Origin: Candidatus Dojkabacteria bacterium
Lineage (GTDB): Bacteria; Patescibacteriota; Dojkabacteria; GCA-002793355
Assembly (NCBI GenBank): GCA_015485585.1
Contig: WFTI01000035.1
Coordinates: 1-44,587, forward strand
Direction: 5' to 3'
Length of the DNA stretch: 44,587 nt
Part shown: one piece after another, positions 1 to 44,587 of the stretch
Numbering within the stretch: position 1 is the stretch's first letter
How the letters are laid out: every line of letters begins with the position of its first letter
Position numbers and translations under genes: made by a program
The notes under the pieces: model-generated
Seen by the model: the letters and a program-made list of their open reading frames with translations, nothing else
Database searches by the model: none
What the model was told of the DNA's origin: nothing

Positions 1-2
1 GC

Positions 3-491
3 AACAACTTACCCTGGGAAGATTACCCTTTCCGACTCCTTACACCTACACATACATTCACTATTTACCCTCACGAAAAGGTTGGAGCACTAACCGCAGT
101 AATGCTCAAAAAACCAGAAAACTCTCCCGACCAACATAAGTGGTATTACATCCACTCCTCTCTTCCCAAAAGAGGTATTTGGGAGGAGATAATACAGCGT
201 CAAATCCCTGATGTTATAGCAAAGATATTAAACCATCGTACTATATTGATAGGTTTTTCCCTTGAACCTTTTCGTGTTTTAACGGATGCAATACGATTCG
301 GAAGGAAATATCCTACCTATGAAGAACGCCAAAAGATGAAGATGATTGCACATGTAGCTATGTCTTCTAGGTATGCAAACCGATTACCGGAAGTACTGAA
401 TTTTCCAGGAAGACTTATAGCAGATGGGTTATTCGCACTAGTTAGGGCCGCGCAGACACCAAGCGCAGAGGAAAAGACCAATCTAAAATAG
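3..491 (+). CDS. hypothetical protein, 5'-truncated by the window edge
   Basis: The frame of ORF 102..491 stays open back to position 3 (NNLPWEDYPFRLL...); no recognisable motif. Confidence 0.55.
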   Translation, partial: NNLPWEDYPFRLLTPTHTFTIYPHEKVGALTAVMLKKPENSPDQHKWYYIHSSLPKRGIWEEIIQRQIPDVIAKILNHRTILIGFSLEPFRVLTDAIRFGRKYPTYEERQKMKMIAHVAMSSRYANRLPEVLNFPGRLIADGLFALVRAAQTPSAEEKTNLK

Positions 492-720
492 GAGTCCCTT
501 CTCCTGTAGATATCTTAGAGCGAATACCTTAATCAGTGGATAGCTCAAGGTTTGCCGTGTTCTTGCGTAAGGAGAAAATCTGAAGCATCTTACGACTTTT
601 TATTCAGTTTGTAGTCATCAAAACCTAATCTCAAGAATATGTAAATATGTGCCTTACTATATTCCTTCAGGAACCTTCTTTACATCCCTGATATTAGTTC
701 CGTTTTAGTCCGTATCTCAA

Positions 721-793
721 AGCGGGCGACGGGGCTCGAACCCGCAACCTTCGCCTTGGAAGGGCGACGCTCTACCAGTTGAGCTACGCCCGC
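721..793 (-). tRNA. tRNA-Gly(TCC)
   Basis: Reverse complement GCGGGCGTAGCTCA...TCGCC-CT-TCC-AA-GGCGA...GGTTCGAGCCC...CGCCCGCT; no encoded CCA. Confidence 0.96.
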
Positions 794-801
794 ATAAAAG
801 G

Positions 802-1128
802 TTACTCCTTCAAAAGTTTCTCTAAATATTCTACCTTCTCTTCTATTTTACGCAACTGTTCTTTTAAACGTTGTAAAAGAGCTACAGCCAACTTTGCAGC
901 ATCAAGCTCTTCTTCTACAAAATAAGATATAGGCTTCTCAAGCTCCTCTGCTAACCTTGCTAACACTTCAACAGGTGGTGTAACTTTTGCTTTTTCATAA
1001 GCACTTATACTTTTATCAGAAAGTCCGGTAAGTAATCCTAGATCTCTTTGACTATACCCTTTCTGTTTGCGAGCAGCCCGCAACCTTTTAGCGATTCTAA
1101 TACGGATAGAATCTGGACTTGGAACCAT
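802..1128 (-). CDS. XRE-family (HTH_3) transcriptional regulator with C-terminal coiled coil
   Basis: RLRAARKQKGYSQRDLGLLTGLSDKSISAYEKAKVTPP is a typical XRE HTH; leucine-heptad tail. Confidence 0.88.
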   Translation of the reverse strand: MVPSPDSIRIRIAKRLRAARKQKGYSQRDLGLLTGLSDKSISAYEKAKVTPPVEVLARLAEELEKPISYFVEEELDAAKLAVALLQRLKEQLRKIEEKVEYLEKLLKE

Positions 1129-1134
1129 ATACGA

Positions 1135-1140
1135 ATTCTA
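1135..1140 (-). promoter_or_regulatory. -10 element TAGAAT (TGn-extended), 6 nt before the XRE gene ATG
   Basis: Minus strand tgaTAGAATtcgtatATG. Confidence 0.65.
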
Positions 1141-1154
1141 TCATAAATAGAAAA

Positions 1155-1634
1155 CTAAACGGGCTTTGCTTGTTGTCTACGAACCCATTGTACAAACCAC
1201 GCTCTAAGTCTCTTAAGAAAATAGATAGCGCCAACAACCAATAAAAACAGTAAGATCCAGAGTGAAGCTAAGTAAACTTGTTTTAAAACCTTATATTCAG
1301 GAGTAATGGGAACAAGCTCAAGGGTTTCTGAAAATCTCAAAATAGTCTCTTTGTTCACGGCATTTATCGTACCACCGCTATTAGAGATTACAGTAAATCC
1401 TATACGGAACTCTCCAGCCACCTGAGGATCAACCCAGAATTTTGTTATGTAACGCTGCCCTTTCTGCGGCGTATTAATGACATGTTTTGAAGGTTTTATG
1501 AATACCCCCTTTACTCCACTTGCACGTGGGATAACCTCTATTTTATCTACTTCTTCATCAATCCATACAATCACCTCTACTGGCACAACCTTGTTCCAAG
1601 GATACTGGGTGTTTACCTTAATATCGACCTTCAT
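1155..1634 (-). CDS. hypothetical beta-rich (Ig-like?) protein with C-terminal transmembrane anchor
   Basis: Alternating Val/Ile beta-strand pattern; hydrophobic LWILLFLLVVGAIYFL followed by KRLR; ATGA overlap with the upstream gene. Confidence 0.65.
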   Translation of the reverse strand: MKVDIKVNTQYPWNKVVPVEVIVWIDEEVDKIEVIPRASGVKGVFIKPSKHVINTPQKGQRYITKFWVDPQVAGEFRIGFTVISNSGGTINAVNKETILRFSETLELVPITPEYKVLKQVYLASLWILLFLLVVGAIYFLKRLRAWFVQWVRRQQAKPV

Positions 1635-2443
1635 AGTTGATCTTCGTCTATCTGAAATTCCAGCAATATTTTATCAAAATCCTCAAAAAACTCTTCGCTA
1701 GGTTCAAGTAACCAATTAAAACGCATTCCTCCTCTAAAATACTGCGTAATAAGAGGTGATCTTGGGGTAAGATGATACCTACGACTCACGAATGAAGGGT
1801 CAGCTAATACGAAGTTACTTACATACCTATACGAGGGGTTTTTTACTATCTCTAACTTTTCATTCCGAACAAGAGGAATAAAGGGTGGTAATCTCTTCTT
1901 GGTTTCAATGGTATTCTTGGGTTGTTTCTTGTTATGAATCTCGATAAATACAAGGGGGGTTTCTCCGATATTTACCACACAATACACCCACTCAGGAGGG
2001 ATAACTAACTTGTTTGCCTCATTTAACCTGATCATGAACACACTATCTTCTACACTTTCAAAACTATAAGGATGATCCACTATTTTATAAGGATACAAAA
2101 TAACTAAAGCTTCCCCTTCAACAACCTCCAAGACACGCGCATATTGTTTGTTTACCACCGGCTTTGTACGAGGAAACTCAACCCCCACAAAAAAAGGATT
2201 AATCGCTGAAAGCTTAATACGGATATTATCTTTACCTCGATTCACCGCTCGGGTAAGCCAAGCGGTAAGATACACAATATCAGTAAAGATCATCACCGCA
2301 TTTAAAAAAAACCGTTTTAATTGACTAATTTTATGGACAGTTACATCAGTAATATCATATGTCCAATGAGTCACGGAAACCTGAGGAGAAGAGAGATCAA
2401 TAACCACAGGCAATCTACACCGTTTATAAAGCTCAACCCGCAT
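1631..2443 (-). CDS. cupin-type (archaeal-type) glucose-6-phosphate isomerase homolog, metal ligands apparently lost
   Basis: EFPRTK..., VLEVVEGEALVIL and IPPEWVYCVVNIGETPLVF resemble the cupin PGI motifs TKGHxH..E and VPPxWAHxxVNIGDEP. Confidence 0.65.
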   Translation of the reverse strand: MRVELYKRCRLPVVIDLSSPQVSVTHWTYDITDVTVHKISQLKRFFLNAVMIFTDIVYLTAWLTRAVNRGKDNIRIKLSAINPFFVGVEFPRTKPVVNKQYARVLEVVEGEALVILYPYKIVDHPYSFESVEDSVFMIRLNEANKLVIPPEWVYCVVNIGETPLVFIEIHNKKQPKNTIETKKRLPPFIPLVRNEKLEIVKNPSYRYVSNFVLADPSFVSRRYHLTPRSPLITQYFRGGMRFNWLLEPSEEFFEDFDKILLEFQIDEDQL

Positions 2444-2448
2444 ATCGA

Positions 2449-2454
2449 ATTATA
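2449..2454 (-). promoter_or_regulatory. -10 element TATAAT (TGn-extended), 5 nt before ATG 2443
   Basis: Minus strand ttgcTATAATtcgatATG. Confidence 0.7.
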
Positions 2455-2463
2455 GCAATGCGA

Positions 2464-3498
2464 TCAAACCTCTTCTTCGTTCTGAGTTATCCAAGGCGAA
2501 AAATACACGCGAGTACGAATGTATTTATGATATTCTCCAAAACCGTATTCATCGGGTTTTTTGGTTCGCAGCTCTTTCTGATATTGTTTTACTTTACTTG
2601 ACGCCCCATCAACAACCGATACGATTATAGCCTCAATAGTAGCTGGCCGTAAAGGAGATCCATACTCAAGCTCTCCATGATGCGAAAGAATAATATGGAA
2701 AAGATGTAGTTTATACTCTTCAGGAAAATCTTCACTTAAGAAACGGTTTACTATCTCTATTCCAAGATTAATATGCCCTAAAAGATGGCCCTTTTTGGTT
2801 CGACGTATATTGGTGCGTAAGGTTTCGTATTCTATGATCTTACCGATATCGTGTAACAATATACCTGCTATAACTATATCACGGTTAGCTTCTGGATAAT
2901 GAGGTAAGATCGCTTCAGCCATATGCACCATCTCAAGCGTATGCTCAAGAAGCCCTCCAGGATAATCGTGGTGTACTGTTTCTCCTGCTGCAGAACGTTT
3001 AAAAGCCTCACTAATAATAGGATCTTTAAAGATATTTTCAAGTAACTTCTTAATATGTGGATCTTGTATGGTTCCGATAATATCTAGTAATTCTTTATAA
3101 AGTTTCTCTACATCTTCTTGCAAAAGATTTGCCACAAGCTGGGTAAGTTCAACCTCAAACTCAGTAACCCTTTTAAGTTCTGTAATCCTAATGTATCTTT
3201 TACCATTAAACTCTGTAAGGAGTCCTCCTATCACTACTATATCTCCTTCCTTTAACTCGGTGATATTACACCTTTCAAAATCTTCTTGCCATATACGCGC
3301 TGGAATACGGCCGGTTCGATCCCCTAATTCTAGACGAAGATACGGAGTGCCATCACTTGTACGATGTTGGCGCAGGTTAAAAACAATAAAGGGTTCCTGT
3401 TCAATTACATTACTAAAGTCATCAGTCTGAAACAAGTGTTGAGCCCAATAGTTTTTTACGTACTTACGTGGAGTATTTACGTTGCCTTGCGATGCCAT
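2464..3498 (-). CDS. yhaM: 3'-5' exoribonuclease YhaM/Cbf1 family (OB fold + HD domain)
   Basis: N-terminal OB fold (LELGDRTGRIPARIW); HH-x-x-x-GGLLEHT, LLHDIGK and ILSHHG-x-LEYGSP motifs. Confidence 0.88.
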   Translation of the reverse strand: MASQGNVNTPRKYVKNYWAQHLFQTDDFSNVIEQEPFIVFNLRQHRTSDGTPYLRLELGDRTGRIPARIWQEDFERCNITELKEGDIVVIGGLLTEFNGKRYIRITELKRVTEFEVELTQLVANLLQEDVEKLYKELLDIIGTIQDPHIKKLLENIFKDPIISEAFKRSAAGETVHHDYPGGLLEHTLEMVHMAEAILPHYPEANRDIVIAGILLHDIGKIIEYETLRTNIRRTKKGHLLGHINLGIEIVNRFLSEDFPEEYKLHLFHIILSHHGELEYGSPLRPATIEAIIVSVVDGASSKVKQYQKELRTKKPDEYGFGEYHKYIRTRVYFSPWITQNEEEV

Positions 3499-4354
3499 AT
3501 AGCTCTATTATAAACCCTAACAAAATAAGAAATATAAAGAAGCTTTGCCCTGCTGTAAACGGCGTATTAATTACATATCTTTCTAAAATAACAGTCACAA
3601 GGCTCTGAAGATACGTAAACATCATAAGTTCTGAAACCTCAAAATAATTTAAAGCCTTTGTAAAAAGATGATTACCTATAACCCCTGTGACTATAGCTAC
3701 AAAAAGTATACGCCAATCAACGTAAAAACTATATTGTATTAAAGCTGTTGGGTTCGTAAAAAGAATAATAACTAAAAAGCCAATAAAAGATAGCACAATA
3801 GTAAGAGTATTGTACTCTTCAACAAACCTCTCTTTAACATGTTTTTTATAAAGGACAACACCGATAGTGGTGGCCACAATACTAAGCACTGTTAGAATCA
3901 CTCCTAACCATGAGGTCTCTAAGGTTAAATCATAACGTATAAGGGTAAGTGCCAACGAGGCAATAATCACGATGGTTGATCCTATAATTTCAAACCTGCC
4001 CATCTTGTCATGGAAAAATAAGACTCCAACCAAAATAAACAGAAGAGGAGTAAGATTCCCCATAAGGGTAACTAAACCAGCAGGAGCATATGCTAAGGCT
4101 TCATAAAAAAGCCAGAGGGCAATAAAACTATAAAAAAGAGCAGAGATCACAACAGGTAAATTTTTAAGGGTTGCCTTAAATTCAGTGGGTTTTATATAAC
4201 TTCTATTAAGCAGAAGAAGCAGTAACGTACCATAAAAGTAACGGAAATAAAGTAATACTGAGGCACCATATTCTGTCACCACTCCTTCAGCTATGATTGG
4301 GGTAACCCCAAATATGAGTACAAACCCAAGAATATACAAAAAAGCTTTTAACAC
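3464..4354 (-). CDS. EamA/DMT-family transporter
   Basis: About 296 aa with ~10 TM helices in two repeats; FR and L-x-P motifs of EamA; exact start uncertain. Confidence 0.8.
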   Translation of the reverse strand: MLKAFLYILGFVLIFGVTPIIAEGVVTEYGASVLLYFRYFYGTLLLLLLNRSYIKPTEFKATLKNLPVVISALFYSFIALWLFYEALAYAPAGLVTLMGNLTPLLFILVGVLFFHDKMGRFEIIGSTIVIIASLALTLIRYDLTLETSWLGVILTVLSIVATTIGVVLYKKHVKERFVEEYNTLTIVLSFIGFLVIILFTNPTALIQYSFYVDWRILFVAIVTGVIGNHLFTKALNYFEVSELMMFTYLQSLVTVILERYVINTPFTAGQSFFIFLILLGFIIELYGIARQRKYST

Positions 4355-4388
4355 CTCCTTCTTGTTTCAAATATTACCTATCTTTCAA

Positions 4389-4462
4389 AGCTGGAGCCGG
4401 GATTCGAACCCGGGACCCCACCCTTACCATGGGTGTGCTCTGACCAACTGAGCTACTCCAGC
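4389..4462 (-). tRNA. tRNA-Thr(GGT)
   Basis: Anticodon arm CACCC-AT-GGT-AA-GGGTG; T-loop GGTTCGAATCC. Confidence 0.96.
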
Positions 4463-4467
4463 CTCCA

Positions 4468-4539
4468 AGCCGGGAGTGGGATTCGAACCCACGACCCGCG
4501 GTTTACAAAACCGCTGCTCTACCGCTGAGCTATCCCGGC
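4468..4539 (-). tRNA. tRNA-Thr(TGT)
   Basis: Anticodon arm GCGGT-TT-TGT-AA-ACCGC; acceptor stem GCCGGGA/TCCCGGC. Confidence 0.96.
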
Positions 4540-4562
4540 TATTACTAGAAATTATACTAGAT

Positions 4563-5153
4563 TCAGCTAATAAACAACAAGCTTAGATTAACCCAAAGTC
4601 TGGTGACAAGCCCAAAAAATGTTTCAGAAAAGAGCAACAAAAACACCAGAAGGGCAATAATTCCATATCTTTCATAGTCAGATAGCCTGTATATGTCTAC
4701 ATATTGACGATTCAACAGCAAAAACAGAGCTTTCCCACCATCTAAAGGTGGAAATGGCAAAAGGTTAAAAAACGCTAAAGCAAAATTAATAAATGAAAAC
4801 TGTAGTAAAAAGACTTTTTCTATATTAAACACTGAAAGTAACACTAAGGCAAGCATGGTAAGTAAAAGGTTTGCTGCTGGGCCTGCTAATAAGGTTGTGA
4901 TAGGCGCAACTGTTCCTTTTAATCTAAGAAGCGAAAAGTCTACCGGCACAGGTTTAGCCCAACCGATTTTGAAGAATATAAATGCCAGGCTACCCCATAT
5001 ATCAAGATGTTTTAAAGGATTCAAAGTCAAACGCCCTGCAAGTTTAGGAGTATTATCACCCCACCAATACGCCACCTTTGCATGGGCATATTCGTGTAAG
5101 ACCACTCCGATTATTAACGAAACTATTAAAGGAAAATCTGTTAGAAATTCCAT
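4563..5153 (-). CDS. site-2 protease (M50-family membrane zinc metalloprotease)
   Basis: HEYAH, GRLTLNPLKHLD, GWAKPVPV, AGP and FNLLPFPPLDGG motifs; TATAAT at 5159-5164, 5 nt before the ATG. Confidence 0.93.
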   Translation of the reverse strand: MEFLTDFPLIVSLIIGVVLHEYAHAKVAYWWGDNTPKLAGRLTLNPLKHLDIWGSLAFIFFKIGWAKPVPVDFSLLRLKGTVAPITTLLAGPAANLLLTMLALVLLSVFNIEKVFLLQFSFINFALAFFNLLPFPPLDGGKALFLLLNRQYVDIYRLSDYERYGIIALLVFLLLFSETFFGLVTRLWVNLSLLFIS

Positions 5154-5166
5154 TTTTTATTATACC

Positions 5167-5240
5167 CGCGCCCGGCAGGACTCGAACCTGCAACCTCTGG
5201 TTCCGCAAACCAGTGCTCTATCCAATTGAGCTACGGGCGC
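5167..5240 (-). tRNA. tRNA-Arg(GCG)
   Basis: Anticodon arm CTGGT-TT-GCG-GA-ACCAG; D-loop has A20 (TTGGATA), the Arg identity element. Confidence 0.94.
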
Positions 5241-5276
5241 AAAATCGTTAATATATTATATCTGAAGAACCTAAGG

Positions 5277-5624
5277 TTATTGAGTATTTTGTTCCCCATT
5301 ATTGTTTTCTTTTTGATTCTGCTCTCCTTCGCCTCCATCATTCTTTTCTTTCTTTAAAGGAGGCTTATCAGGCCAGATCTTCTTCTTCTCTTCAGGAGGA
5401 AGTACTAGCTTTAAAACAGCTTCAGATGGTTGAGCACCTTTCCGTAACCATTCCTCATACGCTTTCATATCGATCTTGACACCATCTTTCTCAGCCTTTG
5501 GATCATATGTACCTATTAATGCAACATATTTACCTGTATTGCGTTTTCTGCGGGCATCCACAACTACAATACGGTAGAATGGCCTGTGTTTTCGTCCAAT
5601 ACGCATTAATCTGATCCTTAGCAT
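5277..5624 (-). CDS. rpsP: 30S ribosomal protein S16 with a low-complexity C-terminal tail
   Basis: MLRIRLMRIGRKHRPFYRIVVVDARRKR...IGTYDP...WLRKGAQPS. Confidence 0.97.
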   Translation of the reverse strand: MLRIRLMRIGRKHRPFYRIVVVDARRKRNTGKYVALIGTYDPKAEKDGVKIDMKAYEEWLRKGAQPSEAVLKLVLPPEEKKKIWPDKPPLKKEKNDGGEGEQNQKENNNGEQNTQ

Positions 5625-6379
5625 TATTCATGATCTTTTATCTTATCTCTCTGTTTATACAATTTATCTAATGCCTTCCAAGCAGCATCTGCTTCAGCCT
5701 CTTTTTTTGAAGCTCCAGTTCCTGAGGCTAAAACGTTACCTTGTATTTTAACATGAACCGTATAAGTCTTTGCATGATCTGCCCCTTCTTCTTTTATAAC
5801 CTCATATTCTGGCAACACATGCCATCTTTGCTGCGTATATTCTTGGAGCCGAGTCTTAGAATCATAATATGACTTGTTTTGAATCACCTCATCAACCCTT
5901 GGAAAGACTGTTTTAGATACCCAACTACGAGCCTCATCAAGTCCGGCATCTATATACAAAGCTCCTAAAATGCTCTCATAAACCGCGGCTAAGATATGAG
6001 GTTTTTTATAACCTTTTGAGGCGTATTCGCTTCTGCTCATGATAATGTATCTGTTAATTCCTGTGTTTTGGATTATCTCGCTTAAGGTTTTTGTATTAAC
6101 AGCCACTGATTTCACCTTACTCATTACTCCTTCATCAAGCTCTTGATAAAACCGATAAAGATACTCACTAACCAGCAGATTTAATACACTGTCACCCAAA
6201 AACTCCAACCGCTCATAAGAGTAAAGGGGACGTTTAAGCTTTTTTAAGATATTTATATACGAACGGTGGGTAAGTGCAGCAAGAAGCAAACTTTTATCTT
6301 TGAAACTATATTCTAAGATCTCCTCTACCTTCTGTATTGATCTTTGCTCCGCTTCTGTTAAATTGAAAGTAAGGACCAT
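5624..6379 (-). CDS. rnc: ribonuclease III
   Basis: ALTHRSY and ERLEFLGDSVL signature; C-terminal dsRBD (DSKTRLQEYTQ...GTGASKKEAE). Confidence 0.97.
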   Translation of the reverse strand: MVLTFNLTEAEQRSIQKVEEILEYSFKDKSLLLAALTHRSYINILKKLKRPLYSYERLEFLGDSVLNLLVSEYLYRFYQELDEGVMSKVKSVAVNTKTLSEIIQNTGINRYIIMSRSEYASKGYKKPHILAAVYESILGALYIDAGLDEARSWVSKTVFPRVDEVIQNKSYYDSKTRLQEYTQQRWHVLPEYEVIKEEGADHAKTYTVHVKIQGNVLASGTGASKKEAEADAAWKALDKLYKQRDKIKDHE

Positions 6380-6391
6380 GATAAATTATAC

Positions 6392-6799
6392 TTATTCTGA
6401 TTCCAGTAGTTCAGGAAACTCATTTCGTAAGATGTTTCCTAGTACACCGTTTACAAATCTATAGCTTTGGTCTGTTCCGAACCTTTTTGCAAGCTCAACA
6501 GCCTCATTAATTCCTACCTTAACAGGCACTGCCTTAGCATAAAAGGTCTCAGCGATCGCTACTCTTAACACCGCATGATCAGGCTTGTTCAAACTTTCAA
6601 GAGGACGTTTGGGAGAATATTTCTGTATTAACTCATCGATCTCATTGCGATGTTTTGCAAGCACCTTTTTAATCGTTCGATATCGCTCTTTATCAAACTC
6701 CTCTACCTCATATTTAAATGAGGGCTCACCTAATAATTCAGCATACTCTTCTTGGATAAGTTTTACACGTGTTTTACGAAACTTATCAATATTCTGCAT
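6392..6799 (-). CDS. nusB: transcription antitermination factor NusB
   Basis: DHAVLRVAIAE, VGINEAVELAKRFG and FVNGVLG motifs. Confidence 0.93.
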   Translation of the reverse strand: MQNIDKFRKTRVKLIQEEYAELLGEPSFKYEVEEFDKERYRTIKKVLAKHRNEIDELIQKYSPKRPLESLNKPDHAVLRVAIAETFYAKAVPVKVGINEAVELAKRFGTDQSYRFVNGVLGNILRNEFPELLESE

Positions 6800-6801
6800 A
6801 T

Positions 6802-6963
6802 TTAATATTTCTTACAGTTAAAACAAACCATGTGTGGAATCTTTAAATGGCCACAGTATTTACAACGCACAGGATTCTGCAGAATATTGATAATCTTACG
6901 CATCTTTTTTTTCATATTAACCCGTTTTTTACGTCGTGATAAACGTCGCTTAGGAACCGCCAT
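6802..6963 (-). CDS. rpmF: 50S ribosomal protein L32 (not in the ORF track)
   Basis: Manual translation MAVPKRRLSRRKKRVNMKKKMRKIINILQNPVRCKYCGHLKIPHMVCFNCKKY*; MAVPK start and CxxC...CxxC. Confidence 0.95.
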   Translation of the reverse strand: MAVPKRRLSRRKKRVNMKKKMRKIINILQNPVRCKYCGHLKIPHMVCFNCKKY

Positions 6964-7018
6964 TTTTCATCTGTATTTATCTTATCTTCTACTCCCTTAG
7001 TATATCACAGAAGCACGG

Positions 7019-7024
7019 TATAAT
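7019..7024 (+). promoter_or_regulatory. -10 element TATAAT, 6 nt before the mreB ATG
   Basis: cggTATAATtccgctATG. Confidence 0.7.
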
Positions 7025-7030
7025 TCCGCT

Positions 7031-8086
7031 ATGTGGATTAATAAAATAAAACGCTGGTTATCTCCTTTCTCATTTGATGTAGGAATAGACCTAGGAACAG
7101 CTAACACCCGTGTAGGAATAAAAGGTGTAGGGTTAATAAAAATAGAACCTTCAGTAGTCGCAATTAATAAAACAACCCAGGAGGTACTTGCTGTAGGAGA
7201 AAAAGCCAAAGAGATGCTTGGGAAAACACCAGCAAATATTGTAGCAGTGAGACCTCTGCGTGATGGGGTTGTAGTAGATTTTGAAACTACCCTCGCAATG
7301 TTAAGACATTTTATTCAGGTAGCTAAAGAAAGGGCAGCCTCATCTAGTATTCTTGCACGTCCCCGCGTACTTATTGGAGTACCTTTTACTATTACAGATG
7401 TTGAGAAAGAGGCAACTATAGATGCTGCTTTATATGCTGGAGCTAAAGAAGCATATGTGATTGAAGAACCAATAGCAGCAGCAATCGGTATCGGATTACC
7501 TATTCAAGAACCCCAAGGTAATATGATTGTAGATATAGGAGGAGGGACAACAGATATCACCATTATCTCCCTAGGAGGATTAGTTGTGGATAAAACCATC
7601 CCCATAGCAGGTGATGAGATGGACACAGCCATTATTGAATATGTCAAAAACACCTACGGTCTCCTTATAGGTCCTCAAACAGCAGAAGATATCAAAAAGA
7701 CTCTTGGGAACATCTTAGTAGAGAAAAATCCTAAGAAATCTCTAGTCCATGGAACCGATATAAATACCCGTCTTCCGCATAGTATTGAGATCTCTGAGGC
7801 TGATGTTGCTGAAGCACTGTATCCTATAATAGCTCGGATTACCGATGCAATTAAAGAAGCTTTAGAAGAGGCACCTCCTGAGATCAACGCGGATATAAGG
7901 CAAAGAGGAATCTATATTACCGGAGGTGGTAGTCAGATTAAAAACCTAGATAAGTTCTGGCAAAAAGAGTTAGATATTCCTGTAAAACGAGCGACAGAGC
8001 CTCATTTAAGCGTTTTAAAAGGGATCCTTAAAGCCTTTGATAATCTTGAATATATCAAAAAACTACAAGAACGCCCCTTAATTTAA
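7031..8086 (+). CDS. mreB: rod shape-determining protein MreB
   Basis: GIDLGTANT, EPSVVA, RPLRDGV, EEPIAAAIG, VDIGGGTTD and TGGG motifs. Confidence 0.97.
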   Translation: MWINKIKRWLSPFSFDVGIDLGTANTRVGIKGVGLIKIEPSVVAINKTTQEVLAVGEKAKEMLGKTPANIVAVRPLRDGVVVDFETTLAMLRHFIQVAKERAASSSILARPRVLIGVPFTITDVEKEATIDAALYAGAKEAYVIEEPIAAAIGIGLPIQEPQGNMIVDIGGGTTDITIISLGGLVVDKTIPIAGDEMDTAIIEYVKNTYGLLIGPQTAEDIKKTLGNILVEKNPKKSLVHGTDINTRLPHSIEISEADVAEALYPIIARITDAIKEALEEAPPEINADIRQRGIYITGGGSQIKNLDKFWQKELDIPVKRATEPHLSVLKGILKAFDNLEYIKKLQERPLI

Positions 8087-8099
8087 CGAAAATTATTAG

Positions 8100-8897
8100 A
8101 TGACTAACCGCAGAAAGATACAGCACTTTATTCTAGTTGGAGGTTTTACCGTTGCATTTAACATCCTCCTTTTCATAGGTGCCTTTTTCAGTGTCTATTC
8201 ACGGATACTCTATCCTTTACAATTCGGGGTGTTGTTTATTAAATCAGAGATTGAATCAAAAAAGATAAAGATACAATCTATCATCGAATCTCTGAAAGAA
8301 AGCACCCGTTTAAAAGAGAAACTCTTAGAACTTCAGGTTGAAAATATCAAATTAAGAGAAAAACTAACAAACCCAACAAATAACACTTTATCCACCCTGA
8401 ACAATAAAAAGGTAATACCAGTAAAAATCGTTGCTATTAATTACCCACAGCAAGGATTAATTATCGGGTTAGTTGATCAGACCTATAGTGAACTACTAAA
8501 AGAGACATTCCAAGATAACACTACCCCACGTTATGTGATCACAAAAGATGGTATCTTTGTAGGAAAAGTAAAAACAGTAATCTCTCCATGGATTATTATT
8601 GAAACCCTATACACTAACGGTTTTGAAGTACCAGTAGTAATTCCATCCACAAAAGAAGTGGGCATCTTAAAAAAGACTCCTGAGGGACTTATTGTCGATG
8701 AGATAACAAAAACAGAAAAGCTAAAATTAAAAGAGATTGTTAAAGTAATAGACCCAAATGGATTATCAAACCTTATACCTGTAGGCATCATAGAAAATAT
8801 AGAACCCAAGCATGCGTCAAACAGCGTTAAACTAAAGATTACTCCCACATGGCAAATAACCAAAACCGAGGATAACATCTTTGTAATAATCCGATGA
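8100..8897 (+). CDS. mreC: rod shape-determining protein MreC (divergent)
   Basis: N-terminal TM, coiled coil (EN-x-x-LR), beta domain with GIFVGKV and IPVG; lies directly after mreB. Confidence 0.75.
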   Translation: MTNRRKIQHFILVGGFTVAFNILLFIGAFFSVYSRILYPLQFGVLFIKSEIESKKIKIQSIIESLKESTRLKEKLLELQVENIKLREKLTNPTNNTLSTLNNKKVIPVKIVAINYPQQGLIIGLVDQTYSELLKETFQDNTTPRYVITKDGIFVGKVKTVISPWIIIETLYTNGFEVPVVIPSTKEVGILKKTPEGLIVDEITKTEKLKLKEIVKVIDPNGLSNLIPVGIIENIEPKHASNSVKLKITPTWQITKTEDNIFVIIR

Positions 8898-9352
8898 TCA
8901 TAGCCGCTTCGAGTCTAATCATAGGACCCTTTATGTATCCTGCTACTGCCTTGGGGATCTATCTTTTATTTTCAAACTGGCAGAAGAACAAACCGCACGC
9001 CTCTGAATATATTATCAACATTGTACTTCTATCATTAGCATCGTTATTTTATCCAACATTTACAGGAATTTGGGGGATAACATTGGGAGTAATCTTAATA
9101 TTAGGCGGATTCTTAACGTTCCTATACAAAAAACCTGTTATCCCACTATGGTTTTGGATATTCATTTTTTTCCTCTTTCTATTCGTAGAAGAGATAACAA
9201 CAGTCTTGTTCCAAGCAATACTACTCAAAGAAGAGATCAACATGGGGCATTGGTATCCTAACCTAGCTAAGAGTGCGCTTACTGTTTTAGTATTAGCTGT
9301 ACAATTCGTATATGAATACATACGTAATAGAGAACATCCCATTAAAATCTAA
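8894..9352 (+). CDS. polytopic membrane protein, probable MreD
   Basis: About 5 TM helices in 152 aa; located between mreC and mrdA. Confidence 0.55.
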   Translation: MIIAASSLIIGPFMYPATALGIYLLFSNWQKNKPHASEYIINIVLLSLASLFYPTFTGIWGITLGVILILGGFLTFLYKKPVIPLWFWIFIFFLFLFVEEITTVLFQAILLKEEINMGHWYPNLAKSALTVLVLAVQFVYEYIRNREHPIKI

Positions 9353-11147
9353 AACTACTAAATCTGTCTCTACCCAAAGCGGTAAGGGCTTTATTTATTC
9401 GATCTTTCTCATATTTCTCGCTATCTTACTGTGGTTTCTTAAAAACCATATAGATGTTTCTTTAGTTGAACATAGTTACTATACTACCCTCGCTCAATAC
9501 AATACTCTAAATAAAGAGGTCGTTTACCCCAATCGTGGGTATATTTATACAAAGGATAACGTGAAACTCGCTGAAAATCGTTTATCATACAATATTTATC
9601 TTACCAAGCCAGTCAGTATAGAGATCCTTTTAAAAGAGGTACCCCAGCTTGAAAAATACAAAAACCAGATCAAGAAACGTCTAGAAGAGGTAGATAAAAC
9701 CCAGACTCCTATATTACTCTTACAAGGAATAGACAAAAATGAAGCTATATTAATTCCTAAAAATGAATATATTACTGTTAGAAAGGAGTTTATTCGAGCT
9801 TATCCTACATCTGAAATTACAGCGCACCTGGTAGGCTATATAGGACCCGTCTCAAAAGAAGATCTAAAATCTGATCAAACCTTAACCTATACCGACAGAA
9901 CAGGTAAAAACGGACTAGAGAAACAATACGATCCAATCTTAAGGGGTAAAAAAGGGTTTATTTTCGTTGAACGTAATGCATTAGGTGAGGAGATCGTAAG
10001 ATATCAATATAACTCACAATCACCGATAGATGGAGCCAACTTATACACGACAATAGAGTACCGCCTTCAAAAAGCCTTGTTTGAAAGTCTCAGAGAGGTG
10101 GTTGAAAAATACAAAATAAAGGCTGGATCGGCTGTTATCTTAAATCCTTACAACGGTGAGGTTCTTGCGTTAGTAAGTTATCCTAGTTATGATAACAACG
10201 CTTTTGTTGATCCTAAACGGATACAAGAGGTTGCGAACTATCTTAAAGACGAAAGGCTTCCTTTATTTAATAGAGTAATCCAAGCTCAACTCCCCCCTGG
10301 ATCAACATTTAAAACAATAGTTTCAGCTGCTGCTCTAGAGGAGAAGATTATAGATCCTTCTACAAGATTAAACAGCCCGGGATATATTGTATTAAGCGGA
10401 GGACTAAAATTTCAGAATTTCCGTCAAAGGTCACACGGATTTATAAACGTAAAGGAAGCCCTAATGGTCTCAAGTAATGTGTTCTTTTGTAAGGTAATGC
10501 TCAAGATGGGTATACGCACCTTTATTCCTTATGCCCAGAAGTTTGGTATTGGAACCAAAACCGGAATAGACCTACCATATGAAAACAGTGGACGACTAGC
10601 CACTCCTGAAAAAAAGATAGAGCTTGCGCAAACAACATCGCCATGGCTTGACCCAATATGGTATCCTGAAGGAGACAGTTGCAACACAGCAATAGGTCAA
10701 GGGATTACGCTTGTTACCCCAATTCAACTTGCTAAAATTGCAAGCGTTTTTGCAAACGGTGGTTATATAATCACCCCGCACCTTGCTGCATATTTTGAGT
10801 ATCCAGACGGAACAATAGTTAGACCAGAATTCCCCAAAAAACAAGGTCCTATTCTGAATCAATCTACCGTAAAAACCGTGCAACAAGGAATGCGGCTTGC
10901 AGTTGCAGGAGATCGAGCCCTTTTACGGATCCTTAATAATGCACCTGTTAAAGTAGCCGCCAAAAGCGGTACAGCAGAGTTTGGTGTCAAGAAAGAATAC
11001 GGCTACGATAATACCCACGGTTGGGTAATGGGGTTTTACCCCTATGAAAACCCCCAATATGCTTTTGCTGTTTTGCTAGAAAATGGTGGATCAGGCTGGA
11101 AAGCAGCTGAGGTAATATATCGATTTCTTAAGAAGACTCAAGAGTAA
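9312..11147 (+). CDS. mrdA: penicillin-binding protein 2 (class B PBP)
   Basis: PNRGYIY, RAYP, GKNGLEKQYD dimerisation motifs; STFK, SSN and KSG transpeptidase motifs; in the mre operon. Confidence 0.92.
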   Translation: MNTYVIENIPLKSKTTKSVSTQSGKGFIYSIFLIFLAILLWFLKNHIDVSLVEHSYYTTLAQYNTLNKEVVYPNRGYIYTKDNVKLAENRLSYNIYLTKPVSIEILLKEVPQLEKYKNQIKKRLEEVDKTQTPILLLQGIDKNEAILIPKNEYITVRKEFIRAYPTSEITAHLVGYIGPVSKEDLKSDQTLTYTDRTGKNGLEKQYDPILRGKKGFIFVERNALGEEIVRYQYNSQSPIDGANLYTTIEYRLQKALFESLREVVEKYKIKAGSAVILNPYNGEVLALVSYPSYDNNAFVDPKRIQEVANYLKDERLPLFNRVIQAQLPPGSTFKTIVSAAALEEKIIDPSTRLNSPGYIVLSGGLKFQNFRQRSHGFINVKEALMVSSNVFFCKVMLKMGIRTFIPYAQKFGIGTKTGIDLPYENSGRLATPEKKIELAQTTSPWLDPIWYPEGDSCNTAIGQGITLVTPIQLAKIASVFANGGYIITPHLAAYFEYPDGTIVRPEFPKKQGPILNQSTVKTVQQGMRLAVAGDRALLRILNNAPVKVAAKSGTAEFGVKKEYGYDNTHGWVMGFYPYENPQYAFAVLLENGGSGWKAAEVIYRFLKKTQE

Positions 11148-11397
11148 GAAGTTTTTTATAAACTTTCTTATTCTTACGTTTCAAAAAAGCTTCACCTTCT
11201 TTACGGTAACGGCGATAACACCCCATACACATTTTTACAGTAAGCTCTCCTTTTGCATCAAGCTTAACATCCCTTAGATTAGGAACCCATACCCTCTTAG
11301 TTTTAGGGGCCCTATACTTCCAACCTTTTGAGTGCTTGTGTTTTTTACGGTGTCCGTGCACTACCTTTTTAAGACAAATATCACACCTTCGTGCCAT
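11128..11397 (-). CDS. rpmB: 50S ribosomal protein L28
   Basis: MARRCDIC...KTKRVWVPNL...CMGCYR; basic C-terminal extension. Confidence 0.9.
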   Translation of the reverse strand: MARRCDICLKKVVHGHRKKHKHSKGWKYRAPKTKRVWVPNLRDVKLDAKGELTVKMCMGCYRRYRKEGEAFLKRKNKKVYKKLLTLESS

Positions 11398-11400
11398 GTT

Positions 11401-12099
11401 TTACAACGAACTTAAATTAAGTTTTACAGAAGGTCCCATGGTAGGAGCAAGGTAAGCCTTTTTAAACAATCTGTCTTTTGAACGACCTGTGACACTGATT
11501 AACTCATCTAAAACTACCGATAAATTGGCTTTAAGTTCTTCAAAGGGTTGATTTACTGTCCCGAAAGCAAAGTGAACAACACCTGTCTTATCGGTCTTTA
11601 TTAACTGTTTTCCTCTTTTAAACTCAGCGATCACATTAGCAAGGTTATTGATATCAACAATTGTTCCATTCTTAGTATTAGGCATTAAACCTTTAGGACC
11701 AAGTTCACGCCCATACTTAGCCAACTCAGGCATTACACTAGGAACCGCAAGTAAAACATCAAACTCTATTTTTCCGCTTTCGATCTGTTTTTTAATCTCA
11801 TCAAAGTCATAAAAGTCTGCTCCTGCCTCTTTTGCTTTTTCTTTCATATCGATCGGTACAGCAACAGCTATCTTTACCTCTTGTTGTTTAAAAGGATACG
11901 GAAATGTCACCTGTACCTTAATCGATCGCGGATCGGTATTTTTTGCAAGATTTAAAACCCCATGAAATTCTATGCTTCCTTCAAACTTGGTATACGAAAC
12001 CTTCTTTATGATTTCTAATGCCTCCTCTAAGGTATATTCTCTTTTCTGGACACTCTCTGCTACTTTTCGATATTTCTCACCACGTTTAGGCATTGCCAT
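11401..12099 (-). CDS. rplA: 50S ribosomal protein L1
   Basis: LGPKGLMPNTKNGT and PTMGPSVK motifs. Confidence 0.96.
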   Translation of the reverse strand: MAMPKRGEKYRKVAESVQKREYTLEEALEIIKKVSYTKFEGSIEFHGVLNLAKNTDPRSIKVQVTFPYPFKQQEVKIAVAVPIDMKEKAKEAGADFYDFDEIKKQIESGKIEFDVLLAVPSVMPELAKYGRELGPKGLMPNTKNGTIVDINNLANVIAEFKRGKQLIKTDKTGVVHFAFGTVNQPFEELKANLSVVLDELISVTGRSKDRLFKKAYLAPTMGPSVKLNLSSL

Positions 12100-12100
12100 T

Positions 12101-12526
12101 CTACTCTTCTATCTTAACTCCCATCTGTCGTGCTGTTCCCGCAACGATCTTCATGGCTTTCTCGATATCGCGGGTATTAAGGTCTTCTAACTTCTCTTCA
12201 GCGATCTTACGGAGCTGTTCTTTAGTAAGCACTCCAACCTTCTCAACATTCGGGGCAGAAGCTCCTTTTTTAATTCCTAACTCTTTTTTGATTAACTCTG
12301 AAACAGGGGGTTTTTTGATTTCGAAGCTAAAGCTGCGGTCTTCGTATATCTTTAAAACCACAGTAACCTTCTGCCCCTGATACTGACGCGTTGCCTGATT
12401 AAACTGATCAACAAACTGTTTAATATTCACTCCTGCCTGACTTAGCATAGGTCCTAGAGGGGGACCCATGGTTGCTGCGCCTCCCTGAATGAGAAGTTTA
12501 AGTATCTTTACAACCTTTTTAGCCAT
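12101..12526 (-). CDS. rplK: 50S ribosomal protein L11
   Basis: MAKKV...GGAATMGPPLGP...AGTARQMG; TAGAAT at 12533-12538, 6 nt before the ATG. Confidence 0.97.
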   Translation of the reverse strand: MAKKVVKILKLLIQGGAATMGPPLGPMLSQAGVNIKQFVDQFNQATRQYQGQKVTVVLKIYEDRSFSFEIKKPPVSELIKKELGIKKGASAPNVEKVGVLTKEQLRKIAEEKLEDLNTRDIEKAMKIVAGTARQMGVKIEE

Positions 12527-12547
12527 AGCGGTATTCTACATCATGTC

Positions 12548-13084
12548 TTATAGTTTTTCTACCTGTGTAATCTCAAGATCATAAGGGATATCGGTTCCTA
12601 ACATACTTATTAGAACCTTTATTCTCCCTTTCTGTTCATCTACCTCCACAACCTTTCCTACCTGTCCTTTGAATATCCCGTCTGTTATTCTTACAGCGTC
12701 ATTGACCATAAATTTGACTTTATACTTAACCTCTTCGGATTTTTCATCACGCATAAACTTATCAATCTCTTGTTGACTTAGGGGAACTACATCTTTTCCA
12801 GATCGCACAAAACCTCTTACTTCTTCAATAGATGTTACCAAAGCTGCGGTTTCTTCGTCATACACCATATAAACCAAAACATATCCAGGAAGCAGTTTTT
12901 TAACCTTAATCACCTTCTTACCCCCTTTTATCTCAACCTGTCGCTGAGTAGGTACAAGTGTCTTTATAATCTTCTTTTCTAGACCGTAAGATTTGGCAGT
13001 ATCAAGAATAAGCCGCGCTACATGATCTTCTTTACCTGTATGGACCTTTACACTATACCACTTGGGCTTACCGTTATTACGCAT
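12548..13084 (-). CDS. nusG: transcription termination/antitermination factor NusG
   Basis: KWY..., LLPGYVLV, KOW motif VRITDGIFKGQVGKV. Confidence 0.96.
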   Translation of the reverse strand: MRNNGKPKWYSVKVHTGKEDHVARLILDTAKSYGLEKKIIKTLVPTQRQVEIKGGKKVIKVKKLLPGYVLVYMVYDEETAALVTSIEEVRGFVRSGKDVVPLSQQEIDKFMRDEKSEEVKYKVKFMVNDAVRITDGIFKGQVGKVVEVDEQKGRIKVLISMLGTDIPYDLEITQVEKL

Positions 13085-13096
13085 CTTCTCATAGCT

Positions 13097-13309
13097 TTAT
13101 CTTATACCAGACAACTTTATCTGTAGGGTAATAAACAGTTTATCTAAACCGTAGATGTATGCGGTTATTATAGCAGAAACTATAACAACTGCAATAAGAT
13201 ACCCGATAAGCTCACGCTTTGTAGGCCAAGTAATCTGAGAAATCTCTCCAACACTGGCCTTTAGAAACCTAAAAAGATTATGAATACCACCTGCTTTTAG
13301 CTTAATCAT
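13097..13309 (-). CDS. secE: preprotein translocase subunit SecE
   Basis: E-x-x-x-ITWPT followed by one TM helix; tRNA-Trp-secE-nusG synteny. Confidence 0.93.
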   Translation of the reverse strand: MIKLKAGGIHNLFRFLKASVGEISQITWPTKRELIGYLIAVVIVSAIITAYIYGLDKLFITLQIKLSGIR

Positions 13310-13345
13310 TCTTAGGTGTCTACTTATATTAATCCCTTTTTACTG

Positions 13346-13417
13346 CAGGCCCGCAGGGACTCGAACCCCGACCAGCGGTTTTGGAGACCGCCGTTCTACC
13401 ACTTAAACTACGGGCCC
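13346..13417 (-). tRNA. tRNA-Trp(CCA)
   Basis: Anticodon arm GCGGT-CT-CCA-AA-ACCGC; G73 discriminator. Confidence 0.96.
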
Positions 13418-13447
13418 AGCCTCTTGCGGATTATAGCATCTTACTCA

Positions 13448-13621
13448 TTATTTTTTAGAGACACTGGTTTCTTTATGAAGTGTGTGTTTTTTGCACCATT
13501 TACAGAATTTTCTTAATTCAAGTTTTCCTGAAACTCCACCACTTTTTGTGGTTGTATAGTTAATCCGATTACACTCACTACAATAAAGACGTATCTTTTG
13601 AACTGTTCCCTTCTGAGCCAT
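13448..13621 (-). CDS. rpmG: 50S ribosomal protein L33
   Basis: MAQKG...CSEC...NYTT...[18 protein letters not shown]; GGAGG Shine-Dalgarno upstream; the ORF-track start at 13696 lies inside a tRNA. Confidence 0.96.
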
Positions 13622-13654
13622 ATTTGCCTCCTTTATGTTAGTTAGCACATAAAA

Positions 13655-13726
13655 AGCGGGCGACGGGATTCGAACCCGCGACCTGCTGCATGGCAAGCAG
13701 CCGCTCTTCCGCTGAGCTACGCCCGC
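13655..13726 (-). tRNA. tRNA-Gly(GCC)
   Basis: Anticodon arm GCTGC-TT-GCC-AT-GCAGC. Confidence 0.96.
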
Positions 13727-13761
13727 TCAGTATTTTCAAAATATACGTGAAAGATTATACA

Positions 13762-14679
13762 TTATTTAACAATCGGTTGGTTTGAACCGTTAAACAGAAC
13801 CCAGTCAAAAACCTCAGGTACTGCAGGATTTGCCATCACTGCTCTACTTACTGATACCTTTACCTGCTTACTAGGATCTCCAACACTATAAGTAATAACC
13901 TTAAAAACAACCTGCTGAAGCTTCGGTAAGTCAGAATAATCAGAACCAGTAACGCTTAAGTAAAGTGGCTGGGTAGTTTTACTAAGTAAGGTGATACGAT
14001 AGTAGCTTACAACTGATGCACTAAGCCGTACACGTGTGTATCCATAATCGTTTGCCTTATCTTGATCAGGAACAGATAGTACCTGATAATTTACCCCTGA
14101 GGTACAATCTACATTATCGACATTTTTCCCATCGTTTGTATATGCAATTACACAAGAACCTGTGACTCTAATCCTATCAGCTCCGATCGTATATGCGGTC
14201 ACAAGCAACCTATCTCCCCCAGGATTAGGTTTAGCATGAACCTCTATGGTGCCTATACTAACCGCGACACCATCAGTAATATCTACCTGAATCGTCTCAC
14301 CGTTTTTCATTAGATAACCAATAATTTTGTTGTATTTTTCTATCTTAATAACAGATTCATTCTGACACTTTTTGTCAGAAGTAAATGATGTTCCTTCGCC
14401 ACAGATCTGGTATTCATGAAGATATATACGTTGATCAGGATCTGCTAAGATAACCTCAGGGTTTTCTAAATACTCCGTAGTTACTCTGTCAAGGGCAGAA
14501 GCTGCAAACCCTTCAAGCCTTCGTGTCTCTTTTTCAAGAGAAAACTGCAAGAAACCTATGTTTAAGGTTGTAAACAGTAATGTAACGAACAAGGTTGCTA
14601 CAAATACTAGAATTAGAACAAGAATATAGATACTTCCCTCTACTTTTTTATTTAAAACCTTTCTTAAAACACCTCGCAT
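13762..14679 (-). CDS. PilX/GspK-like minor pilin (class III signal peptide)
   Basis: Basic leader RKVLNKKVEG, then hydrophobic SIYILVLILVFVATLF with no Glu+5; Cys pairs; C-terminal FDWVLF; start 14679 or 14700. Confidence 0.55.
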   Translation of the reverse strand: MRGVLRKVLNKKVEGSIYILVLILVFVATLFVTLLFTTLNIGFLQFSLEKETRRLEGFAASALDRVTTEYLENPEVILADPDQRIYLHEYQICGEGTSFTSDKKCQNESVIKIEKYNKIIGYLMKNGETIQVDITDGVAVSIGTIEVHAKPNPGGDRLLVTAYTIGADRIRVTGSCVIAYTNDGKNVDNVDCTSGVNYQVLSVPDQDKANDYGYTRVRLSASVVSYYRITLLSKTTQPLYLSVTGSDYSDLPKLQQVVFKVITYSVGDPSKQVKVSVSRAVMANPAVPEVFDWVLFNGSNQPIVK

Positions 14680-14720
14680 GCTTATGATAAAATATACCAT
14701 ACAGATTTTTAATTTGCAAA

Positions 14721-14794
14721 GGGCGGATAGCTCAGGTGGTTAGAGCGTTCCCGTGACATGGGAAAGGTCGCAGGTTCGAGTCCTGCTCCGCCCA
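14721..14794 (+). tRNA. tRNA-Val(GAC)
   Basis: Anticodon arm TTCCC-GT-GAC-AT-GGGAA; acceptor stem GGGCGGA/TCCGCCC. Confidence 0.95.
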
Positions 14795-14837
14795 TGGTAA
14801 CGTGACGAAAGAATGCGGATCTTCTTTTAAAGAGAAC

Positions 14838-15719
14838 CTATAAAGAGATATCTACCTTCATAACAGCATGATCAGAGTGTGGTAGAAAGTATATGTTATA
14901 TGAGGTTACTAATAAGTTCTTATAGAAAAGATGATCAATTGTAATTCCTGGCAATATTGATGAGAAGGTGGGTTGTAGCAGTAAGGTACCGGCTTTAATA
15001 TATCCTAATCTTGGTAAATCCCATAGCAGAAGTCTATTAAATGGTTGTGTGTTGAAATCTCCTGCTATGACTATTCTTAAATCTTTAGGTTGCTTTAAAA
15101 GATATCCCAGAAGTTCTTCTTGTTGTAAAGTTCGCAACTTGGTAGGATTGTAACTTCTTCCCCCAGAGCTTTGGGCAGCAAACAGTGGATTCCACAGATG
15201 TAAATTTATAAATCTTATCTTTGTATCTCCCAACACTACGTCTACAACGAAAAATGCTTCATAACGAGCTTTATACACCTCTACAAGAGGATATCTACTT
15301 ACAACGACAAATTCGGCTGCCGAAGCAATATACGGATAAACCTCTTTAGAAGCTGAAAGAAACTCTGTATTTGTAGCTGTTCCTTTAACAAACAACAAAC
15401 CTTTTGCAAGGGGCCAAACCTCTTGTAAAAGAACAACATCACACCCAATCTTTTCTAGCGTTTTCCAATACTTAAGACTTCGATATGCTCTATCGTCTGT
15501 ATTATTAACACACACTGAAAGGGTTTTTTTACGATTCTGAGGTACAACTTCTCTCCTGATTATATGTACTAAGACTGTCAGATCAAAAAAAGGTATAAAA
15601 AATAAAAAACCACCAAGGATTAAAAGCCATTTTTTATGATATTTAAGAAGATAGAGTGCTAAAGCCACTAATCCTAAACTCCAGAAATTCCAAAATTGTG
15701 GTACATCCCACACACTCAT
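14838..15719 (-). CDS. membrane-anchored endonuclease/exonuclease/phosphatase (EEP) family protein
   Basis: DVVLLQEV, NLHL, IAGDFN, IDH and SDH motifs; two N-terminal TM segments. Confidence 0.88.
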   Translation of the reverse strand: MSVWDVPQFWNFWSLGLVALALYLLKYHKKWLLILGGFLFFIPFFDLTVLVHIIRREVVPQNRKKTLSVCVNNTDDRAYRSLKYWKTLEKIGCDVVLLQEVWPLAKGLLFVKGTATNTEFLSASKEVYPYIASAAEFVVVSRYPLVEVYKARYEAFFVVDVVLGDTKIRFINLHLWNPLFAAQSSGGRSYNPTKLRTLQQEELLGYLLKQPKDLRIVIAGDFNTQPFNRLLLWDLPRLGYIKAGTLLLQPTFSSILPGITIDHLFYKNLLVTSYNIYFLPHSDHAVMKVDISL

Positions 15720-15721
15720 TT

Positions 15722-16951
15722 TTATGAAGGTGAGATTATTTTACTTGGCTCAAGCTCTTCGTGGACCACTTTGCCTTTTAACCCTTCTATACGTTCCACC
15801 TTACGGTTTATCTGCTCAGTTCTATACATTGCATCTTCTAAGCGTTTACGAGTTTTTTCAAGGTCAGCTATTGCAGACTGCAAAAGCTTTCCGAATTTAG
15901 CAAAATCGTTACGGATCATTGTAATCAACCGCCAGACCTGTTGTGTACTCTGTTGGATCTTTAAGGTCCTAAATCCTAGGTTTAAACTTATAACAAAAGC
16001 TGTAAAAGTATTAGGACCTGTGATCACTACATTGAATCTTCTTTGGATCTCTTCTATTAACCCCGGAATCTTAACAGCTTCAGCATAAAGGCTCTCCAGA
16101 GGAAGATACATTACAGCAAAATTAGTAGTTTTTGGCGGTACGATATATTTTGAGATCTTCGCGGCCTGCTCTTTTAATGTACGAGCTAGAAGCTGTAGAT
16201 TGGCTGAGATTGCCTTTTTATCAGCTACCTGATAAGCATCGATGAGTTTTTGAAAGACATCTAAAGGAAACTTAGCATCAACAGGCAAGAGGATATATTC
16301 TGAATCTGACTCTTTCGAAGGAAGCTTGATCACAAACTCTACCCTTTCACCAAGGGAAGGATTTATAAGCACATTCTTTTCATACTGAACCCCTTCTCTT
16401 AAAAACTCCGAAAGTAACCGTTCAAGTTGAATCTCCCCCCACATTCCTCGGGTACGTATACCCGATAAAACCCGCTTAAGATCTACCATCTCTGAAGAAA
16501 GACTTTTTACCTCTCCAACACTTTTTGAGACCTTATCAAGAAGGTCTTGTAAGGTGGTAAAGTGTTGAGAAAGCCGTTTGTGCAGGGTCTCGTTAAGTTT
16601 CTCATCTACTACTCCCCGTATTTTTTCTAACTGTTCTGTATTCTCACGGCGTATCTTCTCAAGCTTAACCTCTACTTCCTTTAAAACTGCCGAAAGCTGG
16701 TTAGATACTGTCTTTAGATAACCTACCTGCATATCAGAAATCTTTGAAAGTTGGTTTGTAATCTCCTCTCTGATCTCTTTTCCATAACTTCTAAGATCAT
16801 TACTATGGGTACGAGAAAGCTCTAAAAGTACATCTAGCCGTGAACCTATCTGCTCTTGCATCTTACGAGGAAGAATAAAAACCCGCCAAAAAATAAGTAT
16901 CAAAAGTCCTATAACCAACAGTGTCATAACTACAAATAAAACAGCCTGCAT
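15722..16951 (-). CDS. rmuC: DNA recombination protein RmuC
   Basis: N-terminal TM and coiled coil; RGMWGEIQLE, PVDAKFP, KYIVPPKTTNFAVMYLP-x-ESLY, LNLGFRTLKIQ. Confidence 0.94.
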   Translation of the reverse strand: MQAVLFVVMTLLVIGLLILIFWRVFILPRKMQEQIGSRLDVLLELSRTHSNDLRSYGKEIREEITNQLSKISDMQVGYLKTVSNQLSAVLKEVEVKLEKIRRENTEQLEKIRGVVDEKLNETLHKRLSQHFTTLQDLLDKVSKSVGEVKSLSSEMVDLKRVLSGIRTRGMWGEIQLERLLSEFLREGVQYEKNVLINPSLGERVEFVIKLPSKESDSEYILLPVDAKFPLDVFQKLIDAYQVADKKAISANLQLLARTLKEQAAKISKYIVPPKTTNFAVMYLPLESLYAEAVKIPGLIEEIQRRFNVVITGPNTFTAFVISLNLGFRTLKIQQSTQQVWRLITMIRNDFAKFGKLLQSAIADLEKTRKRLEDAMYRTEQINRKVERIEGLKGKVVHEELEPSKIISPS

Positions 16952-16987
16952 TAGTAGATTGTAACACTTCTTCTTTAAAATCTTAAA
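16952..16987. promoter_or_regulatory. back-to-back -10 elements for rmuC (TACAAT, minus, 16958-16963) and yraN (TAAAAT, plus, 16976-16981)
   Basis: Each hexamer lies exactly 6 nt from its start codon. Confidence 0.65.
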
Positions 16988-17329
16988 GTGAATCTCGGCG
17001 AGCTTATAGCCAAATATGAACTAGAGAAAAGAGGATACAAAGTCATTAAAACCAATCTGCGTATAGATCACCTAGAGATTGATATTCTAACCTATAAAAA
17101 CGGTAGATTAAAAACCTGGGAAGTAAGAATGCGAACAAGTTATACATATAATAGATCAGATATTCGGAGTTTCTTAACAAATTTAAAAGCCAAACGCCTT
17201 TTAAAAGCTACCTATAAACTAGAATCTAAGATCAAACATCCACTTAGTATCGGTTTAATCTTAATCTCACGTATAAAGCGTAAAGACCGTACTATGTATA
17301 TAATAGACCTCTTGCCTGATCCTTGGTAG
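16988..17329 (+). CDS. yraN: YraN family (UPF0102) protein
   Basis: GE-x-x-A...KRGYKVIKTN, EIDI, and EVR in place of canonical EVK. Confidence 0.75.
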   Translation: MNLGELIAKYELEKRGYKVIKTNLRIDHLEIDILTYKNGRLKTWEVRMRTSYTYNRSDIRSFLTNLKAKRLLKATYKLESKIKHPLSIGLILISRIKRKDRTMYIIDLLPDPW

Positions 17330-17371
17330 ATTGATATATAATTCATTATAGCTACACCCTACCTTCTAAAC

Positions 17372-17457
17372 GCCGCGGTGGCGGAATTGGTAGACGCGCT
17401 GCCTTGAGGGGGCAGTGGGCTTTTTAGCCCGTGGAGGTTCGAGTCCTCTCCGCGGCA
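17372..17457 (+). tRNA. tRNA-Leu(GAG)
   Basis: GCCGCGGTGGCGGAATTGGTAGACGCG; anticodon arm CTGCC-TT-GAG-GG-GGCAG; long variable arm. Confidence 0.96.
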
Positions 17458-17460
17458 TTT

Positions 17461-17534
17461 CGGGGTGTAGCGCAGTTGGTTAGCGCACACGCTTTGGGAG
17501 CGTGAGGTCGTGGGTTCGAGTCCCACCACCCCGA
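17461..17534 (+). tRNA. tRNA-Pro(TGG)
   Basis: CGGGGTGTAGCGCAG; anticodon arm CACGC-TT-TGG-GA-GCGTG. Confidence 0.96.
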
Positions 17535-17541
17535 TTTGAAT

Positions 17542-19314
17542 CTAAAGCCGTAGAAAGTGCCTATCTATTTCATCCCGCAGAATCTCCCAAATTACAGGCC
17601 TGCCATGAGGACAAACATGAGGATACTTACATTTAAGCAACCTTAATACGAGATCTTCTATCTGCTCTTGCGTCAATGGTTCATTTGCTCTTACTGAGCT
17701 GTGACAAGCCTTTGTGGCGATAGCATATCTAAGAGGTTCATAAAGTTTTCTATTTATGTATTCCTTTAAGTCTAAAACACCTTTTTCTTCTGTAATGATC
17801 TCAAGAAGCTGGTTAATAAAATCCGTTAATTCTTCTGGGGGAATAAAAGAAGGAGCAGTATATACCTTTAAACTTCCCTTACTCTCTTTAAATTCAGCCT
17901 CTATACCTAATTCGTGAAGAAGTAAAAGAAGTTCCTTCCTATCAACCGTATCTTTCTCAACCTTTATGGTCAAAGGACGTAATAGTTTTTGCTTGGCATC
18001 ATCTATTCTTTCTTCACCTCCTAACTCTTCAAAACGTATTCGCTCTGCAGCAGCATGTTGATCAATAATCCAGATACGATCTTGGAATTCTACTAATATA
18101 TAACGGTTCATTAGCTGAATCATCTGAACAATATTTCCTGTTTCTGGGGACTTAATTTCAGAAGATTCTTCTACCTGCCTCAAAGATCGTAATGGTAAAA
18201 AAGAAGAAACAGAAGAAGATATCTTTTGTGAAGATTCTCTAGGTTTGATTATTTCGATTTTATTGATCTTTTCAGCCACAGTGGGCTGTAAACTTGGCTT
18301 TGGAAGATATATAGTACCTCTACCTACTGTATCTTTAACTATACTTCCTAATCTCTCCTTTATTGCCCTTTGAACAAACTGCATAACACGATAGGGATTC
18401 TTAAACTTTACCTCTATTTTACGTGGATGTACATTCACATCCACAAGATACGGGTCGACAAAAACCTTAATAACCCCGGCTATCTGGCTAGATTTTAGTA
18501 CGAAATCTTCAAAAGCAAGATTTACTGCTTTCTGTAAGTATCGGTCTTCTACCACCCGATTATTTACCAAGATCTTAAATACCCGTTTTCCTTCGGTATA
18601 CTTATCAGGTCTCACTATTACCCCTTCTACCTTTATAGCTCCAAAATTTCTTGATATCTCTAGAAGATCTGAAGTTTGATAGCCTGTCACATCTGCATAT
18701 CTAGACAAAAGATCTTTACGTGATACAAGATCATATAAAACTCTATTATTATGCTCTAACTTTAAATGAATCAACGGATTTGCAAATGCTAGGGCTAAGA
18801 AGATATCGATATCATGTTTTAGTTCTGTTTTTACTGTTCTTAAAAACTTACGTCTTGCTGGCACATTATAAAAGAGATCCTCAACAACCACCGTAGTTCC
18901 CACATTACGAGCAAGGGGTACTATCGTATCCTCAAAAACCTTATAAAGATAGCCAACTTTACTATCAGGAGTTCTACTATGGATACTTACTTTTGCAACC
19001 TTACTTATTGCTGCTAAGGCTTCTCCTCTAAAACCAAAGGTTACTAGCCGTTCAAGATCTTCTAATCTGGAGATCTTACTGGTAGTATATGATGCTACTG
19101 CAAGCCTTAAGTCATCCTTAGCTATCCCTACCCCATCATCTGCAACTGTAATCTTGCGTATTCCTCCATCTTCTAATGAAACTGTTATTTTCTGGGCTTG
19201 CGCGTCAAGGGCATTCTCGATTAACTCCTTCAGCACAGAAGCAGGACGCTCTACAACCTCTCCAGCAGCAATCCTTTCTGCTACCTCTTTAGGTAATTTG
19301 CGAATTATGCCCAT
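17542..19314 (-). CDS. mutL: DNA mismatch repair endonuclease MutL
   Basis: IAAGEVVERPASVLKELIENALDA, GFRGEAL, VDVNVHP; endonuclease motifs DQHAAAERIRFE, ACH and CPHGRP. Confidence 0.98.
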   Translation of the reverse strand: MGIIRKLPKEVAERIAAGEVVERPASVLKELIENALDAQAQKITVSLEDGGIRKITVADDGVGIAKDDLRLAVASYTTSKISRLEDLERLVTFGFRGEALAAISKVAKVSIHSRTPDSKVGYLYKVFEDTIVPLARNVGTTVVVEDLFYNVPARRKFLRTVKTELKHDIDIFLALAFANPLIHLKLEHNNRVLYDLVSRKDLLSRYADVTGYQTSDLLEISRNFGAIKVEGVIVRPDKYTEGKRVFKILVNNRVVEDRYLQKAVNLAFEDFVLKSSQIAGVIKVFVDPYLVDVNVHPRKIEVKFKNPYRVMQFVQRAIKERLGSIVKDTVGRGTIYLPKPSLQPTVAEKINKIEIIKPRESSQKISSSVSSFLPLRSLRQVEESSEIKSPETGNIVQMIQLMNRYILVEFQDRIWIIDQHAAAERIRFEELGGEERIDDAKQKLLRPLTIKVEKDTVDRKELLLLLHELGIEAEFKESKGSLKVYTAPSFIPPEELTDFINQLLEIITEEKGVLDLKEYINRKLYEPLRYAIATKACHSSVRANEPLTQEQIEDLVLRLLKCKYPHVCPHGRPVIWEILRDEIDRHFLRL

Positions 19315-19332
19315 ACACGATTATAATTGAGC
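19315..19332. promoter_or_regulatory. symmetric bidirectional promoter: palindrome ATTATAAT (19320-19327) gives TATAAT on both strands
   Basis: CAT-acacg-ATTATAAT-tgagc-ATG, with a 5-nt spacer to a start codon on each side. Confidence 0.75.
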
Positions 19333-20097
19333 ATGATCGATCTTGATACAAAGATAAAACGTATGAGAAAACTCGGTAAGATTCACGCAACAATACTAGA
19401 AGAACTAAAATCCCGATGTCGCCCGGGAATTAAAAAACTTGAAATAGAGGAATATTTTAAAGAGCTTCTTAATAAATTTCCCGGTATAAGATCAGCATGT
19501 AAAGGATACAAACCCGTCGGATACAGAAATCCCTATCCCACAAATCTCTGTATCGCAAAAAATGAAGAAGCGATCCATATACCTCCAAATAAAAGCGTAA
19601 TACAAGAAGGCGATCTGGTCACAATAGACCTTGTGCTTACAGATAGTCTCGTATATACCGATGCTGCAGTATCGTTTATTGTAGGAGAAACAAGAAAAAG
19701 ATCCCGTATAAAACTGTTACAGACTGCATATAATGCTCTTTATAGTGCAATAAGCAAGCTCAAAGATGGTACAAACGTAGGAAAACTCTCTTTTACAATC
19801 TATTCTATAGTAAAGAAAGCAGGCTTTGATGTCTTAAAGGAATACGGAGGCCATGGTATCGGAACTCAAATGTGGGAAGATCCTTTTATTCCGAATTATG
19901 GCGATCCACATGAAGGGCCTATATTAAGCGAAGGAGATACCTTAGCGATCGAACCATTGGTGTGTGAAGGGGACGATCGGTTAGAGTATCTTGATGAATG
20001 GTCAACACGTACTTTAGACCGAAAAGATTTTGTTCAGGTAGAACATACCGTACTTGTTCTAAAAGATAGGGCCGAAATCCTTACAAGTTTTGATTAG
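19333..20097 (+). CDS. map: methionine aminopeptidase type I
   Basis: H-x-P, GDLVTIDL, YTDAA, GGHGIG, LAIEP and VEHT motifs; start moved from TTG 19327 to ATG 19333. Confidence 0.95.
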   Translation: MIDLDTKIKRMRKLGKIHATILEELKSRCRPGIKKLEIEEYFKELLNKFPGIRSACKGYKPVGYRNPYPTNLCIAKNEEAIHIPPNKSVIQEGDLVTIDLVLTDSLVYTDAAVSFIVGETRKRSRIKLLQTAYNALYSAISKLKDGTNVGKLSFTIYSIVKKAGFDVLKEYGGHGIGTQMWEDPFIPNYGDPHEGPILSEGDTLAIEPLVCEGDDRLEYLDEWSTRTLDRKDFVQVEHTVLVLKDRAEILTSFD

Positions 20098-20746
20098 GTT
20101 GCTTGGTAAGATACCTTAGTCTATGAATAGGCGTAAGCCCATACAACTGAATAGCACGCTTATGAGTAGGAGTCCCGTACCCTTTATTCTCAGCAAACCT
20201 CCAATAAGGATAGAGCTTATTATAATATCTTCTCATAAGCTCATCCCTTAAAAACTTAGCCACGATAGAAGCAAGTTGAATAGAAAGAAAAAGAGCGTCT
20301 CCGCTTTTACATTTAAGATAAGGAAAGGCTAAGTCAGAAAGGTCTCCTACTGAATTTACTCCATCTATAAAGATAATAAACCTCCTTTTATCGGTTTTTA
20401 TCCTTGTTAGCAGCTTACTAATACTCTCTTTAATGGCAAGAGTCGCTGTTGTTCTAATTCCATACCGATCAATTTTTTGGGCTGGAAAGAAGCTTGCAGT
20501 GACATAATCTGTAGTCTTTAATATACTGCGTGCAATCTTTGCTCTCCATTTTTCATCAACTTTTTTTGAATCATTAACAAAACGCCAATATTCCTTTGGA
20601 AAACGCTGTAATAAAACAGGGTCTATGCAAACAGAAGCCGCTACTACAGGACCAGCAACCGAACCTCGACCGACCTCATCTGCACCGATTAAAAAGAAAC
20701 CTTTTTGAAGAAAATACTTCTCTATATTATGTAGTCTTATCTTCAC
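20081..20746 (-). CDS. rnhB: ribonuclease HII
   Basis: [34 protein letters not shown] and PIHR motifs; adjacent to rplS. Confidence 0.96.
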
Positions 20747-21203
20747 GGTATTTTACATACAGCCTCTTCTTACCTTTTCTTTCACGAAGATAATAAAGTT
20801 TCGCTCTTCTTGCTCGCGCAGTACGCACACGTTTAATACTTACAATAACAGGAGCATTAACTGGAAAAACACGTTCTACTCCGATCTCATTTGCACCAAC
20901 CTTTCTGACTCTAATCCGTTTCTGCTTACCCTCCCCATGGATTCCGATGACAACCCCCTTAAATGTTTGAATCTGCATGGCTTGTTCTTCTAACTGCTCT
21001 TTGGTATACCCTGCTTCTAACTTCTGTTTTAATAACTGCTTCTCAGCAGCTGTTAACCTCCGCTCAACTTTAGGTTTTAAAGCTACCTTAAATTTTACCT
21101 CTACCGTATCACCAACTCGGATTTTATTTATAACATCATCTGATGAATCCCCAAATTTACTTTTTAACAGATCATAAACCTTTGCCACATTTACTTTCAG
21201 CAT
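20727..21203 (-). CDS. rplS: 50S ribosomal protein L19 with an internal insertion
   Basis: GDTVEV...[27 protein letters not shown]; TATAAT at 21211-21216. Confidence 0.95.
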
Positions 21204-21224
21204 AGGACTAATTATAACCTATTT

Positions 21225-23561
21225 TTATAAACTTTGATTTTCTGCCTGTTTCTCTTCTTCTGTACCACTGCTTAACTCGTCAAGCTGACTAAGTATCTGG
21301 TTTACATTTTTCTTCAACTGTTGTTTAACCTCGGCTGATACCTGAAGATTATCTACTATCTGCAAGAAGCGCTGATATAGGCGTTTAGCCTCCTCGTAGC
21401 GTTTTACCTTTACTAAGAATGATCCCTTTAAAGTAACCACATCAAGTAGCAACCCGATATTGTTCGCTTTAACCTGCTCCACAGCAGCAAGTTCAAGTAG
21501 ATTCATAACAGCTGCAAACCTTCCTTCATATTGAGAAACATTGTTTTCATCTACTATATCTATTAAAAGCCTTGCATATTCGCGGGAAGAAGTAATATCT
21601 TGAGGGGCAAAGCTCATATATCTTCCATATAAATCTACCGCCTTTTCTAAGAAGAAACGTGAATTAGTAAGACGATACACCGTTGCATACCCTTCAGCGC
21701 CTATACGTAAGAGGTTAGCAGATGATAGACCTTCTGTTAGATATCCCACCCCAACCTGAAGCTGGTATAGATACTCATTTAATGGCAATCCCAATTTTTC
21801 TACCTCATCTTTGTTGTCTTGAGCAAGCTTCTGATAAGTATTAAGAATTGATGTAAGAGTGTCTGTTTTTACTACATAATAAAGTACGCAATTACCACAA
21901 GCATATTTAAGCGTATTTAAGCGTCGTAAGAGAATATTAATCTCTTCTTTTTTATCTTTAAAGTCTTGAACACTATTAATCGTAGAAACCTGCTGTTGCG
22001 AATAAAGAACACTTGTTGCATAGTAGAGGCTTTTTGCCAACTTATATGACTGATAACCGAGTACACTAACTATTACAAAAGCTATAAGCAAGAAAAACCA
22101 ATGGGTATAGTTTTGCATCTTATTCTTTAAGGAAACCCCGTATACTCCAAGTCGCAAAAAGCCCTTGTATTCTACGGCATAAGTTTCAAAAAACAGCATT
22201 GCCACAAGTCCTATCAACGCCCAACCGAACAATGAAGGATAGAAGAATATTAGGAATACCGCTGAAATGACAACAAGGAGTTTAGCTAATATATTCTCTC
22301 TATTAGGATGCTTAATCCACAAATAGGCTATGTATCCTGTGACAATCAACCCTACCAAGATAGGTAAAACTCCAAACTCCGCGATATAGTTTACTATCGG
22401 TAGATAAGAGGTAGTAATCCCTCTTCTTAGAGCCAAAATCGGCAAGAATAAACCTGAATGGAACGCTCCAAGGCCAAAAAGATAGGTTAACACACTAGAA
22501 TTGAGTAAGTTTCCAAAGAGAGAATATAAAAAGCCGTAATTTGTGAACCATTCCGCAAATACTACAAGGGTATTACGGGGCGCTTGAACTAGAAGCTCTT
22601 TCATCCCCTCTAAATACCTTTCAGGAGAAGCAAACGAATATATAGGAACGCCCAACACAAAAACTGACAATATAAAGATAGCTACCTGCTTCCAATACTC
22701 TCTAATATCAGAAGATAAGACTAACACAGCAACAAGGGTCAATGTCAAAAACGCCATAAATATACCTGCCAAAGGCAATAGAAAGACCCCGTAGAGTAAT
22801 GTTCCCATCAACACAAGGTATATCAATCCCTCAAGAGTACCTTTAACATAATCTTTCTCGCCGATGTGTTGAGCTGAAGTAAGAAGGACTATCAGTGCCC
22901 CAAACACATGGAACAAGACAAAAGTACCCACATCTCCCCATACAACTACAGGAAACGAACGGCTTAAGAAAAGTTGTCTTAGTGTATCTCCAACAAAAGA
23001 TACATTAACAATATCCGCTTTGATTAAGAAATAAAGAGCCACTCCTATTAGATCAACCCCCAATACTACAAACGGGATATACCTGAACACACGGTTTAAA
23101 GAGTACGAAAGGCTGTATACCACAAAACTGAAAACCCACACTATTAAAAAAGCTACTACTAACCCCATCAACAGATAAGGAATAAAGACAAAAGCATCAA
23201 TAAACGAGGTTGATTGTCTATAGACTACTGACATTAAAGCATTAATGATAAATAGGGTGAAAAGTACAAGCATCCAGACATGGGGTTTATAGAAAACTAT
23301 ATTTATTCCTTGTTTTCTCCATACTACCACAACCAATAGCAGAACAAGAAGCCACAGAAGTACAACAAACAGCACACTGTAAAATGCCCTTACTAGAGGA
23401 ATATTAAACACGGTGTTAGTAAATGCTATAAATAAAGAGGTAAAAACGATTGTAAGAAGAACAATCGGAACTTTACCAACCTTAAAAGTAGGTAAAGATA
23501 GACGTTTTATAACCTTTTTACTTCTTCCCCGCATGGTCTTGGATCTGATTGTCTTAGACAT
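21225..23561 (-). CDS. polytopic membrane protein, O-antigen-ligase/Wzy_C-like, with C-terminal TPR-like helices
   Basis: More than 12 hydrophobic segments; LFGLG and IAEFGVL resemble Wzy_C motifs; helical tail LKGSFLVKVKRYEEAKRLYQRFLQI. Confidence 0.5.
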   Translation of the reverse strand: MSKTIRSKTMRGRSKKVIKRLSLPTFKVGKVPIVLLTIVFTSLFIAFTNTVFNIPLVRAFYSVLFVVLLWLLVLLLVVVVWRKQGINIVFYKPHVWMLVLFTLFIINALMSVVYRQSTSFIDAFVFIPYLLMGLVVAFLIVWVFSFVVYSLSYSLNRVFRYIPFVVLGVDLIGVALYFLIKADIVNVSFVGDTLRQLFLSRSFPVVVWGDVGTFVLFHVFGALIVLLTSAQHIGEKDYVKGTLEGLIYLVLMGTLLYGVFLLPLAGIFMAFLTLTLVAVLVLSSDIREYWKQVAIFILSVFVLGVPIYSFASPERYLEGMKELLVQAPRNTLVVFAEWFTNYGFLYSLFGNLLNSSVLTYLFGLGAFHSGLFLPILALRRGITTSYLPIVNYIAEFGVLPILVGLIVTGYIAYLWIKHPNRENILAKLLVVISAVFLIFFYPSLFGWALIGLVAMLFFETYAVEYKGFLRLGVYGVSLKNKMQNYTHWFFLLIAFVIVSVLGYQSYKLAKSLYYATSVLYSQQQVSTINSVQDFKDKKEEINILLRRLNTLKYACGNCVLYYVVKTDTLTSILNTYQKLAQDNKDEVEKLGLPLNEYLYQLQVGVGYLTEGLSSANLLRIGAEGYATVYRLTNSRFFLEKAVDLYGRYMSFAPQDITSSREYARLLIDIVDENNVSQYEGRFAAVMNLLELAAVEQVKANNIGLLLDVVTLKGSFLVKVKRYEEAKRLYQRFLQIVDNLQVSAEVKQQLKKNVNQILSQLDELSSGTEEEKQAENQSL

Positions 23562-23626
23562 TACATTCTAGTATAAGCAAAGAAGGTTGATTTGTCAAAT
23601 GCATGACGTCTACCGTGAAAATAAAA

Positions 23627-23968
23627 TTATAGTCTATCTAGTTCAACTCTTTTTACATGGGTCGGAGAAAGCTTATCAAGCAAAAAATAAGCTGCCTTTT
23701 TGACCACCTCGGCATCTCCACAATAGTATATGTCTACTGTTGCCTTTCTCTCCTCTGGCCAGGTATGGATAGAGATATGAGATTCTGCCAAAATATAGAA
23801 AGCAGTAACGCCATGAGGAGAAAATTTATGAAAATCTCCTTTTATAATCCGCATACCGCTTTGCTCACAAGCCTCACGTAAGATACTCATTAGTTCTGAT
23901 GGAGAATCTAAAAGTTTACTGTCTACTCCATAAAGATCAAGTAATATGTGGTATCCAGCGCTTGCCAT
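23627..23968 (-). CDS. speD: S-adenosylmethionine decarboxylase proenzyme family (pyruvoyl-dependent)
   Basis: GYHILLDLYG, F-x-P-x-GVT, LAE|SHISIHTWPE self-cleavage motif, DIYYCG. Confidence 0.92.
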   Translation of the reverse strand: MASAGYHILLDLYGVDSKLLDSPSELMSILREACEQSGMRIIKGDFHKFSPHGVTAFYILAESHISIHTWPEERKATVDIYYCGDAEVVKKAAYFLLDKLSPTHVKRVELDRL

Positions 23969-24020
23969 CTTCCATTAAGCAATATTAACACCTTATTTTC
24001 ACCGATTATATAGGAATCTC

Positions 24021-24091
24021 TTGCGGGGCCAGGATTCGAACCTGGACCTACGGCTCCAAAGGCCGCTGTCCTACCATTAGACGACCCCGCA
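24021..24091 (-). tRNA. tRNA-Gln(TTG)
   Basis: TGCGGGGTCGTCTAATGGTAGGAC; anticodon arm GCGGC-CT-TTG-GA-GCCGT; U1-A72 pair. Confidence 0.95.
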
Positions 24092-24124
24092 ATAAACTAT
24101 GATAAAAGTGTAGTAAATTATACC

Positions 24125-24622
24125 CTATTTATCAAGATGAAAAGCTGTCATAACTGCTACTCCGAGTGCGTCTGCTGTATCATCCACACTAAATGTTACA
24201 CCAATATCTTTTAAGAATTGAGAATATAGGTTTTTAATCATCGTCTTTTTTGAAGCATCCCCGTACCCAGTAATAAACGCCTTAATAGCCTTTGGGGTAA
24301 AAGTATAAAGAAATACGTTTTTTTCGTGACATATTAGATTGAGTACTCCAAATACAGCGTAACTTTTTTTTAATCGTTCTAGGTTCCGTAAACTAATTAC
24401 CTCTTCTACTCCACATATATGAGGAGAAAACTTATTAAAAAGAGTCAAAAGGTCAGCATACAATCTTCCGAGACGTTCTTGAAAAGAAAGACTAGGTGAC
24501 GTAGTTATAACCCCAAGATCTACAATTTTTATCTTTCTAGGAGAAAAGGTGTCAATAATAGCATATCCCAACCTTGCATACCCAAGATCTATCCCTATTA
24601 TGCGTTTTACGTTGGATACCAT
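24125..24622 (-). CDS. ruvC: crossover junction endodeoxyribonuclease RuvC
   Basis: IIGIDLGYARLGY, VEE, IK-x-x-ITGYGDASK and DDTADAL motifs. Confidence 0.94.
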   Translation of the reverse strand: MVSNVKRIIGIDLGYARLGYAIIDTFSPRKIKIVDLGVITTSPSLSFQERLGRLYADLLTLFNKFSPHICGVEEVISLRNLERLKKSYAVFGVLNLICHEKNVFLYTFTPKAIKAFITGYGDASKKTMIKNLYSQFLKDIGVTFSVDDTADALGVAVMTAFHLDK

Positions 24623-25323
24623 ACCTCTTCAATATCTGTGCACAGATTACGTAGTTCATTAATGAAATTCTCAACTAAAACCTTGTCTACCTGATATTCC
24701 ACATTACCCACGTAGCGGTATATTACACGGGAATCTTTTATTTTGTATCCTTTCTCTTGCAGAAAAGACGTTATCTCACTTATCTTTTCTTTAGCTACAT
24801 AGAGTATTACAGAGTCTTCCTTAAACGTAAAATCATCAACTTCAACAAGATCTAAAAGTTCTAATAACCTGTCTTCTTGTTCTTCGGTAATACCTTCTAT
24901 CTTTAAAGATCCTTTCTCTTCAAATTGCCACAACAAGCTTCCTTTATCTGCCAATCTCCCACCAAGCTTACGTAAGGCTGTTTTTAATTCTGTTAAGGTA
25001 CGGTTAGTATTATCTGTAAATACTTTGAGGATCATCGGAAGATTTGAAGGACCCAGAATCTCATAGATTACAGTTTGATAATCATCTTTAGAATTCTCTC
25101 CACTATATTTATTTAACAGCCGCTCAATATTCTCCTTAGGCATTCTGACGCTTTTTGCATACTCTATCGCAGCCCGAAGAGCGCTGTTGGTGTTAATATC
25201 AGTTCCCCCTTGTCTTATAGCACTAATTATCATCTTAGCCGCTTTTGAATAAGCAAGAGCCTTTTTACGGTCTGCTGCTTCTTTTTTGCGTTTAATATTT
25301 TTCCAATGTGAATGCCCTGCCAT
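24607..25323 (-). CDS. yebC: YebC/PmpR family protein
   Basis: MAGHSHWKNIKRKK, MPKENIER, TDNTNRT; TAAAAT at 25331-25336. Confidence 0.96.
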   Translation of the reverse strand: MAGHSHWKNIKRKKEAADRKKALAYSKAAKMIISAIRQGGTDINTNSALRAAIEYAKSVRMPKENIERLLNKYSGENSKDDYQTVIYEILGPSNLPMILKVFTDNTNRTLTELKTALRKLGGRLADKGSLLWQFEEKGSLKIEGITEEQEDRLLELLDLVEVDDFTFKEDSVILYVAKEKISEITSFLQEKGYKIKDSRVIYRYVGNVEYQVDKVLVENFINELRNLCTDIEEVWYPT

Positions 25324-25342
25324 ATTAGAGATTTTACCCTTT

Positions 25343-26254
25343 TTATCTAATTAGAATAATGACTATGTCTGCACTTGTTAACAGGAAGGGTGGTCGCTTA
25401 CTGCTCCAATATATGTTTCTTGTTTTATACAACTCTTTTATAACCCTTAAAGTTACTGTTGAATTTGCTTTTTCTTCTGCAAAGATAAAAAGATCATAAC
25501 TGTTATATTGATCGGGTAAAGAGGCGTTTCCCACCCTTATTACGTTGACTCCATACATACGGAGTATCTTAGACCAAAAAGTAGCATAACCCGGCTTAGA
25601 ACTTGCGTTGTAAATCTCAACAAAAAGGCCTTCTTGGACTATCTTATCATTTTTAAACAAGGGCCCCAATGCCTCTAGAAAATCAGTGTAGGCATAAGCC
25701 AAAACCTCTTCTTCGGTCGGAAGGGTAATCTTCTTTGAAGCCTCTATCTTAAGCTCTTTAATGGGAGCAGTTTTTTCTAAAAATCTCCACAAAAGATACT
25801 CTTTAAGGCTCAAAGATGTGGAGATTAAACGATTATCTTTTTTGACTAAAAAACCCGTAAGTGGTACTCCTGTAACCGAAACTGCTAACTTCGAAAAATT
25901 ACACGGATTATAAGGCTCTTTATAAAGTAGCCTTGCTAGAGCTTTAACCTGTATAGCAGGCACATTACTATGGCTTAGAATAATCCATTTTGTAGGATCA
26001 AGTTTTGCCCTATAGATCTCTTTCTCTTTTACGATGTGATACTCTAAGTTTTCCACCCCAAAAGGTGCAATACTATCATCTGTTTCAACTACAAGATACA
26101 CCCGTGGACTTGTAAACGAAAGAAGACTTTCACAGTTTTTTTGATAGGTTTTATTGTAGTACCCTAAGATTCCGACCCATATTAATGTAGGTATTAGAAA
26201 GAGTGTAAACAGTAGAAAACCTACTTTTTTACTGACCTTTTGCGTAATTCTCAC
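25343..26254 (-). CDS. membrane-anchored protein with a LytR C-terminal domain
   Basis: N-terminal TM; C-terminal VEIYNAS-x-x-PGYA...G-x-x-V-x-x-VGNA...DIVIII pattern; GTG start with TATAAT at 26261-26266. Confidence 0.7.
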   Translation of the reverse strand: MRITQKVSKKVGFLLFTLFLIPTLIWVGILGYYNKTYQKNCESLLSFTSPRVYLVVETDDSIAPFGVENLEYHIVKEKEIYRAKLDPTKWIILSHSNVPAIQVKALARLLYKEPYNPCNFSKLAVSVTGVPLTGFLVKKDNRLISTSLSLKEYLLWRFLEKTAPIKELKIEASKKITLPTEEEVLAYAYTDFLEALGPLFKNDKIVQEGLFVEIYNASSKPGYATFWSKILRMYGVNVIRVGNASLPDQYNSYDLFIFAEEKANSTVTLRVIKELYKTRNIYWSSKRPPFLLTSADIVIILIR

Positions 26255-26275
26255 TTTTGTATTATAAATCTTATA

Positions 26276-27517
26276 ATGGATCTGACATTTAAACTTTACC
26301 CGATACTTAACAGTCAGGGGGAGTTTACACTAGAGCTTTCGACAGTAATCGAGAATACACGAATAAGTGCTTCGGTTCCCACTGGAACAAGCGTAGGAAC
26401 AAAAGAGGCTGTCTCGTTCTCTGTGGTTCAATCAATAGATGCTATAAAACGGTACAATCTTTTAAATATACTAAAAAATAAACTAACAGAACTACCTACT
26501 CCCCGAGAGTTTGATGAGATTCTTATAAACCTTGATCCTTCCCCCAACAAACAGGGGATCGGTGGAAATGTAACGCTTCTTTTTAGTGTGTTCTATGCAA
26601 AGGTTTACTCTTTTATGATGAGGATTCCTCTATATAAACTTCTGACTGAGGTCTATTATCCCCCTCTCTTTAATACTCGCTTGGGGGAAACTGTACTCCT
26701 TTTTAATCTTGTCAACGGAGGACGCCACGGAAATAGCCGGTTATTTTTTCAGGAGTTTAAAATAGGGTTTTTAGGTAAAAAAACCTTAATGGAACAGATT
26801 CAGCTTGCTGTACTTCTTAATAAACGGTTCAAACGTTTGTTAAAAGAGAACAATAAAAGCTACGGAATCGGTTTAGAAGGAGGATACATCTTTGAGGCTA
26901 CAGACGAAGAGGTTCTTGAGTTGTTGCAGAGAGGGGCTGAAGGCCTTGGCCTTCAGCCCCTCTCTGACTACGCCATCTTTCTTGACGTAGCCGCTTCAGA
27001 ACATGTCCACACCGAAGATCCTCAAAATTATACTTACTATATTCCTGCTAAAGAAAAGATTGTAGATGTTAATGGTTTAATTGACTGGTATACAGAACTT
27101 GCCAAGAAATTTCCAATTGTAGGTTTTGAAGACCCCTTTGCAGAAAACGACAATCTAGGATGGGAAAAATTCAAAACCGCCCCACGTCCACGACAGTACA
27201 TCATCACAGGAGATGATCTTACTGCAACAAACCCAACCATTATTAAAGAGAGTGCTCAAGCTAAATATATAAACAATGTCATAATTAAACCCAATCAGAT
27301 CGGTACCTTAAAAGAAACCTTCCAAGCTATCCATATCGCAAATAACGAACATATCACTATCACAATATCTCACCGGTCTCGCGAAACTAACGATACATTC
27401 CTCAGTCATATTGTTGCTGCGTGTAATCCAACGTATGCAAAATTGGGAAATATAGTACGCGGTGAACGAACAGAAAAATATAACGAACTTATCCGTATAG
27501 AACGTGAGCTCATCTAA
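26276..27517 (+). CDS. eno: enolase (divergent)
   Basis: NGGRH, QEF, EGG, DVAASE, EDPF, GDDL, KPNQIG, SHRS and ERTEKYNELIRIE motifs; start moved to ATG 26276. Confidence 0.93.
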   Translation: MDLTFKLYPILNSQGEFTLELSTVIENTRISASVPTGTSVGTKEAVSFSVVQSIDAIKRYNLLNILKNKLTELPTPREFDEILINLDPSPNKQGIGGNVTLLFSVFYAKVYSFMMRIPLYKLLTEVYYPPLFNTRLGETVLLFNLVNGGRHGNSRLFFQEFKIGFLGKKTLMEQIQLAVLLNKRFKRLLKENNKSYGIGLEGGYIFEATDEEVLELLQRGAEGLGLQPLSDYAIFLDVAASEHVHTEDPQNYTYYIPAKEKIVDVNGLIDWYTELAKKFPIVGFEDPFAENDNLGWEKFKTAPRPRQYIITGDDLTATNPTIIKESAQAKYINNVIIKPNQIGTLKETFQAIHIANNEHITITISHRSRETNDTFLSHIVAACNPTYAKLGNIVRGERTEKYNELIRIERELI

Positions 27518-29232
27518 TAAACTATCCCAAGATCATCTTTTATCGCCTCAAAGATCTCTACCCATGTGGGAGCAGCAGTAGTAGAACCCGTTGTGTATTT
27601 TTTGGGACGTTCAAATTTAACCAGCATAATAAATCTTGGATCATACGCAGGAGCAAACCCCACAAAAGTAGTATTTACTGCATCCTCAAGATATCCCCCT
27701 CCTTCAGGGTTTGGAATCTGAGCAGTACCAGTTTTTCCGGCTATATCAATTTTCCCTTTATATCTCTTAAAAAGTCCTCTGCGCATAGTAGCAGAAACCA
27801 TAAATGAAACAACGTTTCTTACGGTGTCCTCTGAAAAGACTCTTTCTACAGCATGAGGCGTAAATCTTATACGTTCTTCAGAGTCATAGATCTCCTTAAT
27901 CAGAAAAGGTTGCATCCTTACCCCATTGTTCGCAAGGGTAGAATGAGCCGATATGATCTGAAGAGGTGTAGCTGAAACCATCTGTCCAAACGCCGATACA
28001 GCAAGATCTACCTTATTCCACTTGCTAGGTGGTTTAAGGTAGCTTGTTTCTTCTTCTTGCAAACCTATATTTAGCAATGTACCTATCCCGAGTTTGCGAA
28101 GATAGCCGTACATTATCTCAGGAGTCAGTTTAAGAGCAATCGTTGCACTACACACATTGTTTGAACGATATAGAATATCGGCTAGTCCTAACCAACCGTA
28201 CCTTTTACGTCTAAAGTTATAGATCTTCTTATCAAGCACCTCTAATACCCCGCTATCAAAGCATTTGAAATTAGTATCTATTACTTTCTCTTCTAAAGCC
28301 ATAGCTAAAGTAAGTGGTTTTTGAACCGAACCATATTCATAAGGATCAGTCACGGCCTTGTTTTTGAAAATCGTATAGTCCTCTACCTTATAGTACGTGT
28401 TTGGATCATAGTTAGGATAATTAGCCATCGCCAAAATAGCGCCGGTCTTAGGATCCATTACAATTACTGTCCCTGACAAAGCCTCATACTCTTTTACTTT
28501 CTGTTCTAAAATCTCCTCAACTTTACGCTGTATCTTAGAATTGATGGTAAGTACTATATTCTTCCCTTCACGCATCACATATCTTCTATAATCTGCCGCT
28601 GACAAGATACGTCCTTTGATGTCTCTTTCATGTACGATCTGCCCCATACGCCCACTAAGTTCAGGCCAGAAGTATCCTTCAATACCATATACTCCTCTGT
28701 ACTTTTGATCATCTTCTTTAACAACAAAACCTAAAACATGTGATAAGAACCTTCCCGCAGGATAAAGCCGTCTAATCTCTTCTTTAAAGTAAACCCCAAC
28801 AATCTGATTCTCTTTAAGCTTTGCCTCTAATCGTTCTTTCTCGGTCTCTTCTAATAACTTATCAAAGAGATAATACGAAACCTCATCAAACGGTATAGGA
28901 TCTTCACTAACTTTAATATCAAACTGAGCCAATACCTCTCTTAACACCCCCCATCTCTCTTTTAACTTCTCATATTCTTCTTCATGAACAATAGAGATAA
29001 AAGGACGCCAAAAAATACGATCTGTTGCTACAGTGATGCCATCTGCCGTAAATATATCCCCCCGCTCGTTCTGAATCTTCTGCTCAGCTTCGATATACAC
29101 ACTACCTAATCTTTTAAAACCTCCTGCATCTGCGATCTGCCACCGAAAAAGCTGCACTATAAGCAACAAAAAAGCAATAAACCAAAACCCGATATTTACG
29201 TAATAGAAACCTCTTTTATCTTGAAGCCTCAT
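27514..29232 (-). CDS. ftsI: cell-division class B PBP (FtsI/PBP3-like)
   Basis: RGDIF, RLYP, GIEG; SVQK, SNN and KTGTAQ motifs; follows mraZ-rsmH-ftsL. Confidence 0.88.
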   Translation of the reverse strand: MRLQDKRGFYYVNIGFWFIAFLLLIVQLFRWQIADAGGFKRLGSVYIEAEQKIQNERGDIFTADGITVATDRIFWRPFISIVHEEEYEKLKERWGVLREVLAQFDIKVSEDPIPFDEVSYYLFDKLLEETEKERLEAKLKENQIVGVYFKEEIRRLYPAGRFLSHVLGFVVKEDDQKYRGVYGIEGYFWPELSGRMGQIVHERDIKGRILSAADYRRYVMREGKNIVLTINSKIQRKVEEILEQKVKEYEALSGTVIVMDPKTGAILAMANYPNYDPNTYYKVEDYTIFKNKAVTDPYEYGSVQKPLTLAMALEEKVIDTNFKCFDSGVLEVLDKKIYNFRRKRYGWLGLADILYRSNNVCSATIALKLTPEIMYGYLRKLGIGTLLNIGLQEEETSYLKPPSKWNKVDLAVSAFGQMVSATPLQIISAHSTLANNGVRMQPFLIKEIYDSEERIRFTPHAVERVFSEDTVRNVVSFMVSATMRRGLFKRYKGKIDIAGKTGTAQIPNPEGGGYLEDAVNTTFVGFAPAYDPRFIMLVKFERPKKYTTGSTTAAPTWVEIFEAIKDDLGIVY

Positions 29233-29509
29233 AGCTTTCTGTATACTGATGTAACACTACAGTTCTTGCCGGTTTATCTACTAAATCTAATGAGGCACCA
29301 GACAGATCTATGCTCAGGAGGTTGGTATGCGTCTTAAATAAAGAAAGATCACTATTAAAAAGCAGTAACTTAGTATTTACTTCACGGATATTGTAATCAA
29401 CGATCCCAAGCTTACGAATTGCAGGAGTAGCTAATAGTTGAAAAATTAGGTATCCTCCCAAGAATACAAAGGTAATAGCCCATAATAATAGAACAGCTCT
29501 TATCTTCAT
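29216..29509 (-). CDS. small single-TM protein, positional FtsL equivalent
   Basis: 97 aa with N-terminal TM then amphipathic helix; between rsmH and ftsI. Confidence 0.5.
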   Translation of the reverse strand: MKIRAVLLLWAITFVFLGGYLIFQLLATPAIRKLGIVDYNIREVNTKLLLFNSDLSLFKTHTNLLSIDLSGASLDLVDKPARTVVLHQYTESYEASR

Positions 29510-30495
29510 GTTCTGCTTAACACATACATCTTAGCGCTTCGAGCCTTAGGATTTTCCCGTATCTCTCCTCGTGTGGGCACTACTACCTCATCTATCCCCA
29601 TTCCATGCGGAAGTTTCTCTTCAATTATTCGCCATTCTCCAGAGTGAAAAGCTATAATAAGGGCTGTACCTTTTTCACAAAGTATATGTGGAAGGTTTTC
29701 TAAAAGCTCTCTAAGGTTATCAAGCTCCATATTCACCGCCATACGTAAGGCTAAAAACACCAAGGTAGCTAAATTAAGCCTCCCTAAGGATGATTTTCTT
29801 AAAGGAAGCACTTTATTGGCAATCTTTTGAATCCGTACTACATCATCCTTATCTCCGAAAGGTTTCTTCTCTCTCTCCACTTCTATCTCCCATGCCAATG
29901 AAGCAGCAAACTTTGAAGGCATTCCAACATTTTCTTCAAATAAGCGTTTTAATTCGTTCCGACTCAAGAAATTTAGTAGATCATACGCTTTAACATTATA
30001 AGTATCTGGATCCATACGCATATCTAAACTCGCACTTGATGAAGCAAAAGAAAAACCACGTTTCTTATCCTCAAGCTGAGGAGATGATACCCCAAGATCA
30101 GCCAATACAAGGTCAACGCAATGTTTTTCGTGCTGTAGCTCTTTTATCACTTCACTTAAAATGGTCTGAATATATGCAAAATTGCCATGGACAATGGCCC
30201 AAGCAACATTTTCACCCCCATCACTCTCATATACTTTCTTTAGACCTTCTTGAGGGGTATAAGTAAAATAGAAAGCAACCTCTTCTTTAAAACGGTCAAA
30301 TACATCATCAACTGCCTCTTTGTCCCAGTCAATTGATAAAAGAAACCCACCTGTTCTTTGTTTCAGTAACTCATAAATCTTTGCAGAGTGCCCACCATAA
30401 CCTAAAGTAACATCTACGATCATAGGGAACCTCTCTTTTATCTTTGTTACGTATTCAAGCACCTCATTAAGCATTACAGGTACATGTTTTTTCAT
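29506..30495 (-). CDS. rsmH: 16S rRNA m4C1402 methyltransferase RsmH (MraW)
   Basis: HVPVMLNEV, D-x-TLG-x-GGHS, DLGVSS-x-QL, RGFSF, LDMRM and NPKARSAK motifs. Confidence 0.97.
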   Translation of the reverse strand: MKKHVPVMLNEVLEYVTKIKERFPMIVDVTLGYGGHSAKIYELLKQRTGGFLLSIDWDKEAVDDVFDRFKEEVAFYFTYTPQEGLKKVYESDGGENVAWAIVHGNFAYIQTILSEVIKELQHEKHCVDLVLADLGVSSPQLEDKKRGFSFASSSASLDMRMDPDTYNVKAYDLLNFLSRNELKRLFEENVGMPSKFAASLAWEIEVEREKKPFGDKDDVVRIQKIANKVLPLRKSSLGRLNLATLVFLALRMAVNMELDNLRELLENLPHILCEKGTALIIAFHSGEWRIIEEKLPHGMGIDEVVVPTRGEIRENPKARSAKMYVLSRT

Positions 30496-30971
30496 TCTCC
30501 TAGTCCTTGATTATCTAATAGATCTGCAATATCAACTACATCCCGTTTTAATCGCTCCATTGCGTTGTTCCAGTCATCTTTTCGCCAGATCTCAATCCAG
30601 TTATAAAGACCTGCTACAACAAGTTTGTCACCTACTTCTAATGTTTTATTCCCCAGTTCACGTAGCGAGTTAGGAATAACTACCCTTCCTTGGGAATCAA
30701 GATCAAGCAAGAACGCATGGGCAACAAGATACCGTAACATAGCTCTGACATTCCGATTAAGCATCGAACGAGAGGTAAGAGGAGCAATCAAGGTCTGCCA
30801 TCTACTAATCTCAAACACATAGAGGTTGCTATCTATACCCTTTGTAAGCACAATCTGAGATCCAAGCAAGTTGCGAAAACGCGCCGGAAAAACAATACGA
30901 AATCCCGATAATACATTGACTTCATAGTTCCCTATAAAGGCTTTTACTCCCCCCTTCTTTTTATCTGCCAT
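30492..30971 (-). CDS. mraZ: dcw transcriptional regulator MraZ
   Basis: Two AbrB-like repeats (RIVFPARFR; DSQGRVVIP), IEIW; upstream of rsmH. Confidence 0.94.
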   Translation of the reverse strand: MADKKKGGVKAFIGNYEVNVLSGFRIVFPARFRNLLGSQIVLTKGIDSNLYVFEISRWQTLIAPLTSRSMLNRNVRAMLRYLVAHAFLLDLDSQGRVVIPNSLRELGNKTLEVGDKLVVAGLYNWIEIWRKDDWNNAMERLKRDVVDIADLLDNQGLGE

Positions 30972-31001
30972 ATTATGCCATTATACACCATAATCCACCA
31001 T
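30968..31001 (-). promoter_or_regulatory. putative MraZ operator: four ATGG boxes at exact 10-bp period overlapping the -10 TATAAT (30980-30985) and the start codon
   Basis: Plus-strand ccat at 30968, 30978, 30988 and 30998. Confidence 0.7.
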
Positions 31002-31090
31002 TATCAACATCCTAAAAGACCTTTAATAACACCTGATACTAACACAAAGACTGCAAAATTTACCGATGAACATAAATCACCCAACTAACA

Positions 31091-33790
31091 TTAAGGAGTT
31101 ATTGTGGGAGTTGGTGTAGGAGTAAGGGTAGGAGTAATCGTAGGGGTAACTGTAGGAGTTGGTGTTGGAGTAATAGCAGGAGAAACTACAATCTCTACTC
31201 CTTGACGGTTGCTCAAACCATCTTCACCTACTGCTTCAACGGTTATGGTATACGTGCCCGGTAAAAAGGAAGCAGGCAAAGTATAGACATAGTTAAAACT
31301 CTTAGTATTAGCGAACTCCTTGATCAGGGTATCGTTTATATAGAGTCTAATACTGGTAATAGCCTTAGCATACGATACAGAACCTGAGATCGTGATATTA
31401 CTCTCTACTGGAACGGTCTGACCATCTGTAGGAGAAACGATATTTATCTGCGGAAGCAAGGCAAGATCACATGGTTCTTCAGCTGGTCGTTCTTGCCACA
31501 ATTTATACCCCACCTTCTCTTTGAGATAAGTAAGATAAGTTGCTGTGTGTTGAGGAATCGGTAATGAGTAATCGAAAAACCACTGATCTTCAATAAGACC
31601 AAATGCTCTTGCTTCATCAGCATTTGTTGCAATCTTTCCGGTTGGTTTACAGATCGGTACCTTAATATGCGCGTTATCAGTAGGAATCTTAAGCGAAGCC
31701 GGCGCAACTACCAGTTTTTTCTCACAAGGAACCTCATCTGAAGCTGGTATATACCCTGTATCTTTACATACCGTAACCCGTTTAATACCCGGAGGAGTTT
31801 TAAAGAACTCATATCCAAATTTAGGTACAAGTTTCTTCATTAGATCATTGGCGATAGGGAGTGGTACATTAGCTCCCCATCCTTGTCCCCTTCGGCCATA
31901 AGTCTTTTTACCATTATTATTTCCTGCCCACACCCCGATAACTAAACGAGGATAGTAAAGAATCGCCACGAGGTCTTTAGGACCATTAGTCGTTCCTGTT
32001 TTACCACAAAGCTTCTGTCCAGGAATATAATAGGCCCAGTTTGAAAGGCCGCGATGATTCCCATCAATACGGCAAAGTATCCAGTTAATCATATAAATAT
32101 ATTTTCTATCTACAACCCTCTTGCTGTTCTTATTAGGATCGTATTTGTAGATTACTTTGCCATCTTTATCTTTAACCTCTAAAATAACCGTGGGTTTATG
32201 ATAGATTCCTTCGGCAGCAAAAACCGCATACCCGTTTGTATGCTCAAGTAACTTCATCTCAGCAGAACCTATGGCGATACTTAAACCGTACCTATCAGGG
32301 TCAGTAAGGGTAGTAATTCCTAACCTTCGGGCTATGTTAACGTATGCTTGAGCACCACCAGCAAGTTGAAGAGTATATACAGCAGGAACATTACGTGAGG
32401 CGTTCAATGCCTCTGCCATAACCATTATGCCTTTGTAGCCTTTATCCCAGTTCTGAACATTGTATCGGTAAAACTTAAACGGCACATCAGGAGCAGGGGT
32501 ACCCGGGAAATACCCTTTTTCAAAAGCTGCAAGGTAAGCATAAGGCTTAGCAGTAGACCCCATCTGACGTAAACTTACAGCCACATTTACATTACCGTCT
32601 ATTCGTGGATCATCTGTTTTGTTATAGTCAACTGAACCTATCATAGTAAGTACTTCGCCATTCTTCGGATTAATGATTACTAATGCAGCATTACATGCGC
32701 CATACCAATCACAGAATTTACTCATTTTGGTTTTAATCTCTTCTTCGGCAAGCTGGTATACCTCCATATCAAGGGTAGTTCTTACCTGCAGTCCAGCGGT
32801 TCTTAATGTATCGGCTCCATACATCTCTTCTAGTTGAGAGATCACATAAAACACAAAATGTGGGGCCTTTATATCAAGCTGGGCAGGCTTTAATACTAAA
32901 GGTTCTCGTTTTGCTGCTTCGATCTGTTCTTTGGTGACTCCGGTCAGATCTCGATATTTATACATAAGGTCAAGCACCTGGTTTCTACGTTTTAAAGCCA
33001 CCTCAACATTCCCTGATTTAACCTGGGTAATATAGTAGGATGGCCTATGGATTATTCCAGCCAAGAATGCTGCCTCTGCTAAAGTAAGGTCTTTTGGCTC
33101 TTTATTAAAATAAGATTTTGCAGCAGCCCTAATCCCATAATTTACGCCTCCTAACGGTACCTCATTAAGATAAAGCTCTAAAATCTCATCTTTTGACAGT
33201 TTCTTCTCAAGCTGTAAACTAACGATTATCTCCACTAGTTTACGAGTAATAGTACGCTCATAAGCCTTTTTACGCCCCCATACCCGTTCTAGTATTACGT
33301 TTCTTACTAACTGTTGGGTAATAGTACTAGCTCCCGTAATACGATAGGTTCGCCCTGTTAATCTTCTAAGGATAGACTTTGCGATAGCAACAAAGTCTAC
33401 TCCCTTATGGTAATAAAACTCTATATCTTCAGCAGACATTACTGCCCACTTCACATGGTCAGGAATCTCTTCTAACGGAACAAACTCTCGATACTCGTCT
33501 TTATATAAGACATACAGCAGATTCCAATCACGATCATAGATTTTTGTCGCCAGCTCAGGGGAAACTGACACAAACTTTCCAGGATCAGGTAATCGAGAGT
33601 TAACATATCCTAAATAACCTAAAAGCCAGATGGTTCCTACAACTGCCACTATGAAAGCAAATCCCAAAATACCTAACAATAAAGCCAAAACTCTTTTTTT
33701 ATACTTCCGTTTCTTATGAAATCGTAATGATACCTTTTTGGGGCTTTTTTGCATGACAATAACCCCCCTTTTTCTTATTCTTGGACGCAT
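31091..33790 (-). CDS. class A penicillin-binding protein (transglycosylase + transpeptidase) with C-terminal Ig-like domain and Pro/Thr tail
   Basis: EDIEFYYHKGVD, GASTITQQL, RKLVE, LYLN; STAK, SRN and KTGTT; start placed at 33790 from TACAAT 7 nt upstream (33754 is an alternative). Confidence 0.93.
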   Translation of the reverse strand: MRPRIRKRGVIVMQKSPKKVSLRFHKKRKYKKRVLALLLGILGFAFIVAVVGTIWLLGYLGYVNSRLPDPGKFVSVSPELATKIYDRDWNLLYVLYKDEYREFVPLEEIPDHVKWAVMSAEDIEFYYHKGVDFVAIAKSILRRLTGRTYRITGASTITQQLVRNVILERVWGRKKAYERTITRKLVEIIVSLQLEKKLSKDEILELYLNEVPLGGVNYGIRAAAKSYFNKEPKDLTLAEAAFLAGIIHRPSYYITQVKSGNVEVALKRRNQVLDLMYKYRDLTGVTKEQIEAAKREPLVLKPAQLDIKAPHFVFYVISQLEEMYGADTLRTAGLQVRTTLDMEVYQLAEEEIKTKMSKFCDWYGACNAALVIINPKNGEVLTMIGSVDYNKTDDPRIDGNVNVAVSLRQMGSTAKPYAYLAAFEKGYFPGTPAPDVPFKFYRYNVQNWDKGYKGIMVMAEALNASRNVPAVYTLQLAGGAQAYVNIARRLGITTLTDPDRYGLSIAIGSAEMKLLEHTNGYAVFAAEGIYHKPTVILEVKDKDGKVIYKYDPNKNSKRVVDRKYIYMINWILCRIDGNHRGLSNWAYYIPGQKLCGKTGTTNGPKDLVAILYYPRLVIGVWAGNNNGKKTYGRRGQGWGANVPLPIANDLMKKLVPKFGYEFFKTPPGIKRVTVCKDTGYIPASDEVPCEKKLVVAPASLKIPTDNAHIKVPICKPTGKIATNADEARAFGLIEDQWFFDYSLPIPQHTATYLTYLKEKVGYKLWQERPAEEPCDLALLPQINIVSPTDGQTVPVESNITISGSVSYAKAITSIRLYINDTLIKEFANTKSFNYVYTLPASFLPGTYTITVEAVGEDGLSNRQGVEIVVSPAITPTPTPTVTPTITPTLTPTPTPTITP
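31094..31174 (-). repeat. Pro/Thr low-complexity repeat at the PBP C-terminus
   Basis: Encodes ...TPTPTPTVTPTITPTLTPTPTPTITP; degenerate at the DNA level. Confidence 0.85.
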
Positions 33791-33818
33791 ATACACGATT
33801 GTACTATATAATCCAGAT
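33791..33818. promoter_or_regulatory. divergent -10 pair: TACAAT (minus, 33798-33803) and TATAAT (plus, 33807-33812)
   Basis: 7 nt and 6 nt from the flanking ATGs at 33790 and 33819. Confidence 0.65.
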
Positions 33819-33923
33819 ATGAAAAAAGCTACAAAGGAGATAATCAAAAAGGTGGTAGTGGTGTTGCTCGTACTCTTTCTAATCTTATCTATGGCGACTA
33901 ATATACTGTTCTTGTTTACGTAA
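33819..33923 (+). CDS. 34-aa single-TM small protein
   Basis: MKKATKEIIKKVVVVLLVLFLILSMATNILFLFT*; TATAAT 6 nt upstream; ends 9 nt before recG. Confidence 0.65.
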   Translation: MKKATKEIIKKVVVVLLVLFLILSMATNILFLFT

Positions 33924-33932
33924 CTTTAAACG

Positions 33933-36017
33933 ATGTTAACCCTTGACCAACCAGTTACAAACATCAAGTATATAGGGGAAAAGGTTGCAACGTTATTAAA
34001 AAAGAAAGGAATTACTACGATACTTGATCTTCTTAATTATTTTCCTTACAAATATGAGAACACTAAAAATATCTACTCGATCTCAAAGGTATACAACTAC
34101 TTTGACAAATACCTTGTGCTTGCCCCCTCTGGAAAACTTAAGCTTAAACTCGGTACAATAGGAATTGTTGAAGAGACAACATTGATACAACCTAAATACA
34201 AACGGAATATCAAAATAATAAAAAGCGTCATAGTTGATGAGAAAAATCCAAACGATAAGATTTCGGCAATTTGGTTTAATCAGATCCACATTTTAAAAAC
34301 CTTAAAAAAAGGAGAAAAAGTAGTACTGTACGGAGATATCTATAAACGAGGAAGCCATCTTGAAATGATCAACCCCCAGTTTGAAATCTATAAGATTCCT
34401 CTTACCCATCTTGGAAGGCTAACACCAGTATATGAGCGGGTCTCTAAAAAGATAAGTCCCAAAATGATAAGACGGTACATAAATGAGATTAAACCTCTCA
34501 TAGGCTCTATAAAAGAGTTTATTCCTCATACTCTAAGAAAAGAGTTTAATATCCTTAATCTGGCAGACGCTTATTATAAGATCCATTTTCCGAGTGAAAA
34601 ACAAGACATAGTAAAAGCCTACGAACGGCTTGCTATTCAAGAGGTTCTGGAGATGCTTGCCTCATCTAAAAAAGAGGAGGTTAAAACTCCCTCACTCTTT
34701 TCTATTAATCCTCAGTTAGTTGAACAGTTCAAAGAGTATATAGAGGAATATAAAAAGCTCCTTCCTTTTACCTTAACAGAGGATCAAGAGAAAGCCACCT
34801 TACAGATAGTGACTAACTGGGCTCAAAACAAACAGAGCGTTTTCTTGTATGGAGATGTAGGAAGCGGAAAAACTGTGGTGTTCTTCTTGCTTGCCCTTGC
34901 ATTCGGAAAATTGGGGTATTCCTCTATAATTATGGCCCCCACCTCAATCCTTGCAACCCAACACTATAAAACATTTACCGAACTCTTTGCTAGGGGTAAA
35001 GAACTATTTGATATAAACCTGATGTTGGTTACCTCATCGACAAAAAATAAGAAAAAACTTGTTATAGAGCGCCCTAGTATCGTTATAGGAACCCATGCCC
35101 TACTTTTCCGTGATATAGATTTTAAATCTTATCCACCTGCTCTTGTGGCTGTAGATGAAGAGCATAAATTCGGTATTTTCCAACGAGAAAAGCTTAAACA
35201 CCTCAACAAAGAGGGTTTTATGCCTTACCAACTATCGCTCTCAGCCACTCCTATTCCACGCACTCTAGCCCTTAGCCTATATGGATATCAAGAAGCTGTG
35301 TATATCACTACCAAACCTAAAGGTCGAAAAACCGTAAAATCACATCTTGTTCCTCCACATAAATTGGACGATCTATTAAGATGGGTCTCTGAACAGATCA
35401 AAAAGGGAGAACAGGTATTTTTTGTCTTTCCTCGAATAGAAGGAGAAGAGATCGAAAACTTCCCCCTAACCCTTTGGTATGACATGTTAACAGCCCACCC
35501 GGATCTAAAAGAGATAAAAACAGGAGTTCTTCATGGAAAAATGAAGGAAGCCGAGAAAAACCGTATAATCGAAGCTTTCAGTAAGAAAGAGATAAAACTG
35601 CTGTTTACAACTACCATAATCGAGGTAGGAATAGATATTCCTACAGCTAACATAATGGTTATCTTTGGTCCCGAATATATGGGCCTTGCCCAGCTTCATC
35701 AGTTAAGAGGGAGAGTAGGACGTTCAGACAAACAAGCTTATTGTTTCCTTTTTAGTTACAATACCCAACCATCGGTTCAAAACAGACTACACTTCTTTAC
35801 TCGACACAATGATGGTATAAAAATAGCAGAATACGATCTTAAAAACCGCGGTCCTGGAGACATCCTCATAGGGACACAACAACACGGTTGGCGACGCCTT
35901 AAGATCGCAAACCTTAATGACTACCATACATTAAACAAAGCCATCACTATCTTCCAAAGATTAAAAGAAGAAAGGGTTAATGTATTACACTATCTTACTC
36001 CGCCCCCTTTAGAGTAA
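33933..36017 (+). CDS. recG: ATP-dependent DNA helicase RecG
   Basis: WFNQ wedge, GDVGSGKT, MAPT-x-ILA-x-QH, DEEHKFG, SATPIPRTL and QLHQLRGRVGR motifs. Confidence 0.97.
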   Translation: MLTLDQPVTNIKYIGEKVATLLKKKGITTILDLLNYFPYKYENTKNIYSISKVYNYFDKYLVLAPSGKLKLKLGTIGIVEETTLIQPKYKRNIKIIKSVIVDEKNPNDKISAIWFNQIHILKTLKKGEKVVLYGDIYKRGSHLEMINPQFEIYKIPLTHLGRLTPVYERVSKKISPKMIRRYINEIKPLIGSIKEFIPHTLRKEFNILNLADAYYKIHFPSEKQDIVKAYERLAIQEVLEMLASSKKEEVKTPSLFSINPQLVEQFKEYIEEYKKLLPFTLTEDQEKATLQIVTNWAQNKQSVFLYGDVGSGKTVVFFLLALAFGKLGYSSIIMAPTSILATQHYKTFTELFARGKELFDINLMLVTSSTKNKKKLVIERPSIVIGTHALLFRDIDFKSYPPALVAVDEEHKFGIFQREKLKHLNKEGFMPYQLSLSATPIPRTLALSLYGYQEAVYITTKPKGRKTVKSHLVPPHKLDDLLRWVSEQIKKGEQVFFVFPRIEGEEIENFPLTLWYDMLTAHPDLKEIKTGVLHGKMKEAEKNRIIEAFSKKEIKLLFTTTIIEVGIDIPTANIMVIFGPEYMGLAQLHQLRGRVGRSDKQAYCFLFSYNTQPSVQNRLHFFTRHNDGIKIAEYDLKNRGPGDILIGTQQHGWRRLKIANLNDYHTLNKAITIFQRLKEERVNVLHYLTPPPLE

Positions 36018-38463
36018 CTCCTTCTAAAGTACACACAGACTCAACAATCCTCTTTCGTATCCTGTTAACCTCCTCTTCTTTGAGTGTACGTTTAAACGAA
36101 GCAAATCGGAACCTAAACGTAAGGTTTCTACTTCCATCTTGGTTGTGGTACACATCAAACAATTCGTAAGAAATCGATATATCGGTATGATCAGACTCTG
36201 CTATAGCCTCCTCTATCTTATCTACAAGCTGTTGATAAAATACACCTTTGGGGGTTACAAAGCAAACATCTTGGTAAACAGGGGGGAAACGTAACGGAGG
36301 CATCACCCCACCTTCTTTTTTTGCTTTCTTTACAAAAGGAGAAAGATTGATCTCCGCTACGAACACAGGATAATTAAGACCAAGATTATAAAGTACTTTA
36401 TGTTTCAATGCACCAATAATACCTACTACAACCTTATTATCAGAAACTACAACTCCTGAGGCATACGGATTAAAAGCATCACGAATATCCGTAAAAATCG
36501 GATCATATATCTTCTTCTCCAGCGGTGTTACACTCAGCTTTTCATTAAGGACCTTTTCAAGCTTCTTGATATAACGGGTTAATACATTAGGTGAGAGTTT
36601 CCGTAAAGTATCATAGATTACCATGCCAAGATGTAACCGTTCGTTAGGAACATTTTCGGAGTTAGTACCAAGCCCTTTTGAAAAAACCGATCCTATTTCA
36701 AAAAGATACATCCGCTGAGTATAAACCTTATTATGAACTAAAGTCTTAATTAAGGATCCAAAGATATTTGATCTCATATACTCTACATCTTCTGAAACCG
36801 CGTTAACTATTCTATAGAGGTTTTTAGTAGGAATTAGAAGATTTGCATACTCTTCTTTACTTACGAACACATAATTTATCGCCTCAATAAAACCTAAAGT
36901 AGAAAGCTGGCTGCGGATCTTAGAAGCAAGAAACAGTTTATCATCGACCCTACTTTCACGATGAGTAATTATAAGAGGATTAAGTCTAACCTCTTTATAT
37001 CCCTTTAACCTGACAATCTCTTCATAGATATCTTCAGGAATTTCTACATCAAACCTATATGTAGGAACCGAAACAGTAATCTTTTTGTCTTTTTGATTAT
37101 TTAGCATAAACCCTAAAGCTGTAAGCTTTGTGATGTCTTTCTGATCTATCTTAACATCTAAAAACTGCTCTGCTTTGTCTAAATCGAAAGTAATATGGCG
37201 TTTTCGTGAAGGTTTCTCATATTTCTGCACCCAACCAAGAGGATCTACATAGTTTATTAAAAACTCTACTACTCCTTCTATCTTTTCAGGATCTTGCTGT
37301 CGTGAAAACACTACTGAAGCATCAGTAAATATACCCGTATTCATTACTGTACGTCGTACGGATGTCTTCTTAAACGTAGCGATCTCAAAGAGTACCTCTT
37401 TAGTTGATTCATCTACTGCTGTCTCTTCACCTCCTATTACTCCTGCGATGGCTACTGGTTTGTTATTACAAAGGATTAAAAGAGCCTCTTTATCAGAGAA
37501 GGTTCGTACTGTTCCATCAAGAGTAGTTAGAGATTCTCCTTCTTTGCTCCATCGTACAGAAAATTCAAGATTGCTAGAACCACTAACCTTTTTAAGTTTC
37601 GTAAGATCAAAGGCGTGAACAGGTTGGCCAGCAAGTAACATAATATAATTAGTGAGATCAACTGCTAAAACTCCATGCACCTTAATTCCATGTTTTTTCA
37701 AGAAAACCCTAATGTCAAACGGAGTACTTTCTGTTTTTAAGGTCGCTTTTACCAAAACATAACGCCAAACATCTTCTTTTTCGGTATGAGCAATCTTTAC
37801 ATCATCTAACCTATCTAACTTAATGCCCTTTTTATACCACCACCTCGGAGGACTAAAGGATAACCCTAGCAAAGCACCCAGCTCTTGGGCCATACCTATT
37901 ATGGAGAAAAGGTCTCCCCGATGGGTAAGCGCTTTATTCTCTATTTCAATAATAACTTCATCTTTTCCAAGTAATGAAGCTAAACTTTCTCCAATTTTAA
38001 AGTTAAAAACCGTATCGGTTATAGGAAATACCATTATGCGGTCATGTTCGTTACCCAGGCCAAGCTCATAAGGACTATTAAGCATCCCTTCAGAGATTAC
38101 ACCTTTGAACTCTTTCTTGCTAATAACTCCATCCCATTTATCTGGGTAAGGATTAACAGGCACTTTACCACCTACCCGGGTGTAGGGTACAAGATCACCT
38201 GGTTTTAAATTACCAGCACCTGTAACTACGGTTTTTTGCCCTTCTTTACCAAGGTCAACCTTCACAACCCATAGTTTATCTAAAGCGGGATGTTTCTTAA
38301 CCTCAAGCACTTTTGCCACCAGCACATCTTCATATTCGTCTCCAAAGGAGCTTACGGTTTCAACCTCTGATAAAGCCTCTTCTATTCGCTCAATAATCTT
38401 TTCTTTCTCTATCTTATCTAAACCCTTCACAAATAAAGCAAGTTCTTGTAAGGCAAACCTCAT
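35995..38463 (-). CDS. pheT: phenylalanyl-tRNA synthetase beta subunit
   Basis: tRNA-binding OB (HPALDKL, SEGML), RGDLFS, GQPVHAFD, B5 (RFDV...DIYEEIVR) and FDX-ACB domains. Confidence 0.96.
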   Translation of the reverse strand: MRFALQELALFVKGLDKIEKEKIIERIEEALSEVETVSSFGDEYEDVLVAKVLEVKKHPALDKLWVVKVDLGKEGQKTVVTGAGNLKPGDLVPYTRVGGKVPVNPYPDKWDGVISKKEFKGVISEGMLNSPYELGLGNEHDRIMVFPITDTVFNFKIGESLASLLGKDEVIIEIENKALTHRGDLFSIIGMAQELGALLGLSFSPPRWWYKKGIKLDRLDDVKIAHTEKEDVWRYVLVKATLKTESTPFDIRVFLKKHGIKVHGVLAVDLTNYIMLLAGQPVHAFDLTKLKKVSGSSNLEFSVRWSKEGESLTTLDGTVRTFSDKEALLILCNNKPVAIAGVIGGEETAVDESTKEVLFEIATFKKTSVRRTVMNTGIFTDASVVFSRQQDPEKIEGVVEFLINYVDPLGWVQKYEKPSRKRHITFDLDKAEQFLDVKIDQKDITKLTALGFMLNNQKDKKITVSVPTYRFDVEIPEDIYEEIVRLKGYKEVRLNPLIITHRESRVDDKLFLASKIRSQLSTLGFIEAINYVFVSKEEYANLLIPTKNLYRIVNAVSEDVEYMRSNIFGSLIKTLVHNKVYTQRMYLFEIGSVFSKGLGTNSENVPNERLHLGMVIYDTLRKLSPNVLTRYIKKLEKVLNEKLSVTPLEKKIYDPIFTDIRDAFNPYASGVVVSDNKVVVGIIGALKHKVLYNLGLNYPVFVAEINLSPFVKKAKKEGGVMPPLRFPPVYQDVCFVTPKGVFYQQLVDKIEEAIAESDHTDISISYELFDVYHNQDGSRNLTFRFRFASFKRTLKEEEVNRIRKRIVESVCTLEGVTLKGAE

Positions 38464-39527
38464 CTTGCTGGTGTTAACATGTTAATGTTGTTCTGATATA
38501 AATCACGGATATCGTCGATCTTATGTTTACTCATGACTAATCTGTCGATTCCAAAGCCCCATGCAAATCCTTTATATTTTTTAGGGTCAACTCCTGCATT
38601 TTTTAATACTTGTGGGTGAATCATCCCAGCTCCTACGATCTCTAACCATTTTTTTCCTCCACAAACAGAACAGGTGCTCTCGTGTTCGCAGAAAACACAC
38701 TCTACTGCAAACTCAAGCCCTGGTTCAACAAACGGAAAATGGGCAGGCAAAACCTTATAACGCAACTCCTTTCTGAAATAATAAGAAAGGAATGTTTTCA
38801 AAGTATAGAGTAACTGACCTAAAGAAGCATCTTCTGTCACAACTACCCCCTCCATCTGATAGAATGTGTGGCTATGACGGGCATCAAGCTCTTCGTTTCT
38901 GAAAGTTTTTCCGACTACTATCGCGTATACTTCATTGTGCTTTTTCATCTGATCTCTAATTACCCGTATCTGCATATTAGATGTATGAGTAGTAGGTATA
39001 TACCCCTCTTCTGTATAGAACGTATCCCATGCTTCACGAGCAGGATGATCAGGAGGTATATTCAGATAATCAAACACATACTTGTCTATATCTAACTCTT
39101 TCCCTAAATAAACGTCAAATCCCATCTGGGTAAATATCTCAATCATACGCTCAATCTCGCGAGTGATCGGGTGAAGGGCTCCCTGCTCTAGAGGCAAAGA
39201 ATAACTCTCTAATCCTCCCTTAAACCATGGGGTTGTTATATCAAGCTCTAATTCTTTATCTTTTATATCAAAAACCTTCTCTTGTAACCAAGATGAAACC
39301 TTTTCTGCTTCTTCTTGAACCTGTAAGATTGCATTATTCACAATTTTCCCTAATAAAGCTCTGTCTTCGGGCGCCAACTTCGGAATCTCTGCCAAAAAGG
39401 CCTTAAGGGATCGTATACTACTGTTTCGCAATTTAGACAATTCTTCTAAAGAGTGAACTTTCTTACTCTCTTCAAGAAAGCGTTTGACAACCTCCTCTAT
39501 CTTTCGTCTAATATCGTCAAGTTGCAT
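38460..39527 (-). CDS. pheS: phenylalanyl-tRNA synthetase alpha subunit
   Basis: G-x-LHP, HPAR-x-x-WDTFY, THTS, FPFVEP and GFAWGFGIDRL motifs; TAATAT at 39534-39539. Confidence 0.97.
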   Translation of the reverse strand: MQLDDIRRKIEEVVKRFLEESKKVHSLEELSKLRNSSIRSLKAFLAEIPKLAPEDRALLGKIVNNAILQVQEEAEKVSSWLQEKVFDIKDKELELDITTPWFKGGLESYSLPLEQGALHPITREIERMIEIFTQMGFDVYLGKELDIDKYVFDYLNIPPDHPAREAWDTFYTEEGYIPTTHTSNMQIRVIRDQMKKHNEVYAIVVGKTFRNEELDARHSHTFYQMEGVVVTEDASLGQLLYTLKTFLSYYFRKELRYKVLPAHFPFVEPGLEFAVECVFCEHESTCSVCGGKKWLEIVGAGMIHPQVLKNAGVDPKKYKGFAWGFGIDRLVMSKHKIDDIRDLYQNNINMLTPAR

Positions 39528-39550
39528 GTTTATATATTACCATAAATTCA

Positions 39551-39898
39551 TTACTCTTTGGCAAAAGCTCGCTTAACAATGGTTCTAAAAAGATCGGGTT
39601 TGTGAATAGCTAACTCAGAGAGCATCTTACGGTTAAGCTCAATCTTTTTCTCCTTTAAACGATACATAAATTCTGAATATTTATAACCCAAAGCCCTCAC
39701 TGCAGCATTTATACGGGTAATCCATAATCTACGGAACTGATGGATTCGTTTTCGCCTATGCTTGTAAGAATACATTCCGGCATGCATATAAGCTTCATGT
39801 GCTCGTTTGTAAGTCTTATGGTATGTATAACGGTAACCTTTTGTGGTTTTAAGTATTTTCTTATGGCGTTTTCGTGTATTTGCTCCTTTTACCCTCAT
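39551..39898 (-). CDS. rplT: 50S ribosomal protein L20
   Basis: MRVK...RHKKILK, FRRLWITRINAAVR and LNRKMLSELA motifs. Confidence 0.97.
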   Translation of the reverse strand: MRVKGANTRKRHKKILKTTKGYRYTYHKTYKRAHEAYMHAGMYSYKHRRKRIHQFRRLWITRINAAVRALGYKYSEFMYRLKEKKIELNRKMLSELAIHKPDLFRTIVKRAFAKE

Positions 39899-40089
39899 AT
39901 TCTTAGTTTTTTGATTACTTTAAACGCACTCTCTTGTACCTCTTCAAAAACAGTCTTTTTCTTTCGTCTACGTACAGTGTTTCGATATTTAGAAAGAAGA
40001 TGCGACCCAAAAGCCTTTTGGCGTTTGATTAATCCACGTTTAGTAAGTTTTACCCTCTTTTTAAGGGATTTTAGCACCTTTGAAGACAT
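39895..40089 (-). CDS. rpmI: 50S ribosomal protein L35
   Basis: Basic 64-aa protein with KKRVKLTKRG...SHLLSK; between infC and rplT. Confidence 0.9.
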   Translation of the reverse strand: MSSKVLKSLKKRVKLTKRGLIKRQKAFGSHLLSKYRNTVRRRKKKTVFEEVQESAFKVIKKLRI

Positions 40090-40094
40090 GGTTT

Positions 40095-40640
40095 CTATTC
40101 TTTCTTTTTAACTAATATATGTATGTTTGATCCTTTATCTTGGATATCCACGATCTTACAATATTCACCGAGAACTGTCAATAGTCGTTCTTTTAACTGA
40201 TTCTGCAACTCCTTACTCACTCTACGTTTCTTTACAATAGTAATCTTAACAGGATGACCCTCTTCCACAAACTCTTTAACCTGATTTACCTTACGCTCAA
40301 AATCTCCTGAATCAATGAGTGGCTTGAACTTTATCTCTTTAAGTTTTGCTTCTTTCTGTTTACGACGAAGCATACGTTCTTTTTTCTGAAGCTGATAACG
40401 AAAATGCTCAAGGTCTACAATACGAGCAACTGGCGGTTTAGCAGATGGAGCCACCAACACTAGATCTAACCCTTTTTCTTGGGCAAGTTTCAAAGCCTCT
40501 TCTTTTTTGAATACCCCTAGATTTTTCCCTTCTTCATCTATTACCCTTACTTCGTCGGCTCTAATGTATTCGTTATAAGGGTGTGTCTTAACTAACGGAT
40601 CAAAAACTCTTACAAATCTTTTTTTACGAAAAGGCCTCAT
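40095..40640 (-). CDS. infC: translation initiation factor IF-3
   Basis: NEYIRADEVRVID-x-x-G-x-NLG, GLDLVLV, PPVARIVD and KEIKF motifs; ATG start overlaps the thrS stop. Confidence 0.96.
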   Translation of the reverse strand: MRPFRKKRFVRVFDPLVKTHPYNEYIRADEVRVIDEEGKNLGVFKKEEALKLAQEKGLDLVLVAPSAKPPVARIVDLEHFRYQLQKKERMLRRKQKEAKLKEIKFKPLIDSGDFERKVNQVKEFVEEGHPVKITIVKKRRVSKELQNQLKERLLTVLGEYCKIVDIQDKGSNIHILVKKKE

Positions 40641-42412
40641 TGTAAAAATATACTTCTGTTCATTTTACGCAGAATCTCTTCTTTCAGTCTACCTATAAAT
40701 TCCTCGATATTATAAAGGCCAACGTCACCATGTGATCTTACCCTTACTGCAACCGTTGAAGTGTTAACCTCTTTATCACCAACAACTACAACATACGGAA
40801 TCTTCTCTTCTTCTGCCCTTCTTATACGGTTAGCAAGAGGTTCATCTTTATCATCTACAGTAACAAGCCTTATTCCTTCTGATTCTAAGACCTCTTTTAC
40901 CTGAAAAGCATATTGAGAATGTTTTTCAGAAACAGGAATAATCCTTACCTTTTCATATTCTAGCCAAAGCGGTAGATTCCCAGCAAAGTGTTCAATTAAT
41001 AACGCCATAAAACGATGGAAGGTTCCAAAGATGGCTCGGTGGATCATTACAGGGGTTTTCTTACTACCGTCTTTATCTGTATATGTGAGATTAAACCTCT
41101 GGGGTAGATTAAAATCAAGCTGAATAGTAGCTACCTGCCATCTACGTCCTAATGAATCTTTAAGATGAAAATCAAGTTTCGGGCCATAAAATGCAGCTTC
41201 TCCTTCCATTAGGTTATACGAAACTCCGCTTTGACGCACAGCATTAATAAGCATCTCCTCTGCTTTCTCCCACACGCTATCGTCACCTAGATACTTATCT
41301 TTTTTATCGTTTGAACGTAAACTTACATCCACAGTTAGATCCTTAAACTCAAAGGTTTTATAAACATCAAACGCTAATTCAAGTAATCTTACAAGCTCTT
41401 CTTCGATCATCTCTTCGGCTAAAAATATGTGTCCATCATCTTGGGTTAAGGCTCTTACCCGCGTTAAACCATGGAGTTCTCCTGCCTTCTCATATCGATA
41501 TACTGTAGCCATATCTGTAACCCTGAAAGGTAGATCTCTATAACTTTGCACCATCTGTTTATAGATCTGAATGTGGAGAGGACAGTTCATCGCCTTAAGA
41601 TAATAAACCTCTTCATCATTAACCTTCATTTTAGGAAACATATTTTCCTCATAATAAGGAAGGTGTCCTGAGGTATACCACAATTTATCTTTTGCGATAT
41701 GGGGAGTATAGACTAAATGATGCCCTAAAGCTTTGTATTTTTCTACGATCCAATGCTCAAGCTGTTCACGCACATATGCTCCTCGTGGGAGAAACACCGC
41801 AATACCGCTACCTATGATATCGGGATCTATAAAATAGTACTTCAACCGTTTATTAAGAACGCGGTGATCACGTTTCTTGGACTCCTCACGTTGTTTAAGA
41901 AACTCCTCAAGCTCTTCTTGACTCATAAAGGCAGTACCATATATACGGGTAAGCATCGGATTCTTCTCATCTCCACGCCAATAAGCTCCCGCAATAGAAA
42001 GGAGTTTAAAAGCAACAACCTCTCCTGTACGTGTAAGATGGGGTCCTTTACAAAGATCAACAAAACCTTTCTCTTCATCGCCGATAACATAGAAACTTAC
42101 CTTCTCATCGTCAATCTCTTTTAAAAGTTCACGCTTATAGGGTTGATCCCATTTGCGGTAAAATTTCATGGCCTCTTTTTTGTCCATAAATATCTGTCGC
42201 ACAGGGAGATCTTCTTCTATGATCTTTTTCATCTCGTCTTCTATCTTTTCTAGGTCCTCATGGGTGATAGGAACAGCGAACTCAAAATCATAGTAAAAAC
42301 CATCCTCAATAACAGGTCCGATGCCCAACTTCGTGTCAGGCCATAGACGCAAAACAGCCATAGCTAAAATATGGGCAGTTGTATGTCTTAACCGTTGCAA
42401 ATAATCGTCCAT
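40637..42412 (-). CDS. thrS: threonyl-tRNA synthetase (no N-terminal TGS domain)
   Basis: RHTTAH, GFYYDF, DLCKGPH, GAYWRGD, RDHR, MNCP, AAFYGPK and IQLDF motifs. Confidence 0.98.
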   Translation of the reverse strand: MDDYLQRLRHTTAHILAMAVLRLWPDTKLGIGPVIEDGFYYDFEFAVPITHEDLEKIEDEMKKIIEEDLPVRQIFMDKKEAMKFYRKWDQPYKRELLKEIDDEKVSFYVIGDEEKGFVDLCKGPHLTRTGEVVAFKLLSIAGAYWRGDEKNPMLTRIYGTAFMSQEELEEFLKQREESKKRDHRVLNKRLKYYFIDPDIIGSGIAVFLPRGAYVREQLEHWIVEKYKALGHHLVYTPHIAKDKLWYTSGHLPYYEENMFPKMKVNDEEVYYLKAMNCPLHIQIYKQMVQSYRDLPFRVTDMATVYRYEKAGELHGLTRVRALTQDDGHIFLAEEMIEEELVRLLELAFDVYKTFEFKDLTVDVSLRSNDKKDKYLGDDSVWEKAEEMLINAVRQSGVSYNLMEGEAAFYGPKLDFHLKDSLGRRWQVATIQLDFNLPQRFNLTYTDKDGSKKTPVMIHRAIFGTFHRFMALLIEHFAGNLPLWLEYEKVRIIPVSEKHSQYAFQVKEVLESEGIRLVTVDDKDEPLANRIRRAEEEKIPYVVVVGDKEVNTSTVAVRVRSHGDVGLYNIEEFIGRLKEEILRKMNRSIFLQ

Positions 42413-42415
42413 TGA

Positions 42416-43030
42416 CTATTTTGTTTGCAAAATCTTATCAGCTATGCCGTATTGTACCGCACTTTCTGCATCCATCCAAAAATCGCGTTCAACATCTCTT
42501 GCGACCTTCTTGTGGGGTTGTCCTGTAAGGTCAGATAAAATCGCAATTAATCTTTCTTTTAACTTTTTCATAACATCAGCTGTGATCTGAAGTTCTGTAG
42601 CATCAACACTTCCTAGTCCCCCAAGCCATGGCTGATGAATCATTACCCGGGTATTAGGCAATACAAACCGTTTACCCGGGGTACCAGCTGCAAGCAAAAG
42701 AGCTCCGAATGATGCAACGTTCCCTAATCCTATCGTAACCACAGGACATTGAACATATCTTATGGTGTCAAAAATCGCAAACCCTGCATCTACCGCCCCA
42801 CCTGGTGTAGAGATATAAAGCTGAATCTCTTTTTTAGGATTCTCTTTCTCAAGATATAACATCTGAGCTACAACCAGAGTGGCTAACCTTTCATTAATCG
42901 GACCCACAACAAAAATTATACGATCTTTAAGTAATCGTGAGAAAAGATCGTAATATATTTTTACTCCTCCTCTTTCTTCTTCAAAGACCGTTGGTATTAC
43001 AAATGAATCAAACATATCTGCCTGTTTCAT
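42416..43030 (-). CDS. clpP: ATP-dependent Clp protease proteolytic subunit
   Basis: DLFSRLLKDRII, AS(F)G (Ser), MIHQP (His), ERD (Asp); TATAAT at 43036-43041, 5 nt before the ATG. Confidence 0.97.
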   Translation of the reverse strand: MKQADMFDSFVIPTVFEEERGGVKIYYDLFSRLLKDRIIFVVGPINERLATLVVAQMLYLEKENPKKEIQLYISTPGGAVDAGFAIFDTIRYVQCPVVTIGLGNVASFGALLLAAGTPGKRFVLPNTRVMIHQPWLGGLGSVDATELQITADVMKKLKERLIAILSDLTGQPHKKVARDVERDFWMDAESAVQYGIADKILQTK

Positions 43031-43048
43031 GGTAGATTATAACCCATC

Positions 43049-43122
43049 AGCCTCTGGGGGGACTCGAACCCCCAACCTGCTCCTTAGGACGGAGCCGCTC
43101 TATCCAGTTGAGCTACAGAGGC
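43049..43122 (-). tRNA. tRNA-Arg(CCT)
   Basis: Anticodon arm GCTCC-GT-CCT-AA-GGAGC; A20 in the D-loop. Confidence 0.95.
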
Positions 43123-43128
43123 GCTATC

Positions 43129-44298
43129 TTATATTTTAGCATCATCAGGAATAAGAATCTTCGAAGATTCAGGCTTTTTTGCCTCTTTAGTTTCTTCTTT
43201 CTTGTTTTGTTTTATAAAACCTAACTCCCTTAGTAAGCTTTCTTCTGCCTTTACCAATAATGCTCGAGTAAGAAGTTCTATTGAGCTTATCTTAGCCTTT
43301 CCAGCCGAGGCATAATCAAAGGCAGCCCGCTCTAAATACATTCTATCTTTCTGGGGATCTATACTTATGTTTCGGGTTTTTATATAAAGGTTCCAGAATA
43401 CCCTATGCTTTATCTCATCTACAACCTGGTGCGTAATCTGTTCTCTGAACTGTTCTTCGGTTAGGTTGTTAGCCTTGAGATAATCTTGAAATGTTACCCC
43501 TAACCTTTGCATATTTTTCTCTATTTCTTCTTTCGCTTGGTTGTAGCGTTCTTCAATTAAAGAGGTAGGTATCTTTACATCTAAATCATGAATAATCTGG
43601 TGAAAAACCTCTTCATATTTTTGCACTAAGGTGTTCGCCCTCTTGTTGCTTTCTACTATCTTACGAAGATGCTCTTTCAGTTCTTTAAGGTTTGTAATAT
43701 TTGGAAGTTTTAACTCTTTAACCCATTCGTCTGAGGGTTTAGAAAACTCTGATTTTTTTCGTTTATCAACCCTCTTCTGCCAATCTGCAAAAAGGCTCGC
43801 TAAAGCTTCTTCTACCTCTTTCTCAGAGACATCAACTTTTATCTCCTCAGAGAAATAATACTTCTTAAGATCAGGCAATTTAGGAGAAGGTGCCCAATAT
43901 AACCGTACTGTCAACACAATTGGTGCTTCTACCATCTTAAACTGTAGGTCTTCTATATAAGGATCTCCAACTACTATTCTGTCTTCTCCAACAACTTCAG
44001 GTAGTTTCTTGGCAAGCTCTGAGGGGAGTCCCACGATAAGTGTTGATAAGGTTTTCTCAACAAGTTGTTGATAGATCTGAGGTTCTAAGATCTCGCGGGG
44101 TACGTTTCCCTTACGAAAACCTTTCATCTCAGTCTCTTTAGCGTGTTCCTTATAAAGCTGCTCGTAAACCAACCTTTGTAAAGTAGGATTAAGCTGAACC
44201 TCAAGAAGAATACGTTGATTCTTTTTATCATCCTCTTTGACGTTAACCTCTTTAATCAATGGAGGAAGTTTGTCAGGTGTGCTTATTGTTGTACTCAT
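43129..44298 (-). CDS. tig: trigger factor (ribosome-binding and C-terminal domains; PPIase domain apparently absent)
   Basis: GFRKGNVP signature; C-domain IPTSLIE...YLKANNLTEEQFR; upstream of clpP. Confidence 0.88.
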   Translation of the reverse strand: MSTTISTPDKLPPLIKEVNVKEDDKKNQRILLEVQLNPTLQRLVYEQLYKEHAKETEMKGFRKGNVPREILEPQIYQQLVEKTLSTLIVGLPSELAKKLPEVVGEDRIVVGDPYIEDLQFKMVEAPIVLTVRLYWAPSPKLPDLKKYYFSEEIKVDVSEKEVEEALASLFADWQKRVDKRKKSEFSKPSDEWVKELKLPNITNLKELKEHLRKIVESNKRANTLVQKYEEVFHQIIHDLDVKIPTSLIEERYNQAKEEIEKNMQRLGVTFQDYLKANNLTEEQFREQITHQVVDEIKHRVFWNLYIKTRNISIDPQKDRMYLERAAFDYASAGKAKISSIELLTRALLVKAEESLLRELGFIKQNKKEETKEAKKPESSKILIPDDAKI

Positions 44299-44388
44299 TT
44301 TTCTTCTTTACTATTTTAGATACTTTGCTATTTTACCTTATATTTAAAACTCTTTGTAAGTAACGATATAATTTAATAATCTTTCTAA

Positions 44389-44476
44389 GGAGGGGTGCCG
44401 GAGCGGCCGAACGGGGCGGTCTCGAAAACCGCTGTACCCTTTATGGGTACCGAGGGTTCGAATCCCTCCCCCTCCG
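44389..44476 (+). tRNA. tRNA-Ser(CGA)
   Basis: Anticodon arm GCGGT-CT-CGA-AA-ACCGC; long variable arm GTACCC-TTTAT-GGGTAC; G73. Confidence 0.96.
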
Positions 44477-44587
44477 AAGAAAAGGCTAAAAATAAATATT
44501 AAAAACATGAACAAAACTTGGATTTATAAAGATCTAATCGATATTGTTGTTATATTCCACCGCAAAAGCCTCGTATTAGATATAACC

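Follow-up and report, generated by a model that had tools for sequence, protein, structure and literature searches.

Results and Discussion

Box-bearing genes of the window

The stretch of DNA analysed here (the window, 44,587 nt) is part of a small, AT-rich genome of 598 kb, a MAG of a tiny uncultured Dojkabacteria-like member of the Patescibacteria/CPR. A sequence-only reading of the window had listed 20 TAnnnT hexamers lying 5–8 nt before start codons, and all 20 were found again at their coordinates with this motif and spacing, 11 of them being exact TATAAT and the start codons being 18 ATG and 2 GTG. In the following the gene is given first and then the box together with its start codon. 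On the minus strand these are the gene of an XRE-family regulator (802-1128; 1126..1140, TAGAAT-N6-ATG; NCBIfam HTH hits 11→2), a 270-aa gene that had been called ‘PGI-like’ (1631-2443; 2441..2454, TATAAT-N5-ATG), a yhaM-like gene with a probable leader of 1–2 nt (2464-3498; 3496..3512, TATAAT-N8-ATG; YhaM model 42→23), a 196-aa gene 12 nt after tRNA-Arg (4563-5153; 5151..5164, TATAAT-N5-ATG) and rnc (5624-6379; 6377..6390, TATAAT-N5-ATG; RNase III model 19→2), which is followed on the same strand by rpsP (S16 model 2→1) with a TAATG overlap at 5622-5626. The plus strand carries mreB (7031-8086; 7019..7033, TATAAT-N6-ATG), whose box and ATG are arranged in the same way in the Dojkabacteria relative L002, and PBP2/mrdA (9312-11147; 9300..9314, TACAAT-N6-ATG), whose box is located within the upstream gene and had not been listed before.

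Further boxes on the minus strand precede rplK (12101-12526; 12524..12538, TAGAAT-N6-ATG, the TAGAAT being kept in L002; L11 model 3→1), with rplA starting 1 nt after its stop codon on the same strand (L1 model 5→1), rplS (20727-21203; 21201..21216, TATAAT-N7-ATG), a 778-aa gene (21225-23561; 23559..23575, TATACT-N8-ATG), yebC (24607-25323; 25321..25336, TAAAAT-N7-ATG; YebC model 1→1), a 303-aa gene that had been called ‘LytR_C’ (25343-26254; 26252..26266, TATAAT-N6-GTG) and mraZ (30492-30971; 30969..30985, TATAAT-N8-ATG), the first gene of a mraZ-rsmH-ftsL-like-PBP cluster with ATGA overlaps. The box of pheS is weak (38460-39527; 39525..39539, minus, TAATAT-N6-ATG) and an alternative downstream start is possible; pheT follows on the same strand with an ATGA overlap. 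Finally, clpP (box 43036-43041, minus, TATAAT-N5-ATG) heads the operon 39551..43041, in which thrS, infC, rpmI and rplT follow at gaps of 3, -4, 5 and -4 nt without Shine-Dalgarno (SD) sites, and which we predict to consist of a leaderless first cistron and coupled cistrons. The N-termini of rplK, mutL, map, yebC and clpP match the first residues of their NCBIfam models and those of mreB, rplS, XRE and mraZ are offset by at most 10 residues, which supports the start codons of these genes. For the genes named ‘PGI-like’, ‘site-2 protease’, ‘rmuC’, ‘yraN’ and ‘LytR_C’ no NCBIfam match at E <= 1e-8 was found.

Genome-wide excess of the box before start codons

The TAnnnT-before-start pattern was confirmed for the window as well as for the whole genome, where about half of all genes show a promoter box placed for a message beginning at the start codon. 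When starts were set motif-blind by the longest ORF, 116 of 519 ORFs had a TATAAT beginning at -14..-11, compared to 0–4 per position elsewhere between -45 and -15. In the refined gene set exact TATAAT at spacer 4–8 precedes 119 of the 496 starts and a one-mismatch box an additional 88, compared to 9 (0.18%) and 61 (1.2%) of 4956 in-frame internal decoy starts. The positional enrichment over a shuffled background, proposed earlier as a check, is clearly present: when the same 493 upstream regions were shuffled 200 times with dinucleotides preserved, 4.1 ± 2.1 TATAAT (max 12) were obtained against 117 observed, and 26.1 ± 5.2 class 1–2 boxes (max 40) against 204. Independent of any gene call, 167 of the 665 genomic TATAAT have an ATG at spacer 5–8 (64, 53, 31 and 19), compared to just 3–14 for any other spacer between 0 and 30, and 143 of these 167 sites open an ORF of at least 70 codons. 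Once starts are chosen among the first 50 codons, a class 1–2 box is found in 260 of 496 genes; given the decoy rate and 2.9 candidate starts per gene, about 20 false calls are expected. The start codons of these genes are ATG (236), GTG (15) and TTG (9), and a spacer of 5 nt is the most frequent (57 of 141 TATAAT sites). Some of the TTG starts may be real, which is a caveat on a leaderless reading. All large contigs carry the signature, among them the 16S contig C38 (19 of 26 genes), and the box–ATG arrangement is kept at orthologous genes of L002, a named Dojkabacteria MAG. Among relatives the signature weakens from family through class to phylum, and SD sites are used in some CPR families.

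Such a peak could in principle be artefactual, arising from the AT-rich composition between genes, from stop codons within TATAAT or from the choice of start codons, as the upstream regions are AT-rich, the TAA within TATAAT is in frame at spacer 5 and the refinement selects by motif. However, the excess also appears with the motif-blind starts, withstands the dinucleotide shuffles and is also seen when the count starts from TATAAT sites instead of gene calls. The out-of-frame spacers 6–8 are strong too, and in AT-rich loci from other phyla the peak is missing, whereas that of SD sites is clear. We give this explanation practically no credence and have dropped it, since the peak survives the composition-matched control.

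The box as a probable promoter element

The context of the box indicates that it acts as a promoter and not as a ribosome-binding site. The four boxes that had served as a control before tRNAs are indeed exact TATAAT: on the minus strand at 4551..4556 before tRNA-Thr(tgt), an untranslated gene, at 5255..5260 before tRNA-Arg(gcg) and at 13430..13435 before tRNA-Trp, and on the plus strand at 44367..44372 before tRNA-Ser(cga). Their distances to the mature 5′ end are 10, 13, 12 and 16 nt, respectively, instead of the claimed 11–16 nt. Of 42 tRNA/tmRNA genes, 23 have an exact TATAAT in the 45 nt ahead of them, and its distance from the gene varies. The TGn often seen ahead of the hexamer accompanies 81 of the 260 boxes at starts but only 387 of 5881 such hexamers genome-wide. 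Position -1 holds a pyrimidine in 176 of the 260 starts with a box, compared to 93 of 200 starts without a TAnnnT box (Fisher p = 7e-6), and a G in just 16 of 260. At spacer 8 an A is present at -2 in 23 of 30 cases and at spacer 7 at -1 in 17 of 36, and thus an initiating A would hold a fixed distance from the box. A scan of window positions 1–20000 for two hexamers (-35 plus -10) gave no excess (49 sites versus 54.3 ± 6.6 in shuffles), and therefore it is the -10 region alone that carries the promoter reading.

The signature peaks at divergent genes, where gaps of 12–40 nt gave 10 of 14 and 22 of 28. Of 67 divergent adjacent pairs, 34 have a box at both genes. Ten pairs have only 18–26 nt between their start codons, arranged around one shared box, which leaves no room for a leader; in six of the ten this box is the palindrome ATTATAAT. 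An example is mutL (start 19314, minus; MutL model 1→1) and map (start 19333, plus; Map model 5→6), which share the palindromic box at 19320-19327 (region 19312..19335) with TATAAT-N5-ATG on both strands and start codons 18 nt apart. The divergent region 16949..16990 separates a 409-aa gene (15722-16951, minus, TACAAT-N6-ATG) from a 113-aa gene (16988-17329, plus, TAAAAT-N6-GTG) with 36 nt between the start codons. In the region 33788..33821 a class A PBP gene on the minus strand has either TACAAT-N7-ATG at 33790 or TATAGT-N6-GTG at 33796, and opposite to it a 34-aa membrane ORF starts with the ATG at 33819 on the plus strand (TATAAT 33807-33812, N6), its stop codon lying 9 nt before the ATG of recG at 33933.

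Alternatively, UAUAAU could be an RNA-level non-SD ribosome-binding site like the group B motif of GeneMarkS-2, pairing with the AUUA that precedes CCUCC in the 16S tail (GGAAUUACCUCCUUA). The distance of 5–8 nt fits the spacing range of such a site and the tail lets UAAU form four A-U pairs, although these would be very weak. The presence of the motif before the untranslated tRNA/tmRNA genes speaks against this idea, as does its rarity at operon-internal overlapping genes (among ATGA-overlapping genes TAnnnT in 4 of 30 and TATAAT in 1 of 30), since the group B motif is, in the portion of PMC6028130 used here, also found before internal genes. Nor does an RNA-level role account for the extended TGn, for the pyrimidine at -1 or for palindromes used on both strands, and we regard a ribosome-binding site as very unlikely.

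Shine-Dalgarno sites and predicted coupling

The near absence of SD sites noticed in the window holds for the genome: SD 4-mers at -18..-4 are depleted, occurring at 17 of 496 starts compared to 12.8% of 4956 decoys, and no class of starts reaches the background level of SD motifs. Inspection of the 16S rRNA 3′ end, also proposed earlier, revealed a tail reading ...GGAATTACCTCCTTA and an anti-SD ACCUCCUUA with intact CCUCC. As the anti-SD is intact and a few genes, including rpsA and rpmG, have strong SD sites, the SD route is present, though little used. For rpsA the site is found in 8 of 10 family-level loci, and the bS21 gene has a leaderless-type box (TATAAT-N7-ATG). The gene rpmG (13619..13633, minus, AAGGAGG-N5-ATG), just downstream of tRNA-Gly(gcc), had been singled out for its well-spaced GGAGG and is the sole called start of the window preceded by GGAGG/AGGAG, at 13621(-); all other well-spaced GGAGG/AGGAG of the window ahead of ORFs of at least 40 codons are located inside genes or before spurious ORFs. 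A weaker GAGGT lies 5 nt ahead of an in-frame ATG at 30423, which could be an alternative rsmH start.

In agreement with the claim that most other genes overlap or abut the upstream stop codon, 84 box-less co-directional genes are set close to their neighbour, from an 8-nt overlap to a 12-nt gap, with 24 ATGA and 6 one-nt overlaps; examples from the window are rnc-rpsP, pheS-pheT and clpP-thrS-infC-rpmI-rplT. Another 59 genes carry a box and start just 6–25 nt behind a co-directional gene, and their translation may also come from longer read-through transcripts, where they would be SD-less internal cistrons. Moreover, 82 genes with an upstream spacer of at least 30 nt have no correctly spaced box, 42 of these having a box at -60..-15, and therefore a leadered, SD-less route must exist too.

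These two groups of genes also fit the idea that the boxes, though real, act mainly as weak internal promoters, with most protein being made from long read-through transcripts. Starts on these would be found without SD via A/U-rich unstructured regions and bS1, the way Bacteroidota or cyanobacteria do it, or else by ribosomes that reinitiate. The tight gene spacing, the A-rich box-less starts (A at -3 in 59–60%) and an encoded bS1 with four S1 domains point in the same direction. Yet neither the 5–8 nt register between box and start codon nor the Y(-1)/A(+1) pattern is explained in this way, and the signature is strongest at divergent genes, which are incapable of sharing a read-through transcript, making this an improbable account of the data.

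Proposed mechanism

We consider it likely that box-bearing genes are initiated leaderless, the start codon being the TSS; where the TSS lies and how ribosomes bind are both inferred. The hexamers would be sigma-70-type -10 elements with the consensus TGnTATAAT and without a recognisable -35, from which RNA polymerase would start on the A of the start codon or 1–2 nt ahead of it, so that sites with spacer 7–8 probably have leaders of 1–2 nt rather than none. Either 70S ribosomes or 30S-IF2-tRNA complexes would probably bind the resulting mRNAs, which lack a 5′ leader, directly at their 5′-terminal AUG, as is the case in other bacteria, and downstream cistrons overlapping or abutting the upstream stop codon would be translated by termination-reinitiation. 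As the anti-SD is intact, SD pairing is still possible and serves just a handful of genes, namely rpsA, rpmG and one other gene, which comes after a tRNA and can therefore be neither leaderless nor coupled. The combination of leaderless first cistrons and translational coupling suggested by the sequence-only reading is thus supported, every testable prediction at this level having held.

Comparison with known systems

The kind of signature is already known from group C genomes of GeneMarkS-2, Actinobacteria such as Mycobacterium tuberculosis and Deinococcus-Thermus such as Deinococcus deserti, and the mechanism from mycobacteria and Deinococcus. According to the part of PMC6028130 used here, 25–50% of operons are leaderless in group C, which resembles our genome in the missing conserved -35, the dominance of ATG/GTG starts and the large share of genes affected. 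In D. deserti the same layout, a -10 directly upstream and no -35, is experimentally leaderless and accounts for 60% of 1958 mapped TSSs (PMC4007540, in part), whereas the leaderless starts proposed here are read from sequence alone. Our genome also differs from group C in belonging to the Patescibacteria/CPR lineage with its small size and AT-rich composition, in a commonest spacer one nt short of the 6–8 nt quoted in that part of PMC6028130, and in SD motifs being below background at all start classes, while the remaining group C genes, as far as these sources go, rely on SD sites, which are found on 62% of the leadered mRNAs of D. deserti.

The divergent pairs resemble the bidirectional promoters of Warman et al. 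2021, as summarised in PMC10268837, in having divergent starts on one pseudo-symmetrical -10 region with A/T reciprocity. In that summary the TSSs lie about 18 bp apart, an optimum that the distances found here exceed by 1–4 nt, and one mRNA and a non-coding antisense RNA are formed, whereas here both arms would yield translatable leaderless mRNAs, e.g. for mutL and map. Within the CPR, SD–anti-SD pairing is thought not to operate in anti-SD-less Parcubacteria (Tsurumaki et al. 2022, PMC9297842), unlike our genome, which keeps ACCUCCUUA; the available text of that paper mentions neither leaderless mRNAs nor promoters (‘promoter’ 0 occurrences). Our literature search found no paper reporting a leaderless signature for CPR, and the mechanism thus seems barely documented in this lineage.

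SD-poor Bacteroidota reportedly also retain the anti-SD, leave SD sites almost unused and have a few SD-led ribosomal genes, comparable to rpsA here. Their mRNAs are said to be leadered, whereas ours are predicted to be leaderless, and their SD-led gene is reportedly rpsU (bS21), which has a leaderless-type box instead in our genome. Translational coupling by termination-reinitiation at overlapping stop and start codons is likewise said to occur elsewhere, and the ATGA/TAATG overlaps and gaps of 0–5 nt without SD sites look alike. There it is reportedly an option beside SD sites, whereas here we predict it to be the main route for internal cistrons.

Results and Discussion

A −10-like box at a fixed distance before start codons

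The genome carrying the window (contig C35) is very compact (598,342 bases in 39 contigs, 91% complete, 38% G+C; 12 dispersed tRNA genes in the window) and uses the standard genetic code with all three stop codons. Its MreB shows 76% identity to MreB of a MAG titled Candidatus Dojkabacteria, and locus L002 of this MAG is syntenic with the window at 7–13 kb. The sequence-only reading had proposed leaderless expression because a −10 hexamer lies 5–8 nt before about 20 start codons of the window. All 20 hexamers are indeed located as described; each is a TAnnnT, 11 are exact TATAAT and they precede 18 ATG and two GTG codons by 5–8 nt. For the four tRNA genes used there as internal control the exact TATAAT stood as well, and only the distance to the mature 5' end had to be changed from 11–16 nt to 10–16 nt.

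To take the analysis to the whole genome we used the first ATG, GTG or TTG of each long ORF as motif-blind start (519 ORFs). TATAAT begins at −14, −13, −12 and −11 in 15, 15, 34 and 52 of them, and in 0–4 at each position from −45 to −15. In a refined, codon-usage-filtered set of 517 genes, 496 of them with a complete ORF 5' end, TATAAT was found at a spacer of 4–8 nt between box and start codon in 119/496 and a one-mismatch box (TA.AAT, TATA.T or TAT.AT) in 88/496, while 4956 decoys, in-frame start codons deep inside genes, gave 9 and 61, respectively. The enrichment also held when the 493 upstream regions were shuffled 200 times with their dinucleotides preserved, a check suggested together with the sequence-only reading: 117 TATAAT and 204 boxes of both kinds were counted versus 4.1 ± 2.1 and 26.1 ± 5.2. 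Among the TATAAT sites at starts, spacers of 5, 6, 7, 8 and 4 nt occur 57, 45, 23, 15 and 1 times, with a peak at −12/−11.

The same picture emerges when gene calls are left aside. The genome contains 665 TATAAT on both strands and thus no overall excess (663–748 in first-order Markov simulations), and an ATG follows at a spacer of 5, 6, 7 or 8 nt in 64, 53, 31 and 19 of these and in 3–14 at any other spacer between 0 and 30. An ORF of at least 70 codons is opened by 143 of the 167 ATGs at spacers 5–8. When any start up to codon 50 is admitted, 260/496 genes (52%) carry the box, a number that includes about 20 expected false calls (decoy rate times 2.9 candidate starts per gene); their starts are ATG in 236, GTG in 15 and TTG in nine cases. 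For genes needing their own initiation (upstream spacer of at least 13 nt, divergent or at a contig edge) the summed rows give 208/327, and the signature is present on all larger contigs, including 19 of 26 genes on C38, the contig with the 16S rRNA gene. With some false calls conceded, we consider it extremely improbable that the pattern as such is an artefact.

Gene starts in the window

Alignments to NCBIfam models support the starts of rplK (residue 3 to model position 1), mutL and yebC (both residue 1 to position 1), map (ATG 19333, residue 5 to position 6) and clpP (residue 10 to position 7). The N-terminal offset to the model is at most 10 residues for mreB, rplS, XRE and mraZ, and the next candidate start of rnc would truncate the conserved domain; pheS and the class A PBP may have another start. 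Motif-guided refinement gave alternative candidate starts for mreC (8229) and for the gene at 13762–14700. It also gave a start of rplA at 12093 (TAGAAT, spacer 4), which is a probable false call; the L1 model favours 12099, located 1 nt past the rplK stop. Neither candidate start of the enolase gene (26240 TTG and 26276 ATG) has a correctly spaced box. Two starts are possible for rsmH on the minus strand, one at 30495 overlapping mraZ by ATGA (a protein of 329 aa, offset from the model by 26 residues) and an ATG 24 codons later at 30423, which is preceded by GAGAGGT-N5 and would suit the model N-terminus better. Additionally, an unannotated ORF of 34 codons (33819–33923, plus strand) encodes MKKATKEIIKK followed by a hydrophobic stretch and has its own TATAAT-N6-ATG; as it ends 9 nt ahead of the recG start, recG may be coupled to it.

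Promoter or ribosome-binding site

A box that close to the start codon could act in DNA or in RNA. Of the 42 tRNA/tmRNA genes, 23 have an exact TATAAT no more than 45 nt upstream, at a distance differing by gene, with about one expected from the hexamer frequency. Many tRNA genes have it just 10–13 nt before the mature 5' end (e.g. window 4551–4556, 5255–5260 and 13430–13435), which predicts pre-tRNA leaders of about 3–6 nt; an RNase P RNA is encoded at C32:37098–37358 (133.6 bits). The box is often extended by an upstream TGn, with T in 45% and G in 41% of the sites, and the complete TGn, already noticed in the window, precedes 81/260 boxes at starts versus 387/5881 of the same hexamers genome-wide (6.6% background).

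The bases between box and start codon are also informative. Position −1 is a pyrimidine in 176/260 and G in 16/260 box-bearing starts, and a pyrimidine in 93/200 starts without a TAnnnT box. At spacer 8, A is found at −2 in 23/30 sites and at spacer 7, A at −1 in 17/36, so that an initiating purine would lie at a constant 6–7 nt from the box, as RNA polymerase would have it; the sites with spacers of 7–8 nt probably give leaders of 1–2 nt. A ribosome-binding site is expected ahead of internal genes too, and the box is scarce at ATGA-overlapping genes (TAnnnT 4/30, TATAAT 1/30) and common at small gaps and at divergent genes (10/14 for divergent gaps of 12–20 nt, 22/28 for those of 21–40 nt). 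Several independent features thus agree and point to a promoter element rather than a ribosome-binding site. That UAUAAU is instead a site recognized at the RNA level would suit the distance to the start codon; given the boxes at tRNA genes and their scarcity inside operons we regard this as very unlikely.

A −35 consensus is absent from the aligned sites. A two-hexamer sigma-70 scan of window positions 1–20000 found 49 sites and no excess over shuffles (54.3 ± 6.6); as no −35 is present, such a scan has no discriminating power.

Genes without a correctly spaced box

Most other genes of the window had been described as abutting or overlapping the upstream stop codon. In the genome, 84 box-less co-directional genes lie between an 8 nt overlap and a 12 nt gap. 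Among them are 24 ATGA, six one-base overlaps and 22 gaps of 1–3 nt. Alignment of the N-termini to NCBIfam models backs such coupled starts in the window for rpsP (TAATG), pheT, rplT and infC (ATGA), thrS (gap of 3 nt) and rplA (gap of 1 nt). For these close-set genes termination–reinitiation is the likely route.

A further 82 genes have a spacer of at least 30 nt and no correctly spaced box, and 42 of them show a box 15–60 nt upstream together with A-rich leaders. These genes would suit a model in which read-through transcripts and SD-less internal initiation are the main route. We give that model little chance. Much more probable, as judged from the sequence features, is that this genome expresses first cistrons mainly from leaderless mRNAs and the remaining ones by coupling, with Shine-Dalgarno (SD) pairing kept for a few genes, and we hold this reading with good confidence.

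Shine-Dalgarno use and rpsA

The 16S rRNA gene (C38:34122–35686, 1406 bits) ends with GGAATTACCTCCTTA. Inspection of this 3' end, another check suggested beforehand, shows CCUCC and thus an intact anti-SD. The near absence of SD sites claimed for the window extends to the genome: AGGA, GGAG or GAGG at −18 to −4 occurs in 17/496 starts versus 12.8% of decoys, and since this rate is below that of the decoys, SD-like words are avoided and not merely absent. They are found at 1/260 box-bearing and 16/236 box-less starts, and only ten genes genome-wide have an SD of 5 nt.

The best SD is AAGGAGGT, located 9 nt before the GTG of rpsA (C24:7930–9210), which encodes bS1 with four S1 domains. An SD of at least 5 nt lies ahead of rpsA in 8/10 family-level loci (own genome counted; L176–L185 of the rpsA loci L176–L205) and a clear SD in only 2–3/20 class-level loci. 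This SD may serve specifically to control the synthesis of S1 in an SD-dependent way. The bS21 gene carries the leaderless-type box TATAAT-N7-ATG.

As stated before for the window, rpmG is its sole called start with a well-spaced strong SD (AAGGAGG-N5-ATG, 13619–13633, ATG 13621, minus strand). A 486-aa gene (C11:10036) likewise has a strong SD, and both genes come right after a tRNA gene, a location that permits no leaderless start and no coupling. A general rule that genes behind tRNAs use SD was rejected, as it holds in these two cases only; 13 box-less genes follow a tRNA, and the majority of them are without SD. A gene unlike the rest of the genome (C25:471–755, minus strand) combines a strong SD (AAGGAGGT) with a TTG start and encodes a 94-aa protein with many Ala, Val and Arg residues, presumably HU/IHF-like from reading its sequence; the gene may stem from acquisition or from mis-binning.

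Divergent genes sharing one box

Of 67 divergent neighbour pairs, 34 have a box at each of the two genes. In ten pairs the start codons are 18–26 nt apart around a single box that both genes use, and for six of these it is the palindrome ATTATAAT. One example is mutL/map in the window (19312–19335, both strands, ATTATAAT), others are found at C4:566–585, C37:15119–15140, C14:5332–5353, C13:4042–4064 and C32:4204–4226, among others. As 18–26 nt leave no space for a leader, these pairs look like two-way leaderless promoters with protein-coding sequence on both arms. The layout is near the bidirectional −10 arrangement (−10 symmetry, reciprocal −7T/−11A) described in the portion of PMC10268837 consulted, in which about 18 bp separate the start sites, and the geometry fits only if transcription starts at the start codon. 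Two-way promoters with start codons 18 nt apart would also illustrate how such small genomes economise intergenic space.

Distribution among relatives

Relatives were scored by the same motif-blind gene-start statistic with decoys; a first promoter-centred statistic on foreign loci (any in-frame ATG/GTG, long ORFs) had too high a background and was replaced. Totals for the own genome, family and class are sums of per-genome or per-family rows. In the own genome (n = 1) the box is present at 201/517 starts (decoys 1.5%) and SD 4-mers at 29/517 (decoys 12%). Ten genomes of the same family, each represented by 3.8–60 kb, have the box at 66/309 starts (decoys 0–4.5%, peak at −11) and SD at 34/309 with a small rise at −15 to −11. 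For the rest of the class (30 genomes, 13 families) the numbers are 95/642 with a peak at −12 (33 versus a background of about 10) and 31/642 with no SD peak. The rest of the phylum, with 60 genomes from 59 other families and one region each, gave the box at 93/947 starts (decoys 160/11296) and SD 4-mers at 191/947 (decoys 1189/11296). This sample is very uneven, some genomes having SD words at 40–53% of starts and no box and others resembling the own genome. Loci from other phyla have no −10 peak and a clear SD peak (45/591 at −11).

According to these counts the trait is strongest in the own genome, extends to family and class and comes in degrees across the phylum, in samples that are small per genome and from non-independent kin, and in which genomes that translate TGA would receive wrong ORF calls. 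SD use differs sharply between CPR families: in 20-kb samples (L033, a Candidatus Saccharibacteria MAG, and the phylum sample L110–L169) SD words occur at 0% to 53% of starts, and some SD-poor families have TAnnnT at leaderless spacing in 35–45% of starts.

Significance and comparison with known systems

Leaderless translation is usually regarded as peculiar to Actinobacteria, Deinococcus-Thermus and archaea, and the CPR phylum makes up a large share of bacterial diversity. Our data solidly support, at the level of sequence, what would be a known style of gene expression in this lineage. In the text portions retrieved on leaderless expression in Patescibacteria or the Candidate Phyla Radiation, in Saccharibacteria and under other CPR names the trait is unreported, the word occurring in the CPR-related papers checked just in reference lists, a remark on YchF and archaeal viruses; this search covered the literature outside the GeneMarkS-2 supplementary genome lists, which possibly hold CPR genomes. 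Among the entries listed for 'Shine-Dalgarno' and Patescibacteria nothing was evidently related. The part of PMC12641261 consulted gives 188 transcription start sites from a Nanosynbacter RNA-seq study (PubMed id 35975994).

If leaderless starts are the main route and graded across the phylum, gene callers relying on SD would misplace starts in such genomes. For the few CPR bacteria that can be cultivated, expression tools would then have to be −10-N5/6-ATG cassettes instead of ribosome-binding-site cassettes, and the lineage would be a natural test of anti-SD conservation despite near-zero use, with the rpsA SD as concrete candidate. More speculatively, the Dojkabacteria family might have dropped SD as general route, with leaderless first cistrons, often at shared ATTATAAT promoters, reinitiated later cistrons and an anti-SD kept for a small set headed by rpsA; we put this forward tentatively and think it rather doubtful in its full extent. 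Bacteroidia have an SD-led bS21 circuit, and SD pairing could, if the proposal is true, be a similar regulatory channel for ribosome composition. The CPR grades from SD-using via SD-free to anti-SD-free would then form a natural series for the loss of SD-led initiation.

Some Parcubacteria have lost the anti-SD, with promoters not discussed in the part of that work consulted (Tsurumaki et al. 2022, PMC9297842); unlike these lineages, the genome analyzed here retains CCUCC in its 16S rRNA. It also differs from group B of GeneMarkS-2 (e.g. Bacteroidota), as the motif is not present before all genes and is scarce at operon-internal overlaps. Deinococcus deserti has no conserved −35 either, according to the sections of PMC4007540 consulted. 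The style proposed here is the one known from group C, described in the consulted text of PMC6028130 as having the −10 about 6–8 nt upstream of first-gene starts. Unlike in group C (PMC6028130; D. deserti, PMC4007540), the non-leaderless genes here are without SD sites, and what both have in common is the −10 at a short fixed distance before first genes.

Follow-up and report, generated by a model that had tools for sequence, protein, structure and literature searches.

A palindromic -10 octamer as a candidate shared promoter of the divergent mutL and map genes in a Dojkabacteria genome

How two housekeeping genes transcribed from opposite strands can both be expressed when 18 bases separate them is the question raised by mutL and map of Candidatus Dojkabacteria bacterium. 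The genes lie in contig WFTI01000035.1 of GenBank assembly GCA_015485585.1, the whole of which (44,587 nucleotides) was analysed and is referred to here as the window. On the basis of the sequence comparisons described below, it is likely that the 18-bp spacer serves as a shared sigma-70-type bidirectional core promoter and that both mRNAs are leaderless or nearly so.

Anatomy of the spacer and its start codons

The mutL reading frame (17542..19314, minus strand, 590 aa) contains the Pfam domains HATPase_c_3, DNA_mis_repair and MutL_C and starts at the CAT at 19312-19314. The map frame (19333..20097, plus strand) encodes a methionine aminopeptidase (Pfam Peptidase_M24) of 254 aa when read from the ATG at 19333-19335. 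Read directly from the sequence, the interval 19312-19335 is CAT-acacg-ATTATAAT-tgagc-ATG, exactly the layout given in the first-pass annotation, with acacg at 19315-19319, the palindrome ATTATAAT at 19320-19327 and tgagc at 19328-19332. Two perfect -10 hexamers (TATAAT) overlap by 4 bp in the self-complementary TATA core of the palindrome; the one facing map occupies 19322-19327 on the plus strand and the one facing mutL occupies 19320-19325 on the minus strand (reading 19325-19320), and 5 nt separate each of them from its ATG. The two box-to-ATG spacers, cgtgt for mutL and tgagc for map, contain no Shine-Dalgarno (SD) site, and the earlier remark that there is no room for a ribosome-binding site agrees with the absence of any SD-like word before the mutL ATG or before either candidate start of map. 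The 24-base pattern CATN5ATTATAATN5ATG was matched once in the window, with 0.00 matches expected and none in 100 shuffles. Across related genomes it was matched at five sites in 4 of 61, and the reversed control pattern in 0 of 61.

It had also been stated that any -35 element would have to lie inside the opposite gene. This holds for map, for which a -35-like hexamer, TTGCGA, is located at 19298-19303 (plus strand) within mutL codons; it is separated from the TATAAT by an 18-nt spacer, giving 10/12 matches overall for this promoter candidate. For mutL the best -35 match is 3/6. The three bases 5' of the hexamer are GAT on the map side and AAT on the mutL side; neither hexamer has the TGn of an extended -10 element, AT being imposed there by the palindrome. 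Of the two directions, that of map is probably the stronger, since it has a partial -35 within mutL and the mutL direction has none. Either direction could be weak, given the missing TGn and the poor mutL -35 match.

An in-frame TAA lies within the palindrome on both strands (plus strand, 19324-19326; minus strand, 19323-19321, two codons upstream of the mutL ATG). The ATG at 19314 is therefore the sole possible start of mutL, and map can begin only at the TTG at 19327..19329 (plus strand), which overlaps the final T of the -10 box, or at the ATG at 19333. No -10-like box was found upstream of the TTG. The ATG at 19333, as had been proposed, is the favoured prediction for map and the TTG is disfavoured, because an exact TATAAT at a spacer of 5 is paired in this genome with ATG (52 cases) and never with TTG or GTG, and because the N-termini of orthologous Map proteins align to the Met of this ATG. 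Close relatives of this Map protein were not found by tblastn against metagenome contigs and genome contigs.

Boxes before start codons across the genome

Open reading frames and starts in this CPR-type genome of ~0.6 Mb were assigned with the author's heuristic caller (longest or long ORFs) and not with a trained gene finder. A -10-like box at spacers of 5-8 preceded 203 of 549 longest-ORF starts and 127 of 7215 internal ATGs. No enrichment was seen for SD-like 4-mers, which were present at 48 of the 549 starts compared with 15% of controls. Among 489 long-ORF starts, exact TATAAT began at -11, -12, -13 and -14 in 49, 33, 15 and 14 cases, respectively, and was almost absent elsewhere upstream. 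The genome contains 667 copies of TATAAT, 167 of which are followed by ATG at spacers of 5-8; the start codon behind exact boxes at these spacers was ATG in 130 cases, GTG in six and TTG in one. Box-to-start spacing peaks at 5-6 nt, and 5 is the commonest spacing between an exact TATAAT and ATG. The putative promoter boxes of mutL and map thus fit the dominant start arrangement of the genome, TATAAT-N5-8-ATG. The hexamer alone is insufficient, since 168 sense and 179 antisense copies sit within genes (271 and 381, respectively, in codon shuffles, with control AT-rich hexamers equally depleted).

Such a motif might act in translation instead of transcription, as a non-SD initiation signal on leadered or polycistronic mRNAs of the kind placed in 'group B' by GeneMarkS-2, which, according to the accessible part of its description (PMC6028130), classes a motif as a non-SD ribosome-binding site when first genes and internal genes have it in common. 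Boxes do occur at similar frequency before genes that follow a same-strand neighbour at gaps of 1-15 nt (39/103) and before divergent genes (70/148), and SD words are unused even though the 16S rRNA keeps CCUCC. The composition of the boxes argues for a promoter. An alignment of 260 boxes gave T.96, A 1, T.73, A.97, A.87, T 1 (the values of 1 are imposed by the filter), which is the consensus of the sigma-70 -10 box, together with T (.50) and G (.46) where the TGn of an extended -10 element would be and a weak TT at the place of a -35 with 17-nt spacing. TGn was present at 32% of the boxes of first genes (n = 159) and 30% of those at closely spaced same-strand genes (n = 87) but at 5% of 2389 interior hexamers; -35 matches of at least 4/6 were found in 23, 21 and 12% of these classes, respectively. 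A pyrimidine occupied -1 in 78% of the 80 genes with a spacer of 5 and in 69% of those with a spacer of 6, and A stood at -2 in 81% of the spacer-8 class, so that a purine stays ~7 nt past the box wherever the ATG is; it tracks the box and not the ATG.

The packed same-strand genes counted above and the ribosomal-protein cluster are the data that bear on first-gene versus internal-gene use. In the cluster a proximal box was found at only 6 of 36 ORFs (EF-Tu, S19, L15 with a weak match, SecY, a LigT-like gene and S13), which makes it unlikely that the box signals translation in general. The conservation of a TGnTAnAAT-type box at mutL orthologues, described below, also speaks against a role in translation, which we regard as improbable; the boxes are best read as candidate promoters. 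A single sigma-70 factor, with regions 1.1, 1.2, 2, 3 and 4, is encoded in the genome, at C19:10333-11547. Genes that lack a box have no SD site either and often carry the word TAAGAT ~21 nt upstream.

Conservation within the family

The pattern TATAATN{5,6}ATG exceeded its reversed control by 2.7- to 8.3-fold in 11/11 genomes of the family, whereas the ratio was close to 1 in most of the other families in the class. In longest-ORF profiles of five relatives (38-80 kb each), weak TA[TA]AAT peaks were seen at -14 to -11, comprising from 2/28 to 10/52 ORFs. At mutL, a TGnTAnAAT-type box matching in 5/6 or 6/6 positions stands 5-7 nt before the ATG in 10/11 family genomes, eight of them with TGn. 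In 10/11 genomes this ATG has an in-frame stop 6-12 nt before it, and in the sole boxless genome the stop is 27 nt upstream.

The map side differs. A box was absent in the eight other family genomes with an examinable map start, and the divergent mutL-map arrangement was present only in the window's own genome among 30 map loci examined in the genomes of 61 relatives. In a genome of the same genus the two genes are co-directional, mutL preceding map, with a TAGATG junction and no box. Conservation of the arrangement in related genomes had been put forward as a check on the first reading; found in one genome only among those examined, the arrangement is unusable as support. In these comparisons the predicted promoter facing mutL is of long standing in the family and the predicted map-facing one is seen only here, where map stands back-to-back with mutL.

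This distribution, together with the boxless TAGATG junction of the same-genus genome, would also suit an explanation in which only the mutL-facing promoter is active. The map TATAAT would then be a passive mirror, of the kind that arises from symmetry alone (Warman et al., bioRxiv 10.1101/2020.01.31.928960, in the portion accessible), and map would be leadered from a start further upstream inside mutL, possibly with the TTG at 19327. On paper, however, the map side is the better of the two, pairing a perfect TATAAT with TTGCGA at an 18-nt spacing. A simple scan of 18800-19332 found no other promoter-like site on the plus strand upstream of map, and neither of its candidate starts is preceded by an SD-like word. 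A perfect TATAAT with a spacer of 5 before ATG is, moreover, the commonest start context of the genome, and Map orthologues begin at the residue equivalent to the ATG at 19333. An active mutL promoter alone is accordingly judged unlikely, and promoters facing both ways remain the preferred reading.

Shared octamers, known systems and genome compaction

Boxes stand on both sides of the spacer in 31 of the 74 divergent pairs of the genome. In five pairs ATTATAAT is common to both sides (spacers of 18, 18, 20, 20 and 21 bp, one with the same 18-bp geometry), and ATTATATAAT is shared in the same way at 21 and 26 bp. The genome contains 23 ATTATAAT octamers, and divergent start codons stand on either side of several of these. 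An 11-bp divergent spacer (C15:5769-5785) was not counted, as both of its genes have plausible alternative starts. A perfect 8-bp palindrome in the centre between two genes could in principle be chiefly the operator of a dimeric regulator of mutL and map. The same octamer, however, separates unrelated pairs (an AhpC/TSA gene and an unknown gene; a gene for a DUF2298 membrane protein and an unknown gene), two overlapping -10 boxes explain it fully and no regulator gene adjoins the spacer in the ORFs and Pfam assignments of the neighbourhood. An operator is thus very improbable, and the octamer is taken here as two candidate -10 boxes.

Bidirectional promoters derived from -10 symmetry were, as the first-pass annotation stated, already known in bacteria: Warman, Forrest, Wade and Grainger (bioRxiv 10.1101/2020.01.31.928960; follow-up in NAR 2026, PMC12825309) described promoters with overlapping -10 elements. 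The comparison that follows refers to the accessible text of these two papers. In both cases opposed -10 hexamers share base pairs (4 bp here) and divergent starts lie on either side; the predicted starts at 19314 and 19333 are 19 positions apart, inside the range of 7-25 bp that characterises promoters of this type, and 18-19 bp is the commonest spacing in proteobacteria and actinobacteria. The E. coli 18-bp class pairs hexamer positions 2 and 6, whereas positions 1-4 are paired with 4-1 here (the TATA core), which is a different register of the same symmetry principle. Each box here is 6 nt from its predicted start as opposed to 7 there. The products predicted for mutL and map are leaderless housekeeping mRNAs; the word 'leaderless' does not occur in the accessible text of PMC12825309. 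The further suggestion that the region is close to the smallest possible divergent control region is not supported, since E. coli bidirectional promoters have start spacings of 12, 10 and 7 bp and the present genome itself holds the ambiguous 11-bp candidate.

Leaderless genes with a -10 box near the start codon are likewise known, from the GeneMarkS-2 'group C' (PMC6028130), Deinococcus deserti (PMC4007540) and Mycobacterium tuberculosis (PMC3898074); for the last, the accessible part of the paper also reports divergent promoters in close juxtaposition and two leaderless genes transcribed away from each other, prpD/Rv1129c. As far as the accessible parts of these sources go, the systems share with the present genome a Pribnow-type box a few nucleotides before the start, the lack of an SD site and the dominance of ATG-type starts. 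Both mutL and map, with TATAAT, a 5-nt spacer and no SD site, show the box spacing and SD absence of group C. The host here belongs to a CPR-type family and not to the Actinobacteria or Deinococcus. Its box deviates little from TATAAT and frequently has TGn, spacers of 5-6 nt are the commonest as against 6-8 nt in M. tuberculosis, and many closely spaced same-strand genes are boxed, the SD-less unboxed genes often having TAAGAT instead.

In the proposed mechanism, RNA polymerase binding the octamer in one orientation would initiate mutL transcription at the A of its ATG (19314, minus strand) or at an adjacent base. In the other orientation it would initiate map transcription at the A of the ATG at 19333 (plus strand), where the preceding base is C, a pyrimidine. 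Both positions are predicted from the genome-wide pattern. A spacer of 5 places each A 6 nt past its box, one short of the 7-bp optimum of E. coli (PMC12825309, accessible text). A start at the G of an ATG would destroy the start codon. Both mRNAs would most likely be leaderless, or carry at most 1-2 bases, and would be translated without an SD site, as a large share of the genes in the genome and the family apparently are. The first-pass claim that one element launches two such mRNAs thus draws support from the genome-wide boxes, the promoter hallmarks, the disuse of SD sites and the conserved mutL box, while its map half has no counterpart in the relatives examined. According to the accessible text of PMC12825309, polymerase bound in one orientation should preclude binding in the other, and mutually exclusive occupancy may reasonably be inferred for the mutL-map spacer; at the five E. 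coli bidirectional promoters tested in that work, competition was too weak to matter.

The spacer probably combines two known things, Warman-type -10 symmetry and leaderless mRNAs. No description of such an arrangement was found in the accessible passages of papers on leaderless mRNAs in the Candidate Phyla Radiation or Patescibacteria. The locus is a genome-wide rule compacted to its limit and not a special device. A wider reading, to which we would give even weight for and against, is that the family has largely abandoned SD sites despite CCUCC. Between a third and a half of the genes, many of which follow a same-strand neighbour at a distance of 1-15 nt, would be transcribed as leaderless mRNAs, each from a -10 or extended -10 promoter of its own. 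Most others, including the ribosomal-protein cluster, would use another signal, often TAAGAT. Intergenic DNA would have shrunk until divergent genes came to share one palindromic -10 octamer.

For annotation, gene starts in the family can be called by the TATAAT-N5-8-ATG rule instead of an SD model, which at this locus moves the start of map from the TTG to the ATG. Promoters are apparently located within neighbouring coding sequence. Intergenic DNA can shrink to 18 bp with both predicted promoters retained. The map-facing box looks like a perfected mirror image of the mutL box and, if the proposed reading is true, the spacer shows a relocated gene, map, gaining expression by perfecting the mirror of its neighbour's existing -10 box. 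The locus would in this way offer a view of how ultra-small CPR genomes organise expression.

The mutL/map spacer

The 18-bp spacer between mutL and map, described by the first-pass annotation as a minimal two-way leaderless promoter, was found on reading the sequence to be laid out exactly as claimed. The mutL start codon (CAT, 19312–19314, minus strand) is followed by acacg on the mutL side (19315–19319), the palindrome ATTATAAT (19320–19327, both strands), tgagc on the map side (19328–19332) and the map start codon (ATG, 19333–19335, plus strand). TATAAT is read at 19322–19327 on the plus strand and at 19325–19320 on the minus strand, in each case 5 nt from its own ATG. The window contains a single copy of the 24-base pattern CATN5ATTATAATN5ATG, and none of 100 dinucleotide-preserving shuffles contained a match. 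mutL is a 590-aa ORF with HATPase_c_3, DNA_mis_repair and MutL_C domains (Pfam); map encodes a Peptidase_M24 methionine aminopeptidase (Pfam).

Because the palindrome contains an in-frame TAA in both directions (plus strand 19324–19326, minus strand 19323–19321), the one start codon open to mutL is ATG 19314, and for map the choice is between TTG 19327 and ATG 19333. The map protein of five other genomes of the family (11 genomes, including the window's own) starts at a Met that lines up with the first residue of the ATG 19333 product; two of the five have an in-frame stop 6–9 nt upstream, which leaves this Met as the sole possible start. This alignment favours ATG 19333, to which the annotation had proposed moving the start.

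A box with 5/6 or 6/6 matches stands 5–7 nt ahead of the mutL ATG in ten of the 11 family genomes, with the extended −10 motif TGn directly upstream of the hexamer in eight, and in the same ten an in-frame stop lies 6–12 nt upstream of the ATG. The mutL gene of the remaining genome (G005) has no box, and its upstream in-frame stop is 27 nt away. The sequence around the boxes is otherwise dissimilar, and the conserved box is best read as the phylogenetic footprint of a putative leaderless extended −10 promoter. A map-side box was present in the window's genome only, among the nine family genomes with an examinable map start (a tenth, with a truncated map locus, is outside this count). The simplest reading is that an ancestral mutL promoter came first and map was later placed back-to-back with it; the box would then have become a perfect palindrome, mutL losing its TGn and map gaining a −10 of its own.

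Conservation of the divergent arrangement in related genomes had been put forward as a check; among the 30 map loci examined it was found in the window's own genome alone. In the same-genus genome G001 one strand carries, in order, ORFs of 779, 160 and 242 aa, mutL and map (contig C31, 12943–19164; stretch L032), the map ATG abutting the mutL TAG. Judged by size and order only, the three ORFs are putative counterparts of the window's 778-aa ORF, rplS and rnhB. The order in the window (17542–23561) is unlike this, map being inverted and located between rnhB and mutL. The map gene (plus strand, ending at 20097) and the RNase HII gene (minus strand, ending at 20081) overlap tail to tail by 17 bp (20081–20097).

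In the proposed mechanism, a single sigma-70 holoenzyme would bind in either orientation and melt the shared TATA core, with transcription predicted to start 6 nt past the hexamer at A 19333 (after C) or A 19314 (after T); both contexts fit the pyrimidine–purine pattern of the genome. As TTGCGA lies at an 18-nt spacer in the map direction (10/12 matches overall) and the −35 match in the mutL direction is 3/6 at best, map is probably the stronger direction, which would suit a low-abundance repair protein on the mutL side. Two open complexes could not coexist, with a consequence that would depend on promoter strength; basal transcription at five E. coli bidirectional promoters tested was described as too low for competition (PMC12825309).

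In E. coli, −10 symmetry makes promoters bidirectional (Warman et al., bioRxiv 10.1101/2020.01.31.928960); according to that preprint, the commonest distance between start sites is 18 bp, with pairing between positions 2 and 6 of the two facing hexamers, and spacings of 29, 23, 12, 10 and 7 bp also occur. At mutL/map the predicted spacing is 19; the element differs in its TATA-core register (positions 1–4) and its shorter box-to-start distance. Given the E. coli spacings of 12, 10 and 7 bp, the description of the locus as close to the smallest possible is not supported. Leaderless genes of M. tuberculosis are reported to carry a Pribnow box 6–8 nt ahead of the start (GeneMarkS-2, PMC6028130), and prpD/Rv1129c is described as a divergent leaderless pair of that species (PMC3898074). 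The element belongs to these already known types, two-way −10 promoters and leaderless genes, and the two-way leaderless promoter reading appears from the sequence to be largely right.

Gene starts across the genome

The assembly comprises 598,342 bases in 39 contigs and is 91% complete; the window (contig C35) has a GC content of 35–40%. A single sigma-70 gene was identified; it contains regions 1.1, 1.2, 2, 3 and 4. ORFs were called with a simple in-house script, an untrained gene caller that took the longest ORF per stop-to-stop frame and removed overlaps greedily. Ahead of the 489 ORFs that reach 100 aa or more, an exact TATAAT began at −11, −12, −13 and −14 in 49, 33, 15 and 14 cases and at each remaining upstream position in 0–3; Shine–Dalgarno (SD)-like words gave no peak. 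Conversely, the 667 genomic copies of TATAAT (both strands) were followed by ATG at spacers of 5, 6, 7 and 8 nt in 64, 53, 31 and 19 cases and at other spacers in 4–12 each. Start codons after exact boxes at spacers 5–8 were ATG (130), GTG (6) and TTG (1).

With a −10-like box defined as at least 5/6 matches including A2 and T6, a box lay 5–8 nt ahead of 203 of 549 usable longest-ORF starts (561 ORFs of at least 60 aa) versus 127 of 7215 internal ATGs; 21 of the window's 47 ORFs carry one. SD-like 4-mers were not enriched, occurring upstream of 48 of the 549 starts versus 15% of controls. The anti-Shine–Dalgarno core ACCTCCTTA is kept near the 16S rRNA 3′ end (contig C38; L001 3010–3070), although SD-like words are unenriched ahead of gene starts genome-wide.

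After start refinement, 31 of 74 divergent ORF pairs had a box 5–8 nt from both starts; the spacers of these 31 are 18 bp or longer. The octamer ATTATAAT is common to five: mutL/map and C4:564–587 (18 bp each), pairs on C14 and C37 (20 bp each) and one on C13 (21 bp). The C4 twin is flanked by an uncharacterised 133-aa ORF and an AhpC/TSA gene. Two pairs share ATTATATAAT (C32, 21 bp; C19, 26 bp), and three more octamer sites between divergent start-type codons (C1, C15 and C17) were left out by start refinement. Since other pairs share the octamer and boxes, the mutL/map locus is a common arrangement taken to its limit of compaction and not a device peculiar to this spacer.

A second divergent pair in the window, rmuC (minus) and a UPF0102 gene (plus, GTG start), has a 36-bp spacer (16949–16990) with non-overlapping boxes TACAAT and TAAAAT, each 6 nt from its respective start. 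A possible 11-bp spacer, CATatcattattatATG (C15:5769–5785; L076 769–785), would have start sites 12 apart, and each −10-like box would extend into the start codon of the opposite gene; it is ambiguous, both genes having plausible alternative starts. The only sigma-70 gene forms one side of a divergent pair with a 20-bp spacer, CATaaaataattataccactcacATG (C19:10312–10333; L058); a clear −10 box (ATTATA, as seen on the opposite strand) is present for the left-facing gene alone.

Promoter or translation signal

Interpretation depends on whether the box is a promoter or a translation signal. In 260 aligned boxes the base frequencies were T.96, A 1, T.73, A.97, A.87 and T 1, the values for A2 and T6 being imposed by the filter. 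Upstream, T (.50) and G (.46) stood at the TGn positions and T (.48) two bases beyond, and a weak TT appeared where a −35 with 17-nt spacing would begin. A −35 match of at least 4/6 accompanied 23% of first-gene boxes, 21% of boxes at closely spaced same-strand genes and 12% of intragenic hexamers. With 347 intragenic copies, TATAAT by itself is insufficient as a promoter. These copies were fewer than in codon shuffles (168 versus 271 sense, 179 versus 381 antisense), but AT-rich control hexamers showed an equal depletion, so the comparison does not bear on selective avoidance.

That the motif serves translation initiation is improbable. Of 103 genes located 1–15 nt behind a same-strand neighbour, 39 likewise have the box, which by the logic of GeneMarkS-2 (PMC6028130) hints at a non-SD ribosome-binding site. 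TGn was found at 32% of 159 first-gene boxes and, where same-strand genes are closely spaced, at 30% of 87 boxes, versus only 5% of 2389 comparable intragenic hexamers. A pyrimidine occupies −1 in 78% of genes with spacer 5 and 69% of those with spacer 6 (49% of genes without a box) and A occupies −2 in 81% of the spacer-8 class, so the position of the purine is fixed relative to the box and not to the ATG. A general translation signal should, moreover, not skip ribosomal-protein genes, but in their conserved cluster only six of 36 ORFs have a proximal box (EF-Tu, S19, a weak L15 match below the Pfam cut-off, SecY, a LigT-like gene and S13). Taken as a whole, the start-proximal class is very probably a promoter.

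TAAGAT/GATAAG-type words lie about 20–26 nt before the ATG of 65 of 288 genes without a box (8.9% of internal ATGs; 20 of 260 box-bearing genes), for example upstream of starts at 5624, 12099, 13084 and 42412 (minus strand) in the window. They are commonest at closely spaced same-strand genes (41/142), are frequent in the ribosomal-protein cluster and are followed after 6–7 nt by an A-rich position and then a purine-rich stretch. Such words could be a −10 variant whose transcripts would carry leaders of roughly 9 nt, or alternatively a translation signal of non-SD type. In the same cluster the S5 gene is directly followed by the weak-L15-match ORF with no L30 ORF between (L075 9616–10486 = C32:26616–27486); L30 loss is typical of CPR bacteria.

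Distribution in the family

In each of the 11 family genomes TATAATN{5,6}ATG was 2.7 to 8.3 times as frequent as its reversed control (117 versus 23 in the window's own). Elsewhere in the class most families gave a ratio of about 1, the exceptions being family f6 (G015, 63/21; G041, 88/22) and G055 (169/24). Across 61 genomes, the window's own plus the species genomes G001–G060, the exact 24-base geometry occurred at five sites in four genomes, and the control pattern at none. In the same-genus genome it is flanked by an uncharacterised gene and one for a DUF2298 membrane protein.

Within the available text of the literature on leaderless genes or Shine–Dalgarno sites, no description of start-proximal −10 boxes replacing SD sites was found for CPR or Patescibacteria. 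Judged by these sequence patterns, this is a family of tiny genomes in which start-proximal −10 boxes appear to take the place of SD sites at between a third and a half of the genes, and that family-wide use is a more interesting result than the mutL/map locus itself.
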